Shown: one piece after another, positions 1 to 64,000 of the stretch | Layout of the letters: each line of letters opens with the position of its first letter | How positions within the stretch are numbered: position 1 is the stretch's first letter | Origin: a virus | Length of the DNA: 64,000 nt | Direction: 5' to 3' (one strand) | Virus record (IMG/VR): IMGVR_UViG_3300032294_001352 | Location: 1 to 64,000 of that record | Position numbers and translations under genes: made by a program | Notes under the pieces: generated by a model | What the model saw: only the letters and a program-made list of their open reading frames with translations | What the model was told of the DNA's origin: nothing | Database searches by the model: none

Positions 1-329
1 TACTCCACATACCTGCCGCTTATCTCGTTCCATCCGGTATCCACAAACGAGTATGGACCACCGACCACATGCTTGTACCACTGGCGCGCAACGAACTCAG
101 GGCACTGCACGATGATACTGATAGGTGAGTGACGGAATGGCGACGTGTGTTCCTCACGCGCCAAAAAGGAAATCAACTTCTGTGACGGCTTCTCAGAATC
201 CTCATTCCCATAACTCACCCGTGCCGCCTGCGCCACTTTGTCTGATGGATCACGAAGCATAGCGTCATGGAAGATGATGAATCCGTGCTGGCCATCCACA
301 GGAAACGTTTCATTGAGTGGTACTGGCAT
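1..329 (-). CDS. thyX: Flavin-dependent thymidylate synthase (runs off the window edge)
   Basis: Manual translation MPVPLNETF...AARVSYG...HTSPFRH...PEFVARQWYKH...NEISGRY matches ThyX motifs; AAGGAG RBS upstream. Absent from the ORF track because it is truncated. Confidence 0.9.
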   Translation of the reverse strand, partial: MPVPLNETFPVDGQHGFIIFHDAMLRDPSDKVAQAARVSYGNEDSEKPSQKLISFLAREEHTSPFRHSPISIIVQCPEFVARQWYKHVVGGPYSFVDTGWNEISGRYVE

Positions 330-337
330 GATGCTCC

Positions 338-661
338 TTATGCAGTGAGACGATTCAAATCAATCAATCGTGTAATAACATCCTTAGACGTGTGGCTATC
401 CCACGGATACTTTGCCGCAGGTACTTCCGGACATTGAAACAGATCCCAGTAGTCTTTGTGATAGTGGTTTGACACCTGACCAGTTGGCAGCATGGCCACC
501 ACGATAAAGTAATTCTCATCACCAAAGCAGCGCTCACCATCATGGTGAAAGAATGACTTGTGTACGTCATACAAGTGTTGCTTAGCCCACTCATTCACCA
601 GTAGTGAGTGATAGGCCATCCGAAAATCATACAACTCGTCAATGATACTGTTATCCATCAT
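338..661 (-). CDS. WDGH-domain-like phage protein
   Basis: ELYDFR...HKS..HHDG...FIV...LPTGQVSNHY...WDLF...WDSHT pattern. Confidence 0.7.
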   Translation of the reverse strand: MMDNSIIDELYDFRMAYHSLLVNEWAKQHLYDVHKSFFHHDGERCFGDENYFIVVAMLPTGQVSNHYHKDYWDLFQCPEVPAAKYPWDSHTSKDVITRLIDLNRLTA

Positions 662-665
662 TCAC

Positions 666-1031
666 CTACATTTCATACGTATTCACGTCACGCTCAACCA
701 TGTCAACAGATTGCTCTGCCAATGACAGCACATGCCGCAGTTCTGCGTTGATATGCTTTTGCACATGTTTGAGCATGATGTAGATACTGGTGTCATTTGG
801 CGTGGCTTGGTATTGGCCGGTGAACGTCATACGACCATACTCCGTGGCGATTGCGTCTGGCTTGCGGCAAAACTGCACTTTGGCTTTCCAGTCTGCGTAG
901 TGCTCTTTGGTCTGGCCGTTATCTGTTTCCTGATGCACCGTGATTGTGATAGTGGCCACACCTAATCCCACATTGTTGATGTACGTGTACTCATCCTTAG
1001 ATGAGTGATACTGAATAAATCCCATAATCAT
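666..1031 (-). CDS. Hypothetical protein
   Basis: ORF packed in a minus-strand operon; GGAGG RBS before the ATG at 1031. Confidence 0.6.
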   Translation of the reverse strand: MIMGFIQYHSSKDEYTYINNVGLGVATITITVHQETDNGQTKEHYADWKAKVQFCRKPDAIATEYGRMTFTGQYQATPNDTSIYIMLKHVQKHINAELRHVLSLAEQSVDMVERDVNTYEM

Positions 1032-1036
1032 TCCTC

Positions 1037-1543
1037 CTACGTTGTTGCCGCATTTCCCATCGTCTTGATAGCACGCCACGCACGCGCTCCAGACTTCTTT
1101 CCATTCAGTGCATCCATCACAAAATCCATGACTTCCAGTGTGACTCCTGGTCGGATCTTCAACCAGTGGTTCATCAGTAAGCGCAACTGCTGTGCTGTGG
1201 CCTGTGCAGCCGTCTTGGCCACGGATGTGGGGATAGCACGATTCTCATCCGCTCCGGCCACCAGTGGTAGCGTGTAGAACGTGTCCGTGTCAATGAACAA
1301 CCACATGCCGCCCACCCACTCATAGCCGTCTGCTGACTGAACCATCGGTGGATAATCTGATCGCCACACCAGTTTACCGGTGGTGCCAATCATGACGTGA
1401 ATCTCACGCACTCCGTTGGCAGCCGTATGCACACTTACCGTAATCTTGCGTGCTCTGGCATGAAACGGTACATTTGCCGCACGCGTGAGCATCCCATCAC
1501 TGGTGATAAGGATTTGCTCAGCAATATCTTCCGGATTCATCAT
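1037..1543 (-). CDS. Hypothetical protein
   Basis: 168-aa ORF with GAGAGG RBS, downstream of an AT-rich divergent promoter region. Confidence 0.65.
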   Translation of the reverse strand: MMNPEDIAEQILITSDGMLTRAANVPFHARARKITVSVHTAANGVREIHVMIGTTGKLVWRSDYPPMVQSADGYEWVGGMWLFIDTDTFYTLPLVAGADENRAIPTSVAKTAAQATAQQLRLLMNHWLKIRPGVTLEVMDFVMDALNGKKSGARAWRAIKTMGNAATT

Positions 1544-1656
1544 TCCTCTCTTCTACTCAGTGTCTGCGTTCAGTATAGTACTGATTAAAAATCTTTGCAA
1601 TTTGTATAATTAGTAGTATACTCATATTGTCAGTATTGATAATGAAAGGGTGTGTC

Positions 1657-2016
1657 ATGACAGTCAAAGGAAGCCGTCGAAGTGCCGCAGAAACACCAGT
1701 CAAGCCGGTAGAACCAGTGCAAGAAGTGGTGGTGCAAGAAGCCGTAGTAGCACCAGTGCAGGAAGTGGTGACTAAGGCCATTCAAGCACAAGACTGGATT
1801 ATCTCATATCCGCTCAATGACTTGTATGCAGTGGGAATCACGCTGCCTAACGCCAACTTTGAGTCACAGGTGGTCTTGTTTGATCGCAACGGTGGCCAGT
1901 TGCCGCTTGCAACAATGGCAACTAGCAATCTCACGGAAACTGACATCCTGCGTGGGAGCAAACGATTGGTGTCAGCCATCCTGAACAATCTGGCACGATC
2001 CACCACGCTCATCTAG
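1657..2016 (+). CDS. Hypothetical protein
   Basis: ORF with AAAGGG RBS, followed by a terminator. Confidence 0.6.
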   Translation: MTVKGSRRSAAETPVKPVEPVQEVVVQEAVVAPVQEVVTKAIQAQDWIISYPLNDLYAVGITLPNANFESQVVLFDRNGGQLPLATMATSNLTETDILRGSKRLVSAILNNLARSTTLI

Positions 2017-2044
2017 CACACGCGCTGCTCATAACCATCCACAG

Positions 2045-2076
2045 ACGCACTAGGATTTTTTCCTAGTGCGTTTTTG
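2045..2076 (+). terminator. Rho-independent terminator
   Basis: ACGCACTAGGA-TTTT-TCCTAGTGCGT followed by a T run. Confidence 0.8.
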
Positions 2077-2121
2077 TTGACGTGACTGCTATGCTATGAG
2101 TAGTACAGATAGGAGCACGTT

Positions 2122-2613
2122 ATGATTCAAATCCGTTCAGCATTACGCTTTGCCGCAAGTGCCACTCGATGGCTAGGTGGGGTGTTTGGTCGTATCACTG
2201 ACGCACCCAATGAGGGCTTTGAGCAACTTGGTCGTGCGTTGGATCGCTTCCCAGATGAACTGGCCAAAGAAACGGCCAAAGCACAGGAACAATCCATCGC
2301 CAATATGAAGACGGATTTGATGGCCTATCCGTCACAACGTTATGGCACTACATATCGCCGCACGTATCTACTCCGCTCTGGATGGGTAGGTGCGCCAATC
2401 ATCACTAGTAGTACCATTGATAGTGGCTTTCCGGCCAAAGTGACTTCCATTGAGAATCCAGTGCCATACGCAGGATGGGTGCAGCGTCGCTCAACACAAG
2501 CGTACTGGAATCGTGGGCGCTGGGCTACCGTGGAAGACGTTATTGCCAAACACTCACCATCTGTCGTGGATACCATCATCCGTGCTGTTACCATCTTGTC
2601 ACGATCGTTTTAG
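2122..2613 (+). CDS. HK97 gp10-like neck/tail completion protein
   Basis: YRRT..LRSGW...NPVPYAGWV pattern typical of this family; AGGAG RBS. Confidence 0.55.
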   Translation: MIQIRSALRFAASATRWLGGVFGRITDAPNEGFEQLGRALDRFPDELAKETAKAQEQSIANMKTDLMAYPSQRYGTTYRRTYLLRSGWVGAPIITSSTIDSGFPAKVTSIENPVPYAGWVQRRSTQAYWNRGRWATVEDVIAKHSPSVVDTIIRAVTILSRSF

Positions 2614-2622
2614 GAGTGCGGC

Positions 2623-3546
2623 ATGGGCAGGAATCGACCAAAAGCAGGCGTTGGTGTGGTTCAGCAAGTGGTGAATCAAATCCCCACTGATGGGCAGCCG
2701 ATTGACACGGCCTATCCCTATGAGGATGGCACGTATTATTACTTGTACGGATTTCCTAAGGAAGTACAAGACATGATTATTGGTGGCGGCAATGAAGAAG
2801 CAGAGTATGTTCGGAATGCGTCACCAGAAGAGTATGAGATCCGTAAAGGAACGTACCAAAGTTTGGGTCTAGACATTGAGAATCGTGTGGACCAGCAGAT
2901 ATTTGCGGATCTTACGAGCATGTTTTCCCCAGCAAATGGAGTCATTGCACGGCGCAGCATCAATGTTGGCTACTGGAATCGTGATGAGATCAACATTGAA
3001 AATCTTTCATTTTCTACCACAAAGGAAACGCCAGACTACGTGGGCTTTGCCATGATTGCTCGGCAGGTGACTGCGGCACAGGAGATTGCACGTCGTACCG
3101 GAATGATTGTGCACATAGACGTGAATGCAGCACAGGGTGGTACATATTCCGGTTTCTCAGTCTGGCCAAAACTCGGTTATGACTTTGAGATTCCTGAGCA
3201 ACTACAAACACTTCTTGTAGAGGATTATGGATTCAAAGAGAATGAAGTAGACAAAGGCACTGCCGCATTTATGAGTACATACAATCGCAACGGCTATGAC
3301 GGATATAGCGTGTGGCGTGAAATCACGGAAAATCTCAATCTAAGTTACTCACCAAGTGGGCGCACAACCATCTATCCTGATGGCCGATCAACGCCAGCAC
3401 TGGAAGTGACAAAAGAATACGCACGTCAATTCTCTAAGTCTGTTAAGCGGCAACAGCAGGGTGTCTTTGGGAATGGCCAACTGAGTGACGAAGATGACGC
3501 TATCCTGCATGAGATTTGGATGAACATGCGCAACGCAAAGGATTGA
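2623..3546 (+). CDS. MGRNR-tagged protein 1, GNAT-like acetyltransferase domain
   Basis: N-term MGRNRPKAGVGVV; GFAMIARQVTAA...GFSVWPKLGYDF shared with four paralogs. Confidence 0.6.
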   Translation: MGRNRPKAGVGVVQQVVNQIPTDGQPIDTAYPYEDGTYYYLYGFPKEVQDMIIGGGNEEAEYVRNASPEEYEIRKGTYQSLGLDIENRVDQQIFADLTSMFSPANGVIARRSINVGYWNRDEINIENLSFSTTKETPDYVGFAMIARQVTAAQEIARRTGMIVHIDVNAAQGGTYSGFSVWPKLGYDFEIPEQLQTLLVEDYGFKENEVDKGTAAFMSTYNRNGYDGYSVWREITENLNLSYSPSGRTTIYPDGRSTPALEVTKEYARQFSKSVKRQQQGVFGNGQLSDEDDAILHEIWMNMRNAKD

Positions 3547-4375
3547 TGATGGGGCGCAATCGGAAACGCACAAGTGCCAGTGTTGGAGCAGTCACCTACC
3601 GTATTGTTGAAAGCGGCAGTAGTGGTGACATCACCAAAGAACTTGGTGACTGGTCCACGTATCCACCACGCGCCAAATCCATGTTTCAAGACGGAGTAAG
3701 CACGTTGGCTGCGTTTGTTGCCAGTGATGAGCGATGGTCCAACTTAGTGCGTGACAAGTTTGGGCTTGATCCTGCCAATCCTGCACATCTTGAAGTTGTT
3801 GCGGCAGTCGCAGGAATCACCAGTGCAGAAGACTTAACGCTTGATGATGATGAGGAAAACACCATATTGTCATCTGGGCTTGATTCAAGTGGCCGTGTAT
3901 CTGTGTGGCCATCCGCTGATGGTACACGCATTGACGTGGATATTGGTACGTTTGCCAAATTACGGACATCCAATCAACCACGTCTAGCCTACGCAATGAT
4001 TCGACGCATGGTGTGGGGGATGCGGCAGTGGGCTGAGATACAGGGTGTTCCACCAGAGGGTGCTATTTACAGGCTGAGTCTGATGGAATGGCAATGAATG
4101 GAGTGGAAACATGGGCTAAACTCGGATTCAATTTCACGTTGCGTCGGGAACTCCGTAGTGCCGCAGAAGACGCAGGATTCAGTAGCACAAGCACACTGGA
4201 TCTAATGACGGAGCGGAATGCTAATGGTCAACTAGGCTTTGATGCGTGGAATAGCATTGTAGCCCAAGTGATTGCTGAGGATGGCAGCGCAGAAGCAGAT
4301 GGTGGATTCCAGATTGGAGATGGAAGCAGCAGTTTGCGTGTACTTCAACGATATGGTGAATTACAAGGCTATTAA
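3546..4375 (+). pseudogene. MGRNR-tagged protein 2, GNAT-like, split by a frameshift near 4058-4075 (ORFs 3546-4097 and 4088-4375)
   Basis: First half MGRNRKRTSASVGAV...AYAMIRRMV; second half GVETWAKLGFNF...LMTERNANGQLGFDAW matches the paralog C-termini. Confidence 0.6.
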
Positions 4376-4382
4376 GGAGTAG

Positions 4383-5042
4383 ATGATGGGAAGAAATCGT
4401 AAGAAGCGTGGTGTTGGGGCTGTGGAGGCTAAGATCTATGACGTTTTTGGGAACGTGATTGGAGAAACCACGCCAGAACCTGCGGCAACACCACCAGTGC
4501 AACCACAAACCGTAGAAGCACCAGCACCTGTAGCCAAAGTAAATGACTACATTGCCAATGTCACTGGTGATGGATTAACTAGTGCTACACGCTTGTCACT
4601 GAAAGAGTCAGAGTTTAACGACTTGACTCCTGATCAACGCACCAAGATGTTGCAAGATGTGACGAATGCAGCAGATGACATATCCGTAAAATTGGCTGAG
4701 CGGATTCTTGAACAAGGCGCACCACGCTTTGGTACACCAGAACGCACAGAGTTCCAGAACGCATTGAGCAACGTGGATGAACTGGGCAAAGTGGTATCAC
4801 TCTTGATGCGTGCTGACTTCCAAGATCAAAAGACAAGCCCAAGCAAGGCTGAGGCTGAGCGTGCCTATTTGCCGCAGTGGCGTGACTCATTCCGCTCATA
4901 CGTACTCCGAGAGATCCGTCAAGCCGTGCGCCAGATGGGTGACGCAGCACCAGCAGCACTCCGTGAATTGCGTGGCCAACAACGTGCTGTGGAAGAGGCA
5001 ATAGAGTTTGTACCGATTGCCGCACGGAATCGCGCACGATAG
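4383..5042 (+). CDS. MGRNR-tagged protein 3, helical, unknown function
   Basis: MGRNRKKRGVGAVEAKIYDVFGNVIGE; AAGGAG RBS. Confidence 0.75.
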   Translation: MMGRNRKKRGVGAVEAKIYDVFGNVIGETTPEPAATPPVQPQTVEAPAPVAKVNDYIANVTGDGLTSATRLSLKESEFNDLTPDQRTKMLQDVTNAADDISVKLAERILEQGAPRFGTPERTEFQNALSNVDELGKVVSLLMRADFQDQKTSPSKAEAERAYLPQWRDSFRSYVLREIRQAVRQMGDAAPAALRELRGQQRAVEEAIEFVPIAARNRAR

Positions 5043-5095
5043 TATTGCTGATGCTTGTATGATACAAGTAAGTGGGATTGATAGGAGAATCAAAC

Positions 5096-6343
5096 ATGGG
5101 CCGTAATCGTAAAAAGGGTGGCGCAGGAGCAGGTGCAACGACGGCCACTCCAGTGCCGCAAGCAAACGCAGGAACAATCAATGGTTGGGAGCAAATTGGT
5201 GACAACGCAGACGGAACGCTTACCAAAGTGTTGCCAGATGGCACCGTCTTGACTATCTATCCAACGTCCTCTGGTCCAAATGATTTTGCGATTGACGTTG
5301 AGCAAGATCGAAGTGGTGGCGTTAGTGTGATTGCTGTAGAGGATGCACGCAACGCTGATGGCACGTTCAACATGGATGCAATTGCGGCAGCAGCACAACG
5401 CTACGCAGAAGCGTTGCAATCAGAAGAACCGTATTATGAGGATGAGGCAGAATTACAGTCAGGCCTTATTGACTTTCTCAATGAAATTGGTCGTGAAACT
5501 GGTGCACCTGGCTTCTTTGATCGCTTACTCCGTGGCGAACCAGTGCAGTCACCACAAGCCGTGGCTGAGTCACGCAAATTGGCTGATGAGTCCGCAAAGG
5601 CAGCAGATACGTTTGGTACGGTGGTGCAACGCATGGCACCGGACCAGATGAATGCACAACAGGCTGCTGCGGCACGTCAGGCCATTATCCAAGGCATTCA
5701 GGCTGCTGGTGGTGCACTGAGTAAGCAGGATTTGGCTGATATGCAGCGTATTGCTGGAATGCTCTCACCAAACTTTGTTGAGCGGCAACGGAATCGTGTG
5801 TTGGGTGGAATTGCTGCACTTGGCCGGATGCACGCAGACGTGGCCACGGCTTTGCGTCGTGGTACTAATGCTGGCATTCAGGAAGCGTTGGATCGCACGT
5901 CACGCGTAGAAGACGGCCTCCGTACTACGGTTGACACAGTGATGCAAGGTGCGCTGCAACAAGATGCGTTAGTGCGGCGCCTTAATGCACTATCCAAGCG
6001 TGCTGAGCGTCAGGGATTCCCAGAACCAGCACGTCAGGCCATCATTCAGGCTATCCGCTCATTACCACTTGTAGAACTGGAAAAATCAAGCAGTGGTGCT
6101 GTGGGAATGATTGCGCGCCTTGGTCGCAATGGCTTACTTCCAAGCGTACAAGCCGTAGCACAAGCACGCCAGTTGGGTGGGCGGCAAAACTTGCAGGCCA
6201 ATGTACAGGAAACGGCTGAGGGTATTGCGCGTGCAATCACTATCCGTCGTGAGCAACAAGGCCAGAAGTCACCTGCCAAACAAATCACTGATCGCCTACG
6301 CACGTTAGAGCGTGCCAGTGCTGTAGCACGCTCTGGTCGATAA
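5096..6343 (+). CDS. MGRNR-tagged protein 4, Ala/Gln/Arg-rich helical
   Basis: AGGAG RBS then MGRNRKKGGAGAGA. Confidence 0.75.
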   Translation: MGRNRKKGGAGAGATTATPVPQANAGTINGWEQIGDNADGTLTKVLPDGTVLTIYPTSSGPNDFAIDVEQDRSGGVSVIAVEDARNADGTFNMDAIAAAAQRYAEALQSEEPYYEDEAELQSGLIDFLNEIGRETGAPGFFDRLLRGEPVQSPQAVAESRKLADESAKAADTFGTVVQRMAPDQMNAQQAAAARQAIIQGIQAAGGALSKQDLADMQRIAGMLSPNFVERQRNRVLGGIAALGRMHADVATALRRGTNAGIQEALDRTSRVEDGLRTTVDTVMQGALQQDALVRRLNALSKRAERQGFPEPARQAIIQAIRSLPLVELEKSSSGAVGMIARLGRNGLLPSVQAVAQARQLGGRQNLQANVQETAEGIARAITIRREQQGQKSPAKQITDRLRTLERASAVARSGR

Positions 6344-6395
6344 GACTTGATGATGCATGTAGGATAAATCTAGAACGTAGCAAAGGAGAGATACC

Positions 6396-7346
6396 ATGGG
6401 CCGTAATCGAAAAAAGGGTGGTGGTGCTGGGGCTGTGGAAAATCGTGAACCAGAGTTGGATTCAGGTGGTGGCGGCAATAATCAACCGTTTATCAATCCA
6501 CCAGAACCACAAGAAGAAGTTCCTGTTGAACCGCAGCCACAACCACGTCAACGTATGACACCAGAGCAAGTGTTTGGTCCAGACATTTACGATCCAGGCA
6601 TTCCGCGTCAACTTGAACCAGGCGGCATTCGTACTGCGTGGAATAATGCAACGGCTGCACAACTTGGTCGTGCATTAGAAGATGCGCCAACTGCACAATC
6701 ATTTACGATGATGTACAATTTGCCAACCGCACGCGAGTATTTTGACATTCCATCTAAAGAGCGAGCACCACTCACAAAACGCGAAGTATTGCAGTTGGCT
6801 GACGTGATTGGTGGTTCAGAAATTGTACGAAATGATGGATATGATGCACTTCTTCGTGATCTTGGACTTGAGGGAATGCCGCGTGCAACGTCACGTACTA
6901 TCCGAGTTGGCCGTGACACCAAGCCAATGGTTACGCGCGTCAGTCGGTTAGCACGAAAGTTGCCAGGTATTGAAAATCTTAATCCTGAAGATCGTGCGCG
7001 CGTTGGTGCTATCTTAGACGTGATTGGTGGTATCTCATTGACGCGTGAGCGTGCATGGGAAACCATGATTTTGACTCGTGGTCAAACAACGCCAAAAGGC
7101 GAAGTGATGGGGCGGCAAGTCAAACGATTGATTGCTGAGGGGCGTCGATTGTCTAATGAAATCAATCGCATTATGGGTGATAACACGCCACCACGAAAAG
7201 ATGGACTTCCTAAGCCTGGCACACCTGGTGCACAAGTGTATGACGCTCTCTTCACTAAGGCTGGTCGTGGGCATGATTTCCGCGCACGCAATCACAAGGC
7301 ACCGATGTACGCAGATCGTGGTCTAGAACAAATCAACAACGACTAA
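6396..7346 (+). CDS. MGRNR-tagged protein 5
   Basis: AAGGAG RBS then MGRNRKKGGGAGAVE. Confidence 0.75.
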   Translation: MGRNRKKGGGAGAVENREPELDSGGGGNNQPFINPPEPQEEVPVEPQPQPRQRMTPEQVFGPDIYDPGIPRQLEPGGIRTAWNNATAAQLGRALEDAPTAQSFTMMYNLPTAREYFDIPSKERAPLTKREVLQLADVIGGSEIVRNDGYDALLRDLGLEGMPRATSRTIRVGRDTKPMVTRVSRLARKLPGIENLNPEDRARVGAILDVIGGISLTRERAWETMILTRGQTTPKGEVMGRQVKRLIAEGRRLSNEINRIMGDNTPPRKDGLPKPGTPGAQVYDALFTKAGRGHDFRARNHKAPMYADRGLEQINND

Positions 7347-7367
7347 CGCTACGCTACATGCGGCACT

Positions 7368-7397
7368 AAAGCCTCTGACTGGTTAGTCAGAGGCTTT
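7368..7397. terminator. Bidirectional terminator between convergent operons
   Basis: AAAGCCTCTGACT-GGTT-AGTCAGAGGCTTT perfect 13-bp stem. Confidence 0.8.
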
Positions 7398-7410
7398 GTG
7401 ATCAGGTAGA

Positions 7411-7785
7411 TTATTTCACGCACATCTCAATGAGCAACGCGCGGAGATGTGCATCTTGCATGGCCACACTTGCTTGGTCTGGTTGCACAGGCAGCATGGC
7501 AATGACTTTCCGGATAATCGCATCGGTGATGGGCAGCGTGTTTCCCTCACGATCTGCTGGACCAGTAATCACGGATGGACCAAACAGCGTGTGGCCAAAC
7601 AGTGCCACGATTCCCCAGTTCAATCCCATGCCTTGGCCAATCCCATCATCATTCACGAAGATGCTATATTGACGCTCTCCGAGCACGTCAAAGTATCCTC
7701 CAACGTGCTCTTGCAATGATTCCATCCCAATGTCAAACAATGGCACCCACTCTGCGTTATCGGTAATCTTGATTCCTTTAATCAT
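7411..7785 (-). CDS. DUF3846-like protein
   Basis: LQEHVGGYFD...IFVNDDG...N...LFGPSVITG. Confidence 0.65.
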   Translation of the reverse strand: MIKGIKITDNAEWVPLFDIGMESLQEHVGGYFDVLGERQYSIFVNDDGIGQGMGLNWGIVALFGHTLFGPSVITGPADREGNTLPITDAIIRKVIAMLPVQPDQASVAMQDAHLRALLIEMCVK

Positions 7786-8206
7786 CCTCTCGCTCCGTTT
7801 CTATTGGGGCATTGGTCGTCAACTGAATGAGTGTGTTCAGTGTGTCAATGCCTTGGGTGATGGCTGACTCAATGGCTTCCTCACGCGCACCAGTAAACCA
7901 TGCCAAAATGAATGGTTCATCATCTTCTACCAGTTCCACAGCCAATGGTCCGTCTACTATGTCTAACGCTCCGGTGCTTGGTTCTGGTAGGATTTCACGG
8001 TTTTCCACTTGTTTGCGAAGATCAACCAAGTGCAATGCTGCCAACTTGATGGCTTCCTCTTTGCTCGGAGCAACCGGACCAAGCCACTCAGCATCTTCCT
8101 CAAACACGTCACCGTCTGGAAATGATTCCGTCATTCGAGAAATCCATACCACACGATACTGACCATCTTTTACACGCACTGCTGCCATGGTTGTGTATTC
8201 AGCCAT
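7778..8206 (-). CDS. Hypothetical protein
   Basis: AAGGAG RBS; translationally coupled to the next gene. Confidence 0.65.
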   Translation of the reverse strand: MAEYTTMAAVRVKDGQYRVVWISRMTESFPDGDVFEEDAEWLGPVAPSKEEAIKLAALHLVDLRKQVENREILPEPSTGALDIVDGPLAVELVEDDEPFILAWFTGAREEAIESAITQGIDTLNTLIQLTTNAPIETEREDD

Positions 8207-8217
8207 GTGTTTTCTCC

Positions 8218-8946
8218 TTATTCCTCATCCTCAAAGTCATCATTCTCATCCTCACACGAGCAGCATGAATCACAGTAGCCACAGGTGTAGCACACGTCAT
8301 CACGCAACCGTGCATCACATGATTCACACTTTTCACCATCCGTAACGATGGTCAAGAAGTTCCCAAACACCAAGTCACCGTCATTCACTTCACAGGTGAA
8401 CTCTGTGGCCACCTCAAACTGAGGATATGAGGCCCAGCCACGCGTAAAGAACAAGGCCGGAGTGTCCGTCACTTCAATGATGGCGATAGTACCGGAATCC
8501 ACTCCGTACACCTTGTTATCACTTCCGACGTATGAACCGTCACCGTGTGCAGTTGGCAGAATCCACACCATTTTGCCATCACCGTATTCCACTGGGCGCT
8601 CACCGTCAAACGCACCATCAATGGTCAACAAGTTGTCATAGATTGGTCGGTCAAGCACGTAGCACGGATCGGCCACAACGTACTTGCCAGGCTTCATAAC
8701 GTACTCAGCACCACGCACACCGTTGATGACTGAGCGACCACCAAACTCAAACTCCACATATTCCATCATGACGGCCAAGGCAGCATGGTATGACGTGGTC
8801 GCACGCACTTTGGCGTACACCTCATTGGCTTGGTCACGCAGACCAGCCTGACGGAGCACGCTCTGCACACGCGCCACAATCGAAAACGTGTTCCCATCCA
8901 ACTGACTGGCGTTCATTACCGGCTTGGTGGCTACTACTGCTGACAT
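8218..8946 (-). CDS. Hypothetical multi-domain early protein with a C-terminal Cys-rich/acidic tail
   Basis: DGNTFSIVARV N-domain; ADPCYVL...TAHGDGSY...GVDSGTIA domain; CxxC repeats; first gene after a phage promoter. Confidence 0.65.
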   Translation of the reverse strand: MSAVVATKPVMNASQLDGNTFSIVARVQSVLRQAGLRDQANEVYAKVRATTSYHAALAVMMEYVEFEFGGRSVINGVRGAEYVMKPGKYVVADPCYVLDRPIYDNLLTIDGAFDGERPVEYGDGKMVWILPTAHGDGSYVGSDNKVYGVDSGTIAIIEVTDTPALFFTRGWASYPQFEVATEFTCEVNDGDLVFGNFLTIVTDGEKCESCDARLRDDVCYTCGYCDSCCSCEDENDDFEDEE

Positions 8947-8950
8947 AGGC

Positions 8951-9082
8951 AACTCCTTACTTGCGCTTCAACCTAAGATGGATCATAGCACGAAACTATT
9001 TATTTTGTCAAATCGTGTTTGACAAAGTATATCAATTTGTGATACAATCAGTTTTAAGAAGTCATGCTAGTAAGGAGCGCGT
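8951..9082. promoter_or_regulatory. Divergent sigma70-like promoter pair
   Basis: Minus strand TTGACA(9011-9006)..TGCTATGAT..AGGTTGA..AAGGAG; plus strand TTGACA(9019)..TGATACAAT..AAGGAG. Confidence 0.75.
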
Positions 9083-9427
9083 ATGGATTCAGTAGCACAG
9101 GCCAAAGTCACGGAAGCCCAAGTAACGTCGTCATTCAACTCTCACTGGTTCAATGATGATACTTACAACACGGTGTGGTTCATTGGCGAGCAACAGCCAA
9201 GCGAGGAACGGATTCGGGAAGTCTGTGAGTGGGCTGATGATAATGACTACGATGAGGGAAGCAATTCCTCACGCGTGGAGGCCATCCGGTTCTTTGATGA
9301 CATGAGCAACGCACGCAATGGTCATGTGGTCATTGACATGGCCAACAAGGCTATCTACGTTTGGCAGGATGGCCGACCGATTGTGAAAGAGTGGGCTATA
9401 GCAGAGTTTGGAGCGTTCATACAATGA
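9083..9427 (+). CDS. Hypothetical protein
   Basis: AAGGAG RBS after the promoter. Confidence 0.65.
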   Translation: MDSVAQAKVTEAQVTSSFNSHWFNDDTYNTVWFIGEQQPSEERIREVCEWADDNDYDEGSNSSRVEAIRFFDDMSNARNGHVVIDMANKAIYVWQDGRPIVKEWAIAEFGAFIQ

Positions 9428-9771
9428 GTGCATTGATTATCCGCGCCAATGGCGCACACGAAGTCTTGCAGGGGCCTATCACGCTGCAACGCATTGAGCA
9501 GGCCCTTGGTGGCTGGGTGGTGGATGGTGTGACGGATTTGGGCTATCACGTCTGGGGTGCTGACATTGACGTGCTTGATGGCAATATTCCGGCCGATCCT
9601 GTGAAGTATCAGCCAAACATCCACGTATCACGCTTGTTTCGCCTTGTGATGTGGGGTGACGTGGTGGTCACTGGTTCACCGATTGCCAATTCACGGAGTA
9701 ATCGACTTGCGGCAGTGGATGAGAATCATTTGGCGTTGTTTATCAGTCATTTACCAAAGGAGCACGCATGA
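9424..9771 (+). CDS. Divergent DUF3846-like protein
   Basis: ALIIRANG...LQRIEQALGGWV...PN...WGDVVVTG; ATGA overlap with the previous gene. Confidence 0.5.
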   Translation: MSALIIRANGAHEVLQGPITLQRIEQALGGWVVDGVTDLGYHVWGADIDVLDGNIPADPVKYQPNIHVSRLFRLVMWGDVVVTGSPIANSRSNRLAAVDENHLALFISHLPKEHA

Positions 9772-10679
9772 CCAAAATCTTTACCTACTTTGGTGGCGAT
9801 CGCCAATTTGATACCGTGGCAAAGAGTCAGGATATTGAGGCCACGCTGCACGCTCGTGGGCTTGGCCACTATATCCAGATGGCAAAGCCACTCACGCAAC
9901 AGCAGGCAGAAACGTATGGGCATACTGCGGCATATGTCAAAGCGTTGATGACTGGGAATCCGTACTATCTTGCGTCTAGCAGTGGTCTTGCGTGGAATGT
10001 GCACTACCGGAACGCAATCTTTGGCATGGCCGGAGCAATGCTTGAAGCCATGCAATACACGCTTGTCACCAACAAGCCATCGTTCGCCCTTGCGGCAGGA
10101 GCGCATCACGCTCGACCAGAGAAAGGCAAAGGCTTTTGCGCGCTCAACTCCGTGGCCATGGCAGCGTTGTACGCAGCGCGATCCACTGGCCGTCAGGTGT
10201 ACGTGCTTGACGTGGATGCACACGCTGGTGGTGGCACCCAAGCATTCATCAACAAAGAGTACAATGAAGACATTCATCATCTTGATTTGATTGTGCATCC
10301 ATTTGATGCGTATGCGCCTGATCGACCACAAGACGCACAGATCACGGTAGATGTGTACAACATGAATCCAGTGGACGCGTATTTCAGTGGCCTTGGTGAG
10401 TTGCTCTCATTTGTAGACACCTGCTATCCAACCATTCCTGGTGACATCTTGATTGTGAATGCTGGATGTGATGTGCATGAGCAATCAGCCATTGGTGGCT
10501 GGGAGGGAATGGATACAGCGATGATCGCGGTTCGTGAGTCATGGATCCGTGAGTGGGCAGCGGAGCGCGGATTACGGATGGTAGGATTGTTGGCCGGTGG
10601 CTATAGTGATGAGCAATTCACGCCACAGCATCTAGCAGACACGCACGTTGCATCTATTGGCACGTTGATGGGATTATAG
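9768..10679 (+). CDS. Histone deacetylase (HDAC/AcuC) family Zn-dependent deacetylase
   Basis: Motifs GAHHA, GFCALN, LDVDAHAGGGTQ, NAGCDVH and LAGGYS in the canonical order. Confidence 0.9.
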   Translation: MTKIFTYFGGDRQFDTVAKSQDIEATLHARGLGHYIQMAKPLTQQQAETYGHTAAYVKALMTGNPYYLASSSGLAWNVHYRNAIFGMAGAMLEAMQYTLVTNKPSFALAAGAHHARPEKGKGFCALNSVAMAALYAARSTGRQVYVLDVDAHAGGGTQAFINKEYNEDIHHLDLIVHPFDAYAPDRPQDAQITVDVYNMNPVDAYFSGLGELLSFVDTCYPTIPGDILIVNAGCDVHEQSAIGGWEGMDTAMIAVRESWIREWAAERGLRMVGLLAGGYSDEQFTPQHLADTHVASIGTLMGL

Positions 10680-10688
10680 GAGAAAAGT

Positions 10689-10889
10689 ATGTTGCATCTC
10701 ACTGCTACGCGTGTGGATGGCCACGGAGTCATCACGTTGACGGAAAAGGATGTGCCCACGTTGCTCTATTGGGTGGTCCGTGCCATGAAAGAGCGCGGAT
10801 GGCTTGGGGCAGCCGTGGTGATCAGGAATGAAGCGCGTGAGATTGTGTTTGATTCCGTCGTTCCGGCCAATCTGCCAAAAGATTCCTAA
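10689..10889 (+). CDS. Hypothetical protein
   Basis: AGGAG RBS. Confidence 0.55.
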   Translation: MLHLTATRVDGHGVITLTEKDVPTLLYWVVRAMKERGWLGAAVVIRNEAREIVFDSVVPANLPKDS

Positions 10890-10898
10890 AATCCCTAC

Positions 10899-10964
10899 TT
10901 GACAAAGCGTCATACATACTATATAATTTGTCATAGGTTGATGATTCAGTAAGGAGCACCGCTT
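10899..10964 (+). promoter_or_regulatory. Repeated phage promoter/leader
   Basis: TTGACA..TATAAT..AGGTTGA..AAGGAG. Confidence 0.75.
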
Positions 10965-11438
10965 ATGACTACCACTTCAGTTGCTATGACGCTTGACCAA
11001 CTCAAAGACATGCTCGCCGAGTATGAGGCCAAAGTGGCGCGTAACGTGAGCAATCCGCTCATTCCTCACGGCTTCTGGTCTGACGTGGTGGCCGATCTCC
11101 GCGATCTCATCGCCAACGGTGGTGTGGTGGTTGAAGAGGCCTTGTTCACGCTTGACGGCCAGCATGTGGCCAACGCTGTGGTGCGTGAGCGTCAGAGCGA
11201 GTTTGGCCTCCGCAACACCACCTACAAGCAGTGGACATGGCAGGATGCTGATGGTGGCTACAATCGCGTGCCATACGCGCCAAAGCGTCGTTCCACGTTG
11301 GCCAACAAAGGCTACACTGAGGGTGAAATCACCTACGCTGTCACCGTGGAAGTGTGGGAAAACTACCACGGTATGCAGTTGGACATCAAGAAAGTCCATG
11401 AGATCAGCCGGATTACCGACATCTGGGAGGTGGAATAA
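10965..11438 (+). CDS. Hypothetical early protein
   Basis: RBS and promoter upstream. Confidence 0.7.
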   Translation: MTTTSVAMTLDQLKDMLAEYEAKVARNVSNPLIPHGFWSDVVADLRDLIANGGVVVEEALFTLDGQHVANAVVRERQSEFGLRNTTYKQWTWQDADGGYNRVPYAPKRRSTLANKGYTEGEITYAVTVEVWENYHGMQLDIKKVHEISRITDIWEVE

Positions 11439-11716
11439 TGAGCACGTCAGAAGTCAATTACACGTTGTCATTTAACGTCAAGCCATTGGAAGATGGCAAA
11501 GTAGAGATTACCATGACCAAGCGTGAGTATCAGTATCTGGATACGAAGCAGCCAGCCGGTTGGCTGACGGATAATCCGGATTGGAGCGTAGTGATTACTG
11601 AGAAAGTGATTGTCACGCCACGCGCCTACGGTGGTGCATCATTCAACGTGCATATCACTGAGGAAATGAACGGATTTGAGTTTATTGGCGTGCAGGCCAA
11701 GTTGGCCAAGAAATAG
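11438..11716 (+). CDS. Hypothetical protein
   Basis: TAATG coupling; GGAGG RBS. Confidence 0.65.
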   Translation: MSTSEVNYTLSFNVKPLEDGKVEITMTKREYQYLDTKQPAGWLTDNPDWSVVITEKVIVTPRAYGGASFNVHITEEMNGFEFIGVQAKLAKK

Positions 11717-11727
11717 GAGCAACGCAT

Positions 11728-12024
11728 ATGGGAATGAAGACGTATTTTTTGGAGTTGGTCATGCCTGGTCATCAGTTGGATGGCCAACGCACCGTGGTCC
11801 ATGCGTGGCACGATCAAGGCGCGGTTGAGAAAGCCTACAAGAGCATCACTGGCGAGAACAACATCACTGGTTGGCCAACGTGGGATTCTCAGACCAAGTG
11901 GGCAATCATGGATAAGCAGGAGCAATCACTGGATCATCCAGTAGCACACGTCAACATTCTCTATAAGCATCACACCAAGATGAGTGATGCAGCGTGGGGA
12001 AAGAAACTAATGAGTCTTCCCTGA
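11728..12024 (+). CDS. Hypothetical protein
   Basis: AGGAG RBS. Confidence 0.6.
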   Translation: MGMKTYFLELVMPGHQLDGQRTVVHAWHDQGAVEKAYKSITGENNITGWPTWDSQTKWAIMDKQEQSLDHPVAHVNILYKHHTKMSDAAWGKKLMSLP

Positions 12025-12052
12025 TCTGCTCTTTTTTTGCTCAAATTGAGTA

Positions 12053-12117
12053 TTGCAAAGTGTATAATTTTGTGATAGAATATCTCTAGGTTGAAGTGAT
12101 AGCAAGGAGCGTAGCCT
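12053..12117 (+). promoter_or_regulatory. Repeated phage promoter/leader
   Basis: TTGCAA..TGATAGAAT..AGGTTGA..AAGGAG. Confidence 0.75.
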
Positions 12118-12474
12118 ATGAACAACAATGTCATCGCCGGAATCATCATGACCAGCCACGGCCCAGTATTGAGTGAGAACCGCGCGGTTGCTCACGAGGC
12201 AGCCGTATTTGTCGGCTTCAGCGATCGCGACATCTTGACCATGTTGGATGTGGTCAACGATGCGTTCCCAATGGAGTTTGAGCACGCCACCGGTGAAATG
12301 GTGCCATCATTGGCCCAGGAACTGGTACTCCACACGGAGCGTGACACCATGGATGATGCGCTGGTCATGTTCCCAAACACCAACTGGATCATCATCAAAG
12401 GCCAGGGTGCCCATCATGTCAACAATCCATTTGCTGTGCAACCAGCATGGGTGATGGCACTGGGGGCCAAATAA
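12118..12474 (+). CDS. Hypothetical early protein
   Basis: RBS and promoter upstream. Confidence 0.65.
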   Translation: MNNNVIAGIIMTSHGPVLSENRAVAHEAAVFVGFSDRDILTMLDVVNDAFPMEFEHATGEMVPSLAQELVLHTERDTMDDALVMFPNTNWIIIKGQGAHHVNNPFAVQPAWVMALGAK

Positions 12475-12761
12475 TGAGCACGCTGAGCACTGCTACCGTC
12501 ATCGTGGTGCGTTATGGCATTCCTCATGTGCAATACGTGGGGATGCCAACGCCACCACCCACGCAGATCAACATGAATGGCCAACGCGCCTACGCTCTGG
12601 AAGCGTTTAAGCAGTTGTATCCAGATGCAGACGCACGCTGCGATTACCACGTTAATGGCGCATGGGAAATTATCTCCAACACGCTTCCGGTGAATGTGTT
12701 GGGTGTGGTGCTTCTTGAATCTGCTGAGCGTGCGAGCATGGTAGAAATGGAGTTGAAATAA
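12474..12761 (+). CDS. Hypothetical protein, paralog of 13042-13368
   Basis: G.P.VQ.V.MPTPPP...GQR.Y.L.A...LYP...C.YH...GAWEIIS shared with 13042-13368. Confidence 0.7.
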   Translation: MSTLSTATVIVVRYGIPHVQYVGMPTPPPTQINMNGQRAYALEAFKQLYPDADARCDYHVNGAWEIISNTLPVNVLGVVLLESAERASMVEMELK

Positions 12762-13045
12762 TGATTGAAGTGCTTGTGACATCCAAAGTTGATAACTATT
12801 ACTTGACGGTTGAACTAGATAGCACGTATCCAGCATCAGGATATACGTACTCAGTATGGATTTTCCACCATGATACAAGGCACATTTGGGCTGGTATTCA
12901 TACGTTTGAGCAGATCCCTACGCGCACGCAGTTGCATCAGTTGGCCACAATCTCACTGAAACATTTGCAAGCAAAACTGACAATGCTCATTGACTTCATG
13001 CCAATCGCCACGATGATTCCAGATGATTCACCGGAGGCAAAGTGA
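12761..13045 (+). CDS. Hypothetical protein
   Basis: Coupled ORF within the operon. Confidence 0.6.
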   Translation: MIEVLVTSKVDNYYLTVELDSTYPASGYTYSVWIFHHDTRHIWAGIHTFEQIPTRTQLHQLATISLKHLQAKLTMLIDFMPIATMIPDDSPEAK

Positions 13046-13368
13046 TGCGTAAAGAACGGATTGTCACTATCATCACGGTAAAAAATGGGCATCCTTACGT
13101 GCAGTTTGTGTACATGCCCACGCCACCACCTCACTTTACCGATGTGCGTGGCCAGCGAGAATATCCGCTCAGCGCATACCTGCTGCTATATCCGCACATG
13201 GATGGGCATGTGCAGTGCAACTATCATAGCCGAGCAAGTGGCGCATGGGAAATCATTAGCGAGGTGGGTGTGGTTGCCTATGCAATCTTTGACGTTGATA
13301 CGAGAGTGTGCGTTCATAATCCAAATCAGCCATTATGTGACATATGTCTGGATATGTATCATGAGTGA
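13042..13368 (+). CDS. Hypothetical protein, paralog of 12474-12761
   Basis: Shared MPTPPP and GAWEIIS motifs. Confidence 0.7.
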   Translation: MMRKERIVTIITVKNGHPYVQFVYMPTPPPHFTDVRGQREYPLSAYLLLYPHMDGHVQCNYHSRASGAWEIISEVGVVAYAIFDVDTRVCVHNPNQPLCDICLDMYHE

Positions 13369-13825
13369 TCCATGGACCAATCCAGCACGCTTGTGGCAGC
13401 CGATCAATGAGTTGGTTGGCCACACGCTCACCACTATCATCATTCACCAAGGCAAAAGCCGTGCGTTGTTTTACCGTGCTGATGGCAGCATCATTCATGT
13501 GCATCCCACACGGCCGTGCCAAATCAACTTTAGCCGGTGTCGGAAGTCCATTGAGTTCCGTGAGGCGCATGGTGATTTTACTGCGCTCATTGGCCAACCA
13601 CTGGCGATCGCAGAGTTTAGCACAGACATCAGTGCCCATGATATGCCAGTGTACAAAGTAATCCGTGCAAACACGTACTTCCGGTTTAGCATTGGTCCAG
13701 TACCACAGACGCGCCTATGGTTCACTACCTATGTGGAAGACAAGTATCCTAAGCAAATCCCACTCTGCTGGGATTGCCCACGCACCAACGGAATCACCGT
13801 AAGTGTAGAAAGAGAGGCCAAATAA
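13361..13825 (+). CDS. Hypothetical protein
   Basis: Overlapping start at MSDPW; GDFTALIGQPLAIAE segment. Confidence 0.55.
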   Translation: MSDPWTNPARLWQPINELVGHTLTTIIIHQGKSRALFYRADGSIIHVHPTRPCQINFSRCRKSIEFREAHGDFTALIGQPLAIAEFSTDISAHDMPVYKVIRANTYFRFSIGPVPQTRLWFTTYVEDKYPKQIPLCWDCPRTNGITVSVEREAK

Positions 13826-14049
13826 TGAGCGGACGCGGAGGATTTAGCCGGAATGGCAAAGAGATGGCACGCTGGTCAGAGCGTGAGGAAAACACTCTGA
13901 AAGCCATGTACCTGAATGGCTTCCCATGGAACGACATTGCAGAGGCCATTGGGCGCAACAAGGCAGCGTGTATGCAGAAGTTGAATCAGTGCGCTGGTAT
14001 TTGGGGAATCCGTCGACGGCCACGCCGATCGCAGAAGCCACGCGCCTAA
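13825..14049 (+). CDS. Small Myb/HTH-like DNA-binding protein
   Basis: WSEREENTLKAMY..G..W.DIAEAIGRNKAAC. Confidence 0.6.
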   Translation: MSGRGGFSRNGKEMARWSEREENTLKAMYLNGFPWNDIAEAIGRNKAACMQKLNQCAGIWGIRRRPRRSQKPRA

Positions 14050-14093
14050 CGTGTGGTATACTGGTGTCACCGTTTCGAAGACGGACATCTGGA

Positions 14094-14148
14094 CCAAATC
14101 CCTCAGCGTGTACGTGGCAGATAGCACGACTGGGGGATTGGTTTTTTT
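14094..14148 (+). terminator. Probable terminator
   Basis: CCAAATCCCTCAG...CTGGGGGATTGG followed by a T run. Confidence 0.55.
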
Positions 14149-14243
14149 GTACGTTGTTCTCATATGTGAACTATATAAGATGACATGGTTTGTAGGTATC
14201 ATGCAAAATATTGATTTTTGATGGATTGTATGAGCGTAGGTGA

Positions 14244-14483
14244 GTGATGCATATATTTTCTGTGGCCATCCGTGCTGGTGAGATGCCATTTGACGTGGTG
14301 TTTGAGGATAACGGTGTATCGGTGAGTGTGCGTTTGTGCCAGGTAGGTGGATCAGTGTGGCTAGGTGTGTGGCCAACTGCGACTGCCGCATTTTTTGGCA
14401 CGCAGGCAATCCTCTCACAACTCGGTGAAATCCGTCTTGCGCTCCCAGACCAGCCGTTGACGTGGCAGCATGTAGAATCCTAG
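14244..14483 (+). CDS. Hypothetical protein
   Basis: Short ORF with AGGTG RBS. Confidence 0.45.
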   Translation: MMHIFSVAIRAGEMPFDVVFEDNGVSVSVRLCQVGGSVWLGVWPTATAAFFGTQAILSQLGEIRLALPDQPLTWQHVES

Positions 14484-14779
14484 GCCATCCGTTGCTCCGT
14501 GTGTCTGCACTGCCGCATTTCTGTGTCCACGGCCGACCATTTGCGTAACGCCACGAAAATGGTCATGCACCACGATCAATTCCGTGACGTGCTGAAATTG
14601 AGCGGAGCGTGTTCTGCCGCATTTCTGTGGGGCAAAGCGCACACATTATATACCAGTGAAAAAGACGCGCCAACACAGAGGGGATTGAAAAGGCGCAAAA
14701 AAGTGCGTCTGGTAATTTTCTGGGAAACAAAAGTATTTTGAAAAACAAAAGGCACTATCCAAAACAGGATAATGCCAAA

Positions 14780-14810
14780 TGTGGATAAAATGTGGATAAC
14801 TTGTGGATAA
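14780..14810 (-). promoter_or_regulatory. Three tandem perfect DnaA boxes (TTATCCACA)
   Basis: TGTGGATAA at 14780, 14791 and 14802 (11-bp period) in a probable non-coding gap. Confidence 0.8.
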
Positions 14811-14811
14811 A

Positions 14812-15054
14812 TCAGGAAAAAGTGGATTCATTGATGCCATTCAGCCAAAAAAGGATGGCCTCGGTTTCAATGATGGCTTGGTGGATGGATATGCGTGCCT
14901 GAGCGTCGCGCGTGGTGGCCAACTCCTGCGAGAGTGTCAGCAGATGGCGATCCACGCGCGTGTAGATAACAGGAATGACGTGCCTACATGGCTGCCCAAA
15001 GATGTCAATGGTTGGCTTGGTGTCAAGCCAGGTGGATGGGATGAGTGCAGTCAT
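14812..15054 (-). CDS. Hypothetical protein
   Basis: TAATG-coupled to the upstream small gene (MTALIPSTW...). Confidence 0.5.
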   Translation of the reverse strand: MTALIPSTWLDTKPTIDIFGQPCRHVIPVIYTRVDRHLLTLSQELATTRDAQARISIHQAIIETEAILFWLNGINESTFS

Positions 15055-15158
15055 TACCATTCTCCTTTGAGTTTGGCAATGATACCGACGACAATCATCC
15101 AACCGAACGTGACAAACAAGACAATGAGAAAGTCACCCATTGCGGAATCCCAGTTCAT
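15054..15158 (-). CDS. 34-aa single-pass membrane peptide
   Basis: MNWDSAMGDFLIVLFVTFGWMIVVGIIAKLKGEW directly behind the repeated promoter (15179-15221) and an AAGGAG RBS. Confidence 0.6.
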   Translation of the reverse strand: MNWDSAMGDFLIVLFVTFGWMIVVGIIAKLKGEW

Positions 15159-15249
15159 AGCGTGCTCCTTACTAATCATCAACCTACGATAGAGTGTAGC
15201 ACACAATATATAGTTTGTCAATGTGCTATACTGTATGCATGATGAATGA

Positions 15250-15900
15250 ATGGAGGATGACATGGGATTACTGTTGGCAAATCTCCCACCGAAGCAGGTG
15301 CTGGTCCGTCGTGAGTTCCTGATGGATTTCGCTGAGGGTGATGGGGAATACGTAGAGGGCTACTGGATTGCAGTGAAGAGCGTACCTGGTCGTGCATTGT
15401 ACTTCGAGACATATCTGCCTGCCTATGGGGCTGTATACGATAAGTTGCCATTACATGCGTTTGTTACAATGATTCACGCCGATCCTGCGCCAATGCTATC
15501 AGATGTGCAGTATTGGGATGCAATGGATTACGGAGTGACGGTGATAGAGAAAACATTCTTAAAGAACACGGTAGCAGAAGTGCGCCCACCAAATAATGAC
15601 ACGGTGCGTGGGCAATACTGGTTTACGATAGACTTCTATTCCCCAACTGACACCATGGTAGATTCCCAGTGGGCGCATGTACCAAGCGAGCATAAGGCCG
15701 TGAATATCATTGCATTAGATAACGGCCTCATTGTGGGCTATCCTAATAATCGATGTCGGTTCTTTGATGGATCGCTGAGTGGCCAACAGGTAGGCGCGCC
15801 ACGCTTGAAAGCCAGCACGCGCGTCTGGTCCGCTGATGCTGAGCGATCTCGGTACTCACGGTATGGTGATACGGATACATGGGAATACACCAAGGAGTAA
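15250..15900 (+). CDS. Conserved phage hypothetical protein
   Basis: LANLPP..VRREFL...VKSVPGRALYFETYL..YGAVYDKLP; family recognised from memory only. Confidence 0.6.
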   Translation: MEDDMGLLLANLPPKQVLVRREFLMDFAEGDGEYVEGYWIAVKSVPGRALYFETYLPAYGAVYDKLPLHAFVTMIHADPAPMLSDVQYWDAMDYGVTVIEKTFLKNTVAEVRPPNNDTVRGQYWFTIDFYSPTDTMVDSQWAHVPSEHKAVNIIALDNGLIVGYPNNRCRFFDGSLSGQQVGAPRLKASTRVWSADAERSRYSRYGDTDTWEYTKE

Positions 15901-15904
15901 TGTG

Positions 15905-16708
15905 ATGCGTGTCTTTAGTTTCGGTGGTGGCGTGCAAAGCATGGCCGTCTTAGTACTCTCTGCCCAAAGCGTGCTGCCTTATACGCATTTCGTGTTGGCC
16001 AATGTCGGTGATGATAGTGAGAATCCGGCCACGCTTGACTATGTGCGCCATATTGCAATGCCTTACGCAGATGCACACGGCCTTCAAGTGGTAGAGATTA
16101 AGCGCCCACGAAAGCCAGAGCAAGACCAAACGTTGTTTGAGGATGCATGGAATGAGAATGGAAACATTCCGATCCCAGTGTATATGACCAATAGCGGGCC
16201 TGGTTCACGCAACTGCACATCTGTATGGAAGATTAAAGTGATTGAGCGCTGGATGCGTGACAACGCTGGTGCAACCAAGAAGAATCGCGTACCGTTAGGT
16301 GTGGGGATTAGTGTGGATGAATCGCACCGAATGCGTACTGATGATCCGGAGCGTGAACCCTATCTCTATAAAGAATATCCACTGATTGACTTGATGATGA
16401 CACGCAACAAGTGTCAAGACGCAATCATCAAAGCAGGTTTGCCGCTCGCTCCCAAGTCATCCTGCTGGTTCTGTCCATACAAGCGAAAAGCCGAGTGGTC
16501 CAAGATGCGTGCTGAGCAGCCGGATTTATGGAGTAAGGCCGTAGAGTTAGAGCAGCGAATCGTGGCCAAACGTGTACGTGCTGGCAAAGATCCGGCCTAT
16601 CTCACGGCCTACAACAAACCACTTGAAGACATTATCCCACTCATATCCGTCAACATGTTTGATGATGACGATCCGATGGCGTGCGAGTCAGGCTACTGCA
16701 TGACGTGA
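15905..16708 (+). CDS. PAPS reductase-like (adenine nucleotide alpha hydrolase) protein
   Basis: SFGGGVQS PP-loop, CT..WK, GISVDE, YPL, KSSCWFCPY, C-terminal CESGYC. Confidence 0.8.
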   Translation: MRVFSFGGGVQSMAVLVLSAQSVLPYTHFVLANVGDDSENPATLDYVRHIAMPYADAHGLQVVEIKRPRKPEQDQTLFEDAWNENGNIPIPVYMTNSGPGSRNCTSVWKIKVIERWMRDNAGATKKNRVPLGVGISVDESHRMRTDDPEREPYLYKEYPLIDLMMTRNKCQDAIIKAGLPLAPKSSCWFCPYKRKAEWSKMRAEQPDLWSKAVELEQRIVAKRVRAGKDPAYLTAYNKPLEDIIPLISVNMFDDDDPMACESGYCMT

Positions 16709-16716
16709 TAACCAGA

Positions 16717-17349
16717 CTACGGAGCATTGAGTGTGCGCTCATACGTTGCCTTAGCGCGTTCTAAATCTTGCCGCAGTCGATACACTTTGTATTGATCTCG
16801 TGGTGATGGTACGCCAATCGGTGGGCGCATCAACCGATCAATCTGTTGCTCTAACCTACCAATCTTTTCTGATAGGTTCTGCAACTTCGTTTCTTTTGAT
16901 GTACTTGTAGCAGATGCACGTTGCGTTTGACGCGGTTTTGGCTGCTCAGTAGGTGCTGGCGTGGCCGGTGTTGATGTTTCCGCACGTTCTGTTGGTTCAT
17001 ATTGATAACGTTGAATGTTTTGTCTAGACCATTGATCCATTGCGTCTGATACAACGTTCCAGTTGACTGTTCCATTGACGTTTCGGCTATTAGGAATTGT
17101 GACTAATCCCTCATCTGACATTGTTGTACCGGTACCTTCAACTTCCCATGCGTACAAATCAGGATCAGCAGAATTATTAGCAGTCTGAACAAGTAACTGT
17201 GTGCGATCAGGAAATCTGCGAATAATGCTGTCACCAGAATCATCAAATGGCTTCCAATTTGCATTCATATTCATTGTGTTGGTTGCCGCATTAGTGGGTG
17301 CTTCCGGTGATACTGCACCTGATCCTGCTTTCTTTCGATTACGGCCCAT
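16717..17349 (-). CDS. MGRNR-tagged protein 6
   Basis: MGRNRKKAGSGAV after a GAGGTG RBS; N-domain resembles protein 4 (W..F/I.D..D....PD.T.L). Confidence 0.75.
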   Translation of the reverse strand: MGRNRKKAGSGAVSPEAPTNAATNTMNMNANWKPFDDSGDSIIRRFPDRTQLLVQTANNSADPDLYAWEVEGTGTTMSDEGLVTIPNSRNVNGTVNWNVVSDAMDQWSRQNIQRYQYEPTERAETSTPATPAPTEQPKPRQTQRASATSTSKETKLQNLSEKIGRLEQQIDRLMRPPIGVPSPRDQYKVYRLRQDLERAKATYERTLNAP

Positions 17350-17425
17350 GATTTGCACCTCTTATAGACACTTGTTGGCCATCTATCACTACAATAGCAT
17401 GGCCAACAAGTGCAAATCCGTGATA

Positions 17426-17623
17426 TTACTGGCGCTTCTTTTGCTCGCTCACGTCAATCCACGCTTGCCGCAGTGCCTTGTCATCAATCTCATCAAGCAG
17501 CCACCGATCACCCTGAGGCTTTGGCTTCTTGGCCTGACGAAACGCTTCTGCAGCGCGTGCGTCTTTGGCCTTTTGTGCATCTGGTGACAACGGTGCTGGT
17601 GCTTTCAGTGACTTCTTCTTCAT
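17426..17623 (-). CDS. Small basic protein with an L.E.DD..LR..W motif
   Basis: 65 aa; GGAGG RBS; coupled to the upstream ORF. Confidence 0.55.
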   Translation of the reverse strand: MKKKSLKAPAPLSPDAQKAKDARAAEAFRQAKKPKPQGDRWLLDEIDDKALRQAWIDVSEQKKRQ

Positions 17624-18027
17624 ACTTCGCCTCCTATCTTACGCTTCCATTCCTCAATGACTTCCGGCTTTCCTGCCCACACACACCACTTGTTTGGCCA
17701 TATGGTGCATTCATACGATTGTGCCCAGTGTTGGAGCGTGTCCAAGGCCTGGTCTATATGGTCTATTGCGTCACTGTGATCCGTCACGTAGCATCGATAG
17801 TGCTGTGGCAGAATCATGTTGACGTTGGCCACGTACACCCACGCAGTCCGCTTCTGTGCCGCAAGGACCACGTCTTTGGCGTTGAGTCCGTTCCGAAACC
17901 AACTGAGTCGTGGTCGACCAGACATCCGATCCCAGACGTGTGACACGTCAACCACCGGAGTGGGCAGATTTGATGCGTACACGCTCTGCCACAGTGCAAT
18001 GATTTCCGCTTGTGATTTCATGTTCAT
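17620..18027 (-). CDS. Hypothetical protein
   Basis: AAGGGAG RBS. Confidence 0.6.
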   Translation of the reverse strand: MNMKSQAEIIALWQSVYASNLPTPVVDVSHVWDRMSGRPRLSWFRNGLNAKDVVLAAQKRTAWVYVANVNMILPQHYRCYVTDHSDAIDHIDQALDTLQHWAQSYECTIWPNKWCVWAGKPEVIEEWKRKIGGEV

Positions 18028-18064
18028 GTGTGTTTCTCCCTTGCAAAAATACTATACCACTCCA

Positions 18065-18301
18065 CTATGCCAATTCATAGTGGAGTGGTTCATCTACCAG
18101 ACCAACAGACTCATAGTAGCGCGTCATGTCAGCGTCGTACTCTGGCGAAGCCTGCTCAGCCACCCAGCAGTCAACGCAGATGACACTCTTGGAGTCATGC
18201 TCACGGCCACACGTTGAGCAAATCTCCTTGATCCCCAACTCAGTGTCAACCGCTGCCATCTCATCCGCGCTCATCAAGGCCTCAACAAGTACATGGTGCA
18301 T
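18065..18301 (-). CDS. Small Zn-finger-like protein
   Basis: CSTC...CVDC; behind the repeated promoter at 18323-18365. Confidence 0.6.
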   Translation of the reverse strand: MHHVLVEALMSADEMAAVDTELGIKEICSTCGREHDSKSVICVDCWVAEQASPEYDADMTRYYESVGLVDEPLHYELA

Positions 18302-18480
18302 AGGCAATCCCCTTTCATCACTTCAACCTGTGCGTATTCTAGCACAAAACTATATACTTTGTCAAACACAATATTATTTTGTCAATATTGTATGATGTTT
18401 CAATAGTGCAATTTGCATCTGAATCATCATTTCCAAAAATTACTATTGACAAAAATGCTATACTTTGAGTGAATCAATGA

Positions 18481-21417
18481 GTGGATGATCACGTCATGAG
18501 CAAACCGGAATCATTTGCGCCACCAATCGAAGTCAAGAACAACGCACGCAAAGCGTTGGAGTATCGCGCCAAACTGCCACCAAGTAAGCGTGGTATGACG
18601 GCTGTAGGGATTGCACGCGCACGGGATCTCTCCATTGGTCGTCCACAGTCACTTGACACCATTCAACGGATGGTATCTTTTTTTGCACGTCACGCAGTTG
18701 ACAAGCAGGCTGAGAATTGGGAAGTTGGCAGCAAAGGCTGGCAGGCTTGGATGGGATGGGGTGGTGATGCTGGTCGTCGATGGGCTGAGCGGATTCTCGC
18801 TACGGCCATGAAAGATGAATCCACCGTCAAGAAAGAAGCAACACCTGCGGCATCTGTGAATCCAACACCTGCTCCGTCACCAACTCCGACACCAAAGCCA
18901 ACCGATCCTACACCAACCAAACCTGCTGAACCTGAGGGTGGTATGGCGATTGGCCAACTCCGCGCCATTGCGGACAAGGCCACGCTACTGGCCAACCTGC
19001 TTACTCCAGAAAGCACGCTTGAACCGTGGGTGCTCTCGCTGATCAGCGTGGCTGAGTATCAGGTGGATGCAGTGTCCGATTACTTCAAGTATTCAGGTGC
19101 TGGCAGCCCAGCATCTCAAACATTGACTGCGGCAACGAACCAAGAAGCAAAGAAAGGGCTAGGTATGCAGAAGACATTGCGACCAGTGCCCAGTGACATC
19201 ATTGAAAAGTCACTGACTAGCACTATCACGAAGCGTCAAAAGACGTTTGGTGGTGAACAACGTGAGGATCTGCGTGATGATGATTTCGTCATTGCAGAGG
19301 AACGCAAGTTCCCTATCATGACTGCGGCAGATGTAAGTGATGCTGTCAGTTCATGGGGCCGATATGCAGGTGGGAAGAATGCACGGATCACATTTGACAC
19401 GTTCAAAGATCGCCTTACTGCTTTGGCCACGAAAAAAGGCTTTAAGGATGCACTTCCTGATACGTGGCTAGCAGAAATGGAGGAAGATGACGTGTCACCA
19501 GACAAAGAAGCGTTTGCGAAGTACTACTTCTTTAAGGCTGCCAATCCTGAGCAGCGAGTAGTCGTCGGCTACGCATCATCAGAGCGGATTGATGGCCAAA
19601 ATGACATTGTAGACTCAGAGGCCTTACAACAGGCACTTGATGACTACATGCAATGGGCCAACCTGCGTGAGATGCATCAGCCAAAGGCCGTGGGCAAAGT
19701 GTTGCAGGCCACCCCAGTCAAAGGAAAGATCCGCTTAAGCGATGGTACGGTGCTGGTGAATCCGCTCCGAATCATTGCAAAGATTGTGGATGAGGATGCG
19801 TGGCAAAAAGTCAAGTCAGGCATTCTCAAAGGCTTCTCGATTGGCGGCAAGGTGTTGAACTCTGTCACACAGAAAGTCAACGGTAAGGATGTTCGACGAA
19901 TCACCGGCCTCTCACTCAATGAGATCAGTCTGGTGGATCGTCCGGCCAATCCAGATGCGCGCATCGTCATGATGAAACGTGATAGCAGCATGACGCAGGA
20001 TGACGTGGCCAAGATGGTTAAAGGCGGCATGGTTGATGACTTAATCATGAAAGCCAAGATGGCCGATCCACAAGAAATCCTGCCTATGATTCAGCAACTC
20101 CGCAACCAAGCAGAAGTTGATGGCGATCTTGACACGGCTGAACGCTACAACGAAGTTATCACGCTCATGCTTGAAGCCATGGGGATTATTCCTACTGGCA
20201 CGGTGCGTGAGTTGGATGATATGGAGTCACCGGACATCCTAGACAACACTCCTGAGGATGACATGGATGCCATGGTGGACATGGAAGCGATTTACGGTGA
20301 GAGTGGTGAGGAAGAATCCAAGGCACTCAAACGTCGCAACACCATCATGTACGCTGACCAGCCTGACGATCTTTTGAAGATTGGCCGTGCTATCAGTAAG
20401 AGCAACATGGATACGCTCGCAGACATCCTCACTGCCGCCAACATCATCCGTACTCTGTGTGCCAAACTCGGTTTGGAACTGAAAGAAGAGGCTGATGAGA
20501 ATGAGGGTGGTGAGGAAGCGCATGAGCACAGTGAGGGTGAGGGTGCTATCGCCGTAGCCGTCAAGCCCATTGCCGCAGAAGTCACCACGGTAGAAGAGTC
20601 AATGACACCGACCATTCCAGCCAGCAAAGAGCAGGCCGTGTTGGATGCCATTGAAAACGCACCAAAGAAGATGATGCCAGGCAATAACACTGGATCACCT
20701 ATCCATACGCCAATGAATCCGAACGCGCCAGCCCAAAACGTGACTGGTGGCTATCCGATTCAACGGAACGCACAGAATGGCGATTTGCAAAAGCAGGATG
20801 CTGCTGATGCTGTCGATATAACCGGTTTAGAAAAGGAGATGCAATCAATGGAGCAGACCATTGAGAACGCACCTGTTCAACCTGCCGAGGAAACGCCTAT
20901 TGCCGCACCAGAGGAAACTGCAACCGAAAAGGCAGATACCCCACCGGCTATTGACGTATCAGCAGCGTTACAGGATGTCATCGCCAAGTCGCTACAAGGC
21001 GCATTGGCAGGCACGTTTGCCCAGTTGGACACCGTAGCCAAGGCCGTAGAGCGGATTGAGACGAAGAGCACTGAGTCAAATGCCGCACTCACCGAGTCAA
21101 TCGACGCCACCAAGAAGATGGTTGAACCACTGGTAGAAAAAGTGAGCGCACTTGAAGCCGTGGCAGCCGAAGTCAAAGCCTTGGGTGAGCGATTGCAGGC
21201 CATTGAGTCACAACCTGAGAGTGGTGGTCCGGTGTTGCGTGGCCAATCAGTGAACAAGGCCTTGGGTGTAGGTGGCAATAGCACTGAGGAACCACAAGAC
21301 GAAATCGGTACGCTCCAGAAGATGATTGATGATACGCACGATCCGTTGGTTCGCACCCGACTTCGTGAGCGATTGGCCCATCTGGAAACCAAGAAAGCCC
21401 TCTTTGGGCGCATTTAG
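18481..21417 (+). CDS. Prohead protease (XkdF/S78-like) fused to N-terminal accessory domains and a C-terminal scaffold
   Basis: GYASSERID...LREMHQ..AVGKV...LKGFSIGG...EISLVDRPANPDA; acidic coiled-coil C-terminus; immediately upstream of the capsid gene. Confidence 0.85.
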   Translation: MDDHVMSKPESFAPPIEVKNNARKALEYRAKLPPSKRGMTAVGIARARDLSIGRPQSLDTIQRMVSFFARHAVDKQAENWEVGSKGWQAWMGWGGDAGRRWAERILATAMKDESTVKKEATPAASVNPTPAPSPTPTPKPTDPTPTKPAEPEGGMAIGQLRAIADKATLLANLLTPESTLEPWVLSLISVAEYQVDAVSDYFKYSGAGSPASQTLTAATNQEAKKGLGMQKTLRPVPSDIIEKSLTSTITKRQKTFGGEQREDLRDDDFVIAEERKFPIMTAADVSDAVSSWGRYAGGKNARITFDTFKDRLTALATKKGFKDALPDTWLAEMEEDDVSPDKEAFAKYYFFKAANPEQRVVVGYASSERIDGQNDIVDSEALQQALDDYMQWANLREMHQPKAVGKVLQATPVKGKIRLSDGTVLVNPLRIIAKIVDEDAWQKVKSGILKGFSIGGKVLNSVTQKVNGKDVRRITGLSLNEISLVDRPANPDARIVMMKRDSSMTQDDVAKMVKGGMVDDLIMKAKMADPQEILPMIQQLRNQAEVDGDLDTAERYNEVITLMLEAMGIIPTGTVRELDDMESPDILDNTPEDDMDAMVDMEAIYGESGEEESKALKRRNTIMYADQPDDLLKIGRAISKSNMDTLADILTAANIIRTLCAKLGLELKEEADENEGGEEAHEHSEGEGAIAVAVKPIAAEVTTVEESMTPTIPASKEQAVLDAIENAPKKMMPGNNTGSPIHTPMNPNAPAQNVTGGYPIQRNAQNGDLQKQDAADAVDITGLEKEMQSMEQTIENAPVQPAEETPIAAPEETATEKADTPPAIDVSAALQDVIAKSLQGALAGTFAQLDTVAKAVERIETKSTESNAALTESIDATKKMVEPLVEKVSALEAVAAEVKALGERLQAIESQPESGGPVLRGQSVNKALGVGGNSTEEPQDEIGTLQKMIDDTHDPLVRTRLRERLAHLETKKALFGRI

Positions 21418-21433
21418 GAGGAAGTAGCACACA

Positions 21434-22927
21434 ATGGCAAACATCACTGAAGACACCCTTAATTTGATTAAGGCGGCACATGCCCAGCAGGGTGACAACA
21501 TCAGCAAGAGCATTACCACTGCCAATAATTTGGTGGCGTATGACTTGCAGGCACCGGCTAAGAATCTCTATCCGGTACAGACTCCTATCCGCAACACGTT
21601 GCCACGCACCGGTGGTATCGGTACGGCCACCAACTGGCGCACCGTGCGAAACATCATCGGTTCTGGCTTTGATGCCATGGGCTGGGTGCCGGAAGGCCAG
21701 CGCAGTGGTCGCATGTCGTACTTGACGCAATCACTCAGTGCATCGTATAAGACGATGGGTGAGGAAGATCAAGCAACGTACGAAGCCATTAGTGCTGGTC
21801 GTGGCTTCGAAGACATTCGCGCTCGCATGACCATGCGCTTGTTGCAGAAGTTGATGCTCAAAGAGGAAGCAGCCATCATTGGCGGCAACACTTCGGTTTC
21901 ATTGAGCGCTCCGGCTGCGCCAACCGTCAGTGCTGGTGCCTCAGGTGGTACCGTTGCTGCGGATAACTACTACGTCTGGTGTGTTGCGCTCACCTATGAG
22001 GGGTATCGCAACTCAAGCGTTGCCAGTGGCGTGGCCACGAGTCAGACCATCACCGGTGCTGACGGCCTCACCTACACGTTGAGTGGTGGTTCAAGTGCGG
22101 CATCAGCCATCTCATTGGTCCAAGCCATCACCCTTGGTCAGACGCTCCGTGCATCTGTTCCTGTGGTCAACGGTGCGATTGGCTATGCATGGTACGTGTC
22201 AAAGACCAACAACACGGCTGGTACTGCGTTCTTGCAGGCCATCACCACAATCAACTCAGTGGAGTTCACTGCACCAGTGGTTACGAGCGGCACGCAGTTG
22301 GTTACGGCTATCACGGCCAACAACTCAACCAACACCTTGGCCTTTGACGGCTTGATGTATCAGGCATTCAACACGTCAAGTGGTGCCTACGTGCAGCCAT
22401 TGGCCACCGGTACGGCCGGTACTGGCACTCCGTTGACGGCCAGTGGTCGTGGTTCAGTAGAAGAGATTGACGACATGTTGGTCACGATGTGGAACAACAA
22501 CCAGTTGTCACCCACCGTCATCTACTGTAACGCTCAGGAAATCCGCAACATCTCAAACAAGGTGTTGAGTGGCGGCACCAATGCTCCGTTGGTCCGTTAC
22601 AACCTGAACAATGAGCAATCAATGGCTATCGGTGCTAGCCCATTCATTGACTCATACTTCAATCCAATCACCAAGCAGCCATTGAAGGTGGAAGTGCATC
22701 CAAACGTTCCTCCTGGCACGATCTTGGCCTGGGCTGACAACTTGCCAGCACAGTATCAGTCAAGTGAAGTACCAAACGTGGCTGAAATCCGCGCACGTCA
22801 AGACTACTACCAGATTGACTGGCCTGTCACCAGCCGTCAACAACAGGTTGGCGTGTACGCTGAGGAAGTCTTGGTTGTCTACGCTCCGTTTGCGATTGGT
22901 ATCATCACCAACATCGCCAACGGTTAG
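21434..22927 (+). CDS. Major capsid protein (HK97 fold, with insertion domain)
   Basis: Position after protease-scaffold; AGGAGG RBS; YDLQAPAK.LYP..TP.RN.LPR and AFDGL motifs. Confidence 0.85.
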   Translation: MANITEDTLNLIKAAHAQQGDNISKSITTANNLVAYDLQAPAKNLYPVQTPIRNTLPRTGGIGTATNWRTVRNIIGSGFDAMGWVPEGQRSGRMSYLTQSLSASYKTMGEEDQATYEAISAGRGFEDIRARMTMRLLQKLMLKEEAAIIGGNTSVSLSAPAAPTVSAGASGGTVAADNYYVWCVALTYEGYRNSSVASGVATSQTITGADGLTYTLSGGSSAASAISLVQAITLGQTLRASVPVVNGAIGYAWYVSKTNNTAGTAFLQAITTINSVEFTAPVVTSGTQLVTAITANNSTNTLAFDGLMYQAFNTSSGAYVQPLATGTAGTGTPLTASGRGSVEEIDDMLVTMWNNNQLSPTVIYCNAQEIRNISNKVLSGGTNAPLVRYNLNNEQSMAIGASPFIDSYFNPITKQPLKVEVHPNVPPGTILAWADNLPAQYQSSEVPNVAEIRARQDYYQIDWPVTSRQQQVGVYAEEVLVVYAPFAIGIITNIANG

Positions 22928-22947
22928 TCACGAAAAGGGCGGCACCT

Positions 22948-23556
22948 ATGCCAATAGATTACACAACTGCTCAGTCAGTGTTTGACTATGGAAAGGTGCA
23001 AACGCCAACCGTTGCAGAAACAGCAGTAATGAGTGATATTATTACTGCTGTTTCTCGCAAGGCCGATAAAACGTGCGTGCAAAAACTTTCCTACACCACA
23101 TACACCAACTACATTCTGACACCACGCATTGATGTTGAGGGAACGATTATCATCTATCTTCCCTCACCTACCGTTGCCGCACTCACCAGTGTGACATTCC
23201 GAGTAGGCAACACTCCGCTCACGCAGCCAATCAACTTCATTCAGTCTGGTGTCCAGTACGACATTGTAGAAAACAGTTTTGGATCCAAAGTCACCATCTA
23301 CGGATACGCTACTGGTGGCTATCGTGAGCGTGTACTCCGTGCCTACGTCAGTTGGACAGGTGGCTGGGTGAATCTCAGTCAGGTACCGACTGACTTTCAG
23401 TTTGCTATGGATCGCTGGTGTTGGTTTGCGTTTAAGCAGCGTGAGGCACCATTTGATCGCACGGCCATTCCGGAGTTAGGTATCATCACCATTCCTGGTG
23501 CAATCCCAGGTGACGTGACTGACGTGCTGAATCGCTATACGTGGTACTATCGGTGA
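22948..23556 (+). CDS. Head-tail connector (gp6-like)
   Basis: Position after MCP; VSWTGGW...VP.D...IP.DV..VL..Y. Confidence 0.7.
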   Translation: MPIDYTTAQSVFDYGKVQTPTVAETAVMSDIITAVSRKADKTCVQKLSYTTYTNYILTPRIDVEGTIIIYLPSPTVAALTSVTFRVGNTPLTQPINFIQSGVQYDIVENSFGSKVTIYGYATGGYRERVLRAYVSWTGGWVNLSQVPTDFQFAMDRWCWFAFKQREAPFDRTAIPELGIITIPGAIPGDVTDVLNRYTWYYR

Positions 23557-23560
23557 ACCT

Positions 23561-24061
23561 ATGAGCATTGCAACGACAACACAGTATCTCATCAATCTAT
23601 TCAGCGCCATGACGCCTCAGCCAAATGTGGTCTACGATTTGCCAATGGAAGATGTCAGTGCCGCAGAATTCCCACTCGTACTCGTGACACTTGCTCCACA
23701 GGCCAATCACGTCTGGACACTAGAAGCCAGCAACTATGCACGCCACACGTACACGCTCTCCGTGTATGTATTCACTAGCCTCCGCAACTCAGGTGTCTAT
23801 CACGCCTATGAAGACATCTTGGATTGGCCAGAGGGATTGGCGACTGCACTCTTTCGTGATATGACGCTAGGCGGCAATGTTACATTTATAGGTGCTGGGG
23901 GGCAAATCTTTGACTACCGATATGGAGAAATCGTATGGGGAGAAAGTCGACTGTGGGGCCTCGTAATCAACCTGACAGTAGTGGAGAAAATCCCGTTACA
24001 GACGGGCCAGTATCCACCAGTGATACCAACACCACCACCTACGCCACCACCGACACCGTAA
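23561..24061 (+). CDS. Neck / tail terminator protein
   Basis: Position; D.TLGG.V motif. Confidence 0.6.
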   Translation: MSIATTTQYLINLFSAMTPQPNVVYDLPMEDVSAAEFPLVLVTLAPQANHVWTLEASNYARHTYTLSVYVFTSLRNSGVYHAYEDILDWPEGLATALFRDMTLGGNVTFIGAGGQIFDYRYGEIVWGESRLWGLVINLTVVEKIPLQTGQYPPVIPTPPPTPPPTP

Positions 24062-24327
24062 AGTACGTGGGGAATGGTCGGTTCTTGCTTGGTGTCCCTG
24101 CCGCAGACATGACGGTGGAACAGGCAAATCAGTATGGTGGGGCAGATGTATTGGTCAAGACAAAGTTGTATGTAATGGAGGAAGCACATGGCACTACCAT
24201 CATCGGCGGGAACACCAGGAATCAAGTCGCTGCAGAAGATTCAGATTGGTCTGGAAGCAGCGGGAGCGAACGGAACAGCAGTACCAGCGACGAAGATTCT
24301 TCGAGTACCTGGGGGGATGCTGAGTGA
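23935..24327 (+). CDS. Small virion-module protein overlapping both neighbours
   Basis: GGAG RBS; core KYVGNGRFLLGVPAADMT...KLY fills the 24061-24188 gap. Confidence 0.5.
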   Translation: MGRKSTVGPRNQPDSSGENPVTDGPVSTSDTNTTTYATTDTVKYVGNGRFLLGVPAADMTVEQANQYGGADVLVKTKLYVMEEAHGTTIIGGNTRNQVAAEDSDWSGSSGSERNSSTSDEDSSSTWGDAE

Positions 24328-25360
24328 CGATCGTCAAGTCACCATGGTTGATGAAATGGTCGGTATCATCAACGGTACGGATCGTTCGTACATTGCTGCT
24401 GCCCAAGGATCCATCAGTGTGGATAGCAGTCCACTGACTCCGCAACAGTTTCCTATCTTGCTTGCGGCATCACTTGGATTTGACTATGCCACTACACCAA
24501 CTGCGTACACGGAGGGTGAGCAGGAGGGAACTGGTACGGCCTATCGCTACAAAGTGACGATGCCTACCACGACCACGCCAAATGCAAGTATCACTGGCGC
24601 ATCAAACGTATCCTACACCTTTGAGGCTGGAGATAACTTTGAGGCTGAACAGATGACGTATGGCAAATGCACCAACGTGTCGGTGAGCGGCAGTAGTGGT
24701 GGTCCAATCTCCATGCAAGGATCGTTCATTGGCCAGTACGTGCGCTATCTCGGTGCATTCACTAGCCTATCCACCATTGATACCGTGGAAGATCTCATCT
24801 TTGCACGCTCACGCTTGTATTTGGCTGAACCAACTGGTCCAACGCCAACGTTCACGGCCGTGGATAGCACGTTCCTCGGCTTTGACGTAGGCATTGATTG
24901 TTCATGGGTGCCGAAGTTCACTGGCCAAGGCAACGCATCTGGTACGGTACCGACGTGGGAGTTTGCGTTGTTCACTAACTACTCCGTGAGCGGATCGTTC
25001 ACGTTGGAGCATAACCAGTGGACAAGCGGCACGGCCAATGGTTTGAAGACCAAGTGGCGCAATCAGGAAACACTCATCATGCGTATTGACTGTTGGGGCA
25101 GCAAGACTCCGCTCTTGACCACCACTGGCAGCACGTTCAACAATCCGATTGCTCCGTTTCAGCCCACTCCGTTGCTGACCAATCCTACCTATGCAGGTGT
25201 GCGCTTTGAGTTCCCCATCAAGATTCAACAGATTTCGCCGCTCTCAGACAATGATGGGAATGACATCGTTAGCGTGTCATGGGTAGCACGGTATAATAGT
25301 ACGTATGGCAGCACTGGATATATCCTGACCATCAGCGACTTGCCAGACTGCGTGAATTAG
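24188..25360 (+). CDS. Major tail tube protein
   Basis: KIQIGLE...GTAVPAT start, SYTFEAGD; position before the chaperone and tape measure genes. Confidence 0.75.
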   Translation: MALPSSAGTPGIKSLQKIQIGLEAAGANGTAVPATKILRVPGGMLSDDRQVTMVDEMVGIINGTDRSYIAAAQGSISVDSSPLTPQQFPILLAASLGFDYATTPTAYTEGEQEGTGTAYRYKVTMPTTTTPNASITGASNVSYTFEAGDNFEAEQMTYGKCTNVSVSGSSGGPISMQGSFIGQYVRYLGAFTSLSTIDTVEDLIFARSRLYLAEPTGPTPTFTAVDSTFLGFDVGIDCSWVPKFTGQGNASGTVPTWEFALFTNYSVSGSFTLEHNQWTSGTANGLKTKWRNQETLIMRIDCWGSKTPLLTTTGSTFNNPIAPFQPTPLLTNPTYAGVRFEFPIKIQQISPLSDNDGNDIVSVSWVARYNSTYGSTGYILTISDLPDCVN

Positions 25361-25386
25361 TATGAGTACCTGTAAGGGGGAAACCA

Positions 25387-25653
25387 ATGTTTGTTGAAGA
25401 CAATACCAACGATGCCGCACCAAAGAAAATCCAAGTAGACTTGAAGCGTCTGCGTCTGCGTGACATGACCATGCTTGAAAAGTTGCGTGACGGGAACACG
25501 GATTTTTCTGTCATGGTGCCAGTGTTTGCGCGCGTGTGCAACCTGACTGAGGATGAGGTGTGGGATTGGGATTTTGAAACGCTCATGACGGTGCAGCACC
25601 ACATGAACACTGCGATGGACGACGTGCTAAAAAAAACGAACGGCGGCAGTTAG
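25387..25653 (+). CDS. Tail assembly chaperone (G-like)
   Basis: Between tail tube and tape measure; ends at a slippery A8 tract. Confidence 0.75.
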   Translation: MFVEDNTNDAAPKKIQVDLKRLRLRDMTMLEKLRDGNTDFSVMVPVFARVCNLTEDEVWDWDFETLMTVQHHMNTAMDDVLKKTNGGS

Positions 25654-25871
25654 CGTTATACATCCAATACGACAACACCAAACTTCCCAACTGGGTAACG
25701 TTCTTGGAGTTGGCTGAGATGTGGCACGTACCACCATGGCAGTTAGAAGAAGCGGATGACCAAGGGCTTCTGATGCAATGGGCAGTACGTGCCTTTGCGT
25801 GGCGAGATGCCAAGAATAAGAGAGAGGATCGGATAGCAAATGGCCGAAGTATCAGTAAGCGTCATTGGTAA
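25629..25871 (+). CDS. -1 frameshift extension of the tail chaperone (GT-like)
   Basis: CTA AAA AAA A at 25627-25636; the -1 frame reads NERRQLALY...LAEMWHVPPWQLEE...W to TAA at 25871. Confidence 0.75.
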   Translation, partial: KKNERRQLALYIQYDNTKLPNWVTFLELAEMWHVPPWQLEEADDQGLLMQWAVRAFAWRDAKNKREDRIANGRSISKRHW

Positions 25872-28800
25872 AGACATGCTATCAGCATCGTTTGGTACGA
25901 TGCGCAACACGGTAGCAGGCCTATCCTCAGAGATTCTCTCACTGGGCAATCGCGCCGTGAGTCCAGTCACCATTGCGTTGGGCAACTTGCTCTCTGACGT
26001 GGTCAAGAATGGTGTCAACGCACTCAACAATCTCAAAGGCACCATTGAGTCGTTCAACTTCATTAAGTTGAATATGGAAATGGAAATGACACGATCCTCA
26101 TTCACCACGCTGCTTAAATCTGGTGATGAGGCGAACAAGATGTTGGAAACACTGCGGCAGTATGCGAACTTCACTCCGTTTGAGTTTGGCCAGTTGACGG
26201 CTGCCACCAAAAAGATGTTGGCCTTTGGATTTAGTGCCAAAGAAATCACCACGGATTTCATGGGAATCGGTACTGGATTGCTTGACGTGGTGGGAAATGC
26301 GTCATCCGCGCTTGGTGCTGGTCAAGAGGGTATTGATCGCATCACGCGTGCGCTTGGCCAGATGCGTGGTCTAGCGCGTGTGTCTGCTGAGGATATGAAC
26401 CAACTCATTGACGTGGGTGTCCAAGGCTACCAGATTCTTGCTGAGCAATTAGGCATGACGGTGAAAGAAGTCCGTGATGCCATGCAAAAGGGTGCGCTTG
26501 ATGCTGAAACCGGTATCAAAGCGTTGCTCCAAGGTATGATGCAGCAGTATGGAGGCGGCATGGCTTCATTCTCTCAGACGGCTGAGGGTATGTCATCCAC
26601 ACTCAATGACTACCTGAAAGACATTCAGCGCACGTTTGGTGAGGTGGCCTACAAAGAGTATCGACTGTTGCTTACGGAAATCAATCGCTTGGTGTCATCA
26701 CCAGCCTTTGTTAAGTTTGCAGCAATGCTCGGTGTGCAGTTCGGTGGTGCTATCAAACGGTTGAATGAACAGATCTTGATTCCGGCCATTGGGCGCATGA
26801 CGACGTTTGTGAATAAACTCGGTGAAACAGACGAGGCCATGCAAACGTTCTTCAACAACATATCAGCCAAGATCTATCCACTTGCTGCATTCTTCCGAGA
26901 GTTAGGTAACGCACTCAAAACCGTCATTGACATCTCAGCCCAGTTCATCCGTGCGCTGCTTGCTACCAGTGATGCACAACAAGCCATTCAGTGGATGGGC
27001 AGGCAGTTGGCCAAAGCCACGGAGGGATTGTTTGACTTCGCCAATGGTACGCGCGTATCTGGCGATGCAATGACCAACTTTGCAGAGCGTGTCGTTGCCG
27101 CACTTAAGCCAGGTGCAGTGGCTATCGTACGATTCACTCCGGTGCTCAAAGAGTTAATCATGATCCTGATGTCCATTGGCAAAGAGATGTTCCAACTCAA
27201 TGCCACGCAATCCATCATCCGGACCATCATTGACACCTACGTGAATCTGGCTGGTACGTTTGATAGCCTTGTGCCACGGCTACGCTCATTCCGTGAGGCC
27301 ATTCCGGCCATGACGCAGGATTTGATTGCGGCATTGGCACCAGCACGCAACACACTCAGTGGATTCATTGACGTGCTTGTCAGTTCTGGTCGGTTCATCA
27401 AAGTGTTCATCTCAGAGTTGCTTGGCCTGCGTCAGACAAAAGAAGCCATTGGCAGCATTCCGGAAGCACTCAACTCCTTTGCAGATGCACTCCGCAGCCT
27501 TGCCGCACGCATAGACACACTCACTGCACGACTACCAGGATTCTTTGACTACCTAGAAAACCTGCCCAATCTTATCCGATCCACCATCCAGAGCATGTTT
27601 CCACTCTCCAATCTGGTGGACCAGTTGAAGTCGTATCTGGCAGGCCTCGTAGATGAGGCAGTGCAGTTTGTCATCAAGTTTACGATCATTGGACGCGTCT
27701 TGAATACCGTCAATGAGGTGTTCAAGCGTGTATCTACGTCACTTGCTCCGTTTGTGCAGTTCCTGATGGATATGGTCCGTGCGTTGCTTCAAGCCATGGG
27801 CATTAGCACCAATGCTCGATCGTTCTTTGACTCACTCGCAGCCGGAGTAACAGCCGTACTCGCAGCCATTGCGCGTGCGTTACCGTCGTACAATCAGATG
27901 CTCACGGTGTTTCAAGCCATCGTCAATCTGGTGAAAGCAGCATTTCCGGTGGTGATTTCCATCATCCAAGAAGTGGTGGCCGTGATTGTGTCACTGGCGC
28001 GGCAAATCACTGGCCAACTGCCTGCCATCAAGCCGATTGTGATGGACATCATTGACATCATCAAGACGCTTGCCATGACCATCATTGGCCTCATTCCTCA
28101 GATTACTGGCATTGTGTCGCAGATCACGACGACCATCAAAAGCATCATCTCTGGTCTTGAACCGTTTGTTGGGCCTATTGCGGCAGTGGTGAGTAAAGTC
28201 ATCTCCTACATTCAAGACTTGGTGAGCATGGTGCTCAGCAACGCTGGGGCTATTGGAAACGTGGCCGGAACGATTCTGGGCACCGTTGGCCGTGTCATTG
28301 ACGAAGTGTTCACGTTGCTGCCTACCATCGGTTCTAACATTCAGTCACTACTTGGATCGCTCATGAACGTGGTTGATGCAGTGCTGCCATTCAAGAATCT
28401 GGTAGTACCAGCCATTGAAGCGTTTATCCGTGTTATGGCCATTATGAGTGGTGGTGCGATTGTTGGTACACTGGCCGTCTTTGCGTCGCTTGGCCACCAT
28501 CTTGACACCATCCGTAAAGCCTTTGACATGCTAGTGAGTGCGGCAGCCGAAGCCATATCTATCATGTCTAATTTTAGTGCTGCACTTGCACCCACCGTGG
28601 CCGGATTATTGCCATCACTTCAAAACGTGATTCAGTTTGCATTAGAGTTTGCCAAAGTGTTCGGTGATAATCTGATTCCCGTGATTAACATTCTGGCGCA
28701 AACACTCACTCCGGTGCTTGACGCAGTCATTCGATTTGGTCGCGCGTTACTTCCTTTGACCAAAGCACTGTCAGAAGTGACGGTAGCAATCATCAAGTTT

Positions 28801-30816
28801 GCCGCACCATTCACCAATAGCGCACTCATCGCTGCACTAGACTGGTTGTCACGCGCAGCAGGATCGCTCACCAACTTCCTGCTTGTGGTTCGTGATGCAA
28901 TCAACACTGGCGATTTTTCTACGCTCGGAAACATGATTGGTAACTTTGCACGTACTGCCGCAGAAGGCCTCAGTACACTGCTTGGGAACTTGTTGTCACC
29001 AGAGAATGTGACATATGCACTCGTGACTGGCAAAACAGTACTGATTGACTTCATTATCCGCACGCTCTCAGAGATCCTGACTGGTGCCATCAATGCAGTT
29101 AGTCAGAACCTGCCTCAGTGGGTGCAAAATGGTAGCGCATATCTTCGTGAGTTAGTGCCGCTCTTAATCCAGTCACTCAAAGACTCATGGAACACGCTCT
29201 CAAGCACCATTCAACTCTCTGGTGACGGTTTGGCCAACGCACTAGGCAACCTGTGGAACACCATCAAATCCATCTCAGGATTGGAGGGTGACAATGTTGC
29301 ATCTATGATTGGCAATCTTCCGAACCAGATTGCAACATTGTGGACTGAGAATCTTCCTGCCATTCAAGATGGTATGAATGGCATCATGAATGCAGTCATC
29401 AATGGCTACAACACTACGTGGGATTGGATTAAGTCAAACATTGGCAGCCGTGAGCAATTCACCCAGTTGTCTAACGATCTGAGTGTGTCATTCCAAAACT
29501 TCTACCGAGAAACGGTAGACAAAGGCTATGAGATGCTTGGGAACTTCATTGGCGCAATCACCACGTTCCTAACTGGACCACAGTTGGCTGCCGCAATGAA
29601 GAAGGTGCAGGAAAACCTTGGCTGGGGTGCGGAAGAGTTGGGCTTCCGAATTGGCGTAATCATTGGCGACTTGATTGAAACCATCATGGTGAATGGGCGC
29701 ACGGCCGTGTTGAACTTTGTGCAACTCATTCTCAATGAAGGGCCATCACTCATTGCCGCACTCCTTTCCTTTGTAGAATCCATTCTTGCAACACTGAATA
29801 TCACCATCTTGCGTGCCATTCAGGGATTGATTGAGGGTATTCTTGCGTCACTTGGTCTTACTGACTGGATTCCGGCCGTCAGTGCGTTCTTTGATGGCCT
29901 TGTACGCATGATTAGTGAAAACTCACGGATGGTCCAAGACATCTTGAACAACTTTGCCAACTGGTGGCGATCGCTTGAACTTGGCACAATGCTCCGCAAC
30001 TTCATTGAGTTTGCCACGAACTTTGCATCACAAGTTATGCCGCGCATTCTGGCGATTATGGGGCGCATTCCGGAACTGCTGATTAACATGACATCCGTCA
30101 GTATTAAATCAGCCATGACGGATATGATTACCACGCTCCAGAACGCAGTGACGGCCATCACTGATAACATTGGATTAGATTCCGTATCCAACTATGTACG
30201 CAACTCATTCCAAAACATCCGTGATAGCATTAACAATCTTGGTGGTCCGATTGAAGCCCAGATGGATTTTGTGCGGCAGTTTAATGAGTATGTACGTGAC
30301 ATTGGAATGCAAAACCAGCAACTGATGCAGCAGTATGGATTCTCCAATGCGAGCAGCACACGCGCGATGAGCAACACGATTGAGCGTGCAGCAACCACCA
30401 TCTCCAAGGCTACGGCCACCGTCAACAAGGCCGATCTTGGTGAGTTTGCACAGAATCTTTCCAACAGTCAGGGGCAGATGCGTAACGCACTGGTGCAAAT
30501 CTCCAATACACTCAGTGGTGAGGCCGTGTCGCTCTTCACTCCGGTAGGTACACGCATCGCTCAGGGTGTGCTTGACGGATTCCTGCTCTCCATGCCAGCC
30601 GTAGAATCAGCCATGCGCAACGCACTAGACGGTATCTCAAACAATCTCAGTTTGTCTACCGGTGCCGCAGGTCCGTCAAGCCGTGGGATTAGCAGCATTA
30701 GCACCGTGAACAACAAGAATGTCATGCTAAACTTGACAGTAAATCAGACTGCACCACAGTCACTGGTGGAAAACATCCGGTACGCACAAGCACTCGCAAC
30801 GTCACGGATCTATTAG
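25840..30816 (+). CDS. Tape measure protein
   Basis: 1658 aa; A..TPF.F..L...K.MLAFG and ALGQM TMP N-domain; long amphipathic helical repeats. Confidence 0.92.
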   Translation: MAEVSVSVIGKDMLSASFGTMRNTVAGLSSEILSLGNRAVSPVTIALGNLLSDVVKNGVNALNNLKGTIESFNFIKLNMEMEMTRSSFTTLLKSGDEANKMLETLRQYANFTPFEFGQLTAATKKMLAFGFSAKEITTDFMGIGTGLLDVVGNASSALGAGQEGIDRITRALGQMRGLARVSAEDMNQLIDVGVQGYQILAEQLGMTVKEVRDAMQKGALDAETGIKALLQGMMQQYGGGMASFSQTAEGMSSTLNDYLKDIQRTFGEVAYKEYRLLLTEINRLVSSPAFVKFAAMLGVQFGGAIKRLNEQILIPAIGRMTTFVNKLGETDEAMQTFFNNISAKIYPLAAFFRELGNALKTVIDISAQFIRALLATSDAQQAIQWMGRQLAKATEGLFDFANGTRVSGDAMTNFAERVVAALKPGAVAIVRFTPVLKELIMILMSIGKEMFQLNATQSIIRTIIDTYVNLAGTFDSLVPRLRSFREAIPAMTQDLIAALAPARNTLSGFIDVLVSSGRFIKVFISELLGLRQTKEAIGSIPEALNSFADALRSLAARIDTLTARLPGFFDYLENLPNLIRSTIQSMFPLSNLVDQLKSYLAGLVDEAVQFVIKFTIIGRVLNTVNEVFKRVSTSLAPFVQFLMDMVRALLQAMGISTNARSFFDSLAAGVTAVLAAIARALPSYNQMLTVFQAIVNLVKAAFPVVISIIQEVVAVIVSLARQITGQLPAIKPIVMDIIDIIKTLAMTIIGLIPQITGIVSQITTTIKSIISGLEPFVGPIAAVVSKVISYIQDLVSMVLSNAGAIGNVAGTILGTVGRVIDEVFTLLPTIGSNIQSLLGSLMNVVDAVLPFKNLVVPAIEAFIRVMAIMSGGAIVGTLAVFASLGHHLDTIRKAFDMLVSAAAEAISIMSNFSAALAPTVAGLLPSLQNVIQFALEFAKVFGDNLIPVINILAQTLTPVLDAVIRFGRALLPLTKALSEVTVAIIKFAAPFTNSALIAALDWLSRAAGSLTNFLLVVRDAINTGDFSTLGNMIGNFARTAAEGLSTLLGNLLSPENVTYALVTGKTVLIDFIIRTLSEILTGAINAVSQNLPQWVQNGSAYLRELVPLLIQSLKDSWNTLSSTIQLSGDGLANALGNLWNTIKSISGLEGDNVASMIGNLPNQIATLWTENLPAIQDGMNGIMNAVINGYNTTWDWIKSNIGSREQFTQLSNDLSVSFQNFYRETVDKGYEMLGNFIGAITTFLTGPQLAAAMKKVQENLGWGAEELGFRIGVIIGDLIETIMVNGRTAVLNFVQLILNEGPSLIAALLSFVESILATLNITILRAIQGLIEGILASLGLTDWIPAVSAFFDGLVRMISENSRMVQDILNNFANWWRSLELGTMLRNFIEFATNFASQVMPRILAIMGRIPELLINMTSVSIKSAMTDMITTLQNAVTAITDNIGLDSVSNYVRNSFQNIRDSINNLGGPIEAQMDFVRQFNEYVRDIGMQNQQLMQQYGFSNASSTRAMSNTIERAATTISKATATVNKADLGEFAQNLSNSQGQMRNALVQISNTLSGEAVSLFTPVGTRIAQGVLDGFLLSMPAVESAMRNALDGISNNLSLSTGAAGPSSRGISSISTVNNKNVMLNLTVNQTAPQSLVENIRYAQALATSRIY

Positions 30817-30829
30817 GAGGCAATCACGT

Positions 30830-33800
30830 ATGCCGCAGTATACCAAGTGGGAAATGCTCGTACCACAGTCACCCAACGTGGTGCATAATCTTATCCGCAA
30901 TCCCTCATTTGAGTACAACGACCAGTATTTTGCTGGCACGCATCAGTATTGGTGGTACTACGATAGCACTGGCACGAAAGTAAGTTCCACTGCCGCATAT
31001 CCCACGCAGGTAGGCACGTGGTCCAGTTACGGAAAGAACAGTCTTGCGCTCGCACTTGATGGCACCACGTTTCGTCACGCTGAGTATTGGCCACGCGTTG
31101 CGACCATGGAATCGCTCAACAACACGCTCGGTGTCACACTCGCAGCCATAGACGCACCGACTGGTGGGAATTACACGGCCACGAACTATCCAACTGGTAC
31201 ACACTATGCATGTGCATTTCTTCTCACTCCATATGGAAACAGTCTTGCATCTACTAGTGATGTAGTGCCGCAGGAAACCGGTACAGCGCCACAGATAGAA
31301 GTGATTCAACCTGAGGGCTACAACGTCATGGATTTGATGCGTGGCCACAGTAAGCCGTTCTTTAGCAGCGGATTATCCTACACGGCTGGTACTGGTCGCA
31401 TTCAAGCAACCATCTCATTCCCTACTGGATTGGCTACGGAGTATCCGAGCGGCAGTTATGGTGTGGTGCTCTTTTGGTCACGGCCAAATGATACGCATCC
31501 GGTGACTGGAGCGCGTGCGTGGCGTTGTGTCATGGTTCGACCAGCATGGGCAATACCAACCAACATCACGTTTGTGTTGCCAGAAGTGGGCACCATCAAC
31601 AACTGGGAGCGCGGATCAACCGTGTTCTACACCAACACAAGCCCAACGTTCAACACGTTTAGCATCATGCAGGAAAACGGAGCAAGTGTAGATGCCGCAT
31701 ATATCGGTATTGACAGCAGTCAGCCATCTTTAGCACTCACGCCAACTGGCACTCCGTGGAATCTTGGTACGACGTACAACCATCATCTCTATCTGGATTG
31801 GTACGTAGACACCAACTATGATGCAGCCACGTCACCATTCATTGCGTGTGCGTGTGACTATGCAGTAACACTCATAGACAATCTCACCGGTACGGTATAT
31901 ACACCAGTCAATCCTGATACTGGAAACAATCGACTTGCGGCAGTGCCATCTAATCGCAGTCAAGATGCACGCACTGGCCGTACCAAGTTCTTGATTGCAC
32001 CACCCAACAACTCCGTCAACGCAAATGCTGGATTGGATCTTCGGCTACGTATCAGTATCGTGTCACCAACTGGCACGTACACCAATAATGCGGCAGTGCT
32101 CTACATTGACGGATTACAGTTGATTGACATCCGGTACAAAGGCCAAGATGAACTAGACTGGGATGATGTGGAGTTCACCTATCTGGATGGTGATGTGGCC
32201 GGAGCGGAGTGGGAAGACTTTGCACCGTCGTATACGAGTATTACTGGCACACCGACCAATGGGATTTATCCAGCATCCATTTGGCTTGGTACGACCAACG
32301 CAGGTTGGGGCACGTCATTCTCTATGCCATTCCGGAATCGGTTGCTCAATGCTGATACCGTTGATGTACAGACGTATGGCGGCACGACGTATCGTGGCTA
32401 TGCGCAGTCTGCAATGAAAACATTCAGCAGTGAAGTAGGCACGTACTATCCGATTGACGCAGATCATCTTGGTGCATCCGTCAACGTCACTACGACTGGT
32501 GTTGGTATGCCTGAGATTACTACCGTCACGCAGCAGTATGGTGTGGTGGATGGTGGGCTAGTACAGCGGCAAGTAGCGAGTATGCGTACCATGCAACTGG
32601 CCATTGACATCGTGGGCAGCAGCATGGCCAACCTACACGATCGCCGACGCAAACTCATTAACGCACTGAAGTTTGACCAGTTGGCGCAGCAGGGTGATAG
32701 AATCATCCGCTACTCAGGAAGTGGCATTCCGGTGATCTACCGTGTCACGTACACGGCCGGATTGGAGTTCACTGGGAATGTTGGCGTATCGTTCACGGAA
32801 GCGGCATCTATTCAGTTTGTGTGTGCTGATCCATACGTCTACGCAGAGCGCCCAGTTGGCACACGTCTGACACTCAACAGTCAACTGCAAGATCTTCGCA
32901 CGTTCATGGCCTACAAGCAGGGTGATAACCAGCCGTGGGTGTACACTGGCATGAAAGAGTATTCTGACTACTTTCAGGGGAATGGATCAATCTCCAACTC
33001 CACTAACTCACTGACCGCTCAGTCATCCAACGGTACACTCACTTGCTCTATCACGGCTAACACCACGCTCACGATAAGCGGCAATACGGTGACGGCTGGT
33101 GCTGCGTTCTTCTTTGGTACTACGGATGACTTTGGTCGTACGATTTATGCCAAAAGTGGAGGCAATATCTTTGTAGTTGGTGTTATCTCATCATCCACGT
33201 CTACTACGATAGCGACCACACAAGCCACGCCAGTCGGTGGTGACGCTACGTACACAGCCGGTAACTGGTGGGTGAGTAATCGCTTTGCCATCAATAGCAC
33301 TGGTACACTTAATGCCAATCGTATTGGAAACTATCTCGTAATTGGTGCTGCATCAAACGTCACCTACACCGTGCTTGGGAAGATTATAGCCACTACAGCA
33401 AACAAGATTACACTTGATACATACTACTTTGGCGTATCAACATCCGCAACAATCCCCAATACAGCCGTTGCCGCAGGGTCATGGTATACCGTTGGCTATC
33501 AGGGAAGTGGTACCGTAGGAACAATCACTGGCACGAACACTGCGTTAGTCACACAACAGGCTGGTATGATTGTGTACCGATCCAGTGGAGCATATGTGAA
33601 TCCGCTCGGCAAACTGACGGCCGTGAGTACCACTACTTCTGGATCGCTAGACATTGACATTCTCTGTCCAGGCACGATTAGTATTCCAGCGAGTACTGGC
33701 GGCAGTGCAACGGTTACTGGGAGCAGCACACGATTCACGTCTGCTGACGTAGGAAGACTCATCATCACCAAAGATGGCCAACCAATCGGAATCATTGCAA

Positions 33801-36160
33801 GTGTCGCCAGTGCAACAAGTGTCACGCTTGTCACGACAGTGGTAGGTGGCTATCCATTGGAAGTGCCAGCAGGTACGCAGTTCCGGCTAGTGTTGAGTGC
33901 CGCAATATCGTCCACGTCATGGTGGCTTGAATCTGCTCCGCTCAACTGGTCCGGTGGCTACTTCAAGTACCACATGGGATTCATTCAGAGTCCGGTAAGC
34001 AACAGTGTGTCTATCATCGTGGGTGGTTTTGACAATGGTCGACCAGCACCTGGCTATGGAATGAGTCAGTATTTGGCGATCATTGACATGGATGCAAAAC
34101 AGAATATAAGTGGCGGCAATACCACTACTGGCACACCTACAAGCACGCGCAATATCACGGCCAATGCAACAGATGGGCTAATCACCTGCAGCACAGCGAG
34201 TGCAGTGGTGACAACCAATCAAGCGTACACGTTCTGGCCAAGTGATGTAGGGCTTGATTTGCATGATGTATCAACCATATCAGCATCTTCCTACATTGGC
34301 AGGATCAAGTCATGGGATTCTCCAACGCAAGTCACGCTTTGGGCAAATGCGGCATTGAACGTCAGTAACAAAGTGGCGTTTAAGCGATTCAACAACAACG
34401 TCATCAATCCAGACTTTGCCTCAGTGCGCCCACTCTTCAACATGGTGCAGACACGGAATGTTAATCCATATCAGACCATCATTCCTACTGGGCCAATTAC
34501 GTGTATCTATCAAGAAAATCCTACGACGGTATTGATAGCAGGATCGTTCCGAGGCTACAACACAAGTGGTGGTGGTACGACGGATATCCGGATTATCCGT
34601 GTACGTGGATGGATGAGGCGGCAAGGAACAACAGATACGGCTGGTGCTCCGGCTGCATCAGACCAAAACGTGGTGGATGTGGAAGTGGTGGCCAGAGATG
34701 CAACTGCTGGATGGGGCACACCAACCATTCACTGTATGACTACCGATCCGTTTGGGAACATCTACGTAGGTGGCCAAAACATGACCACGAGTCACGTCTG
34801 GTACATTGGCCGTGCTAATGATGGTTCATATGCGCTCACCTACGCTCCACTCGGTACGTATCAATCATCATCAGTTATTTCACTCATCACGGATACCAAG
34901 TTTCCGGTAGTGAATCTGTATGCGGCAACGACAGCACCAAACTTCTTGAAAGTGTATCCGTTCTTTAATGCACGCAGCAGTGCTGGTACGTGGTACGATC
35001 CGTCATCACTTAGCGTCAATGGTAGTTTGTACATACAAACACCAAATAATCCTATCTATCAGTTCTTACGCACGCAGGCCGGAGATATTCTTGCGTGTGG
35101 CGCGTTCAACGTCTGGGGCGCCACATTTGTCAACGGTATCGTGCGTTTTGTGCCAAAAGTTGGGAACTCAGCCACTGATAATCCGGTTGTAGTGACTGCG
35201 GCAGTACCGGTGGCTGGATCATTTGCACAGCCTGGTATTGCTGACATTGCGACATTTGGATCGTATGTAGGTACGATGTCTGACGTATCATACAACACTA
35301 TGGCGAGTGCCTACGCAGGTACTGGTGAGCGGTTGGCCTTTGGTGGAAGTTTTGTGACGTTTGCTGATGGTCGCGTGTCACTTTCCATGGGATACCTAGA
35401 GGGCAGCGGTGCCGCATCTTCCGTCAGACGTATGATTACCAGTGATTTAGGGCTAGAACCACCGGCTGCCTCTGAAAACTATCCAGTCATTCAGAAGATT
35501 GCCAGTACGTCACGGAGTCGATTGTACTATGCCAACAATCAGGTGTCTAAGACGGATAATCTCATTGGACCAACCTATGCCGCACTTATGACACAAGCCG
35601 ACGGTTCATCATTTAGCAGCGGTTCAGCCGTGTTTCGTACCGGCTATGGTCCAAACGCAAGTACCAACACGGTGGCCATTCCTCAGATGGTCAATGTGAC
35701 GGTGAATGTGCGTGGCAACGCAAACGTCTATCCGATCTTTACGTTTACGCTCACGGCCAACACGTCAATCTTTGAGATTATCCAGACGGAAACTGGTGCA
35801 CACATCCGCTTTGACGACTTGTATGGATTGCGCGGCATTCCGGTGTTTACAGGAAATCCGGAAGTAGTCACGCTTGATACGCGTCCAGGCTTCCGATCGG
35901 TGACAAGCAACCTGCGTGGTAGCCTTATGCAGTTCGTATCACCAGAGTCAAACTTTGGTGACTTTTATCTTCTTGCTCCGTTCACGTCACAAGTGAATCT
36001 AGACACGTACCGGCCAAACACGCTCATAGTCCGGTATAGCATTACCAACAGTGCATCAGTACAACAGCAGCCACTCATTGATATCACATATACGCCACGC
36101 TTCTGGTCATTTGATGCGTCTAAGTTGTTCACAGATGAACCGAACACACCACTCATGTAA
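30830..36160 (+). CDS. Large distal-tail (Dit-like) protein with carbohydrate-binding and beta-rich insertions
   Basis: After TMP; NLIRNPSFE start; G.GMP...Y..GLE...F...DPY.Y core; C-terminal G....YP.F...E.VTLDTRPG. Confidence 0.65.
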   Translation: MPQYTKWEMLVPQSPNVVHNLIRNPSFEYNDQYFAGTHQYWWYYDSTGTKVSSTAAYPTQVGTWSSYGKNSLALALDGTTFRHAEYWPRVATMESLNNTLGVTLAAIDAPTGGNYTATNYPTGTHYACAFLLTPYGNSLASTSDVVPQETGTAPQIEVIQPEGYNVMDLMRGHSKPFFSSGLSYTAGTGRIQATISFPTGLATEYPSGSYGVVLFWSRPNDTHPVTGARAWRCVMVRPAWAIPTNITFVLPEVGTINNWERGSTVFYTNTSPTFNTFSIMQENGASVDAAYIGIDSSQPSLALTPTGTPWNLGTTYNHHLYLDWYVDTNYDAATSPFIACACDYAVTLIDNLTGTVYTPVNPDTGNNRLAAVPSNRSQDARTGRTKFLIAPPNNSVNANAGLDLRLRISIVSPTGTYTNNAAVLYIDGLQLIDIRYKGQDELDWDDVEFTYLDGDVAGAEWEDFAPSYTSITGTPTNGIYPASIWLGTTNAGWGTSFSMPFRNRLLNADTVDVQTYGGTTYRGYAQSAMKTFSSEVGTYYPIDADHLGASVNVTTTGVGMPEITTVTQQYGVVDGGLVQRQVASMRTMQLAIDIVGSSMANLHDRRRKLINALKFDQLAQQGDRIIRYSGSGIPVIYRVTYTAGLEFTGNVGVSFTEAASIQFVCADPYVYAERPVGTRLTLNSQLQDLRTFMAYKQGDNQPWVYTGMKEYSDYFQGNGSISNSTNSLTAQSSNGTLTCSITANTTLTISGNTVTAGAAFFFGTTDDFGRTIYAKSGGNIFVVGVISSSTSTTIATTQATPVGGDATYTAGNWWVSNRFAINSTGTLNANRIGNYLVIGAASNVTYTVLGKIIATTANKITLDTYYFGVSTSATIPNTAVAAGSWYTVGYQGSGTVGTITGTNTALVTQQAGMIVYRSSGAYVNPLGKLTAVSTTTSGSLDIDILCPGTISIPASTGGSATVTGSSTRFTSADVGRLIITKDGQPIGIIASVASATSVTLVTTVVGGYPLEVPAGTQFRLVLSAAISSTSWWLESAPLNWSGGYFKYHMGFIQSPVSNSVSIIVGGFDNGRPAPGYGMSQYLAIIDMDAKQNISGGNTTTGTPTSTRNITANATDGLITCSTASAVVTTNQAYTFWPSDVGLDLHDVSTISASSYIGRIKSWDSPTQVTLWANAALNVSNKVAFKRFNNNVINPDFASVRPLFNMVQTRNVNPYQTIIPTGPITCIYQENPTTVLIAGSFRGYNTSGGGTTDIRIIRVRGWMRRQGTTDTAGAPAASDQNVVDVEVVARDATAGWGTPTIHCMTTDPFGNIYVGGQNMTTSHVWYIGRANDGSYALTYAPLGTYQSSSVISLITDTKFPVVNLYAATTAPNFLKVYPFFNARSSAGTWYDPSSLSVNGSLYIQTPNNPIYQFLRTQAGDILACGAFNVWGATFVNGIVRFVPKVGNSATDNPVVVTAAVPVAGSFAQPGIADIATFGSYVGTMSDVSYNTMASAYAGTGERLAFGGSFVTFADGRVSLSMGYLEGSGAASSVRRMITSDLGLEPPAASENYPVIQKIASTSRSRLYYANNQVSKTDNLIGPTYAALMTQADGSSFSSGSAVFRTGYGPNASTNTVAIPQMVNVTVNVRGNANVYPIFTFTLTANTSIFEIIQTETGAHIRFDDLYGLRGIPVFTGNPEVVTLDTRPGFRSVTSNLRGSLMQFVSPESNFGDFYLLAPFTSQVNLDTYRPNTLIVRYSITNSASVQQQPLIDITYTPRFWSFDASKLFTDEPNTPLM

Positions 36161-36174
36161 GGAGAGGGCGGCAG

Positions 36175-37359
36175 ATGCAATATACCAACGCACGCTACGC
36201 TGTGTATCTGAATGACTCATTTGGGAATCGGATAGCAGAATTGAACACAGCAGATACCAACCAGTTCATCCGCTTTCGTGCAGTTCGCTCTGTCAACAAC
36301 GTGGGCGCACTCACCATCACGTTTACTGGCGGCAGTCAGGAACCTGCATTCCTGCCTCTACTTGAACGCTTTGGCCTACTCCGCAAAGACTGCATCATTG
36401 AAGTCTGGCGCACCACATCCTTTGTATCAAGTCTGCTGCTTGATACCGTCTGGTTTGTCCGCTCCGTGCAACGCACACTTGCCGCAAACGGTACAATCAC
36501 CGTGGAAATCACGGCCTTTGATCCACTCTACCTGTTGGCTGGTCGATTGTGCTTGAATCTCGGCAGCCGAACACAGACGCAGTTGATTGTGACTGGTAAT
36601 GTGTCAAAAATCATCACGGAGTTGGTCTACTTCAATATCCGTTCCACAAACCTGCTTGGATCAGCACGACGCATTCCAAATCTTACTGCACCCATTAACT
36701 CATTGAATGATATAACACAGGTATCCGTTGACGTGTCAAAGGCAAATCTTCTTGCCGCAATTCAAAACCTGAGTGAGATTAGCATCGCTAACGGTGAACC
36801 AATCTACTTTGACATTGAGTGCAACGCAGCCAACAGTATGCTCTTTAACGTGTATGCTGACCAGCGTGGAGTGGATCGTCGCTCCTTTGAGTCTGGTGGT
36901 GATGGTCGCAGTGCCATTATTAACACGTCAAGCGGCATTATTCGTGAGATGACCATGAATGCTGACTGGACCGATGAAGTGACGGCCGTCTATCCGTGGG
37001 GCAATAACGGTACCACGGCCATTGGCTTCCTCACCGATCCTATCAACCAAGTGGCAGCCTACACCACTCCATACAGTTGGCGTGAGGCCATCAGTGAATC
37101 CGGTAACGCCAACAGTGAAGATGCCGCATTCATGGCCTATAGCATGTTGCAGAATCGACGTGGATCATGGAACGTATCAGCCACACTCCAAGACACCAGT
37201 GACTTCCTATATGGCCGTGACTGGGGATTTGGCGATCGTATCTACATCAATGCGTTTGGTGCTATCATGGATACACGTATCAATTCCATTGAGTTTGTGG
37301 TAGAAGATAAGCAGGAAGTTATCCGGATGGCACTCTCGGTCACAGAGGATTATGTATGA
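36175..37359 (+). CDS. Tail tip / baseplate hub protein (siphovirus Gp37-like)
   Basis: RSVNNVGALTI...YGRDWGFGDRI; position after Dit. Confidence 0.7.
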   Translation: MQYTNARYAVYLNDSFGNRIAELNTADTNQFIRFRAVRSVNNVGALTITFTGGSQEPAFLPLLERFGLLRKDCIIEVWRTTSFVSSLLLDTVWFVRSVQRTLAANGTITVEITAFDPLYLLAGRLCLNLGSRTQTQLIVTGNVSKIITELVYFNIRSTNLLGSARRIPNLTAPINSLNDITQVSVDVSKANLLAAIQNLSEISIANGEPIYFDIECNAANSMLFNVYADQRGVDRRSFESGGDGRSAIINTSSGIIREMTMNADWTDEVTAVYPWGNNGTTAIGFLTDPINQVAAYTTPYSWREAISESGNANSEDAAFMAYSMLQNRRGSWNVSATLQDTSDFLYGRDWGFGDRIYINAFGAIMDTRINSIEFVVEDKQEVIRMALSVTEDYV

Positions 37360-38435
37360 CCAACAATCGCCAGAATCAATCACTCAATCTGCATTCATCA
37401 ACCATCACTACAACGAGTGCGTTGCAGCGTCGCTCATCTGTGTTTCCGATTATTGAGTTCATTGGAAAAAACCAAACACTGTCTGCTGGTGCTAGTACCG
37501 TTATTTTGTGGAATCAGATATTGCGGCAAACTGATCAGCCAATCACATCATGGATACCAGGCAACCAAAACAATACCACATCAAACTTTGTGTGGCCAGT
37601 GTTTGTGAATCCAAGTCTTGGCTTGGTGGATTATCGTATCAAGTTCAATGTGAGCGGATATTACCATATCAGTCTTTCAACGGTACTGGTAAGTGCGTCT
37701 ATTGCAACGCTGACGTTGGTATTGATTGATGGAAGTTATACGTCTGCACCGATTATGCAAACATCTACTCAGACATTCCCATCACAAACGCAGCAAGTCT
37801 TCACTATCATGTTGTACATTGAGGCCGGATGGTCACTTGAATGCTATATCACGTCTACACTGGCCAACACACTCGTTACCAGTGGACTCTATCAAACCGT
37901 TGGTCCATCTCCGCGCCTCACGATTGCTCAGATTGCCCAATTTGAAGACGTGAACGTGGGGAAAATGTCACGCGCAACGAGCAATACCACGATTGCAACA
38001 ACCACAGCCACGCCAACGGTGGTGACATCACTCAGTGTGCCACCTGCGGCACCGGAAGATCCGATTTTAGGATATGTGTACAATGCTGGTGGTGGGAATC
38101 AACTGAATATTTTTGATGGAAGAACCAATAATCGCTTAATCATCTCACAGTCAGGTATCTATCTGATTCACGGACAAATTACGCTCCGAAATGAGAATAC
38201 ATCAGTTGGTACACGGCTTATTGTGTTAGCAGCAAATAACGCTACCGTACTTGCGAGTCAGTCACTTGCCGCAAATGCAAACGCTGGTCGATGGCTAAAC
38301 ATATCAGTCATTTTTCCGTTGAATGCTGGTGATTATCTCCAAGTCTATGGTCTACAAAACAGTGGTGGAAATATTGATATGGTTACATTTGGCATAAGTC
38401 ATAGCATATCTGCCACGCTACTCACTGCAACGTAG
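37356..38435 (+). CDS. Tail fibre / receptor-binding protein with two C1q/TNF-like domains
   Basis: SG.Y.I and LNAGDYLQVYGLQNSG motifs. Confidence 0.6.
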   Translation: MTNNRQNQSLNLHSSTITTTSALQRRSSVFPIIEFIGKNQTLSAGASTVILWNQILRQTDQPITSWIPGNQNNTTSNFVWPVFVNPSLGLVDYRIKFNVSGYYHISLSTVLVSASIATLTLVLIDGSYTSAPIMQTSTQTFPSQTQQVFTIMLYIEAGWSLECYITSTLANTLVTSGLYQTVGPSPRLTIAQIAQFEDVNVGKMSRATSNTTIATTTATPTVVTSLSVPPAAPEDPILGYVYNAGGGNQLNIFDGRTNNRLIISQSGIYLIHGQITLRNENTSVGTRLIVLAANNATVLASQSLAANANAGRWLNISVIFPLNAGDYLQVYGLQNSGGNIDMVTFGISHSISATLLTAT

Positions 38436-38444
38436 GAGTCTGGT

Positions 38445-38918
38445 ATGGCATATTTATTCTTACAAGGCACTGCGGTATTAGGAAATCAAGTCATTCCGGC
38501 CAATACGTACACCATAGCACAGTATACTGCACAATTCTTTATTGATGATACGTATCTAGATGCTGGATTGACACCGTATTCCACTGTGACTGTGCTAAAA
38601 CAATCTGCGTATTTTATGACGGCCGGATTAGCGTGGAATGCGGCAGCAGACGTTGGAGTGAGTAACATTTACATTCAAGTCAAGCGTGCAAGAACAGTCA
38701 ACTGGATTCCGATTGCTGGTAATACAACCACCAGAGCGTCTACTGAGGGAACAGGCGTGTACAAGACTGCTAACGTTTCTTGTGCCGCACGTCTGTTTGA
38801 GAACGATCAAGTGCGCGTAGTGTACTTTTGTACCACAACCACTACTATTCCCTATGCAGAAGGGCTGTCAACGGCCCGTCATCGGCCATATTTCTCTTTT
38901 CATACCAATATTCCGTGA
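38445..38918 (+). CDS. C1q/TNF-like tail accessory protein
   Basis: SAYFMTAGL.W...LFENDQVRV. Confidence 0.5.
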   Translation: MAYLFLQGTAVLGNQVIPANTYTIAQYTAQFFIDDTYLDAGLTPYSTVTVLKQSAYFMTAGLAWNAAADVGVSNIYIQVKRARTVNWIPIAGNTTTRASTEGTGVYKTANVSCAARLFENDQVRVVYFCTTTTTIPYAEGLSTARHRPYFSFHTNIP

Positions 38919-38924
38919 GGCATT

Positions 38925-39449
38925 ATGATTACAACTGTGAGTAGAACCGGTAGTGGTCAAGTGTTTCCATCACAACCTGGTGGCACTGGTGCGTTTGTGC
39001 AGTTCAACACGATTGTGAGCAACGATCTTGGTACTGAATCATTTGTGCAGAGAGAGTTTGATCCATTTTTGAATCTCACGATTTCATTCCCATACACATT
39101 TCCTGATGATGGGATTCGGATTACGTTTTCCGGATTGTACTACATCACGGCCGGAATCTCTTTTGCTGCACAAACGCAATTAGGAATCAATCGCCTTTTG
39201 TACATTTGGCGCTCAGACATCACGCAAAATCGGTCAGCAGCCTACTATGCCGCATCCTCCCACACCACAATCAATAACACGTCAGTGCATCTGATGAATG
39301 TCAGTACGTCTATGCAGTTATTTGAGGGTGATGTTTTGCGCGTGTTTGTTTCTCAAGCGTCATCTGTGACCACTACCACTACATCAGCCACATCTGCCAC
39401 CACAGGATGTTTTGACGCATTTCTTACTGCTGCACTAATTATCCAGTAG
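38925..39449 (+). CDS. C1q/TNF-like tail accessory protein
   Basis: SGLYYITAGISF...LFEGDVLRVFVSQ. Confidence 0.55.
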   Translation: MITTVSRTGSGQVFPSQPGGTGAFVQFNTIVSNDLGTESFVQREFDPFLNLTISFPYTFPDDGIRITFSGLYYITAGISFAAQTQLGINRLLYIWRSDITQNRSAAYYAASSHTTINNTSVHLMNVSTSMQLFEGDVLRVFVSQASSVTTTTTSATSATTGCFDAFLTAALIIQ

Positions 39450-39484
39450 GTATCTCACACGTCATTGTGCAAGACACCTACTGG
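39443..39484. terminator. Hairpin between convergent genes
   Basis: CCAGTAGG...CCTACTGG inverted repeat. Confidence 0.5.
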
Positions 39485-39495
39485 ATTGAGCGATC

Positions 39496-42400
39496 CTACT
39501 TTTTTTTTCCGGCCGGTGGATAGGTGTTCTTGGCCGGTGCCTGCAAGTCACGCTTCTTTCCCTGCTTGACTCCAATAGATGGCACGAACGCAGACGTGAT
39601 GTCTTTTTTCATGCCAGCCTTTTGCCGCAGTACTTCCGCTCCGGTGGATTGGTTCTTGGGTGACATGATGTTCTTGGGCATGGCCGTAGTATCACTCATG
39701 GCCTTACTCACTTTGCGTGCAGCCGTGCTACGACCACCAGACGTGTTGACGCGCACCGTTGACGTGCTGTGTGTGCCAGCACCGTAGCCAGGTACAGACC
39801 ACGCAAGATCACTTCCTTTGCCGCCAACATAACTTGGGCCTTGGTCCGTGGCCACTCGACCAGTGTACGTTCCTTTTGGCGTTGGCACTGGTGTGCTTTG
39901 TGGGGGCACAGCGCGCTTCTTCACAGGAGTAGCACGCTTTGCCATCTTCTGTGTGCCAATCAAATCCACAGGATCAGCAAACGTCTTTTGCTCCGTGCTC
40001 AGTTTTGGTTGTGACGTGCTTGCCGCACGCTTCTTCATAGGAGTAGCAGCCTTTTTCATGTTCACTCCGTGTTTTGATGATAACGCTTGTAAGTCTGACT
40101 GGGCTTTGCTGATGGCAGCCTGCTTCTTTAAGTCAGAGGAAATAGCACTGAGCGCAATCTGACGATCGTATCCGGTGCGTTTTGGACCACGATCACTCAC
40201 ACCCTTTGACGGTGGGGCTGTGTAGCGTGTTGGTTCTGGCTTTGAGGCAACCGTTGGCGTAGGTGCTGGTGTTGCTGCAGGTGTAGGAGTAGGCGCACTA
40301 GGCATGTTGGCCTCACCTGCACTTGGCGTAGGTGCTGGTGTTGGCGTAGTGGCAGGCTTTGGCGTAGCATATTGCTTGGCCTTGTTCTTGTTCCATGACG
40401 CAGTGCGCTTGGACCACTCTTCATAGGCCTTCCGATTGGCTTCCATCTGTGCAGCCGTTGGTCCAGGCTTGGTTGACGGTGGCTGAGTTGTACCAGTTGG
40501 CTTTGCCGCACTTCCTGATGTCATTGGGCCTTTTGGCAGTGACGTGTACGGTGGCGCAGGCCGTGCCTTTTCCTTTGGTGTTGACGTGGCCACAGGTGGC
40601 TTCCCAGACGTAGCAGGTGCACTCGGCTTTGTACCAGTTGGCTGTGCGGAACTGGTTGGTTTAGTCGTTGACGTAGCAACAGGTGGCCGTGTGGTAGACG
40701 TAGGAGCACCTAATCCCACATCACCGGCTGCCGCAGTTGGCCGTGGCGTGTACGTAGGAATGCTAGTGCCAGTTGGTCGTGGACTACTCGTTGGCACAGA
40801 AGTACTTGTTGGCTGCTTTGTGCTGGTTGATCGTGGCGTACTTGTGGCCAGATTCCCACCGGATTTTGGCGTTGCTGTGGTGGTCAAGCCGACATCACCG
40901 GCTGCCGCAGTCGGACGCGGAGTACTGCTCGGCTGAATGGTGCTTGTTGGCCGTGGCGTATTGGTCGGAATCGTCGTGCTTGACGGCCGTGGTGTGCTTG
41001 TTGGCTGCGGAGTATTGGTTGACGTGCGCGTGCTTGTTGCAGTACGCGTGTTACTGGCTGTTGGAGTCTGAGTGATGATGGTTGGTTCAATCAAATCAGA
41101 CTCAACTTCTTCAATGGTACGAGTATTGGTGGCCGTTGGCGAACGTGTGCCAGTCGCGGTTGACGTGGCCGTGGCTGTCGGCGAGCGAGTACCAGTTACT
41201 GTGGCTGTCGGTGTTTCCGTGGCACCAGTAGGTGTTGGCGTGCGTGTTCCTCGGGTGGCCAGTTCCGTTTCTGCCGCACGTACTTTCCCTTTTTCCTGCT
41301 CATACCGGCCTTGCGATCCGTAGATGTCATAGTAGGAAGTACCGTATGGCACTTCAATGTTTCGTGTGGGATACGCAGTGCGCGTAGCCGTGGCCGTAGG
41401 AGTGGATGTTGGCGTGCTAGTAGCCGTGGCAGTTTCCGTTGACGTAGCCGTTGGCGTTGGTGTGAACGTCATACCTGGCGGCAAACCAGTATCTTCCGTA
41501 GGTGATGGTGTAGCCGTTGGTGTAGCCGTTGGTGTAGTCGTTGGTGTGGCTGTGGTTGCTGATGTAGCCGTAGCCGGTAAGCCATCATCAGACATCCGAC
41601 TGCGACCACTTCGTGCGCTATAGCGTTGCGTGGTCTTTGCTGGTCGTGCCTTGGTCACCTGCTTGGCTTTGGCCATCTTTGGAGTCATTGGTACGTTCAT
41701 GGACCACTCAATCGTTGGTTCTGCCGCACCCATGCGTGTGACGTGACGATCCTCACGCTCTTTCTTGAAGTCTTTGACTGACTTTGGTGTGTTGAGTTTG
41801 ACACCCTTTTTCATGGTGGTAGCCTTTGCACTGAGCGCAATCTGACGATCATATCCAGTACGCTTTGGACCACGGTCACTCACGCCTTTAGGAGCAGGAG
41901 CACCGGTGGTCAACCGAGTGCGTGGTGGTGTGGGATTAGCAGCCGGAGTTGGCGTGGGAGCAGGTGCTAGAGCAGTTGTTGCCGCAGGTGCTGGTGCTGG
42001 AGCGGATGGCTTATCAATTCCTACATCACCAGACGCAGCCGACGGCTTGGGTGCAGCGTACTGTTGTGACTTTGTTTTGTTCCATGTAGCAGTGCGCTTT
42101 GCCCATGACTCATAGGCCTTACGGTTGGCCTCCATTTGCTCCGGTGTTGGACTAGGCTTAGATGCGCCAGTTCCTGGCCGATCTGACTTTGGACCTGCCG
42201 CAGTAGCAGAGTAATCACTAGGTGAGCGCCCACTTGCATTTGGCGTGGCCGTTGGCGTGGCCGTAGATGGTGGCTGTGTACCTGATCGTTTTGCAGGAGC
42301 ACGAGTGGCAGTACGTGTTGGCGTACGAGTAGGAGTTCGTGTTTTGGCTTGTGCTGTCTGCGTCTTTTGCCGCACAGCCGTCTGTGTCTTCTGCGGATTA

Positions 42401-42897
42401 GTTTGAGTAGCAGTACGAGTAGCAGTACGAGTAGCCGTGCGTGAGGCCGTTGGCGTAAACGTTGGGGCTACCGTGGTCGCTGTGAGTGACGGTGTTGATG
42501 TTGTAGTTGGCGTAGCCGTATCCGTAGGCACACGCGTGTACGTAGGTGACGGTGTGCGTGTGCTGGTTGGTGTGGTGGTAGGCGTACCAGTAGCCGTAGC
42601 CGTGTTAGTCGGTGTACTAGTACTTGTAGCCGTATTGGTAGCCGTGGCCGTTGTTGACGGAGTTGGCGTGGATGACGGAGTAGGAGTGGAAGTGCTTTGC
42701 ACTGGTGGTTTGGATGTTGGTCGCGGTGCCCATCGTGGTGCCGCAATTCCACTATCAGGAGTTGGTGTGATTGTTGACGGTGGCTGCGTTGATCCAATAG
42801 TAGCAGACCGACGCACTACTTTCCGTTTTTGCACCTTAGCGTTTGAAAGTGTCTTCTTCATATCTGTCCTTTGTGCAACAGGGGAATCAGCACTCAA
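39496..42897 (-). CDS. 1133-aa Thr/Pro/Lys-rich disordered protein with internal duplications
   Basis: Long open frame; TPT repeats; duplicated MEANRKAYE.W.KRTA.WNK and KGVSDRGPKRTGYDRQIALSA blocks; start could instead be 42861. Confidence 0.75.
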   Translation of the reverse strand: MSADSPVAQRTDMKKTLSNAKVQKRKVVRRSATIGSTQPPSTITPTPDSGIAAPRWAPRPTSKPPVQSTSTPTPSSTPTPSTTATATNTATSTSTPTNTATATGTPTTTPTSTRTPSPTYTRVPTDTATPTTTSTPSLTATTVAPTFTPTASRTATRTATRTATQTNPQKTQTAVRQKTQTAQAKTRTPTRTPTRTATRAPAKRSGTQPPSTATPTATPNASGRSPSDYSATAAGPKSDRPGTGASKPSPTPEQMEANRKAYESWAKRTATWNKTKSQQYAAPKPSAASGDVGIDKPSAPAPAPAATTALAPAPTPTPAANPTPPRTRLTTGAPAPKGVSDRGPKRTGYDRQIALSAKATTMKKGVKLNTPKSVKDFKKEREDRHVTRMGAAEPTIEWSMNVPMTPKMAKAKQVTKARPAKTTQRYSARSGRSRMSDDGLPATATSATTATPTTTPTATPTATPSPTEDTGLPPGMTFTPTPTATSTETATATSTPTSTPTATATRTAYPTRNIEVPYGTSYYDIYGSQGRYEQEKGKVRAAETELATRGTRTPTPTGATETPTATVTGTRSPTATATSTATGTRSPTATNTRTIEEVESDLIEPTIITQTPTASNTRTATSTRTSTNTPQPTSTPRPSSTTIPTNTPRPTSTIQPSSTPRPTAAAGDVGLTTTATPKSGGNLATSTPRSTSTKQPTSTSVPTSSPRPTGTSIPTYTPRPTAAAGDVGLGAPTSTTRPPVATSTTKPTSSAQPTGTKPSAPATSGKPPVATSTPKEKARPAPPYTSLPKGPMTSGSAAKPTGTTQPPSTKPGPTAAQMEANRKAYEEWSKRTASWNKNKAKQYATPKPATTPTPAPTPSAGEANMPSAPTPTPAATPAPTPTVASKPEPTRYTAPPSKGVSDRGPKRTGYDRQIALSAISSDLKKQAAISKAQSDLQALSSKHGVNMKKAATPMKKRAASTSQPKLSTEQKTFADPVDLIGTQKMAKRATPVKKRAVPPQSTPVPTPKGTYTGRVATDQGPSYVGGKGSDLAWSVPGYGAGTHSTSTVRVNTSGGRSTAARKVSKAMSDTTAMPKNIMSPKNQSTGAEVLRQKAGMKKDITSAFVPSIGVKQGKKRDLQAPAKNTYPPAGKKK

Positions 42898-42935
42898 GCC
42901 GACTCCCCTGCTACCGTTGCCGCACTTAATGCTAC

Positions 42936-43928
42936 TTATTCACTCTTGCGACGTTTGCTCATCTTGCGAACTGGTGGCTTTATGTTTGGCACAGGCATCG
43001 TGGTATCTGGTCGCCGAGTTGGCGTTGGCTTTGGATACACAGGCATTGTGGTATCCGGCTTGCGAGTTGGCTTGGGCATTGGTGGTGGAGGAAGTGCCTT
43101 GCTCATCTTCTTTGCCGCACTACCCTTGCTGCCAACGTTCTTGGCACTTGTTGGTCGGCCCATGATGGCACCAGATGGCATTTGCTCTACGACCATGGGC
43201 TTCTTTGCATTAGCAGCCGACATCATAGGAGCAGCATCATTCCATCGCTGCGCATCAATTTTGTCTTTGTTGCCTTTGCTCATCATGCCTTTTTTCGTAT
43301 TGAACATGACCAACTTCTTGTCAATCTCGCTTTTGGTTGACTTGCCGCCCTTACTCATCTTAGTCGGATGTGACTCAGGTGCTTTCTGGCCATCAATGTA
43401 CGCGCCTTGGCCTTTACCCATTCCCATTCCACGACTCATTCCAACTGGTTTGCCGCCACTCATGACTGGTCGTGTGATAGGTTTTGGTGCTGGCATTGGT
43501 CGTGGCTGATTTGGCATTCCAGGCATAGGCATTCCAGGCTTTGGTGGCATTGTCACCTTGCTCATACCCTTGGCCATCTTACCCATCCCACCACACTTAC
43601 ACATAGCACCCTTGCGCATCTTACTGCCGCACTCAGGACAACTCATACCCTTGGCCATTTTGCCATAGGTATCCATCTCCACAAGGAGATCTGGATCGTA
43701 ATCACGGATAACATCCTTTTCACTGCGATACGCAGCATCCTCTTTCTTCTTACGAGGCATGGGCTTTCCTTTCTGAAACGGATTCATTCCGCTCCGCAAA
43801 TCCACCGGTGGCGTGCGCATCAGTGATGAACTGGTGTTGAACACGCCTGACTGCGGCATTGGACTAGATACTATCGTGCCACGAAGTGGCGTACGATACA
43901 GTGGAGATTGATCACGACGCTTATTCAT
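42936..43928 (-). CDS. Basic Met/Lys/Pro-rich protein with repeated KMxKG motifs
   Basis: Open frame; alternative start at 43760 with AAAGGA RBS; CPEC/CKC mini-finger. Confidence 0.65.
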   Translation of the reverse strand: MNKRRDQSPLYRTPLRGTIVSSPMPQSGVFNTSSSLMRTPPVDLRSGMNPFQKGKPMPRKKKEDAAYRSEKDVIRDYDPDLLVEMDTYGKMAKGMSCPECGSKMRKGAMCKCGGMGKMAKGMSKVTMPPKPGMPMPGMPNQPRPMPAPKPITRPVMSGGKPVGMSRGMGMGKGQGAYIDGQKAPESHPTKMSKGGKSTKSEIDKKLVMFNTKKGMMSKGNKDKIDAQRWNDAAPMMSAANAKKPMVVEQMPSGAIMGRPTSAKNVGSKGSAAKKMSKALPPPPMPKPTRKPDTTMPVYPKPTPTRRPDTTMPVPNIKPPVRKMSKRRKSE

Positions 43929-44133
43929 CCCAGTGCTTTCGTGGGCGCTGGTATGAACCAACTTGCAAGTGCTTGACGGACACCTCACGCAGTTTCTCTG
44001 GAAACGTGTCAAACGTCTGTGCCTTTGGTGGTGTCCGGTAGTTGGGCGCACGTTGGCCAAATGCATTGGCCTCATTGTACGTGCTGGCTTGCGGCACCTT
44101 GGTGTTAGCAGTCGTGCTTGATGGCTTAGACAT
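43921..44133 (-). CDS. Small basic protein
   Basis: Shares VSV..LQVGSY with 44794-45744. Confidence 0.6.
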   Translation of the reverse strand: MSKPSSTTANTKVPQASTYNEANAFGQRAPNYRTPPKAQTFDTFPEKLREVSVKHLQVGSYQRPRKHWDE

Positions 44134-44136
44134 CTG

Positions 44137-44793
44137 CTAGCCTTTCTTGCGTGGGCGCATCGCCTTGGTCAGATCTGCACTTGCAGGCTTCCCATTGATG
44201 AATGCGCCTTGGCCTTTTGCCATCTTCTGTGAAGTACTTCCTTTGCTGCCCACGTTCTTTGCGCTAGTTGGCCGAGCAAGGATTTTTCCTTTGTTTGGGC
44301 CTTTGCTATCTAGGCTAGATGGCTGCATGGTAACGACAAGTGGACCTTGCTTTGCATTTGCCGCACTCATATTGTTGGCTGTGTTGGCCCATTGTTGTGC
44401 ATCTTGCATTGCTTGACCACGAGGCGTTCGTTTGATTCCACCCCAGTACACCTCAGTGTCTTTGGGATTTTGAGGAATATTCACGACTTTACTGACTTTG
44501 CGATTTGATGACGTTGATGATGCCGCACTCTTGACCATTCCTTTGGTTCGTCCACGATTAGGTTTGGCGCGCGACTCAAACATCATTGGTTCTTTCTCAG
44601 TGTAATACCGAGTACCAGTCTGATTGGAGATAGCGCGTGCTGGAACTTCTTGCATCATCATTCCAGCCGTGTTCTTTCCCTCAAGTTTTGCACCTGCAGC
44701 AGCCCAGTTCCTTGCCTCTTGCCGCACGCGTGGCAGTGGCGTTGCATCCTCAATAGGTTCAGTATTGCGTCGCTTCTTCATTGTGCTCTCCAC
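44137..44793 (-). CDS. Basic low-complexity protein
   Basis: Shares MSAANAK, RPTSAKNVGSKGS and KGQGA.I.G with 42936-43928. Confidence 0.65.
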   Translation of the reverse strand: MESTMKKRRNTEPIEDATPLPRVRQEARNWAAAGAKLEGKNTAGMMMQEVPARAISNQTGTRYYTEKEPMMFESRAKPNRGRTKGMVKSAASSTSSNRKVSKVVNIPQNPKDTEVYWGGIKRTPRGQAMQDAQQWANTANNMSAANAKQGPLVVTMQPSSLDSKGPNKGKILARPTSAKNVGSKGSTSQKMAKGQGAFINGKPASADLTKAMRPRKKG

Positions 44794-45744
44794 TTATTTC
44801 TCTGACGGAGTGTTACCAGCCTTGGGATTGGTCTTGTATGAACCAACCTGCAGCCGTGACACGCTCACATCCTTAAAGCCACGATCCGGCACGTTGTCAT
44901 TGGTTTCCGTGTACTGCGTCTTCTTTGCGGCATTCAAGCCTTTGGTCCACGGACCACGACCAGTCTGCGTCTTTCCGGCCTCATACGAACCAACTTCCAA
45001 CCGGCTAATGCTTGGAGTCTTAGCATCCGTTGGATTGGCAATCTTCTGAATACGATCCCCGTTACCCATGGTGGTCATTCCTTTCTTGATGGTAGCAGTA
45101 CGCTGCCCAGTTGTCATACCTTTTTCCATCTTTGCCGCATCTTTACCACGAGGCATTCTGATGGGTGGAAGTATATCCCGATATTTGGTGTGCAACTCAT
45201 AAAAGTTGTACTTCCCTGGCTTGATGGTAACACCCTTGAATGTTACCGGTTTCTTCAGTTCAAAATTACCCCTGTCATCTGGTTGCGTAGCGATTGGTTT
45301 TAACCACGCTGGTAATTGTGGAAACTTAGATGGTTTTGGTCGTGGATTATTTGGATTCCAAAGATTCCTATCATCTTGTGCCGCAGGTTTAGGTGCACTT
45401 ACACTTGCACTTGATGATGGCTTAGGAGCAGGTGTTGACGTTGGCTTTGGAGCGGATACCGTTGACGTTGGTGTACTTACTCGTGGTGGTGTCATGCGTG
45501 ATGCAACCGTAGGAGCAGGAGTAACTGCCGCTTGCACAGTAGGCTTGGGTAACTGTGGAGTTGCAGATGGCATTGACTGAGATGGTTTGGCTGGCTGAAA
45601 TGGGAGCAACGGCTTTCCATACTGGGGCTTGGTTGATCCCTGATTCATAGGTATTGCAGCGTTCTTGTGCATCCGCTTGTTCGCACAGGTGCAATTCTTC
45701 ATGCCGCATACCGGACAAATCCCCTTGCGCGTATGTTTGGCCAA
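44794..45744 (-). CDS. Basic Pro-rich protein
   Basis: CPVC..KNCTC N-terminus; two S.SRL.VGSY repeats; AAAGGGGGTG RBS. Confidence 0.65.
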   Translation of the reverse strand: MAKHTRKGICPVCGMKNCTCANKRMHKNAAIPMNQGSTKPQYGKPLLPFQPAKPSQSMPSATPQLPKPTVQAAVTPAPTVASRMTPPRVSTPTSTVSAPKPTSTPAPKPSSSASVSAPKPAAQDDRNLWNPNNPRPKPSKFPQLPAWLKPIATQPDDRGNFELKKPVTFKGVTIKPGKYNFYELHTKYRDILPPIRMPRGKDAAKMEKGMTTGQRTATIKKGMTTMGNGDRIQKIANPTDAKTPSISRLEVGSYEAGKTQTGRGPWTKGLNAAKKTQYTETNDNVPDRGFKDVSVSRLQVGSYKTNPKAGNTPSEK

Positions 45745-45820
45745 AGCATCACCCCCTTTCAGTGAATTGTACTCTATACGTATAATAAATCATACGTCAA
45801 TAGATTGTATGGAGGAATAG

Positions 45821-46366
45821 ATGGCAAAGCAGCAGAAAACATCACCAAAAGCCATAAAAGCAGCAGAAACTGCGTTGCGTGCCTTGGAACTGCGTAAGGC
45901 CGGAGCAACCTACGAAACCATAGCCCAGATGCTCGGCTATGCGTCTAAGTCAACGGCTTTCACGGCTGTCAACAGAATCATGAGTCAAACCAAACGCGAG
46001 GCAACCAAAGAAGCGTTTGAGATGGAACTGCGGCGCCTAGATGATTTGATGATGACGCTCTGGCCACTGGCGCGTGCTGGTGACAACATGGCTGCCATTG
46101 ATCGAGTGCTCAGAATCATGGAACGTCGTGCCAAACTGCTTGGCCTAGACGCACCTGAGAAATCACAGCAGCAGATTCAGCAGATTATCCGTGTGCAGTA
46201 TGAAGACGTACAATTCCAGCCCACGGAGTTTGAACCAGATGTTCCACTGCCGCAGTTAAACGCACCAACCGTAGAAGTGGTCTACGAGGATGAGGCTGAA
46301 GAAACACTTGATGATGAGCATATGATAGAAGAAGATGAACAAGATGATGACGATCGTGAGGATTGA
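45821..46366 (+). CDS. Terminase small subunit
   Basis: ALELRKAGATYETIAQMLG HTH...ELRRLD.L...AIDRVLRIMERRAKLLGLDAP. Confidence 0.75.
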   Translation: MAKQQKTSPKAIKAAETALRALELRKAGATYETIAQMLGYASKSTAFTAVNRIMSQTKREATKEAFEMELRRLDDLMMTLWPLARAGDNMAAIDRVLRIMERRAKLLGLDAPEKSQQQIQQIIRVQYEDVQFQPTEFEPDVPLPQLNAPTVEVVYEDEAEETLDDEHMIEEDEQDDDDRED

Positions 46367-46368
46367 TT

Positions 46369-46827
46369 ATGGGGCGCAATCGAAAAAAGTCTGGCGTAGG
46401 CGCAGTGACTGCGGCACCGGCACCACCGGAGCGTGGTGGTGAGCGTGTGCGAATGGATCGTGCGTTCAATCAACTTCCGGTGGATCGCATCATTCAAGAA
46501 CTGCGTGACAACGTCAGTTTTAACCTACCAGACGTAGAAGACACGTACCGTGAGCGTGACACCGGATTCTCTATAGATAACCGTCAGGAAATGCAAGACT
46601 TCATTGACCAGTTGATGAGTGCGAAGCGGCAAGATGGTTCATGGGATATGAACGCACTGGATGCAGCAGCGCAATACTTCCAAGACGCTCCGTCACGCGA
46701 AGTGTTTTTCCCTGATAATAAAGCAAGAATTGGTGACTTTGGTGAGGAACTGGCTGGCTTCTTACGAGATGTGCGGCAAGCGTATGAACGTGGTGGTGAC
46801 GAGGCAGTTCGTCAGTTAGGAGTGTAG
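46369..46827 (+). CDS. MGRNR-tagged protein 7
   Basis: MGRNRKKSGVGAV; shares R..DG...M.A..AAAQ with protein 4. Confidence 0.75.
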   Translation: MGRNRKKSGVGAVTAAPAPPERGGERVRMDRAFNQLPVDRIIQELRDNVSFNLPDVEDTYRERDTGFSIDNRQEMQDFIDQLMSAKRQDGSWDMNALDAAAQYFQDAPSREVFFPDNKARIGDFGEELAGFLRDVRQAYERGGDEAVRQLGV

Positions 46828-46828
46828 T

Positions 46829-47725
46829 ATGCCATTTGTGATGCAAGAGCGACCAGACGGCCGGATTAACGTCGTCAATCCAATTACTGGGGAAGTCAAA
46901 GGCACGCACAAGAACAAGCGGCAAGCGTTGGCACAGATGCGTGCGTTGTACGCCAATGTACCAGATGCAATGCAGAAGCGTCGTAACAATGAACCGACCA
47001 ATCCGCAACTGTGGATGCAGGCCAAGAACCAGGCTAAGCGTCGATTCACGGTGTATCCATCAGCCTATGCCAATGCGTGGGCAGCACGGTGGTATAAGGA
47101 GCATGGAGGTGGATGGAAAGAAGCATCATCACCACCGACGGAAACGCGTGATCCACGGAGCGTACAGAAAGATCTGCGTGAGTGGTTTAAGGAAGACTGG
47201 GTGGACATCTCTAAGCCTATCCGTGAGAACGGAAAGATTGTTGGCTATGAGCAATGCGGCAGGGCTGAGGCTGAGGCCTCTGAGGGTGGTTATCCCAAGT
47301 GTCTGCCCAAAGCCAAAGCAATGAAGTTGTCAGAGATGGACCGGTTGAAACTGATTGCACGGAAGCGTCGTGCTGGTACGCCAACGGATGGCAAACCTAT
47401 CATGACAAGCAGCATGACGAAGAAAGCGGCAACGGCTAAGGCACTCTTACAGAAGATGCAGCGGATGTATCAACCTGAGGAATGGGTGGACATTACCAAG
47501 CCTATCCGTGACAACGCAGGATTGATTGTGGGCTTTCAAGATGTCACCTACAAAAAGGAAGCCAAGTTTCCTATGCGTCGTCAGCAGGCTGTCAAGATGA
47601 CGGAGCAAGAGCGGCAAGCACTTATCCGCAATCGCTTTGGCCACATGCTTACGGATGATGGTGTACCAGTTGCGTCAAAGAAAGAAAAGACCATGAAGAA
47701 GTATGGTCGGTACAAGCGTCAGTAG
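46829..47725 (+). CDS. DUF5872-like basic multi-module phage protein
   Basis: YPSAYANAWAARWYKEHGGGW; LREWFKEDWVDI..P; CGR...YPKCLP; WVDI.KPIR occurs twice. Confidence 0.6.
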   Translation: MPFVMQERPDGRINVVNPITGEVKGTHKNKRQALAQMRALYANVPDAMQKRRNNEPTNPQLWMQAKNQAKRRFTVYPSAYANAWAARWYKEHGGGWKEASSPPTETRDPRSVQKDLREWFKEDWVDISKPIRENGKIVGYEQCGRAEAEASEGGYPKCLPKAKAMKLSEMDRLKLIARKRRAGTPTDGKPIMTSSMTKKAATAKALLQKMQRMYQPEEWVDITKPIRDNAGLIVGFQDVTYKKEAKFPMRRQQAVKMTEQERQALIRNRFGHMLTDDGVPVASKKEKTMKKYGRYKRQ

Positions 47726-47739
47726 CACTGAGGAAACAC

Positions 47740-48567
47740 ATGGGAAGAAATCGCAAACCATCTCGGGAAGTTGCAGCACCTGCGGCAAGTGTGGAGTCCG
47801 TGAGCAAACGGATTAACACCACGCTTGAAGACGCACTCTGGTCCATGTCCACACAAGGCCTCATCTATGATGGCGAGTACGTGGTGCGTGACAATCTGGC
47901 CGACGAAGCCTTTCGAGATGGAATGCGTTATCTGGGGCTGAATCCAGATCGGCCTCGCGATGTGGAGATTATTGCGGCAGCCATAGGAATCTTTGGCGAG
48001 GAAGAAAGTGACATCTACGTGCGCCCAGCAGATGCTCAGTACGATATGGGAATCATATCCATGAGCATGGCTGCAGAAGCCCAACGTGGATTCAAAGTGC
48101 TGCCAGATAAAGTGGTCGTGGAAAACGTGTCATTTGCCAAAGGCCTCACTCCGTCAGACAACATTGGCTATGCAATGCTCGTGCGGCAAGCGTGGGCACT
48201 CCGAAAGATCGGTGAGCGATTAGGCAAACCAGTGGTAGTCAGCACGTCAGCACTCAGTGATGATGACTACTGGAAAGGCGTGCAAGTGTGGCCAAAGATG
48301 GGCTACAACTTCCCACTCACAGGTATTATCCGTGAGCGTGCCATGGCCAATGGCTTCCAAGCACGCAACACTCCGGAACTGATGACTGAAGTCAATGCCG
48401 CAGGCGAAACAGGATACGATGCGTGGGGCAGGATCGTTAGTGAGGCGTTGAAATACATGCCAGACAAAGAACTCCGTATCCGTGGCAGCATGACGGTGAC
48501 GGATGACAATGATACTGGACTTCAGGTGTTGTTGAACTATGGGCGGCAAAAAGGAATATTGGAGTAG
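47740..48567 (+). CDS. MGRNR-tagged protein 8, GNAT-like
   Basis: MGRNRKP; IGYAMLVRQA...GVQVWPKMGYNF. Confidence 0.65.
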   Translation: MGRNRKPSREVAAPAASVESVSKRINTTLEDALWSMSTQGLIYDGEYVVRDNLADEAFRDGMRYLGLNPDRPRDVEIIAAAIGIFGEEESDIYVRPADAQYDMGIISMSMAAEAQRGFKVLPDKVVVENVSFAKGLTPSDNIGYAMLVRQAWALRKIGERLGKPVVVSTSALSDDDYWKGVQVWPKMGYNFPLTGIIRERAMANGFQARNTPELMTEVNAAGETGYDAWGRIVSEALKYMPDKELRIRGSMTVTDDNDTGLQVLLNYGRQKGILE

Positions 48568-48570
48568 CAC

Positions 48571-49692
48571 ATGGGCAGGAATCGACGTAAAGCCGGAGTA
48601 GGTGCTGTGGAGCGTGCAGTCTATGACATCTTTGGCAACATCATTGGCCAAGAAGATGACGTTGCTCCTACTCCTACGGAAACCATCACTACCATATCCG
48701 ATCCTGACTTTGAACACGTAGATACCACCGTGTTCAATCCTGTGGCATACTCTGCAACGTTACAAACTATGCTCAAAGAGCAATATGCTGATATGAATCA
48801 AGTGATCTCTATAGGAATGGAGTATTTGAAATCTATATCTGGCAATTCTCAGGATGACTGGATAATAAATAACATGCCGCAAGTACAAACTGTAAAAGGA
48901 ATGATTGCATTAGGATTAGATCCTCAAGTACCGTCTGATAGACGTTTATATACTGATTTAATATCAGGAACAAGCAATTTTTATTCAGGTAAGTGGAATC
49001 CCTCACCTGAAGAAAGAAAGGAAATGCGAAAGCAAGATGCATCTGTACCTGATACTGGAGATGTAGAGTTTGAAGTAGGATTCAGCAGACGCATTAAAGT
49101 AGATAATCCAACAAAAGTAGTAATATCCAATGTGTCATTTTCAGCATCAAAGACTGCTCCTCCAGGAATTGGCTATATGATGATTGCACGTCAGATTAGT
49201 GCCGCGCGTCAACTTGCAAAAAAATTAGGAAAACCAGTAGAGATTGAAACAACTGCTCATAACTCAGAACAATCACAAAAAACAAAGAAGGGTAATACCG
49301 GTTTTCACGTTTGGCCAAAACTTGGCTATGTCTTTGAGATTCCTGAAACCGTCAAAGTTGAATTGCGTCGCATGGGATTTACAGACAAACAAATGAACAA
49401 TTCAGCAACACTGATGCAAAGCCGAAATCCACAAGGCCAACTTGGTTTTGACGTGTGGAGTAAAGCACTAGTAGCAGAAGGTGATAGTAAGTGGGCTGTG
49501 AATGGAAGAACAGTCATAAATCCGAATGCATCAACACCATCACCTGCTGAGCAAGTCACGATTGCCTACGGAAAGCGCAAAGGCTATCTCAAAATGCAGC
49601 AGAATAAGCGGCAAAACAATGACGTGTTCCTCAGTTCAGAAGATGACGCAATCCTACGTGACGTGTGGGCTTCCATGGGAAGATTGGAGTAG
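48571..49692 (+). CDS. MGRNR-tagged protein 9, GNAT-like
   Basis: MGRNRRKAGVGAVERAVYDIFGN; GIGYMMIARQI...GFHVWPKLGYVF. Confidence 0.65.
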   Translation: MGRNRRKAGVGAVERAVYDIFGNIIGQEDDVAPTPTETITTISDPDFEHVDTTVFNPVAYSATLQTMLKEQYADMNQVISIGMEYLKSISGNSQDDWIINNMPQVQTVKGMIALGLDPQVPSDRRLYTDLISGTSNFYSGKWNPSPEERKEMRKQDASVPDTGDVEFEVGFSRRIKVDNPTKVVISNVSFSASKTAPPGIGYMMIARQISAARQLAKKLGKPVEIETTAHNSEQSQKTKKGNTGFHVWPKLGYVFEIPETVKVELRRMGFTDKQMNNSATLMQSRNPQGQLGFDVWSKALVAEGDSKWAVNGRTVINPNASTPSPAEQVTIAYGKRKGYLKMQQNKRQNNDVFLSSEDDAILRDVWASMGRLE

Positions 49693-49695
49693 CAG

Positions 49696-50769
49696 ATGGG
49701 CAGAAACCGGAAAAAGGCTGGTGTGGGCGCGGTTGAACGTGCTATCTACGATATTTTTGGCAACGTGATTGGCCAAGAAGATGAGAATGCGGCACCTGCT
49801 CCGGTGAGCGATCAACCAGTCATTCTTACCGGAGCGGAACTCACGCGCCAGTTAGGTGACACCAGTGGATTCTCACCCAATGTCCGGAAGTTGTTCACTG
49901 ACGTGGAATCACCTATCGTCACCAATGATCCGCGCGTACAAAAGAACATGCGGCAACTGGGATTGGATGACACCAATCCTGAGCATCGCCGAATCTTTCG
50001 CATTCTGTTTGGCTTACATGAAGGCACTGGGAAAATGGAGCATCCCAATCCGGCCATCTTGGTGAATGATGACCAAGAGATTATAGACGCCGATGCCGCA
50101 TTCTCCGTTGGATCACGTGGGAAGTTCGCAGGTGTGGATCGTGCAGCAAACTCCACAATGCGTCTGGCCATCATCAAAGGCGATAACGTCATCATTGAGA
50201 ATCACACCTACGTGATGACGGATCCGAATGAGCAGATGCAAGGTGCTGGCTATGCCATGCTCCGGATGCAGGCCTATGCCGCACGCAGACTCAATGAGAT
50301 AACTGGGCGCAACGTCACCATCCGGACCACAGCACTCTCACGAGATGCACGGCTTGATCCGAATGGGATAGAGTGGGTGGGTGCGCATACGTGGCCAAAG
50401 TTAGGCTATGACTTTGACTTCAACGATCCGCGCGTGCCTAGTGATTTGGTGGAATCACTCCGTGCCGCAGGCTTCAAGAGTATGCGTAGCAGCGACTTGA
50501 TGAGTGAAGTCAACGCAGATGGTGAGCGTGGCTATGACGTGTGGCCGTTCATTGTGGATGAGATTCTAAGCATTGATGGCCAACTGAGCATGAAAGGCAC
50601 CATGAACGTCACCAATGACAACGATCGTGGACTCCAAGTCATGCAGAACTATGGGCGGCAAAAGGGAATCGTTAAGGGTGGCACGACGCGCAACGTGGGT
50701 GGCGTGGATGGGATTACACTGACTGGGATGGATAACGATATTCTTCGCCAACTGTGGCAGCAGATATAG
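49696..50769 (+). CDS. MGRNR-tagged protein 10, GNAT-like
   Basis: MGRNRKKAGVGAVERAIYDIFGN; QMQGAGYAML (QxxGxG)...GAHTWPKLGYDF. Confidence 0.7.
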   Translation: MGRNRKKAGVGAVERAIYDIFGNVIGQEDENAAPAPVSDQPVILTGAELTRQLGDTSGFSPNVRKLFTDVESPIVTNDPRVQKNMRQLGLDDTNPEHRRIFRILFGLHEGTGKMEHPNPAILVNDDQEIIDADAAFSVGSRGKFAGVDRAANSTMRLAIIKGDNVIIENHTYVMTDPNEQMQGAGYAMLRMQAYAARRLNEITGRNVTIRTTALSRDARLDPNGIEWVGAHTWPKLGYDFDFNDPRVPSDLVESLRAAGFKSMRSSDLMSEVNADGERGYDVWPFIVDEILSIDGQLSMKGTMNVTNDNDRGLQVMQNYGRQKGIVKGGTTRNVGGVDGITLTGMDNDILRQLWQQI

Positions 50770-50793
50770 GCGGCATGTAGATAGGAGATTGCT

Positions 50794-51948
50794 ATGAGTT
50801 TTGCGATTGACATCCGACAGTGGAAGACGGTAGAAGCCTTTGAGGCGCATCTGAATGCACACGATCCTGCTATCTGTGATTGGGTGCAAGGCATCGTGAT
50901 TCATCATACGTGGCGACCACTGCCCAGTCAGTGGCGTGGCCGATCGTCGATTGAGGGAATGAAAGCGTACTATGAGCGGCAGTCACCACCGTGGACTGCT
51001 GGACCACACTTGTTCATTGTGACTGGCAGCCCTAATCCGTCTGATGACGGTATCTGGCAGATGACTCCGCTCAACATGGTGGGTGTACACGCTACGGTGT
51101 GTAATCCAACAACGTGGGGCATTGAAGTGGTGGGTGACTATGATGATGAACCGTGGACATTTTCTACCAAGCAGTTGGCGGTTGGTGCTGCTGCGGCATT
51201 GGCCAAGTGGCGCGGAATCATCATCTCACCTCAGACGGTAAAAGGCCATCGGGATTGTAAGAGCAGCAAGTCATGTCCAGGCAATGCCATCAACATGCAG
51301 CAGGTGCGTGACTGGATTAACGCAGAGATCAATGGCACACCAGCGCGTGAACCAATCACGGCTGACAGTCAGATCCTTGCGGCACCACGATGCAGCATGG
51401 AAACTGCGTTGGATTACATCATGAACCGGAATCCACGGCCTGCGTACACGCTGAGTGATTTCTCTATTCATATCCTGCCTGCATACTGGCAGTTAGGCAA
51501 ACTGACTGGTGTTGATCCGTGTATTGCCATTGCCCAAGCAATCCATGAAACGGCCAACTTTAGCAGTTGGTGGTCGTTGCGCCCACGACGCAATCCTGCT
51601 GGGATCGGGGTGACAGGCCAATCTAGCCGAACCGCGCCACATCCTGAGGAAGTCAACAAGTGGGCATATGACAAAGACGTGAACCTGTGGAAGTTCGGTT
51701 TATCGTTCCCATCATGGCAGGTGAGTGCATTGGCACACATGGGCCGATTATGTGCATACGCAACCAAGCCTGCTGAACGCTCACCAGAGCAACAGAAGAT
51801 TGTAGAACAAGCATTGATGATGCGATCGCTTCCATTGGCCTTACAGGGAAGCGCGCCGGTGCTCTTTGGCCTTAATGGGAAGTGGGCTTATCCTGGCACC
51901 ACGTATGCCCAACGGATTGCTGCCATAGCCACAGAGATGGCATTCTAG
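50794..51948 (+). CDS. Endolysin: N-acetylmuramoyl-L-alanine amidase plus glucosaminidase-like domain
   Basis: IVIHHT, GPHLFI, HA..CN, GIEVVG, GHRD, KSCPG; then G.DP..A.AQ..HET and NPAGIG. Confidence 0.85.
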   Translation: MSFAIDIRQWKTVEAFEAHLNAHDPAICDWVQGIVIHHTWRPLPSQWRGRSSIEGMKAYYERQSPPWTAGPHLFIVTGSPNPSDDGIWQMTPLNMVGVHATVCNPTTWGIEVVGDYDDEPWTFSTKQLAVGAAAALAKWRGIIISPQTVKGHRDCKSSKSCPGNAINMQQVRDWINAEINGTPAREPITADSQILAAPRCSMETALDYIMNRNPRPAYTLSDFSIHILPAYWQLGKLTGVDPCIAIAQAIHETANFSSWWSLRPRRNPAGIGVTGQSSRTAPHPEEVNKWAYDKDVNLWKFGLSFPSWQVSALAHMGRLCAYATKPAERSPEQQKIVEQALMMRSLPLALQGSAPVLFGLNGKWAYPGTTYAQRIAAIATEMAF

Positions 51949-52033
51949 CAGCCGGATGCTCCGTGATCAGGCTAATAACCATCTGATTCCAACGCGGAAA
52001 ATCACCAATTTTCTGTGATTCTCAAATTGGTAC

Positions 52034-52062
52034 TTGACAAACTATACATTTTGTCTTACAAT
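52034..52062 (+). promoter_or_regulatory. Sigma70-like promoter for the ncRNA cluster
   Basis: TTGACA-17 bp-TACAAT. Confidence 0.75.
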
Positions 52063-52361
52063 GACTGACATGAGGGAATGGCGTGTGGGGAGAGAAAAAA
52101 CCGTGACTGACACTCACGAGTACCTCACACTTAATGGTGAGAGATGGTAGTGGTTGCCATCCAGATGTGTTGACTCGCAATCAACATGTTGACACCAGCC
52201 GTAGGTGGTGCGACCACCTCAGCAGACCTACAAGCATTATCGGACTCCGTGCGCTGGTAATGTGGAAGGCGGGCACCTCGAAGAAAGAAAGCGTCGCACA
52301 GGAACTGGTACTCGGTATTACACTGAGTAGGTGGGCAACCTGCCAAATAGCCCACCGTTAT

Positions 52362-52494
52362 GGGGATGCTCTGGTATTGACAGGGTGATTTGGCAATCAG
52401 TAGCGATAACTGCCCACGGGAAGACGCGAACGCTGCCTGCCTTTAATGGTGATAATCATTCTGGACTGCGGTTCGACTCCGCACATCTCCACCA
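52362..52494 (+). ncRNA. ssrA: Minimal tmRNA-like RNA (133 nt)
   Basis: Acceptor GGGGATG/CATCTCC with G3:U, ACCA end, T-arm TGCGG-TTCGACT-CCGCA, unpaired D-loop GGTATTGAC, helix CAGGGTGATT/AATCATTCTG. Confidence 0.75.
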
Positions 52495-52496
52495 AT

Positions 52497-52658
52497 GCTC
52501 AGGTTTCGTTTGGGAAGTTTGACAGGGAGCGCAATCCTAGGATGTTATCGCCGATCCGGCCAATCGGATAGTGGAATCCCGACGGGGATAGAGTGAGAAA
52601 TCATCCGCTCACCAAATTGCGCCCACATACGCAGGTTCAATTCCTGCCCTGAGCACCA
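52497..52658 (+). ncRNA. Oversized tRNA-like RNA (162 nt) with no canonical anticodon arm
   Basis: Acceptor GCTCAGG/CCTGAGC + ACCA; T-arm GCAGG-TTCAATT-CCTGC; internal multi-hairpin domain. Confidence 0.65.
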
Positions 52659-52694
52659 CTACTACTATTACTCGCTGACCAGTAAGGAGCGCCC

Positions 52695-53009
52695 ATGAAC
52701 AAGCACAAGTCACTGAATGAGATGATGGCTGAGAAAAACATCAAGATGGTCGTGAATAATTTCATGGTTGGTGATTTATCCGTGCGCGTGGTGGCCAACA
52801 ACATGGGCCATGACTTTGAGCGGATGGCGAACAACCAGTGCAACATGGCCATCTACATCATCCGTGAGCGTGATTGGGATGAGGAGCAAATCATCATGCT
52901 TGGTGGTGAGTCACTGGTGATGGATATTGAAGACCATGACCAAGTGCTGGTCCATGCAAAACTGTTGCTTAGCCGTCTGATGTTGTCGCTGCTTGATGCA
53001 ATACAGTAG
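52695..53009 (+). CDS. Hypothetical protein
   Basis: AAGGAG RBS. Confidence 0.65.
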   Translation: MNKHKSLNEMMAEKNIKMVVNNFMVGDLSVRVVANNMGHDFERMANNQCNMAIYIIRERDWDEEQIIMLGGESLVMDIEDHDQVLVHAKLLLSRLMLSLLDAIQ

Positions 53010-53018
53010 GAGGCGCGT

Positions 53019-53207
53019 ATGAAGATTGTTTCGTGCTCATGCCCACAGTGTCGCGCGTTGATGCGTTCAAAGCATGAAAGCCGTGCATTGACCAAAGTCA
53101 CGCGCGCTGCTCGCCGAAACGCAAAGCAGGCCGTTGATCGCATGACACGCACACGCAACTGGGATATGGACATCCCGACCAAAATCAGCATCCCACCTAT
53201 TGGCTAA
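53019..53207 (+). CDS. Small basic Cys-containing protein
   Basis: AGGAGG RBS; CSCPQC; followed by a hairpin with a T run at about 53227-53254. Confidence 0.6.
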   Translation: MKIVSCSCPQCRALMRSKHESRALTKVTRAARRNAKQAVDRMTRTRNWDMDIPTKISIPPIG

Positions 53208-53359
53208 TCAATCAGCCTGATCGACCATCCCTCACATGATACGTGGGGGATTTTGGCGTGTAATCAAATTGTCATCTTATTTTCAATAAAAACACTTGCA
53301 AATTATATAGTTTTCTGCTAGAATGATTTTAGGTTGAATTGCAAGTAAGGAGAACGCTT

Positions 53360-53644
53360 ATGACCATGACTGTTACACCAGCCCAAATCGCTCGCCAAGC
53401 CTTCGTGGCTGCCCAGGTGGCCATCATCCGCGCTAGCGAGCATCCTCAGGCATCACGATGGGTGAATGCTGTTATCCGCGCCGGTGAGGCCTTTGCGACG
53501 CGCGCTGGTCGCAAGGAGATGGCTGAGCGTTGCGCCACGTACAAGACCACGGTGGCCTCATGTGAGTGTGAGGCGAGTTCCCATGGCAATCCATGTAAGC
53601 ACCGTGCGTTCGTTCGCTTGGTCCAGAAGTGGGAGGAAGAATAA
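53360..53644 (+). CDS. SWIM zinc-finger protein
   Basis: CECEASSHGNPCKH; behind the repeated promoter at 53296-53337. Confidence 0.75.
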   Translation: MTMTVTPAQIARQAFVAAQVAIIRASEHPQASRWVNAVIRAGEAFATRAGRKEMAERCATYKTTVASCECEASSHGNPCKHRAFVRLVQKWEEE

Positions 53645-53872
53645 ATGAACTTTGATGTCATGGACTTTTCGATGCGTGAGATGTGGAGCAAACTGACGAT
53701 GGATGAGCGTCGTCAGTTGCTCCAAGAGCATAAGATGTGGCCTGGTTTCGTAGAACAAGCACCACGGCCAAGCAACCAAGATTGCTCGGCTGAGTTCACC
53801 AGTGCTGTGGCGTTGCGTGTCAGTCAGAAGCGGAAAGCAGCAGAAGCCAAAGGAAAAATCAATGCCAAATGA
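53645..53872 (+). CDS. Hypothetical protein
   Basis: GGAGG RBS; coupled. Confidence 0.55.
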   Translation: MNFDVMDFSMREMWSKLTMDERRQLLQEHKMWPGFVEQAPRPSNQDCSAEFTSAVALRVSQKRKAAEAKGKINAK

Positions 53873-54107
53873 GCAACCACCACTACGCACACCCACGACC
53901 ACGGATTTTGCGCTAGTCAACTTCGCTCGAAACTTAATCGCAGACATGGTAGTGCCTCTCAGCCATGAGGGGCTTCTACTTGAATCTGTGGTCCGTCTGG
54001 TGGCCAAAGAAGAGGGATTGGATGACAATCACACGGCCTTTCTGATAGCCCTAGCACTAGGGAATGTCACTGAGGATAATTGGGAATCAACCTACATACC
54101 GTTTTAG
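53862..54107 (+). CDS. Hypothetical protein
   Basis: AAGGA RBS. Confidence 0.55.
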   Translation: MPNEQPPLRTPTTTDFALVNFARNLIADMVVPLSHEGLLLESVVRLVAKEEGLDDNHTAFLIALALGNVTEDNWESTYIPF

Positions 54108-54118
54108 GAGGATCACGG

Positions 54119-54331
54119 ATGCAACACTGGGGATGGATAGGAAATTACACCATTGTACGCACTGGCAGCCACGCAGGCGCAATGGTCAACGGTTCTGTGA
54201 CGTTTGATCCACAGATGTGTATGTGGAAGTGGCTAGTGATGGCAGATAATGTCAAAGTGCGTGAGGGAATGACGGTGACTGCGCGGATGGCCGTGCAACA
54301 GGTTGATACGTATTTTGAGGAGGAAGTGTAA
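54119..54331 (+). CDS. Hypothetical protein
   Basis: AGGAGG RBS. Confidence 0.55.
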   Translation: MQHWGWIGNYTIVRTGSHAGAMVNGSVTFDPQMCMWKWLVMADNVKVREGMTVTARMAVQQVDTYFEEEV

Positions 54332-54528
54332 TGACCACGATGAAAGACAAGACTAAAGGCGGCAACAAGAAGTTGAAGACCATTCAGATGACACCAGACT
54401 TTGAGCGGAATCTGGCGATCCTGCGTAAGTTTGGCCACACGACGGATGCTAAGGCCATCCGTGACGCTGTGAAGACGTTGGCTATGGAGCGCACTGGGGA
54501 GTTGACGATTACCAAGCGACAGGGATAG
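54331..54528 (+). CDS. Small DNA-binding protein (ribbon-helix-helix-like)
   Basis: KTIQMTPDFERNLAILRKFG...AKAIRDAV. Confidence 0.5.
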   Translation: MTTMKDKTKGGNKKLKTIQMTPDFERNLAILRKFGHTTDAKAIRDAVKTLAMERTGELTITKRQG

Positions 54529-54531
54529 ACC

Positions 54532-54858
54532 ATGAGCGTGTTGAAAGATGAGTGCGGCAAAGATGTAGCCATTGTGGATCGGAATGAACACGGTGGCTAC
54601 ATTGTACGCTTCCAAGTGCATGGCCTTTGGTTTGACATCTCATCGGTGTGCAACCAGCACAATGATTTGATGTATCAACGCTGCATAGAAAAAGCCATGC
54701 TCCAACTAGAATGGTATGCAGGATGTGATGACGTGCTGAACCGACGTGCGGCACTGCAGATCAAGTCAATCACCACTGGACCAGTACCACCAATGATGAG
54801 CAGCACCGTGATGAGCGTGCTGAGCATGTGGCGAGATTTTCAGCGATCAGGTAGGTGA
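54532..54858 (+). CDS. Hypothetical protein
   Basis: ORF within the operon. Confidence 0.55.
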   Translation: MSVLKDECGKDVAIVDRNEHGGYIVRFQVHGLWFDISSVCNQHNDLMYQRCIEKAMLQLEWYAGCDDVLNRRAALQIKSITTGPVPPMMSSTVMSVLSMWRDFQRSGR

Positions 54859-55002
54859 TTTGCAAAAAATGCAATTCATTTGCGATTATCGCAATTCATT
54901 TGCAAAAAGTGCAAAGAAACATTTGCATTTTATATATTGTATGTGCTATACTACGAACGTGGTCATGCACCACTAGTCAACTAATCAGTTAAGGAGAAAG
55001 CC

Positions 55003-55734
55003 ATGAGTTTCGAGATGTTGCGTGAACCGTTCCACCCTGACCAGTTGGAGTTCAAGGTGGAAGTCAAGAGCAAAGACGGCCAGAAAGGCCAAGCCAGCAC
55101 CTACGTTGATCCTCGGCGCTATCAGGAGCGTCTGGATGATGCGTTTGGTCCGGAGAACTGGGATGTGGAATATCGTCCACTTGGGGCTAACGTGAGTGGT
55201 TCAGTCACTGAGGATGGCGAGAAACGCAGTGCATCAGGCGCGGTTATCGCACGTCTGACCATCCGCTACAACGGCCAAACCGTGGTCCGTGAGGAAGTGG
55301 GAGAGTTTGGTGGTGAGGGAAAGTCACAGTATCCAACGGCTACAGCCCAAGCGTTTAAGCGTGCGTGTGCTGCCTTTGGCCTTGGTCGCTACTTGTACTT
55401 CCTGCCAAAGATGTGGGGAGCAATCAACCAGTATCGCCAGTTTGAGGAAGCCGAGATTGAGCGCTTCAAGAAGATGTGCCCAGCACCGGCCAAAAGCCCA
55501 CAGAACAAGCCACAAGCCACGGAAAAGGCACAACCTGCACGCACCTACCCACAAGGCCAGGAAAGCGTACAGCAGGCCAAAGCAGTGGCACGCTTGGGGC
55601 AGTTGCTCCAACAGGCTGATGACATGGGAGCGCATTTCTCATACGTGCCAGAAAACTGGCGCACGCTCGGCTACCAAGAGTTGGTCCAACTTGGTCAGCG
55701 GATTGGGAAAGATCTTGCAGACATGAAAGAGTAG
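55003..55734 (+). CDS. Rad52/Rad22-family single-strand annealing protein
   Basis: LREPF...YVDPR..QERLD..FGPENW...AFKRACAAFGLGRYLY. Confidence 0.88.
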   Translation: MSFEMLREPFHPDQLEFKVEVKSKDGQKGQASTYVDPRRYQERLDDAFGPENWDVEYRPLGANVSGSVTEDGEKRSASGAVIARLTIRYNGQTVVREEVGEFGGEGKSQYPTATAQAFKRACAAFGLGRYLYFLPKMWGAINQYRQFEEAEIERFKKMCPAPAKSPQNKPQATEKAQPARTYPQGQESVQQAKAVARLGQLLQQADDMGAHFSYVPENWRTLGYQELVQLGQRIGKDLADMKE

Positions 55735-55737
55735 ACC

Positions 55738-56439
55738 ATGATTCCAAGTCAGTTATACGCAGATATACCTGACTTGACGGATACGGAGTTGCGCATCATC
55801 CTCGTGGTGATTGGCCACCAAGGCATCATGACGATGGGTGATGTGCAACAACGTACAGGGAGAAATCGACAGGTGTATGACGCAGTGAAGTCATTAGAGC
55901 AAAAGGGATGGTTAATGCGGCACAAAGTGGCATCGCTTGGTCCAGTGGCGTGGCGTTGGGAAATCCTCCGCTACACCGTTGCACCGATCACCCCACCAGT
56001 GCCAGAACCACCTGCACTGACTGAACCACCAGTCATCACGCAGGCAGCAGAAGATGCGGCAGTGAGTGTGAGTACCGTGGAATCCACTCCGGTGAATCCA
56101 CCAAAACCATCCAAGGCCAAAGCCAAAGCACCAAAGCCGGTGACAGCACAACACCACCCAGCCGTGGTGGCATACATGGAAATCACCCGTCGTCGACCGA
56201 CACATGCGGCAGCAGAGTTAATTGCAGCGCACGTTGCTGATGTGGATCGTTGGCGTGAGGCCGTTAAGTCGTACATTGTGCGTGGATGGAATCCCATGAA
56301 TGTCAACGGAATGATCCAAGTCTACAATGGTGATTTGGTTGTGAAGCGCGGGCGGCATAGCACAATCATTCCCCACCAATCACCAGACGTGGCAAAGGCA
56401 GCATGGGATGAGTATCTGAGCAAGGGGGAAGATGAATGA
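55738..56439 (+). CDS. Replication initiator (wHTH)
   Basis: LTDTELRI N-terminal wHTH; directly upstream of the DnaC-like gene. Confidence 0.65.
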   Translation: MIPSQLYADIPDLTDTELRIILVVIGHQGIMTMGDVQQRTGRNRQVYDAVKSLEQKGWLMRHKVASLGPVAWRWEILRYTVAPITPPVPEPPALTEPPVITQAAEDAAVSVSTVESTPVNPPKPSKAKAKAPKPVTAQHHPAVVAYMEITRRRPTHAAAELIAAHVADVDRWREAVKSYIVRGWNPMNVNGMIQVYNGDLVVKRGRHSTIIPHQSPDVAKAAWDEYLSKGEDE

Positions 56440-57155
56440 CAATGGTTGACGTGCAATGCTGTGATGGGAGCGGATGGTACAAAAAGGAAGTTCCGTTTGG
56501 CCATCCTGACTGGGGAAAGTTGTTTCGGTGTGAGTGCGGCAAGGCTGGCGATCCGGAAGCGCGGATGAATGCGTTGCATGATGCACTCAAATCCTATGGC
56601 GAGTGTCGGTTTGACAACTGGTTTACCGATCGACCACTAGAACCAAACACATGGGGTGGCGTGACGTACAAGACGGAAGATCAGTACAAGGCCTTACGGA
56701 TTGCTACCAAGCGCGCCAAAGCCTATGCTGACGATCCTGAGGGAATGCTCTTTATCTTTGGCAGTTTCGGTGCTGGTAAGACGCACTTGGCTGCAGCCAT
56801 AGGCTACGCATGTGCAGAGCGGAATCTGCGTGTGCAGTATCACAACATCACTAATCTCGTAAGCAAACTGCGGCAAGCAGCAGGTGACTTTGATGTGGAG
56901 TCAATCATGCAACCACTGTTGACTGCTGACGTGCTGATCTTGGATGACATCGGTGCTGAGGAATCAATGTCAGCCTTTATCCAGTCACAAATCTATCGCT
57001 TGATTGATGAGCGATTGCATTTGGCCACCGTTATCACGTCAAATCTGGATGTGCAGTCACTCACGGACAAGATCGGTGGGCGCACGCAATCTCGATTACA
57101 AATGGCCCAGACCATCTGGTTGCCAGTATCTGATTACCGGAAGCAGAAGAAGTAG
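56436..57155 (+). CDS. DnaC/IstB-like AAA+ helicase loader
   Basis: Zn motif C.GSGW...CEC; Walker A GSFGAGKTHLA; Walker B LILDDIGAE; TSNL; SRL. Confidence 0.9.
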   Translation: MTMVDVQCCDGSGWYKKEVPFGHPDWGKLFRCECGKAGDPEARMNALHDALKSYGECRFDNWFTDRPLEPNTWGGVTYKTEDQYKALRIATKRAKAYADDPEGMLFIFGSFGAGKTHLAAAIGYACAERNLRVQYHNITNLVSKLRQAAGDFDVESIMQPLLTADVLILDDIGAEESMSAFIQSQIYRLIDERLHLATVITSNLDVQSLTDKIGGRTQSRLQMAQTIWLPVSDYRKQKK

Positions 57156-57156
57156 C

Positions 57157-58341
57157 ATGGACATTCAACGCAAAGCCAAAATTGCGGCACAACAGACGTT
57201 GTTTGATGTGCAACCAAACTGGAAAGACTTCTGGTGGGATATGCCTGCCTTTGAGCAGCAGGATGCAAGAGCAACCAAGACCATCAGTGTTCACTTCCTG
57301 ACCATGGATGACTTCTATGAGTTTTGTGCGGCACTTGATGTGAAGTTGACTCCGAAGTCACTCTCACTCTGGTACCCACCACAGCAACGGATGAATGGTG
57401 AGTATCTGTACACTGGACCACAGGTAGATGCACGCTATCCGGTGTGCATTCCATCCAAGGGGCGCTGGGATAACCACAAGACTGCGGCAGCACTTGATCG
57501 GATGGGTGTGTCATACCGGTTCTTTGTAGAAGACACAGAGGCTGATGCGTACATCAACGCACTTGGGGCTGAGCGTGTGGTGGTCATGCCATTCCATGAT
57601 CTTGGCCAAGGCAGCATTCCGGCCAGAAACTTTATCTGGGAATGGGCAGTCACGCATGGATATAGGCGGCATTGGGTGATGGATGACAACATCGTCAACT
57701 TCAAGCGGATCACTAACAATCGACGAGTGAGAGTTCGCACTGGCATGTTTTTCCGTGCCATTGAGGATTTCGTGGATCGCTATGACAACATTGCGTTGGC
57801 TGGTCCGCACCATGACGGTTTCGTCAAAGATCGCTATCCTCACAAGCCACCAGTCATCTTTAATCGCCGCATCTACTCATGCATCCTGATAGACTCCACA
57901 CTTCCATACCGGTGGCGTGGAAAGTACAACGAGGATACCGATTTGAGTCTGCGTGTGCTAAAAGATGGCTACTGCACAGCCTTGTTTGCTGCGCTCACCA
58001 TGCACAAGCCCACGACTGCTGGCGGCAAGGGGAAACCGATGAAAGGGGGAAACACCGATACCGTTTATAACACGACTGATTACCGATTGGCCTTTGCTCA
58101 GTCACTGAAAGAGCAACACCCTGACGTGGTGGAAGTGACGTGGAAGTTTAATCGCTGGCACCACCATGTGGATTACACACCGTTCAAGAACAACCAGCCT
58201 ATACTCAGAGCGGACATCACGCCAAAGCCTGGCACCAATGAGTATGAGATGCGTTTAGTCCGTGCGGCAAGTGGTGACATTGACGTGGATCTTGATGACG
58301 ATATTGATACTGACATGATAGAAGATGAGGATGACGTATGA
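57157..58341 (+). CDS. TET-associated-type (GT-A fold) DNA glycosyltransferase
   Basis: YPVCIPSKGR, ARNFIW, HWVMDDNI, YSCILI, WRGKYNEDTDLSLRVL, GGNT. Confidence 0.72.
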   Translation: MDIQRKAKIAAQQTLFDVQPNWKDFWWDMPAFEQQDARATKTISVHFLTMDDFYEFCAALDVKLTPKSLSLWYPPQQRMNGEYLYTGPQVDARYPVCIPSKGRWDNHKTAAALDRMGVSYRFFVEDTEADAYINALGAERVVVMPFHDLGQGSIPARNFIWEWAVTHGYRRHWVMDDNIVNFKRITNNRRVRVRTGMFFRAIEDFVDRYDNIALAGPHHDGFVKDRYPHKPPVIFNRRIYSCILIDSTLPYRWRGKYNEDTDLSLRVLKDGYCTALFAALTMHKPTTAGGKGKPMKGGNTDTVYNTTDYRLAFAQSLKEQHPDVVEVTWKFNRWHHHVDYTPFKNNQPILRADITPKPGTNEYEMRLVRAASGDIDVDLDDDIDTDMIEDEDDV

Positions 58342-59438
58342 AGTTCGTAGTACACCGTGACAATCTCCGTAAGGCCATCTCTATGGTTGGTCATGCCATT
58401 CCGAGTAAGACATCACTTCCGGTGTTGGCCAACATCTTGGTTCAGTCTGATGGTGACACGCGCCTCCGTGTTGCGGCAACGAACTTGGAGTTGGGGATTA
58501 CCTGCTGGATTCCGGCCACCATCACGGAGCGTGGTCAAATCACCGTACCTGGCAAGTTAGGTGGTGACTTGGTCAACAACCTGCCCAGTGAACCTATCCA
58601 TGTGAATGTGGATGCTACCAGTATCCGAATGCAATGCGGCAAGTTTGACAACACCATCATGGGATTGTCAGCAGAAGATTTCCCCACGCTGCCCAAAATC
58701 ACGCATCCATCCATCACGCTCCCACGCGCGTTTGTGGATGCGATTGATCATGTCATTGTGGCTGCAGCCACGGATGACTCTCGACCAGTGCTCACGGCCG
58801 TGCGTATCGTGGTGAATGAGCACTCCGTGGAACTGGTCTGTGCTGACGGATTCCGTTTGGCACGCACCACGTTCACACTGAGCGAACCTGCGGCACCTAC
58901 GGAGATTCTTGTACCTGCACGCACCATGGCTGAAGTGCTGCGGATTATGGGCAATGCTGAGTCTATCACCATGGCCATTAGCCCCAACAACAACCAAGTG
59001 GCGTTCATCTCTGAGGATGTGGAGATAGTCAGCCGTGTCATTGAGGGAAAGTATCCTGACGTGGCGCGTGTCATTCCCACGGAGTTCCAGTCACAGTTCG
59101 TCTTTGAGATTGATGAACTGCGTCGTGCTTCTAAAGTTGCGGCATTGATGAATCCTGCGTCTGGTGTCAAGTTGATGATCACGCCAATGCACATTGCACT
59201 CATTAGCAGTGGCCAGAGCATCGGTACTGGTCAAGCATTGATTGGTGGAGTCCACGAAGGTGCGCCACATGACATCAACCTGAACGTCAAGTACTTGCAG
59301 GATGCGTTGAATGCAGTGCAGAGCGCAGGCGGCACCCAAGCAGTGTTGCGGACCACGAGTAGCACTGCCCCAGCCATTCTTCAAGCCGTAGGCAATACCA
59401 ACTACGTTCACGTTGTAATGCCGATGATGGTCCGATAA
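58338..59438 (+). CDS. dnaN: DNA polymerase III beta sliding clamp
   Basis: LPVLANIL, ATNLELGI, DFPTLP, RPVLT, DGFRLA, GKYPD..RVIP, VMPM. Confidence 0.93.
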   Translation: MKFVVHRDNLRKAISMVGHAIPSKTSLPVLANILVQSDGDTRLRVAATNLELGITCWIPATITERGQITVPGKLGGDLVNNLPSEPIHVNVDATSIRMQCGKFDNTIMGLSAEDFPTLPKITHPSITLPRAFVDAIDHVIVAAATDDSRPVLTAVRIVVNEHSVELVCADGFRLARTTFTLSEPAAPTEILVPARTMAEVLRIMGNAESITMAISPNNNQVAFISEDVEIVSRVIEGKYPDVARVIPTEFQSQFVFEIDELRRASKVAALMNPASGVKLMITPMHIALISSGQSIGTGQALIGGVHEGAPHDINLNVKYLQDALNAVQSAGGTQAVLRTTSSTAPAILQAVGNTNYVHVVMPMMVR

Positions 59439-59496
59439 TCAGTGAATGCATGGGTGGCTACGCTGCATGGTGTGGCCACCCACAGGAGCAATACAT

Positions 59497-60450
59497 ATGT
59501 CATGGCAAAACCGGATTGTTGGCTATGCTAACGTACCAACCAATGAGTTGCAGGCCAATCCACGCAACTGGCGCGTGCATAATAAGCGGCAAGAAGACAC
59601 ACTGGCTGATGTACTCGGCGAAGTCGGGATCGTACAGAACATTGTGGTCAATCAACGTACTGGCCTCGTGGTAGACGGCCATCTCCGTTTGGCACTTGCG
59701 ACCAAACAAGGCCAAGCGGAAGTACCAGTCACGTACATTGATGTGACTGAGGAAGAAGAAGCCATCATCATGGCCACGTTTGATCCAGTTGGTTCACTTG
59801 CGGCAACGGATAAACAGTTGCTCCAAAACCTGCTTGATACCATGCCAGCACTGCCAACGTGGCAGGAGATGTTTGACACCATCATTCCACCAGTGATTCC
59901 GATGGATCTTCCACCACTTGTGCCAATCACCTACGATAACGCTGCGGAGCGGCAACCAGTAGACAAGTCAAAGAACCTGCTTGGTGATGCACTCAGTACC
60001 ACGTACAAAGAACCAAAGGAAGCCAAACCGGCCAAGCAGCCGTGGGAATATGATTACGAGAAAGACGATCCTGATGATGACGTGGATGATGAACCGTCAC
60101 TTAGTGGCCAACCAGCCAAACTGAATCCCTCATACACGCCACGGATCGGCGAAGTGTGGATGATTGACACCTGCCATCGAGTGTTTGTGACGGACAATGC
60201 GGCAAACGTGAAATGGATTGATCCTGACTGGCGACCAATCAAGCCAAACAAGTCACCTCACCGGATGATTGACTTGATGCATCGGATGTACCTAGACACG
60301 CAGATAGATGCGATTGCGGAGTGGCGCGTGGTGTCATGCACCGATGCACAGAAGCGGCATACGTGGTATCAGGTGGCCTTACGACCAGACCAAGCAGCCA
60401 TGCTCATTGCACTTGCGGATGACATGCGTATTTCATCGGAGATGATGTGA
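59497..60450 (+). CDS. ParB/Srx-like N-terminal domain protein
   Basis: NPRNWRVH...IVVNQRTG.VVDGHLRL...VPV.YIDV.EEEE. Confidence 0.8.
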   Translation: MSWQNRIVGYANVPTNELQANPRNWRVHNKRQEDTLADVLGEVGIVQNIVVNQRTGLVVDGHLRLALATKQGQAEVPVTYIDVTEEEEAIIMATFDPVGSLAATDKQLLQNLLDTMPALPTWQEMFDTIIPPVIPMDLPPLVPITYDNAAERQPVDKSKNLLGDALSTTYKEPKEAKPAKQPWEYDYEKDDPDDDVDDEPSLSGQPAKLNPSYTPRIGEVWMIDTCHRVFVTDNAANVKWIDPDWRPIKPNKSPHRMIDLMHRMYLDTQIDAIAEWRVVSCTDAQKRHTWYQVALRPDQAAMLIALADDMRISSEMM

Positions 60451-60728
60451 TGGAACTTAGACAAGTAGCAAAGCGCACGGCCACGTTTTACGAGTATCTG
60501 TATCACTACAAGGGATATGATGTGATCGTGTGGAACGCCAAGATAGCAAATGCGGCACCGACAAACCAGAGCAGCAAAGATGACTGGTCATTTTCCGTAG
60601 TCAAGCATGAGCGTCTGCACATCTCGCTACCGAACAGTGGCTTCCGTACACGCAAAGAAGCGCTCAGTGCTATTCCGGCCTATGTGGAGCAAGTGATTGC
60701 GTTTTATGCGGCAATGAAAGTAAGATAA
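60447..60728 (+). CDS. Hypothetical protein
   Basis: Coupled ORF, followed by a hairpin at about 60744-60779. Confidence 0.55.
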   Translation: MMELRQVAKRTATFYEYLYHYKGYDVIVWNAKIANAAPTNQSSKDDWSFSVVKHERLHISLPNSGFRTRKEALSAIPAYVEQVIAFYAAMKVR

Positions 60729-60785
60729 GATGCAACAAAAAATGGCGCACCCCTGCTGGTGGTACAGGAGTGCGCCTTTAGTGTA

Positions 60786-61139
60786 TCAAATATTTTGATC
60801 AGTTTCAAATTGAGTCATAACGTAGGCTTTGAAGCCAGCATTTACCAGTGCACGTTGGAACGTGTGCGCCCACACACGCTTGGAGCGTATATGCGGCATT
60901 GGTGATGACTTCATTGCAACGGCCATCCACTTCCACGGAACAACTTCAGCCGGAGCAAAGAGCAGACCAGCATCCACCGGTTCTGCACCCAACTTGATGG
61001 CCACAGACATGCAGCGCGGAGGAACGTCAGTCACTACTACGCAGTCACCACGCAGCCGTGGATCGTCACGTTCGTATGCAGCAACGGTAGCCTGCTGATT
61101 GGCCATCACCAACAACTCTCGAAATACACTAGACTTCAT
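60786..61139 (-). CDS. Hypothetical early protein
   Basis: Behind the repeated promoter at 61160-61201. Confidence 0.6.
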   Translation of the reverse strand: MKSSVFRELLVMANQQATVAAYERDDPRLRGDCVVVTDVPPRCMSVAIKLGAEPVDAGLLFAPAEVVPWKWMAVAMKSSPMPHIRSKRVWAHTFQRALVNAGFKAYVMTQFETDQNI

Positions 61140-61268
61140 ACGAATCCCTCTCTTTCACTTCAACCTACGTCTATCATATCACCATTTGATATAGTGTGCA
61201 ATACAATTTATTGACAAATACAACATGGTGTAGTACTATGCCAAAGAGTTTACTGAAAGGAGTACCGG

Positions 61269-61742
61269 ATGAATCTGATTCTGAGCACTATTCTACTGTA
61301 TATCACCTGCCAAGGGAACATCTGTCACGTCATTGATGTCACACCAGAGGCTGCTGCGGTTGCGGCATGTGAGTCTGGTGATACGGTGACGTTAGGATCA
61401 GTCAAGTGGAATGCGATTGGCTACAATGGCACATGGTCCACGGATGGTGGTGCATGGCAGTTTAACTCATATTGGATTTGGAATCCGAGCAACTTGTGGG
61501 CACTGAATCAGGTTGCACCACAGTTCGGTATGACTGGTGCGGAACTGGCAGAGTTGTATCCGAGTGCGGCAGTGGCACCAGCACATGTTCAGTACACATT
61601 GTTTGAGATAATCTGGAATGACGGCTATGGCTGGCGCAACTGGTCCGCGTCACAGCCGTGCTGGTCGCAGTGGCTGACGATCAATGAGCGTGACCAGGCC
61701 GTCTGGCGCACGGATGTTTTATTACCAAAAATTGCTCACTAA
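61269..61742 (+). CDS. Lysozyme-like transglycosylase (Rpf/SLT-like) with an N-terminal hydrophobic segment
   Basis: VAACESG...N...DGGAWQFN...W...A...Q...GWRNW. Confidence 0.7.
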   Translation: MNLILSTILLYITCQGNICHVIDVTPEAAAVAACESGDTVTLGSVKWNAIGYNGTWSTDGGAWQFNSYWIWNPSNLWALNQVAPQFGMTGAELAELYPSAAVAPAHVQYTLFEIIWNDGYGWRNWSASQPCWSQWLTINERDQAVWRTDVLLPKIAH

Positions 61743-61753
61743 GGAGGAACACC

Positions 61754-62440
61754 ATGGATGATGATGCACAAAAGTTTTTTCGTGAGTTCACACACATCAA
61801 TGCTGAGATGCAACGAGAGATGACAAAGTCAATGAAGGTGTTCTTTGACGCAATGGGAAAGCCAATCAATGAGGATGCCAATCCAGATACGGTGATATGG
61901 CAGCAAGTGAAACAAGATATGCCACGCTTGTGGCACAAGATGGTTGGGAACTTCCACGCAACGCATGGGAAGCACGTTGCACTGGTGCAAGAAAACATGA
62001 AATACATGGCCACGGTAATGCCAGAGCAGCATGACGCACTGATAAATGCTGCATATCATCATGACAGATCAAAGTTAATTGAACCAGAGTTCACTCCATA
62101 CGTGTGGCGATACTACCGGACAACGTGGCGCGCCCAAGGTGAGCAAGACACGCAGGTAACTACATTCATGGCCGATCCTACGCTCGATCAGGCTATTCGA
62201 GATGCTGTGGTGCATCATGTGACGCACAATCGCCATCATCCTGAATGGCACTTAGATCCAGATGATATGACCACGTTAGACATCGTAGAGATGTGCTGTG
62301 ACTGGTATGCAATGAGTCAGGAGCATGGCACAAGCATTGATGCGTGGGTGGAAAACGTCATCCCTCGCCGATACGCATTTGGCCAAAAGAAAGCCACGGT
62401 GCTGCTAGTGATCAACCTGCTAAAACATCAGCATTCCTAG
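61754..62440 (+). CDS. DUF5662-like HD-superfamily protein
   Basis: H..HV, HDRSK...E, HH...NRHHPE, M...DIVEMCCDW.A. Confidence 0.75.
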   Translation: MDDDAQKFFREFTHINAEMQREMTKSMKVFFDAMGKPINEDANPDTVIWQQVKQDMPRLWHKMVGNFHATHGKHVALVQENMKYMATVMPEQHDALINAAYHHDRSKLIEPEFTPYVWRYYRTTWRAQGEQDTQVTTFMADPTLDQAIRDAVVHHVTHNRHHPEWHLDPDDMTTLDIVEMCCDWYAMSQEHGTSIDAWVENVIPRRYAFGQKKATVLLVINLLKHQHS

Positions 62441-62531
62441 GGAATTGATTTTGATGCAATATTTTATTTGACAAAGTATATAGTTTTGTGCTATGATCAT
62501 CTCAGGTTGATTTGAGTAAGGAGAGTAGCCT

Positions 62532-62768
62532 ATGTCACAGCAGTCACAGCCTCAGTTGCGTATCCGCGTTTCTATCCGTGGTTTTGATACTTTTACTGTC
62601 ACATCCTACCGGATTGTGGATGGGCAGGAAGTGTTGGCCGGTGAGATTACCTACAACGCTCACGACTTTGACGGCTTCATTGACTTGGATAGCCACGACG
62701 TGGATTTCTGCGTGGCCGGCGACGGTTCGCCGATTGCCATCAGCCAACGTGACGATCACCAAGACTAA
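62532..62768 (+). CDS. Hypothetical early protein
   Basis: Behind the repeated promoter at 62468-62510. Confidence 0.65.
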   Translation: MSQQSQPQLRIRVSIRGFDTFTVTSYRIVDGQEVLAGEITYNAHDFDGFIDLDSHDVDFCVAGDGSPIAISQRDDHQD

Positions 62769-62784
62769 AGAAAGGAACCTGCAT

Positions 62785-63051
62785 ATGATGAACGTAGAAA
62801 AAGTGACTGTAGAGATTGTGGCCAAGGATAATGAGTGGCATGTGACCATCACCTGCCCAACCACCGGCTGGCAGGTATCAGAAGTGAAGAAGTTAGAAGA
62901 TCACGCACGCTGGTTTGCATGTCATACGCTGATGACCAAGTGGGCTTCTGGTTGTGTGACGTTCACTAAGCCGATGGAATGCGTCAACATGAACTTGATA
63001 ACCGCGATTCTGGAAGAATATCACCGTGCAAGTAAGGAGTTTCAGTTATGA
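62785..63051 (+). CDS. Hypothetical protein
   Basis: AAAGGA RBS. Confidence 0.55.
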   Translation: MMNVEKVTVEIVAKDNEWHVTITCPTTGWQVSEVKKLEDHARWFACHTLMTKWASGCVTFTKPMECVNMNLITAILEEYHRASKEFQL

Positions 63052-63263
63052 GATTACGCACAATTAACGCTGAGCAAATGGCTGCCATCATCACGGAGAT
63101 CCATGAGTGCATGACTAACGTGATGGATTCCTCACCAATGGCCGTGGTGGCGATCGTAGAGAGCAGCATTCACGAAGATGCACATTGGGATGATGATGCA
63201 CCAGTGACCACAGCATCCATCCTGCAGGCCATAGACGCATGGAAAGCCACGCAACGCGCATAG
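63048..63263 (+). CDS. Hypothetical protein
   Basis: AAGGAG RBS; followed by hairpin AAGGAAGCCA..TGGCTTCCTT. Confidence 0.6.
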   Translation: MRLRTINAEQMAAIITEIHECMTNVMDSSPMAVVAIVESSIHEDAHWDDDAPVTTASILQAIDAWKATQRA

Positions 63264-63456
63264 AATCCCAGTAAAGCCTTTGACGCATAAGGAAGCCAAG
63301 CAATCTGGCTTCCTTTACTAATTTCTTTACTAGTGCTTTACTAGCAGATCGGGATGATGCGTTTTTAGTAAAGAAGATATGCAATATTCTATTTGACAAA
63401 TTATATAGTTTCATGGTAGAATACTTCTAGGTTGATTTGAGCAAGGAGCAACGCAT

Positions 63457-63756
63457 ATGGCCAACACAGCAGAAGTACGGATTTTTGAACCAGGCCTCGG
63501 ATACACCACCATTCCAGCAGCGTGGGTGCCCACGGAGTCACTCCAAGAGTGTCTGACGTGGCTTGACGGTGGTGACTGTATGCGTGAGGCCTTCAAAGAG
63601 TGGGTGCGTAAGTTTGGTGAGCGTGGCAGTGGTGAGTACCACATCAGCCTGCACGTTGACAATGAGCAAATTGGACCAACGGAGATGATTGAGTGGTCAT
63701 TTGCTGATGATGAAATCCAAGGCTTTGATTGGGATGATCGTCGCGATGATGAATAA
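63457..63756 (+). CDS. Hypothetical early protein
   Basis: Behind the repeated promoter at 63393-63435. Confidence 0.65.
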   Translation: MANTAEVRIFEPGLGYTTIPAAWVPTESLQECLTWLDGGDCMREAFKEWVRKFGERGSGEYHISLHVDNEQIGPTEMIEWSFADDEIQGFDWDDRRDDE

Positions 63757-63760
63757 TCCC

Positions 63761-63955
63761 ATGCATCGATACCATCAGTGGGCAGCAGAGCGGATGAGTG
63801 CCATGCCCACTGATGCGTTAAAAACACTGTTGGTCCGTTATCGTTCTATGGCCAAAGACTTCCCATGGACTGACGCAAAAGAGTACGTAGCGATTGTAGA
63901 GCAAGAATTGGTGACGCGCTCACCCAAGAAACGACGGAGTACAAAACATGGATAA
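63761..63955 (+). CDS. Hypothetical protein
   Basis: Short ORF within the operon. Confidence 0.45.
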   Translation: MHRYHQWAAERMSAMPTDALKTLLVRYRSMAKDFPWTDAKEYVAIVEQELVTRSPKKRRSTKHG

Positions 63956-64000
63956 GCAACAGCAGATTGACGAAGTGGTCCAGATGGTTCGTGAGCAACA

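Follow-up and report, generated by a model that had tools for sequence, protein, structure and literature searches.

An uncultivated freshwater phage begins 13 otherwise dissimilar proteins with one short basic peptide, a candidate address label for virion-loaded effectors

Why does an uncultivated freshwater phage place the same short basic N-terminal peptide on 13 otherwise different proteins? The question is raised by a window of 64,000 nucleotides (positions 1 to 64,000 of the IMG/VR record IMGVR_UViG_3300032294_001352), in which ten ORFs had been noted to begin with MGRNR. A six-frame search of the window bore this out. GRNR was matched 12 times; ten of these matches open an ORF as M-GRNR (ORF lengths 152–415 aa; starts at 2623, 3549, 4386, 5096, 6396, 17349(-), 46369, 47740, 48571 and 49696), each with a Shine-Dalgarno-like purine run on its 5' side, and the remaining two are internal and unrelated. 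The double starts 3546/3549 and 4383/4386 were also confirmed and arise from an additional ATG one codon 5' of the start. The genome-wide search suggested in the original prediction was run on the whole record, a siphovirus-type genome of 87,876 bases with a terminal repeat of about 123 bases and a tape measure protein. It revealed three further tagged genes outside the window, at 69006(-), 82872(-) and 84210(-). The record thus holds 13 tagged genes, distributed over five places and both strands, in agreement with the dispersal already described.

Residues M1, G2, R3, N4 and R5 are identical in all 13 proteins. Position 6 is K in ten, R in two and P in one, and position 7 is K in 11, R in one and P in one, so that the expected continuation by KK or RK is found with K or R in 12/13 at either position. 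Aligned position 11 is nearly always Gly. The first 13 residues contain 2–4 Gly and are otherwise mostly R, N and K, and the net charge over residues 1–7 is +4 to +5; the likeness to histone tails that had been proposed is one of composition only. An extension of the tag, ..E/D-x-x-(I/V)YD(I/V)FGN(I/V)IG, had been seen in three copies and is indeed present in those starting at 4386, 48571 and 49696, as well as in 69006(-). A cleavage-type motif ..A-V-E follows the tag in 4/13 proteins, and A-I-D in 1/13.

At the DNA level, Gly2 is encoded by three different codons, Arg3 by five (both AGR and CGN) and Arg5 by four, and codons 2–5 differ pairwise by an average of 2.9 of 12 bases. Since the peptide is unchanged over this synonymous variation, these data demonstrate that the tag exists and is under selection as a peptide; the earlier claim that the peptide rather than the DNA is conserved holds. 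When 2986 candidate starts were clustered by their start peptides, the GRNR cluster had 13 members and the second largest had three. No start cluster of at least three was obtained from the reversed genome, clusters never exceeded two in 20 shuffled genomes, and none of eight other phage sequences gave a comparable cluster.

The tag is mostly joined by a flexible Pro/Ala-rich linker to a body that is, in most cases, acidic to neutral. These bodies comprise a GNAT-like family of five (family 1), a weak group of four (group 2) and four singletons with no detectable similarity to any other body. The original prediction of several unrelated body types was correct in that there are at least six types, but five of the bodies belong to one family. 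Gene A (2623..3546, +; 307 aa, no Cys) begins MGRNRPKAGVGVV and has a family 1 body. Gene B (3549..4097, +; 182 aa as assembled) encodes the N-terminal part of the fifth family 1 protein, and an untagged ORF (4088..4375, +; 95 aa) with a WAKLGF-type family 1 core encodes its C-terminal part. The protein P0155 (276 aa) is 100% identical to ORF 3549 and 99% identical to ORF 4088, and a contig from the probable source sample has four additional letters after 4067 that bring the two ORFs into one frame. Gene C (4386..5042, +; 218 aa) combines the long tag (..GAVE..IYDVFGNVIG) with a Pro/Ala-rich linker and a singleton body. Gene D (5096..6343, +; 415 aa) belongs to group 2 together with genes F, G and M. 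Gene E (6396..7346, +; 316 aa) has a singleton body; in a related strain, a 3-letter deletion at 6401 falls within its tag. Gene F (16717..17349, -; 210 aa, group 2) lies about 1.1 kb upstream of, and in divergent orientation to, the head protease fusion gene, which is of the S78 type (18481-21417). Gene G (46369..46827, +; 152 aa, group 2), gene H (47740..48567, +; 275 aa, family 1), gene I (48571..49692, +; 373 aa, long tag, family 1) and gene J (49696..50769, +; 357 aa, long tag, family 1) form a tightly spaced head-to-tail cluster with the endolysin gene (50794-51948), the stop of gene J being 24 bases 5' of the latter. No excess of promoter-like sites was detected inside this cluster (46369-50769).

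The family 1 protein encoded by gene H was modelled with a pLDDT of 93.9. Among its best 50 VIA rows, 46 are titled GNAT or related acetyl-/acyltransferases, with Z scores of only 5.2–6.6 (best row: rmsd 4.1, 133 aligned), and the best Foldseek match has an E value of only 0.012. Pfam searches with these window proteins gave no family at E ≤ 0.1, GNAT models included; a distant relative, P0152, matches PF00583 and PF13508. Five tagged proteins are best described as putative divergent GNAT-like acyltransferases, a candidate fold suggested by weak matches, and no fold is assigned to the other eight. The GNAT-like domain is found elsewhere embedded in giant multi-domain proteins of 800–2900 aa. 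No MuF domain was found by Pfam in the tagged proteins, and 69006(-) gave a weak Atlas structural match to MuF or minor-capsid proteins (TM 0.41–0.45).

The original prediction was to count as refuted if homologues in related phages lacked the tag, and this test did not refute it. Relatives were found to keep tags made of MG and basic residues. In P0002, which is 41% identical overall, the first 27 residues are nearly unchanged, and 25 non-own proteins shorter than 600 aa among the best 150 profile hits begin with MG and a basic tag, of the types MGRNRK.., MGTRRKK.., MGTRTYSRR.., MGRGRKP.. and MGGRG.. (the last on two family 1 homologues). Matches to the tag alone, on other bodies and from other samples, were obtained with P0185, P0186, P0204, P0255 and P0265. 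In the nearest relative, locus L019, a gene for a ParB-DUF4417 protein (DUF4417 domain 68% identical to that of this phage) is followed by TerL, portal and then six consecutive MGTRTYSRR genes, one of which is the orthologue of gene A (35% identity over 295 aa, E 4e-49). Because this orthologous body bears another tag, these results show that the tag type tracks the genome and not the cargo. That each genome has one exact tag, differing between genomes, points to a specific reader. No tagged genes were found within the 12–20 kb of sequence of two further relatives, L020 and L021, whose DUF4417 domains are 55–56% identical.

Not one Cys occurs in the 3785 residues of the 13 tagged proteins. Of the remaining ORFs of at least 100 aa in the genome, 13/73 are Cys-free and mean Cys is 1.5% (Mann-Whitney p 2e-6); Arg reaches 8.7% in the tagged proteins vs 5.6% in these other ORFs. 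Cys is also scarce among tagged relatives (8 in 7644 residues). The phage's own tape measure protein is likewise Cys-free (1658 residues), as are the P22 ejection proteins gp7, gp20 and gp16 (1309 residues), and T7 gp14, gp15 and gp16 have a single Cys in 2261 residues, while nearly all other P22 and T7 proteins checked contain Cys. The Cys-free state is not specific to the tag, being shared by the 13 untagged ORFs mentioned above and by P22 GtrB. The tagged set thus resembles the P22 and T7 ejection proteins in being Cys-free, or nearly so, amid a Cys-containing proteome. The latter are encoded with late or structural genes; they lack a shared N-terminal tag and are fixed structural components throughout, whereas the set described here consists of 13 polymorphic proteins, some of them predicted enzymes.

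The ParB-DUF4417 gene of this phage lies at 73192-74457 of the record (PF14386, E 7e-21; the ParB-like N-terminal part was detected by PHROGs). Its stop codon overlaps the TerL start, and portal comes next. In order to evaluate its neighbourhood elsewhere, 66 non-duplicate metagenome DUF4417 loci were scanned around the DUF4417 stop (-80..+60 bases) for an M[GAS] start rich in Gly and Arg. Such a start adjoins DUF4417 in 40/66 loci, compared with 38/2161 (1.8%) for other ORFs; 26/66 have no tag at this position. In cultured or deposited DUF4417 phages, the next gene begins MGGRG in 5/7 checked (A25, L5, Jekyll, Gordonia Switzerland and Tourach), the two without a tag being Mic1, which was looked at closely, and MT835546, which was covered by the criterion scan only. 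The tags adjoining DUF4417 elsewhere are RGG-like, and the ORFs that carry them are poor in Cys (0.18% vs 1.48%) and rich in Arg (10.4%). DUF4417 genes elsewhere are thus linked to Gly/Arg-rich tagged genes, a pairing for which no published description was found in the literature searched.

In the present genome, no tagged gene stands beside the DUF4417 stop; TerL occupies that place, as in L019, and the first tagged genes to be met on either side lie 4.2 kb upstream (other strand) and 7.7 kb downstream. The tag itself is only mildly Gly-rich, starts M-G-R and falls outside the stricter Gly/Arg criterion by its Gly count. We tie it to the DUF4417-adjacent tags because the two share a cargo family and the avoidance of Cys, and because a DUF4417 gene is present. 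As in DUF4417 phages elsewhere, DUF4417 is found in the packaging module, the tag starts M-G, and the polymorphic cargo is rich in Arg and poor in Cys; members of the GNAT-like family occur with MGGRG tags too. Unlike theirs, the tag here is not a Gly run but basic (R-N-R-K-K), its copies are far more numerous (13) and dispersed over five loci, none adjoining DUF4417, and DUF4417 is fused to a ParB-like domain directly before TerL.

Together, these results suggest that MGRNR(K/R)K-x-G-x-G-A-V may be a genome-wide address label for effectors that are loaded into the virion and ejected, perhaps read by DUF4417; we judge the chances for and against this reading to be even. It fits because the tag follows the genome, Cys is absent, the cargo domain occurs in giant proteins and one cluster has a late-gene position. 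The original prediction of an address tag on a set of effectors is partly supported by the same four indirect observations, with encapsidation as a putative step. The cargo would be made late in infection, and one phage-encoded partner would recognise the label. The best candidate for this partner is ParB-DUF4417, whose gene directly precedes TerL and portal; alternatively, a head component could be the reader. Labelled cargo would be loaded into the virion, possibly with removal of the tag, and would leave via the tail with the DNA in order to act on the host as soon as infection begins.

Phage precedents exist for such an address label. In T4, a short N-terminal peptide shared by the internal proteins and Alt sends unrelated proteins into the head, from which they are injected together with the DNA, and this capsid-targeting tag ends in a prohead protease site and is removed. 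The present tag is similar in being one N-terminal peptide common to several unrelated proteins of one phage. It differs in that it has no sequence likeness to the T4 peptide, that a ..V-E motif follows it in only the four proteins noted above and the protease is of the S78 type, that T4 is not known to have DUF4417, that this genome is siphovirus-type with a tape measure protein, and that packaging is inferred here. MuF- and portal-fused polymorphic toxins and polyvalent proteins also deliver effector domains through the head. They resemble the tagged set in their swappable effector domains, and the GNAT-like domain likewise occurs in large proteins; their carrier is a whole fused head domain, while here it would be a peptide of 13–30 residues on separate small proteins. 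PMC9503650 infers head packaging for effectors that are encoded beside terminase or portal genes or are fused to MuF.

The tag could instead be mainly a handle for covalent modification at Gly2 or the adjacent Lys/Arg and not a packaging signal, the modification switching the cargo on or coupling it to a target. All such tags start M-G (M-A or M-S in other DUF4417 loci), and these starts permit Met removal by methionine aminopeptidase. The modification could then be made by the DUF4417 enzyme after Met removal, or consist of acetylation and deacetylation by the GNAT-like proteins and the HDAC-family protein of the phage (gene 9768-10679; PF00850, E 4e-28). The DUF4417 domain was modelled as a TIM-type barrel (pLDDT 88), and TGT-family chains make up four of its top five VIA rows (QTRT2, Z 9.3, rmsd 3.5, 174 aligned; ArcTGT, 9.2, 3.4, 174; DpdA, 9.0, 3.9, 171; TGT, 8.9, 3.6, 171), although unrelated TIM barrels come within 1 Z unit and Foldseek gave TGT only at E 5e-3 and TM 0.41. 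A precedent is offered by type IV CBASS. As described in a preprint (bioRxiv 10.1101/2025.04.06.647259), its CD-NTase begins M(G/S)G(G/S)GG, G2 carries a deazaguanine added by the QueC-like Cap9, and Cap10, a TGT-type barrel, holds the modified G2. The likeness is that an N-terminal M-G tag is accompanied by a TIM-barrel protein with TGT enzymes among its best structural matches; the differences are that type IV CBASS is a defence system with one substrate rather than many, that its motif is a Gly run where the tag is MGRNRKK, and that it needs a QueC-like enzyme. In the phage record, QueC-like PF06508 had no match at E ≤ 1 (the control matched in 14/14 genomes), nor was canonical TGT PF01702 matched. 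The modification-site alternative of the original prediction has gained a concrete candidate enzyme, the ParB-DUF4417 protein encoded next to TerL. Modification alone leaves the total lack of Cys and the post-portal position of the tagged genes of L019 unexplained, and we consider this explanation unlikely.

A generic basic tail that binds nucleic acids in the manner of RGG or AT-hook segments, with no dedicated receptor, would agree with the charge of the first seven residues, which dominates locally over the mostly acidic to neutral bodies, and with the RGG-like tags next to DUF4417 elsewhere. Generic charge, however, does not need identity of G-R-N-R in 13/13 proteins or one exact tag per genome, and it leaves Asn at position 4 and the conserved hydrophobic ..YDIFGNVIG module unexplained, which makes such a tail distinctly improbable. 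That the tag serves export or secretion, within the infected cell or out of it, instead of marking proteins for the capsid is in our view very improbable. Low Cys content is likewise typical of the secreted proteins of many bacteria, and the tag does have a basic N-terminus followed by small residues, but these amount to only about six, weakly hydrophobic (G-V-G-A-V), with neither a hydrophobic core nor a signal-peptidase-type site; moreover, no secretion genes were found among the ORFs scanned, and the L019 tagged genes are directly 3' of TerL and portal. Finally, the idea that the proteins owe their common start to past gene duplication, or that it is a shared element of translation initiation or regulation, with no peptide function, is close to refuted by the codon variation and the different tag on the L019 orthologue: five of the 13 proteins are paralogues and four more may be, but four bodies resemble no other and the tag alone recurs on further bodies in other samples.

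A bolder reading, which we hold to be quite unlikely, is that ParB-DUF4417 might be an enzyme of the DNA-packaging module that chemically links a nucleobase, or the phage DNA itself, to the free N-terminus of each tagged protein, unfolded Cys-free cargo being threaded into the head, and later out by way of the tail, with the genome. If true, this would constitute a protein-DNA conjugation route delivering swappable effectors, and such a route would have a broad distribution, reaching from L5-like mycobacteriophages to freshwater phages, each lineage using tags of its own.

Ten ORFs had been named in the original prediction as starting with MGRNR, and all ten do begin in this way, each with a ribosome-binding site. 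Three further tagged genes, 69006(-), 82872(-) and 84210(-), were located beyond the window, which brings the total to 13. Residues 1–5 of the tag, MGRNR(K/R)K-x-G-x-G-A-V, are identical in 13/13 proteins, position 6 is K/R in 12/13 and so is position 7, and the small-residue stretch G-x-G-A-V comes next in most of them. Four proteins carry a long version, in which an acidic residue and ..YD(I/V)FGN(I/V)IG precede a Pro/Ala/Thr-rich linker. The GRNR cluster gathers 13 of 2986 candidate starts and the next-largest cluster only 3; as a control, clusters in the reversed genome did not reach 3 members and those in 20 shuffles did not exceed 2, while no comparable start cluster was present in eight other phage sequences examined. 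Arg3 is encoded by five codons belonging to both codon boxes, showing that conservation acts on the peptide. Gene conversion, which would hold the DNA copies alike, was rejected because the tag codons differ, as was eukaryote-type N-myristoylation of Gly2, for which there is no such host. At the tag start of gene 6396 (window 6396–6425), the runs X3 and X4 show a 3-letter deletion at 6401 and dense substitutions. On these sequences, the tag itself differs between close strains. Promoter and terminator counts around two clusters were not above those of shuffles; there is a weak hint that the tagged clusters lack internal promoters.

The record (87,876 bases, GC content 50%, terminal direct repeat of about 123 bases) is the genome of a siphovirus-type phage. 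Genes recognised in the window encode an S78 prohead protease domain protein (978 aa, 18481–21417), a conserved head-region protein (497 aa, 21434–22927), a tape measure protein (1658 aa, 25840–30816), minor tail proteins and an amidase/glucosaminidase endolysin (50794–51948). Beyond the window, a Mom-family gene, a ParB-like/DUF4417 fusion (421 aa), TerL and the portal gene (704 aa) form a tight row at record 72518–77899 (8518–13899 of L009, a part of the same record); C5 methylase and dCTP-deaminase-like genes are likewise found in the record. A separate small terminase gene was not recognised in this row, and the ParB-like/DUF4417 fusion occupies the place expected for it. Three freshwater metagenome studies contain pieces of the stretch that are at least 99% alike. 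No relative was detected by blastn and tblastn against the phage collection. Scanning IMG/VR with the back-translated tag yielded 8 single matches, all in unrelated small ORFs, and with the DUF4417 protein zero matches. With family 1, the tagged proteins having GNAT-like bodies, the same scan yielded two distant large proteins, untagged and from records without DUF4417, a result that is little informative given how fragmentary these records are (15% and 74% complete). Across 185,579 representative genomes, family 1 found no match, the tag pattern found 57 single matches, which is about the estimated chance number and includes no relative, and no prophage relative was seen.

A word-index search returned one homologue (P0002), which is 41% identical overall with its first 27 residues almost unchanged. 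When 1.84 billion representatives were searched exhaustively with a profile, 183 matched at E <= 0.001. Among the best 150 of these 183, 6 are the record's own proteins, 25 further proteins of less than 600 aa begin with MG and a basic tag of several types, 59 are small proteins without a tag start (52 with an initial M and 7 lacking the N-terminal end) and 60 proteins of 600–2917 aa hold the GNAT-like domain internally. Several of the 59 begin inside a tag or carry one a few residues in. Six profile matches cover the tag only, the bodies being otherwise different. On the metagenome locus L019, a ParB-DUF4417 gene (domain 68% identical) is followed by TerL, portal, six consecutive genes starting with MGTRTYSRR and the contig end; one of these six proteins is an orthologue of gene 2623 (35% identity over 295 aa, E 4e-49). 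By these comparisons, one tag is worn by all cargo of a genome and orthologous cargo in another genome wears a different one. Since the tag type goes with the genome and not with the cargo, it looks like an address label whose reader the genome itself encodes. We put at about even chances that the tag marks virion-loaded, ejected effectors, and about a third of our confidence in this rests on DUF4417 as the reader.

Giant GNAT-like cargo relatives (P0147–P0151, P0157 and P0159, 800–2300 aa) have at their start a conserved leader of 30–50 residues, ..HLRG.H.Q..HAWNRG. It is directly followed by (M/T)G(R/K/G/V)GG, and the Gly/Arg motif is thus internal. These leader-bearing proteins may be a processed precursor form.

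DUF4417 (PF14386) was found by tblastn in 465 phage records, mostly mycobacteriophages, and seven phages were examined. The ORF at the DUF4417 stop begins with MGGRG in five of the seven (A25, L5, Roseburia phage Jekyll, Gordonia phage Switzerland and Tourach); the tag was not seen in Mic1 or, by criterion scan only, in MT835546. In L5 (L014 1081–1419), this is an unannotated ORF of 112 codons that overlaps the end of gene 1, the DUF4417 gene, in a frame different from that of annotated gene 2. In Switzerland (L016 1245–2132), the reading frame of the annotated VIP2-like ADP-ribosyltransferase gene 2 extends 79 codons upstream of the annotated start, as far as an in-frame MGGRG start. A metagenome scan provided 80 DUF4417 loci, and the 66 non-duplicate ones with enough downstream sequence were counted. 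A Gly/Arg-rich M[GAS] start lies -80 to +60 bases from the DUF4417 stop in 40/66 loci, against a background of 38/2161 ORFs, and at five metagenome loci at least two genes share the same start. The DUF4417-adjacent tagged ORFs are Arg-rich and contain 0.18% Cys versus 1.48%. Two GNAT-like cargo homologues carry MGGRG tags, and this connects the two tag classes. The tag of the window is a basic variant. The tagged genes are not adjacent to DUF4417 in the record, nor are they in L019, where TerL and portal intervene. No DUF4417-tag pairing was found in the literature searched on DUF4417 and on tag motifs; a preprint on ParB-fold fusions reports that ParB-DUF4417 is common in phages, and proposes no function for it.

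The DUF4417 domain was modelled as a TIM-type barrel (pLDDT 88.1). With Foldseek, the best rows were designed IGPS-type barrels (E 5e-4), and TGT was reached at E 5e-3 and TM 0.41. With VIA, TGT-family proteins made up 4 of the top 5 (QTRT2, ArcTGT, DpdA and bacterial TGT), at Z 8.9–9.3, tied with unrelated barrels. Neither a QueC-like gene nor a canonical TGT gene was found when the record was searched. In type IV CBASS, as described in a preprint (bioRxiv 10.1101/2025.04.06.647259), a deazaguanine is attached to a Gly-tagged N-terminus, which a TGT-type protein holds. This is the nearest known chemistry, but two of the three defining CBASS features were not found in this phage. Such chemistry would suit a tag that is purely a modification handle, a reading that we consider unlikely. 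Complex prediction pairing the DUF4417 domain and residues 1–40 of tagged proteins (score 0.12, mark 0.32), run without controls, was counted neither way.

The 13 tagged proteins contain 0 Cys in 3785 residues. Among the other ORFs of at least 100 aa in the greedy map, 13/73 are without Cys, the tape measure protein being one of them, and the mean is 1.5% Cys (p 2e-6 versus tagged). Among the tagged relatives, 8 of 7644 residues are Cys (19/25 proteins have none) and the six tagged proteins of L019 have 2 in 1381. In P22, Cys is lacking from the three ejection proteins (gp7, gp20 and gp16) and from scaffold and needle, and 20/21 other checked proteins have it. In T7, gp15 and gp16, the scaffold gp9 and gp7.3 are without Cys, gp14 has one, and 10/10 non-structural proteins checked contain it. 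The absence of Cys therefore fits particle-stored, tail-passing proteins, which is not proof. Arg is raised in the tagged proteins and Lys is not. We judge a generic nucleic-acid-binding tail improbable for a start whose first five residues are invariant. An export signal is very improbable; Sec and Tat signals were rejected, the hydrophobic core being absent and no twin-Arg context being present.

A 1133-aa ORF (window 39496–42897 (-)), which lies on the opposite strand and is flanked by the tail genes and the third tagged cluster, also contains zero Cys. It has no Pfam or PHROG match and could be another ejected protein. The untagged ORFs just upstream of three tagged loci (window 2122–2613 and 45821–46366, record 69017–69364 (-)) are Cys-free as well, with a weak helix-turn-helix match for 45821–46366. 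Such ORFs may act with the cargo genes as partners or regulate them.

The bodies were compared by blastp after removal of the first 30 residues. Proteins 2623, 47740, 48571 and 49696 were grouped (E 1e-13 to 1e-38), 3549 being joined more weakly, and 5096, 84210(-), 17349(-) and 46369 have a weak N-proximal similarity in common (E 4e-6 to 3e-3). Among the 13, no body match at E <= 0.01 was obtained for 4386, 6396, 69006(-) and 82872(-), and it is scarcely credible that the start they share with the grouped proteins is a mere relic of duplication. None of the 13 had a significant family match in Pfam or PHROGs. P0155 (276 aa) matches 3549 and the next ORF (4088–4375) at 99–100%, and in a contig from what is probably the source sample, four additional letters after 4067 bring the two frames together. 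Gene 3549 is the front half of a fifth family 1 member of 276 aa; the split (window 3549–4375) reflects either the assembly or variation in the population. The model of 47740 (pLDDT 93.9) found nothing with Foldseek at E <= 0.001, the best rows being GNAT enzymes. With VIA, 46 of the best 50 rows were acetyl- or acyltransferases by title, at Z of only 5.2–6.6, and the rows included the toxins AtaT and TacT and N-terminal acetyltransferases. P0152, a distant family 1 relative, matches Pfam GNAT models. We call family 1 GNAT-like and do not claim proven GNAT status. The same phage encodes an HDAC-family deacetylase (window 9768–10679, PF00850, E 4e-28) besides the five GNAT-like proteins. For 69006(-) (L009 3957–5006 (-)), the weak nearest Atlas matches were portal-fused, minor-capsid (PF06152) and MuF proteins (TM 0.41–0.45, feature score 0.85). 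They were left out of the evidence as weak leads; the protein may be a MuF-like head protein of this phage.

If the tag does label ejected effectors, a peptide of 13–30 residues would suffice to route any protein into a siphovirus particle and then into the host, and would offer a handle to load designed cargo into phage particles of laboratory strains. Shared MG-basic starts combined with Cys absence would be a simple search rule for injected effectors of uncultivated phages, and Cys absence, for which P22 and T7 served as calibration, may more generally allow ejected phage proteins to be predicted at low cost. DUF4417, a domain found in hundreds of well-studied mycobacteriophages, would receive its first function, and the position of its gene beside the terminase would be explained. 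Lastly, the five GNAT-like cargo proteins and the HDAC-family gene would suggest that host targets are acylated within seconds of the onset of infection, with anti-defence as one possible purpose.

Follow-up and report, generated by a model that had tools for sequence, protein, structure and literature searches.

What a bacteriophage would need a histone deacetylase-like enzyme for is the question raised by an uncultured bacteriophage genome of 88 kb, which bears an intact gene for a predicted Zn-dependent deacylase of the HDAC11-like branch. Positions below refer to the window, i.e., the whole stretch of 64,000 nucleotides that was analysed. Zn-dependent enzymes of the HDAC family have been studied in eukaryotes and lately in bacteria. 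Our literature search brought up no study of what a member encoded by a phage does, and the accessible part of PMC9503650 held nothing on Zn-HDACs. The original prediction for this locus suggested that the phage may run its own reversible acetylation circuit, with the deacylase working together with GNAT-like phage proteins and their Lys-rich tags; deacetylation of polyamines and reversal of host acetylation were named as alternatives.

That the ORF at 9768-10679 belongs to the HDAC family was confirmed by Pfam: PF00850 (Hist_deacetyl) matches residues 24-284 over profile positions 12-287 of 298, with an E-value of 4.1e-28 and a score of 99 bits (cut-off 27.9). The gene has a Shine-Dalgarno-like AAAGGAG 6 nt 5' of its ATG, and this ATG shares an ATGA with the stop codon of the preceding ORF. 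The genome contains one PF00850 match, this one, and no match to SIR2, and the enzyme is thus its sole recognisable deacylase. The four motifs named in the prediction are all present, namely GAHHA (residues 111-115), DVDAH (148-152), GCD (233-235) and GGY (277-279). Residues H113, H114, D148, D150, H152, D235, G277, G278 and Y279 are invariant in 8/8 aligned relatives (27-88% identity) and in 46/46 rows of a wider alignment, and the catalytic residues are kept in 138-154 of the 154 nearest representatives; homologues at 87, 77, 72, 51, 50 and 42% identity keep every one. H113, H114, D150, H152, D235 and Y279 align to the equivalent residues of 9RJE and 9GKV.

The structure model (pLDDT 95.8, pTM 0.94) finds with Foldseek at least 500 HDAC-type PDB chains of the arginase/deacetylase alpha/beta fold at E <= 0.001, the best being 5ji5, 9gz5 and 9gky with TM 0.78-0.82. 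From alignments and model we predict that the product is a Zn2+ amidohydrolase of the HDAC11-like branch, of monomer size and competent in catalysis. The Zn ion would be held by D150, H152 and D235 and activate a water molecule, the H113/H114 pair would act as general base/acid, and Y279 would stabilise the tetrahedral intermediate, the N-acyl group being cut from the amine. One residue departs from the usual pattern. The residue after H-x-G is Gly155, at a position which we take to be equivalent to Asp183 of HDAC8, where Asp or Asn is typical and presumably pairs with the second catalytic His. Gly is found here in 141 of the 154 nearest representatives.

Table 1. Features of the deacylase unit and its borders (window positions).
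Feature	Position	Strand	Remarks
Divergent sigma-70-like site	9011-8982	-	Consensus scan, 11/12
Sigma-70-like promoter	9019..9048	+	Consensus scan, 11/12; TTGACA-18 nt-TACAAT, TG extension; heads the deacylase unit
First ORF of the unit	9083..9427	+	114 aa; 0 Pfam families, no usable Atlas match
DUF3846-like ORF	9424..9771	+	115 aa from ATG at 9424; assigned by Atlas; stop overlaps deacylase start as ATGA
Predicted Zn-dependent deacylase, class IV-like (HDAC11 / cluster 5 type)	9768..10679	+	303 aa, untagged
Codons of H113/H114	10104-10109	+	Deacylase catalytic codons
Codons of D148, D150, H152	10209-10223	+	Deacylase catalytic codons
Codon of D235	10470-10472	+	Deacylase catalytic codon
Codon of Y279	10602-10604	+	Deacylase catalytic codon
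Last ORF of the unit	10689..10889	+	66 aa; 0 Pfam families
Sigma-70-like promoter	10899..10927	+	Consensus scan, perfect 12/12; starts the next unit (gene 10965-11438)

The gene is the third of four in a short unit (Table 1). The ORF before it resembles DUF3846 by its Atlas feature score (0.95; 211/256 in common) and by structure (TM 0.68-0.71 to DUF3846 clusters); Pfam finds 0 families in it, and BLASTP against the Pfam-positive DUF3846 ORF at 7411-7785 gave no similarity (E 2.3). The unit had been described as an early-promoter operon lying 2.4 kb from the first cluster of tagged genes. The distance agrees, with 2,422 bases to the last gene of that cluster (6396-7346), and so does the presence of a sigma-70-like site ahead of the unit. 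A scan of the whole region gives 10 promoter-like sites, where shuffled sequences give 6.8 +/- 2.6, and a site is therefore to be read as a match to the consensus and not as proof of timing.

To which branch of the family does the enzyme belong? The best PDB matches of the single sequence are 9RJE (5e-17), 9GKV (1e-14) and 5JI5 (6e-14); HDAC8 (~2e-6), class I enzymes (~1e-6) and APAH (9e-8 to 3e-6) match more weakly. A profile of the subfamily matches 9GKV, which is VcHdaH, at 2.8e-51, 9RJE at 2.4e-41 and 9GZ5 at 1.6e-35, although two-domain HDAC6 chains also obtain 1e-40 with it. In the Foldseek search of the model, ranks 1, 2 and 4 are class IV / cluster 5 enzymes. By these sequence and structure matches the deacylase belongs to the class IV or "cluster 5" (HDAC11-like) branch. 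Of the proposed HDAC/AcuC/APAH class, then, an intact Zn-dependent HDAC-family enzyme is what stands, and the likeness to AcuC or APAH does not.

Two named candidates were rejected. Against APAH identity speak its weaker matches, 9e-8 to 3e-6 where class IV obtains 5e-17. Polyamine deacetylases are marked by the Glu gatekeeper of P-E-G (HDAC10) or by a P-I-S motif, and by a dimer-forming L2 loop, as described in the available text of PMC11532494; in the alignment to 9RJE the phage enzyme has A-I-G in this place, with neither Glu nor Pro. AcuC (cluster 2c, class I-like) was rejected on the class I matches of ~1e-6 and on the neighbours, which are DUF3846-like and small unknown ORFs with no acetoin or AcsA context. 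The NCBIfam and PHROGs models found 0 families each in the deacylase, and PADLOC matched no model to it, nor to the PARG or HEPN neighbours of its bacterial relatives.

Within the HDAC11-like branch the sequence falls in an uncharacterised subfamily with Leu or Ala before HH and H-x-G-G-G-T, which has 386 representatives at E <= 1e-10 and bacterial members in the hundreds. In the phage enzyme Ala112 precedes HH and is invariant in 8/8 rows; in the wider subfamily (n=154) Leu predominates here (114), followed by Met (14), Ala (12) and Phe (9). According to the parts of PMC13325672 available to us, clade B of HDAC11 has a bulky Phe/Tyr here as gatekeeper of the foot pocket, and clade B enzymes lose activity when Thr replaces the bulky residue, while clade A is recognised by a Thr/Ser gatekeeper, the Arg of H-R-F-D and a pocket-closing Arg-Glu pair. 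The clade B signature is absent from the phage enzyme. Compared with clade A its gatekeeper is small but non-polar, and its L1 reads R-Q-F-D, in a part outside the HMMER alignments. The Ala before HH, mostly Leu in the subfamily, suggests an acyl-pocket specificity unlike that of either HDAC11 clade, and the group removed may therefore be one other than acetyl. The class IV branch is described as one of long-chain deacylases or of enzymes with non-peptide substrates more than of deacetylases (PMC13325672).

Such genes are uncommon in phages, as the original prediction supposed: tblastn found a homologue in 6 of 50,697 phage records, with at least 80% query cover in only two of them, both of Rhodococcus phage E3. 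BFVD gave 5 matches at E <= 0.001, every one from a giant eukaryotic virus. A single-protein search of viral contigs found no relative, and a search with the alignment of relatives found 9 distant loci only (26-29% identity). A search of metagenome contigs gave 4 loci. L104 is the only close relative among them, a syntenic phage contig whose deacylase is 50% identical and adjoins homologues of g2122, g6396, g7411 and g8218. Relatives of the phage were also collected by the capsid (80 loci kept of 305 stretches), and the 40 with contigs of at least 12 kb were searched for PF00850. None has it, a result which is uninformative because these fragments stop short of the early region; the five that were examined by tblastn share the structural module only.

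The closest cellular sequences are 13 genes of Chloroflexota. In a quick tree of subfamily members without outgroup, the phage clade (SH-aLRT 100) and these 13 rows form a 21-row group (SH-aLRT 93), which is consistent with capture of the gene from a Chloroflexota-type lineage. Chloroflexota, the sole phylum sampled, have a homologue in 14 of 301 genomes (best 48% identity; one of the 14 is flagged as unpublished and carries no claim here), and the capsid gene of this phage was found in 0/5 Chloroflexota genomes bearing deacylase relatives; on this sample we assign no host. The tree sets three phage/viral groups apart. We do not claim three separate acquisitions, since the AU test of a single clade of all 18 phage/viral rows, a group named after inspection of the tree, leaves a single origin unrejected (p 0.075).

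The neighbours of the bacterial genes recur. A microbial PARG gene (PF10021, E 4e-28) is divergently adjacent in 13/13 Chloroflexota relatives, and a Swt1-like HEPN gene lies near 12 of the 13. Of 80 bacterial loci, 5 have a DSP-type phosphatase-like gene, sub-threshold at 28-29 bits, directly upstream of the HDAC gene; the viral loci L002 and L005 have a gene of this type, likewise sub-threshold, in the same place. PARG has no match in the genome of this phage. Among 10 longer relatives of the deacylase one is fused to a domain of N-formylglutamate amidohydrolase (FGase), a small-molecule enzyme.

Our preferred reading, held tentatively, is that the enzyme is a host-directed, HDAC11-like "eraser" of acyl-lysine which is independent of the tagged GNAT-like proteins of the phage. 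From the lack of a cargo tag and the host-type sigma-70-like promoter we infer that it would be made early in the infected cell and act in the cytoplasm. Its substrate would presumably be acyl-lysine on host (or phage) proteins, and it may reset the acylation state or undo an acyl mark imposed by the host. In favour of an eraser we counted that the subfamily profile best matches VcHdaH, described as a lysine de-decanoylase (PMC11532494), and the "eraser" theme of the neighbours (PARG, DSP-type phosphatase-like). Against it we counted that 9RJE, of clade A, gave no measurable deacylation of peptides, the Ala before HH, Gly155, the FGase fusion in 1 of 10 relatives, and the lack of a PARG in the phage. 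The PARG and DSP neighbours could equally indicate a small molecule derived from ADP-ribose.

A deacylase of small molecules is a possible but less likely alternative. The substrate would then be an acetylpolyamine, an acylated ADP-ribose or other NAD-derived compound, an N-acyl amino acid or an acylated antibiotic-like metabolite, with the acyl group on N or O, and the enzyme would supply polyamines, or destroy or recycle a metabolite or signal of the host. The closest solved sequence, 9RJE, is a clade A enzyme whose peptide deacylase activity was undetectable, and for this clade non-peptide substrates have been proposed (PMC13325672); Ala112 is small, as are the residues of clade A in this position. 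The PARG genes next to all 13 of the nearest bacterial relatives and the single FGase fusion point the same way, and the authors of the VcHdaH study leave small-molecule substrates possible (PMC11532494). This alternative is opposed by the position of the enzyme outside the APAH cluster, by A-I-G in the place of the Glu gatekeeper of HDAC10, by the best match of the subfamily profile to a lysine deacylase, and by a phage genome with neither PARG nor SIR2.

The circuit of the original prediction, in which the deacylase erases acetyl marks that the tagged GNAT-like paralogs have set, perhaps on cargo proteins at their Lys-rich MGRNRKK tags, is in our judgement unlikely. There are 13 tagged proteins in the phage genome and a paralog family with members at 2623, 3516/4088, 47740, 48571 and 49696. 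The claim that five proteins are GNAT-like holds in part. At E <= 0.01 Pfam gave no family for any of 10 tagged proteins; the GNAT models PF00583, PF13508, PF13673 and PF13302 found nothing in the genome at E <= 1, and their controls were positive in 14/14 genomes; and the paralog profile has no match among PDB sequences, GNAT or other. The model of the 49696 protein (pLDDT 70.5, built from 9 sequences) gave nothing with Foldseek at E <= 0.001, the best match being a tandem GNAT with E 0.46. VIA-align against 48,161 PDB chains returned GNAT folds for nearly all of the best 50, with modest Z of 3.6-5.5, and a G-x-G loop ahead of a long helix, Q-M-Q-G-A-G in the 49696 protein, is kept in 6/8 full-length paralog rows; the beta4-alpha3 loop of GNATs reads Q/R-x-x-G-x-G/A. 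By its model the 49696 paralog thus weakly resembles GNATs in fold.

For a circuit it counts that these GNAT-resembling proteins coexist with the sole recognisable deacylase of the genome, and that the L104 lineage probably carries both kinds of gene; the latter because the paralog relatives P0157 and P0158 have an MGTRTYSRR-type start, as do two L104 proteins. Co-occurrence inside a single phage lineage is, however, co-inheritance and not independent evidence. L104 lacks the first paralog cluster in the syntenic place, and the paralog profile has no match in 18.5 kb of this contig. Neither paralogs nor a tag-like N-terminus turned up in the flanks of ten other HDAC-bearing viral loci (~153 kb), a search that also took in five capsid relatives gave 0 profile matches in 343 kb including these ten loci, and the paralog alignment found no relative among viral contigs. 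Deacylase and paralog genes lie 5-40 kb apart in separate units. VcHdaH, moreover, reportedly fails to deacylate peptides whose -1 residue is positive (PMC11532494), and class IV enzymes are described as poor deacetylases (PMC11532494, PMC13325672). No link between the untagged deacylase and the GNAT-like proteins or Lys-rich tags was found, and the circuit is accordingly unsupported, not refuted.

An extended version, about as improbable to us as the circuit itself, supposes acylation in two steps. Cargo of GNAT fold, with its N-terminal tag rich in Gly, Arg and Lys, would acylate targets upon delivery with the DNA, and the early, untagged HDAC11-like enzyme would erase those marks or marks imposed by the host, as a counter-defence; the enzyme would then be one of a larger, undescribed group of "eraser" modules (HDAC with PARG, HDAC with DSP phosphatase) that Chloroflexota, Actinomycetota and other phages also have. 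It is very improbable that the gene is a passenger or decaying, either recently captured from bacteria without a role in infection or coding for a non-catalytic binding protein: its rarity (6 of 50,697 phage records), its absence from the 40 capsid relatives, whose fragments miss the early region, and the Gly in the usual place of Asp/Asn would fit, but the ORF is full length without stops, the catalytic residues are kept down to 42-50% identity, the syntenic phage relative included, Gly155 is subfamily-wide (141/154), and the gene has a good ribosome site and overlaps translationally with the gene upstream.

The host-directed acyl-lysine eraser thus remains our tentative choice, and what we offer is a sound annotation rather than proof of a new system. 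A small lineage of phages has conserved this gene, which is intact, and its subfamily is itself uncharacterised; the activity of the enzyme would reveal the role of the subfamily and whether phages employ deacylation to take over the host or to counter its defences. It would also bear on whether the bacterial relatives form, with their PARG and phosphatase neighbours, a joint module that erases modifications.

Among named enzymes, AcuC of Bacillus subtilis and the bacterial APAH (clusters 2c and 4; PMC11532494) share superfamily and chemistry with the phage deacylase, but the similarity is far weaker, and the phage gene lacks their acetoin or polyamine gene context. The two HDAC11 clades stand closer. 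The clade A enzyme chrHDAC11-1/A (9RJE) is the best single-sequence PDB match, and the clade B enzyme liHDAC11/B (9RJD/9GZ5) is second in Foldseek with TM 0.81 (9gz5, the enzyme from Leptospira with dodecenoic acid); both share the catalytic core. They differ from the phage enzyme before HH, where Phe/Tyr (clade B) or Thr/Ser (clade A) stands against Ala (PMC13325672), after H-x-G, where Asp/Asn stands against Gly, and in the N-terminal L1, where H-P-F-D or H-R-F-D stands against R-Q-F-D.

VcHdaH of Vibrio cholerae (sub-cluster 5b; 9GKV and 9GKY, the latter with decanoic acid; PMC11532494) is likewise a single domain of ~300 residues. It superimposes on the phage model with TM 0.79-0.80 and, at ~20% identity, shares with the phage enzyme the residues of HH, D-x-D-x-H, D and GGY. 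In VcHdaH and in the Leptospira enzyme an acid that had co-purified was seen in the foot pocket. The residue before HH is Tyr in VcHdaH (S-G-G-Y-H-H, PMC11532494) and Ala in the phage enzyme, and the zinc-His motif is H-H-G-D-G-T in the former and H-A-G-G-G-T in the latter. VcHdaH is a chromosomal bacterial lysine de-decanoylase (PMC11532494), whereas the phage enzyme is known here from sequence and model. A counterpart from a cultured phage is gp202 of Rhodococcus phage E3, annotated "putative histone deacetylase protein" and the only cultured-phage protein that covers the deacylase. It groups with Rhodococcus genes (SH-aLRT 97), apart from the clade of this phage, and resides in a 142-kb actinophage genome, but it belongs to the same subfamily, with 35.6% identity over 96%, and likewise lies amid small hypothetical genes.

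The deacylase, the 303-residue product of the ORF at 9768-10679, is encoded on a virus record of 87,876 bases in total, whose first 64 kb make up the window and which ends in 123-base direct terminal repeats. The ATG overlaps the stop codon of the upstream ORF as ATGA, and a ribosome-binding-like AAAGGAG is found 6 nt 5' of it. The original prediction was an HDAC-family gene with four motifs, and it was confirmed: GAHHA (residues 111-115), DVDAH (148-152), GCD (233-235) and GGY (277-279) are all present, the fold model is of HDAC type, and the sole Pfam family is PF00850 Hist_deacetyl (E 4.1e-28, 99 bits versus a cut-off of 27.9, near-complete profile coverage). PHROGs, NCBIfam and PADLOC gave no match. 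The tandem His, the zinc ligands D150/H152/D235 and Tyr279 do not vary, either among the 8 close relatives or across the 46 rows of a larger alignment. An AlphaFold2 model made from these 46 rows has a pLDDT of 95.8 and a pTM of 0.94, and compares with HDAC-type PDB chains at a TM of about 0.8. Judged from its sequence, the phage gene is real, intact and rare, and encodes an HDAC11-like zinc deacylase.

Features of the deacylase region, other phage genes and loci bearing HDAC relatives (locus positions are in locus coordinates)
Feature	Position	Strand	Remarks
Tagged protein starts, window	2626, 3552, 4389, 5099, 6399, 17346(-), 46372, 47743, 48574, 49699
Tagged protein starts, beyond window	69003(-), 82869(-), 84207(-)
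Five GNAT-like paralogs	2623, 3546-4375, 47740, 48571, 49696
DUF3846-type gene	7411-7785	-	Pfam E 4e-10
Promoter-like TTGACA-18-TACAAT	9019-9048		11/12 consensus matches
ORF, deacylase unit	9083-9427		no family
DUF3846-like ORF	9424-9771	+	ESM Atlas score 0.95; structure TM about 0.7; Pfam none
Deacylase ORF	9768-10679	+	303 residues
ORF, deacylase unit	10689-10889		no family
Next promoter-like site	10899-10927		12/12 consensus matches, perfect
978-aa protein	18481-21417		prohead-protease domain at residues ~350-620 (PHROG matches)
Major capsid protein, 497 aa	21434-22927		phrog_13692, E 1.7e-106; next after 978-aa protein
Glucosyltransferase-like	57004-58341		phrog_842, E 3e-39
Sliding-clamp-like processivity factor	58338-59438		phrog_947
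ParB-like	59446-60450; beyond window 73192-74457
Chloroflexota-type HDAC loci L108-L118, L120, L129	about 6001-6830 in most		HDAC match
Phosphatase-like gene upstream of HDAC, viral L002	9426-9956
The same, viral L010	9481-9954
The same, viral L005; bacterial L119, L121, L172

Four ORFs lie between the two promoter-like sites around the deacylase. The two DUF3846-type genes lie on the two flanks of the region, and pairwise BLASTP found no similarity between their proteins. The N-terminal part of the ParB-like protein is 43% identical to the second copy beyond the window.

That such enzymes are uncommon in phages had also been claimed, correctly: only 6 of 50,697 phage records match, and the protein is covered only by two records, both of Rhodococcus phage E3. 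The E3 protein gp202 (35.6% identical) is annotated "putative histone deacetylase protein", i.e., HDAC-family genes in phages have been annotated already; no functional study of such a phage enzyme was found in the literature searched. The five BFVD matches at E <= 0.001 are every one from giant eukaryotic viruses. A collection of 5.8 billion proteins gave 7 matches (87, 77, 72, 51, 50, 42 and 31% identity) and IMG/VR gave 9 distant loci (26-29%). The JGI metagenome contig L104 carries a copy 50% identical, surrounded by homologues of g86516, g1627, g2122, g6396, g7411 and g8218 (genes of the studied phage named by start coordinate), and is a syntenic relative of the phage. The deacylase gene is thus a conserved early-region component in a small phage lineage. 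A DUF3846 homologue is close to the HDAC gene in L104 too.

A bacterial scan using one genome per species gave at least 276 relatives among at least 600 candidate stretches. The best 80 (29-38% identity) belong to Chloroflexota, Actinomycetota, Verrucomicrobiota, Gemmatimonadota, Acidobacteriota and others. A quick IQ-TREE analysis of 101 rows joined the phage clade (8 rows, SH-aLRT 100) with 13 Chloroflexota-type rows into a group of 21 (SH-aLRT 93), paired E3 gp202 with a Rhodococcus gene (SH-aLRT 97) and placed the 9 IMG/VR loci with an Acidimicrobiales row (SH-aLRT 90). On the face of it, phage groups captured the gene separately; we do not claim this, because an AU test, on a group chosen after inspection of the tree, did not reject a single clade of all 18 phage and viral rows (p 0.075). 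It should be noted that 2 of the 13 Chloroflexota-type rows (L108 and L110) are labelled "uncultured Klebsiella sp." bins; their gene order is that of the Chloroflexota contigs and the labels are probably due to mis-binning. The HDACs of L108 and L109 are near-identical (branch lengths 0.004 and 0.02).

Among the best 80 of the at least 276 relatives, a divergent microbial-type PARG gene of ~292 aa (PF10021, E 4.3e-28) is present in 13 of 13 Chloroflexota-type loci and a Swt1-like HEPN gene (PF18731, E 8.7e-22) in 12, the pair being bordered by a UvrD helicase and a PD-(D/E)XK nuclease. The HDAC, PARG and HEPN proteins matched no PADLOC model; the set may constitute a so far undescribed module that erases modifications or is related to defence. 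In 5 of the same 80 loci, all Actinomycetota, a dual-specificity-phosphatase-like gene of ~210 aa lies directly upstream of the HDAC gene, as it does in the viral loci L002 and L005 of a second phage group. This gene frequently overlaps the HDAC start. Its Pfam DSPc matches are sub-threshold (28.6-29.3 bits versus a cut-off of 33.5), and the copy in viral locus L010 has no Pfam match. One of 10 longer relatives is a fusion to an N-formylglutamate amidohydrolase domain (P0031, 567 aa; HDAC match at residues 38-173, PF05013 E 9e-45). Neither PARG nor SIR2 was found in the phage genome. These contexts suggest a role in removing modifications, and do not discriminate between a protein and a small-molecule substrate. 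Our tentative preference is that the deacylase acts as an early, cytoplasmic eraser of host acyl marks. The close rival, a small-molecule substrate, we consider somewhat less likely.

A minority reading, which we find improbable, hypothesizes that the deacylase erases marks set by the GNAT-like proteins of the phage itself. Thirteen proteins of the genome start with an MGRNR(K/R/P)(K/R/P)-type tag, and in most G-x-G-A-V comes next; the deacylase starts with MTKIF and is without it. Variants in L104 read MGRGRKPSQGV... and MGTRTYSRR.... The tag is naturally read as a putative capsid-targeting or cleavable cargo signal, because a head-maturation-protease domain is present in the 978-aa protein, whose gene lies just 5' of that for the capsid protein. 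In IMG/VR, 305 stretches are related to the capsid protein (up to 85% identity), and its closest cultured relatives are Brevundimonas phages (40%). Of 301 sampled genomes of Chloroflexota, the only phylum searched, 14 contain a homologue (L189/G279 and 13 more, best 48%; one, G218, is flagged as unpublished), a distribution that does not assign a host.

The five proteins postulated to be GNAT-like are true paralogs, collected in the A4 profile, and one fold model weakly resembles GNAT, but similarity to GNAT models at the sequence level was not found. None of 10 tagged proteins matched Pfam at E <= 0.01, four GNAT Pfam models were positive in 14 of 14 control genomes and had no match in this one at E <= 1, and the paralog profile found no GNAT among PDB sequences. 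The 49696 protein was modelled with a pLDDT of 70.5 (mostly above 70 over residues 160-325), and the model had no Foldseek match at E <= 0.001. Against 48,161 PDB representatives it matched almost solely GNAT-fold chains, with Z only 3.6-5.5, a range which may reflect a common arrangement. The order strand, G-x-G loop, long helix, strand is consistent with GNAT topology, and G-x-G is retained in 6 of 8 rows of the paralog alignment. A GNAT-like fold is plausible and an acetyltransferase activity hypothetical.

The proposed pairing of these genes with the deacylase was not supported, since no link between the gene sets was seen in L104 or in 10 other HDAC-bearing viral loci. L104 has its g2122 and g6396 homologues side by side, which leaves no first paralog cluster at the expected place. 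The A4 profile detected no paralog in the 18.5 kb of L104, neither paralogs nor tag-like N-termini were seen in the flanks of the other 10 loci, and a reverse search with the paralogs against viral contigs gave no match. The contigs of the capsid relatives do not extend over the early region. In favour of the pairing, the L104 lineage probably carries both kinds of gene, because an MGTRTYSRR-type tag opens both the paralog relatives P0157 and P0158 and two L104 proteins; this is co-inheritance in one lineage, and not independent evidence. According to the available text of PMC11532494, the Vibrio cholerae enzyme VcHdaH does not deacylate peptides whose -1 residue is positive, which by analogy would be a weak argument against the Lys/Arg-rich tag being a substrate.

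The best single-sequence PDB matches of the deacylase are 9RJE (5e-17), 9GKV (1e-14) and 5JI5 (6e-14), followed by two-domain HDAC6 chains (about 3e-14). A profile built from 46 members of the subfamily found 9GKV (2.8e-51), 9RJE (2.4e-41) and 9GZ5 (1.6e-35), and Foldseek ranked 5ji5 first, 9gz5 second and 9gky fourth. As far as the available text of PMC11532494 goes, 9GKV/9GKY is VcHdaH, a lysine de-decanoylase of the bacterial "sub-cluster 5b", and human HDAC11 also belongs to cluster 5. In that of PMC13325672, 9RJE is a "clade A" HDAC11 from Chlamydomonas whose activity on peptides was not detectable, and 9RJD/9GZ5 a long-chain deacylase from Leptospira of "clade B". The phage enzyme is thus predicted to be class IV-like, because its best sequence, profile and Foldseek matches are cluster 5 or HDAC11 enzymes. 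An AcuC-like identity was rejected (class I HDAC8 only about 2e-6 versus 5e-17 for 9RJE), as was an APAH-like one (acetylpolyamine amidohydrolases only 9e-8 to 3e-6).

Among 1.84 billion representatives searched, 28 match the uncharacterised subfamily at E <= 1e-30; their number rises to 386 at E <= 1e-10 and to 3,926 at E <= 1e-3. Of the 154 nearest ones, 114 have Leu before HH, 14 Met, 12 Ala and 9 Phe. From the zinc His on, the sequence is H-(C/A)-G-G-G-T; 141 of the 154 have Gly at a position, presumably that of HDAC8 Asp183, which is taken by Asp or Asn in other HDACs. The residue preceding HH is given as Phe/Tyr in clade B and Thr/Ser in clade A in the available text of PMC13325672, whereas in the phage enzyme it is Ala112, which would place it outside both HDAC11 clades.

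Follow-up and report, generated by a model that had tools for sequence, protein, structure and literature searches.

A giant, basic, low-complexity protein encoded by the virus record IMGVR_UViG_3300032294_001352 (the window analyzed here is its first 64,000 nucleotides) ends in a near-copy of the most conserved stretch of the virus's own major capsid protein (MCP). Reasoning from sequence and from analogy with known capsids, we tentatively interpret the last ~38 residues of this protein as a capsid-docking (cargo-loading) peptide that mimics the MCP N-terminal arm (N-arm) and would load the protein into the procapsid; we put this reading at a little under even odds. The features concerned are collected in Table 1.

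Table 1. Features of the window bearing on the C-terminal copy of the capsid block
Feature	Position	Strand	Details
S78 prohead protease fused to acidic scaffold-like C-terminal half	18481..21417	+	978 aa; PF04586, PF14550, head maturation protease PHROGs
MCP, HK97 fold with inserted beta domain	21434..22927	+	497 aa
MCP N-arm block DLQAPAKNLYP	21542..21574	+	residues 37-47, original of the mimic
20-bp perfect hairpin	39441..39486	.	between convergent giant gene and tail-fibre gene
Giant basic low-complexity ORF	39496..42897	-	1133 aa from TTG 42897
Conserved C-terminal module, 38 aa	39499..39612	-	MKKDITSAFVPSIGVKQGKKR + motif + PAGKKK
11-residue motif DLQAPAKNTYP	39517..39549	-	look-alike of MCP residues 37-47
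Internal duplication, copy 2	40123..40521	-	residues ~793-925
Internal duplication, copy 1	41806..42213	-	residues ~229-364, EQMEANRKAYESW...KGVSDRGPKRTGYDRQIALSA
Three or four further basic disordered proteins	42936..45744	-	upstream, same cluster; net +51, +25, +34

How close is the match between the two proteins, and could it have arisen by chance? The motif of the giant open reading frame (ORF) and the MCP block agree at 10 of 11 residues, just as an earlier note on this DNA had claimed, and the resemblance that it described at the DNA level is equally real: the two copies share 28/32 bases, including an exact run of 17. Their codons differ as GCC/GCT, AAC/AAT, and ACC/CTC (giant ORF/MCP), and 7 of the 10 common residues are encoded by the identical codon. 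Scanning all six frames of the 87,876-bp genome with as many as 3 to 4 substitutions permitted returned these two copies only, and no other short motif links the giant protein to the rest of the genome at 8/10 or better. When the 82 ORFs (20,103 aa) were shuffled, either as whole proteins or locally in stretches of 30 residues (300 times each), pairs matching at 10/11 or better arose at a mean of 0.0033 and 0.0067 per proteome, respectively, and none of the 600 shuffles gave a pair that included the MCP. On these sequence comparisons the match is far beyond chance and acts at the protein level. Chance is further opposed by the persistence of module and motif in database relatives and syntenic metagenome contigs; we rejected an element at the level of DNA or RNA, since the peptide is encoded by different codons in relatives.

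The giant protein was described earlier as rich in threonine and proline, and its composition agrees (T 239, P 154, A 147, and S 113 of 1133 residues). It contains no cysteine, carries a net charge of +95, and has no match in Pfam or PHROG. Translation probably starts at ATG 42861, giving 1121 aa, to judge from an AAGGA 7 nt upstream and from the orthologue on contig L103, which likewise opens MKKT. The C-terminal end reads ...RDLQAPAKNTYPPAGKKK, and the last residues up to the stop codon (39496-39498) are ...GVKQGKKRDLQAPAKNTYPPAGKKK; the PAGKKK tail occupies 39499-39516, directly after the motif. The hairpin beyond the stop has a predicted energy of -33.4 kcal/mol (z -8.0; 0/200 shuffles fold as well), and by this predicted fold it resembles a terminator and delimits the gene at its true 3' end.

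Is the C-terminal copy a peculiarity of this one genome? A phmmer search of 1.84 billion representatives gave 15 matches, 14 of which contain a KDI..FVPSIGV core; across the module alignment (A2), K-D-I, F-V-P-S-I-G-V, and the D and Q of the motif are invariant. The module is strongly basic (10 K+R against 2 D+E). The possibility, raised as a refutation by the earlier note, that homologs lack the motif fails, because the copy is a conserved, selected feature of the protein family: a DLQ-type motif follows the core in 13 of the 15 relatives. It is C-terminal in 11 database relatives, and those that carry it differ greatly in length; in one (P0001) it reads DLQAPAKNLYP, identical to the MCP at all 11 residues. 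The giant ORFs of four syntenic metagenome contigs also carry the ~38-aa module with its motif, and the module-terminated, T/P-rich giant ORFs in this synteny include those of L103 (1068 aa, 5' end open), L105, and L106. Between the window and L103-L106, the 38-39 codons of the module show 15-19 synonymous and 5-7 non-synonymous changes. By this comparison of sequences, the motif copy is conserved and under selection rather than a one-off. The giant protein and that of L106 are 80% identical over the last 75 aa, while their T/P-rich bodies do not align; the bodies being unalignable among relatives, the module is the best-kept part.

These data bear directly on whether the motif is a functionless relic, a patch of the MCP gene copied by recombination or gene conversion onto a fast-evolving, low-complexity gene. 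Such an event would account for the 17-base run and the shared codons, and, because these residues are encoded differently in other phages, some recent homogenization in this genome is possible. However, relatives in which most synonymous sites have changed still carry the motif, as do the 13 of 15 database relatives despite their very different lengths. Judged by sequence, the relic explanation is close to refuted, and we give it next to no weight.

The rest of the module is harder to relate to the capsid. With the 11-mer removed, the similarity of the module to the MCP upstream of it is not significant (P 0.05, probability 1%), so a 27-column hhalign match between the two rests on the 11-mer. 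Because the invariant KDI..FVPSIGV core lacks a significant MCP counterpart, the DLQ block may be accessory to another function of the module, which counts against docking, as do the extra modules without a DLQ block in P0012-P0015. Further searches for relatives came back empty: the last 284 aa of the giant protein in viral_contigs; the whole protein in a cultured-phage collection (low-complexity filter on) and in four IMG/VR records, where an empty answer does not imply absence; residues 890-1133 in a word-index search among proteins of 623-1983 aa; and the module as a DNA pattern in viral_contigs and genome_contigs (0 in each). Alignment A2 gave 38 pattern matches in viral_contigs, 0 of them confirmed, and the ESM Atlas held no usable match for relatives.

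What is the segment that the giant protein copies? The ORF at 21434 encodes the major capsid protein (phrog_13692, E 1.7e-106), and tblastn matches it to the "major capsid protein" of Arthrobacter phages Mufasa8 and Sonali. An AF2 model (pTM 0.77) retrieves the capsids of SU10, SPO1, and HK97 in Foldseek (E 1e-10 to 1e-6) and scores Z 17.6-19.2 against HK97 chains in VIA, the best being Prohead II (2gp1_A; Z 19.2, rmsd 3.7, 246 aligned residues); an earlier model built from 22 sequences had reached a pLDDT of 41.6, and a PDB sequence search found nothing. In the MCP alignment (A3; 97 sequences, 56-94% identical), DLQAPAKNLYP is the most conserved 11-mer, with 99.7% mean identity, and the only run of more than 4 columns at 97% or above. 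It is identical in 190/209 distinct MCPs, and in river-metagenome contigs its 11 codons show 6 synonymous and 0 non-synonymous changes. The placement of this copy in the N-terminal arm, as proposed before, is supported: the block precedes the HK97 core, on the N-terminal side of its first strands, with model residues 33-46 corresponding to about HK97 119-128. The first aligned pairs (model/HK97) are 33/119 for 2gp1_A and 3qpr_A, 44/126 for 2ft1_G, and 46/128 for 1ohg_A, which puts the block within the range of HK97 residues 104-132; the mapping, at ~119-131, is approximate because VIA gives range ends only and the N-arm is modeled at low confidence.

How might a copy of this block act? By analogy with HK97, the MCP block would lie on the inner face of the capsomer, in a groove filled by the scaffold at the early procapsid stage. 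The peptide of the giant protein would bind there in trans during procapsid assembly, and docking would tether the ~1100-residue, strongly basic, disordered protein inside the shell. So tethered, the protein would therefore be enclosed with the DNA, perhaps to be ejected later, and the S78 prohead protease may subsequently cut the anchor off at a conserved hydrophobic-x-Lys just before the module (MKK/DI; compare ISK/SI, MCP residues 23-27). Binding, packaging, and cleavage are what we infer here from a copy whose identity, conservation, selection, N-arm position, and HK97-fold context we regard as established. The suggestion in the earlier note that docking provides a second targeting mechanism alongside the MGRNR tag is plausible. 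In favor of docking, the boundaries of the shared block coincide exactly with both ends of the only long invariant run of the MCP. In a monomer model that is good elsewhere, MCP residues 39-47 have pLDDT <50, as one would expect of a stretch engaged in quaternary contacts, and this model-based observation also speaks for docking. Counting against it, the giant gene is not part of the head module but belongs to a minus-strand cluster that follows the tail fibres.

Are there precedents for such a peptide? To our knowledge, how tailed phages choose proteins for packaging with DNA is known for only a few models (T4, P1, P22, and HK97), and for these four we found no packaging signal that copies the shell protein itself. 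The internal-protein cargo of T4 is basic, and its signal is removed by the prohead protease. In HK97, according to Duda, Oh and Hendrix in 2013, the C-terminal part of the protease reportedly suffices to bring the protease and fused passengers into proheads, and we know of no reported resemblance of this signal to the MCP N-arm. In T4 (internal proteins) and P1 (DarB), otherwise unrelated proteins reach the prohead by means of a short peptide at one terminus (PMC9024508), and such a peptide has also served to bring foreign proteins into the T4 capsid (PMC9024508, PMC7697877, PMC3012670); the accessible portions of these sources do not describe the T4 or P1 signals as resembling capsid protein. 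Unlike those signals, which are N-terminal, the module sits at the extreme C-terminus and copies an MCP segment.

Encapsulins offer a second comparison. Their C-terminal targeting peptides dock on the inner face of an HK97-fold shell, at the N-terminal helix and P-domain, and Family 2 cargoes have long disordered loading domains with conserved motifs of 5-10 residues (PMC11664910, PMC8346489). The module resembles Family 1 cargo in being a short conserved peptide at a C-terminus, and the window MCP model scores Z 16.5-18.0 against encapsulin shells; the shell here, however, is a DNA-packaging phage capsid. The module agrees with the Family 1 consensus (PMC8346489) at just 3/13 positions, a score that 1656/2000 shuffles equal, and we rejected this match as no better than chance. 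We did not find an encapsulin peptide that copies the N-arm of its own shell protein reported in the portions of the literature available. Two further systems are comparable. In phage 80alpha, the "helix-and-hook" C-terminal peptide of the scaffold binds the inner face of the MCP beside the N-arm, and a duplicate of this peptide lets CpmB of SaPI1 compete for its binding site (PMC5644958, PMC6893505). CpmB mimics the scaffold, whereas the giant protein mimics the MCP; CpmB comes from a satellite and forms a small helical dimer; the protein of the window is giant, disordered, and the phage's own. Coat-binding C-termini of the 80alpha scaffold and CpmB type consist of an amphipathic helix and an RIIK hook; the module lacks RIIK, and Pro and Gly would interrupt any helix in it. 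In HK97 Prohead II, after cleavage of the scaffold domain, N-arm residues ~119-129 occupy the former place of that domain on the hexon underside (PMC10275583). The window block maps to about this N-arm stretch, although HK97 has both ligands on one polypeptide chain, whereas in the window a separate protein carries the N-arm-like ligand.

If the docking interpretation is true, the peptide would be a variant of capsid-targeting and encapsulin-type cargo peptides not described before and would link phage heads and encapsulins mechanistically. Terminal copies of the MCP N-arm would then be a simple sign by which packaged proteins of uncultured phages could be recognized from sequence, the module a 38-residue tag for cargo loading, and the whole class of giant basic low-complexity phage proteins, which lack annotation, would gain a role.

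The fused protease-scaffold protein, whose gene immediately precedes that of the MCP, is a candidate for a partner of the giant protein or for the enzyme that processes it. Its residues 501-900 carry a net charge of -45, opposite to the +95 of the giant protein, which favors docking. At its C-terminal end it is similar to the N-terminal helix of the MCP: hhalign scores the pair 20.7 (P 2.8e-4), compared with 7.9 for a reversed control and no more than 10.8 in 30 shuffles of the columns. On sequence it would be a second head-module protein behaving like the giant protein, a further point for docking. A broader form of the idea, which we consider rather doubtful, is that heads are loaded by self-mimicry: interior proteins would end in copies of successive pieces of the MCP N-terminal extension, the scaffold in the likeness of the N-terminal helix and the giant protein in that of the mature N-arm. 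Each tail would plug into the under-capsomer groove finally taken by the real N-arm, and because the tails would sit in that final groove, maturation itself is proposed to displace or lock them. Self-mimicry, if true, would give a tailed phage an encapsulin-like, portable C-terminal tag, found from sequence alone and usable for foreign proteins.

The same acidic half admits another explanation, in which the scaffold domain grips the N-arm block of the MCP and the giant protein, bearing a copied handle, is carried in by the scaffold core. The opposite charges suit this explanation as well, scaffold C-termini adjoin the N-arm in 80alpha, P22, and T7, and there are targeting precedents in T4, where internal proteins ride the scaffold core, and in P1. 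But the scaffold C-terminus of the close clade (...VRTKLRE..LE.KK.F) is wholly different from that of the clade whose MCPs are 62% identical (...EERTLALIKAAHANPIRP), while the MCP block is invariant in both, and one would not expect the grip to change when the handle stays fixed. The last 30 residues of the window scaffold are, moreover, very basic, as are the flanks of the module. We consider carriage by the scaffold improbable.

Could the shared block instead be a recognition or cleavage site of the S78 protease, at which the MCP loses its N-terminal part and the giant protein its C-terminal tail? The position of the protease gene next to the MCP gene is suggestive, as is the enrichment of M-x-K in the giant protein (8/19 Met, p 3e-5), in a 379-aa neighbour (13/37 Met, p 2.6e-4), and in the relatives (39/106 Met, sequences concatenated and the initiator Met counted in). 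The module starts with M-K-K-D-I, MCP residues 23-27 read I-S-K-S-I, and HK97 is cut at K103/S104. Eleven invariant residues, however, far exceed the need of such sites, and there is no third copy in the scaffold or any ORF, even with 4/11 substitutions. By the HK97 alignment, the block corresponds to residues that are kept in the mature shell, some 15-25 past the cleavage point, and trimming 6-17 residues from a protein of 1100 has no obvious use. A cleavage site seems to us improbable too, and slightly more so than carriage by the scaffold.

How do the mimic and its original vary across phages? The co-variation of the two that the earlier note proposed to check was not seen in a comparison of the MCP set with the module set (the window is the only contig read that contains both): there is hardly any variation in the MCP motif, but the mimic differs among phages at positions 4, 7, and 9. 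At position 4, A is present in 203/209 distinct MCPs but in 8/15 modules (6 S, 1 D), counts from which it follows that the module tolerates changes never shown by the MCP. Drift of the mimic beside a fixed MCP block would fit a looser or different constraint and, as far as sequences can tell, counts against docking. Three river-metagenome runs with an L106-type giant gene (DLQDPATN-type motif) contain MCP-like contigs (1 in X1, 1 in X5, and 3 in X2), all of which keep the canonical DLQAPAKNLYP, their linkage to the L106 phage not being established; a fourth such run, X4, yielded no MCP-like contig, which does not imply absence.

The near-invariance of the block also raises the possibility of a decoy, a copy that would compete with real N-arms and so poison assembly in related phages that superinfect, or would tie up a defence sensor by which the host recognizes the MCP N-arm. 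With 190/209 distinct MCPs identical, one peptide would suit many rivals, and C-terminal mimicry by SaPI1 CpmB can redirect assembly. Yet the phage's own identical MCP would be equally affected, and we saw no sign of prophage-state expression or of a separate early promoter (6 promoter-like sites against a shuffle mean of 4.4, i.e., shuffle level). No module is seen in the 62% MCP clade, of which the five records scanned contain the MCP copy alone, and neither viral_contigs nor genome_contigs contains the module pattern. The earlier note had entertained interference with competing phages during their assembly; nothing supports it, and we regard a decoy as very unlikely.

Second copies of the block were likewise scarce elsewhere. 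Ten IMG/VR records of MCP relatives, one of them 80.8 kb long, contain the MCP copy only, and 80 loci with flanks of ±10 kb contain no second copy besides that of the MCP. The closest long records, G007 and G008, stop within, or shortly past, enormous fibre genes and do not reach the place where the module gene would be expected. A pattern barring Y or F before the block picked up one 25-aa ORF and a further 11 MCPs, in which the D is preceded by I. In Brevundimonas phage Polewnik, whose MCP is 40% identical and has the block DLEAGAKFLYP, the 41 of 62 kb read contain no second copy. Within the window, neither module nor motif occurs in the genes of the neighbouring basic disordered proteins. 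The body of the giant protein does contain a repeat of its own: local alignment of the two duplicated segments gives 83/124 identical residues.

Does the giant T/P-rich protein really end in a copy of part of the major capsid protein (MCP), as an earlier note had claimed? Its C-terminal sequence, MKKDITSAFVPSIGVKQGKKRDLQAPAKNTYPPAGKKK, contains the 11-mer DLQAPAKNTYP (the DLQ block), which is identical at 10 of 11 residues to DLQAPAKNLYP at MCP residues 37–47; the underlying DNA is identical at 28 of 32 bases, including a 17-base exact run. Chance pairs of such quality among the 82 window ORFs are rare, at 0.0033 per proteome in whole-protein shuffles and 0.0067 in local shuffles, with the MCP involved in 0 of 600 shuffles. 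When the giant protein was compared with every other genomic ORF at a looser threshold (at least 8 of 10), the MCP match was once more the only one, and six-frame scans of the whole genome, allowing up to 3–4 substitutions, yielded no third copy. The match is solid. That the block is a relic of gene conversion is extremely improbable.

The record, of which the window is the first 64 kb, is 87,876 bp long and its ends share an identical 123-base overlap (positions 1–123 and 87754–87876), as would a complete genome that is circularly permuted or circular, which it probably is. The more likely start of the giant gene is ATG 42861 (1121 residues): AAGGA lies seven bases before it, and on metagenome contig L103 the orthologue also starts MKKT there. 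Eleven bases past its stop begins a hairpin—probably a bidirectional terminator—that divides it from the convergent tail-fibre genes. The protein has no Pfam or PHROG match, contains zero cysteine (T 239, P 154, A 147, S 113, K+R 152, D+E 57), and carries an internal duplication (residues ~229–364 and ~793–925; 83 of 124 aligned residues identical). Its net charge of +95, those of its three cluster neighbours (+51, +25, and +34), and the −45 of scaffold residues 501–900 agree with a putative role as an internal protein.

Coordinates of features in the window
Feature	Position	Strand	Remarks
MCP	21434–22927	+	phrog_13692, E 1.7e-106; HK97 fold
MCP N-terminus	21434–21500	+
Protease-scaffold C-terminal ~45 residues	21283–21417
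Giant ORF	39496–42897	minus	1133 residues if start is TTG
Module (last ~38 aa of giant protein)	39499–39612	minus	core KDI..FVPSIGV, DLQ block, PAGKKK
Perfect 20-bp hairpin	39441–39486		between convergent genes; −33.4 kcal/mol, z −8.0
Small gene after big fibre gene	37356–38435		TNF family (PF00229) match 0.0044, below cut-off
Small gene after big fibre gene	38925–39449		TNF family (PF00229) match 1.6e-6, above cut-off
Region of Met-x-Lys enrichment	39496–45744	minus
Three or four more basic disordered proteins	42936–45744	minus	blocks in common
About ten ORFs starting MGRNR[KR]K.G.GAV	2623–6396, 17349(−), 46369–49696

How widely is the module conserved? With the last 323 residues of the giant protein as query, phmmer gave 15 matches of 150–468 aa among 1.84 billion representative proteins. 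The core KDI..FVPSIGV is present in 14 of them; a recognisable DLQ-type motif lies downstream of the core in 13, in 11 of which it is terminal, so the homologues do not, as the earlier note had allowed, lack it. In one relative (P0009) the motif is reduced to a degenerate remnant and another (P0008) aligns to the upstream duplicated block only, while that of P0001, DLQAPAKNLYP, is identical to the MCP version. Scanning with a DNA pattern for the core located four metagenome contigs, against zero matches in IMG/VR and in GTDB genomes. On three contigs (L103, L105, and L106) the module ends a giant T/P-rich ORF whose 5′ end is open or off the contig (1068, 609, and 586 aa read), and the fourth (L104) holds only the final 107 aa; each of the four genes converges on small tail-fibre genes, as in the window, and on L105 both the 1776-aa fibre protein and the tape measure have homologues as well. 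The closest IMG/VR relatives, G007 (12000–25888) and G008 (10000–22015), also encode homologues of this fibre protein, of at least 3773 and at least 2901 aa.

The low-complexity bodies of the giant ORFs do not align; over its last 75 residues the window protein shares 80% identity with L106. Between window and contigs, the 38–39 module codons carry 15–19 synonymous and 5–7 non-synonymous differences, an excess that indicates selection on the module peptide and rules out a DNA or RNA element as the selected feature. Four relatives of 163–468 aa (P0012–P0015) have two modules each, the last ending ...GKKK[NH]DGMPSTFI[VL]DHKKKK in place of the DLQ block, which marks a second kind of C-terminal ending in the family. 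Because these relatives have additional modules without the block, the block may modulate a function seated in the core, to which nothing in the MCP corresponds significantly.

How constrained is the MCP segment? The MCP, matched by tblastn to annotated major capsid proteins of Arthrobacter phages, is encoded directly after a protein that joins an S78 prohead protease to a long acidic C-terminal half. Across 97 aligned MCPs (56–94% identity), the DLQ 11-mer ranks first in conservation among 11-residue windows (mean identity 0.997) and is the sole run of more than four columns at ≥97% conservation; the invariant run spans D37 to P47, the exact limits of the block common with the giant protein. 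DLQAPAKNLYP occurs in 190 of 209 distinct MCPs, including 29/29 of the close clade (69–94% identity), with ..NLFP in 11 and a change at position 3 or 4 in 8. A Brevundimonas phage MCP of 40% identity reads DLEAGAKFLYP; the segment is therefore ancient, and what the giant protein copies is the form specific to its own group. The co-variation that the earlier note had proposed as a check does not appear: the MCP block is constant and the module drifts at position 4 (A 8, S 6, D 1 among 15 modules) and position 9 (L, A, T, V, M, I, or K), and such a test cannot succeed where the MCP block does not vary. Of four river runs with the L106-type gene (DLQDPATN), three yielded MCP-like contigs, all canonical in the block with six synonymous changes, a co-occurrence within the same run only; the fourth yielded none.

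An AlphaFold model of the MCP from 97 sequences (pLDDT 77.7, pTM 0.77) has a confident HK97 core and inserted beta domain, with residues 19–35 and 39–47 below pLDDT 50. In VIA alignments, model residue 33 pairs with residue 119 of HK97 Prohead II (Z 19.2), 44 with 126 of Head II, and 46 with 128 of the mature head, which places the block approximately at HK97 residues 119–131, the distal half of the N-arm, as range ends only and at low local confidence. A conserved block left unplaced by a monomer model is as expected of an interface element.

What might the block do? The simplest reading, to which we give a little under an even chance, takes the module for a docking peptide, whose DLQAPAKN.YP end would occupy, in trans, the groove used by the MCP's own N-arm, and so tether the basic, disordered giant protein inside the procapsid. 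It would then act in the manner of capsid-targeting or cargo-loading peptides. According to PMC5644958 and PMC6893505, the last 16–21 residues of the 80alpha scaffolding protein bind beside the N-arm helix, a site that SaPI1 CpmB takes via a copy of the scaffold C-terminus; PMC11664910 describes how the encapsulin N-helix and P-domain form the site at which C-terminal targeting peptides are received, with long disordered domains that bear short conserved motifs in some cargoes. The module lies outside the named families with which it could be compared: it sits at the C-terminus, where the T4 and P1 signals do not, has no RIIK motif, and its match to the encapsulin consensus is at chance level. 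We found no pertinent report of an N-arm mimic or a disordered T/P-rich internal phage protein in the open-access library searched. The interference suggested in the earlier note, with the block as a decoy, is very improbable.

The scaffold offers a second look-alike. By hhalign over 48 loci, its C-terminal ~45 residues resemble the MCP N-terminal helix (score 20.7, P 2.8e-4; reversed control 7.9; maximum of 30 column shuffles 10.8), as in MCP ...DTLNLIKAAHAQ... against ...EERTLALIKAAHANPIRP... at scaffold ends of the 62% clade. Two successive segments of the N-terminal MCP extension thus each have a look-alike at the end of a different protein, and the scaffold likeness fits the same logic as a docking peptide. 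That the scaffold instead grips the DLQ block as a handle is unlikely, since scaffold C-termini differ between clades whereas the block is constant. Somewhat less likely still is a prohead-protease site: M-x-K is enriched and M-K-K-D-I in the module parallels I-S-K-S-I in the MCP, but the invariant run is long for such a site, a third copy is absent, and the block lies well inside the presumed mature N-arm. A weaker form, cleavage just before the module, could operate within the docking reading.

Strong enrichment of Met-x-Lys marks the giant protein (8/19 Met, p 3e-5), its 379-aa neighbour (13/37, p 2.6e-4), and the database relatives (39/106, initiator Met included). Possible explanations are protease sites, or internal translation starts yielding nested products with a common C-terminal module. 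Among the neighbouring basic disordered proteins, p218 and p379 share 56% identity across 63 aa, an 'L.VGSY' block recurs, and short Cys-x-x-Cys clusters lie near one end. The two small genes after the big fibre gene probably encode TNF/C1q-like receptor-binding tips.
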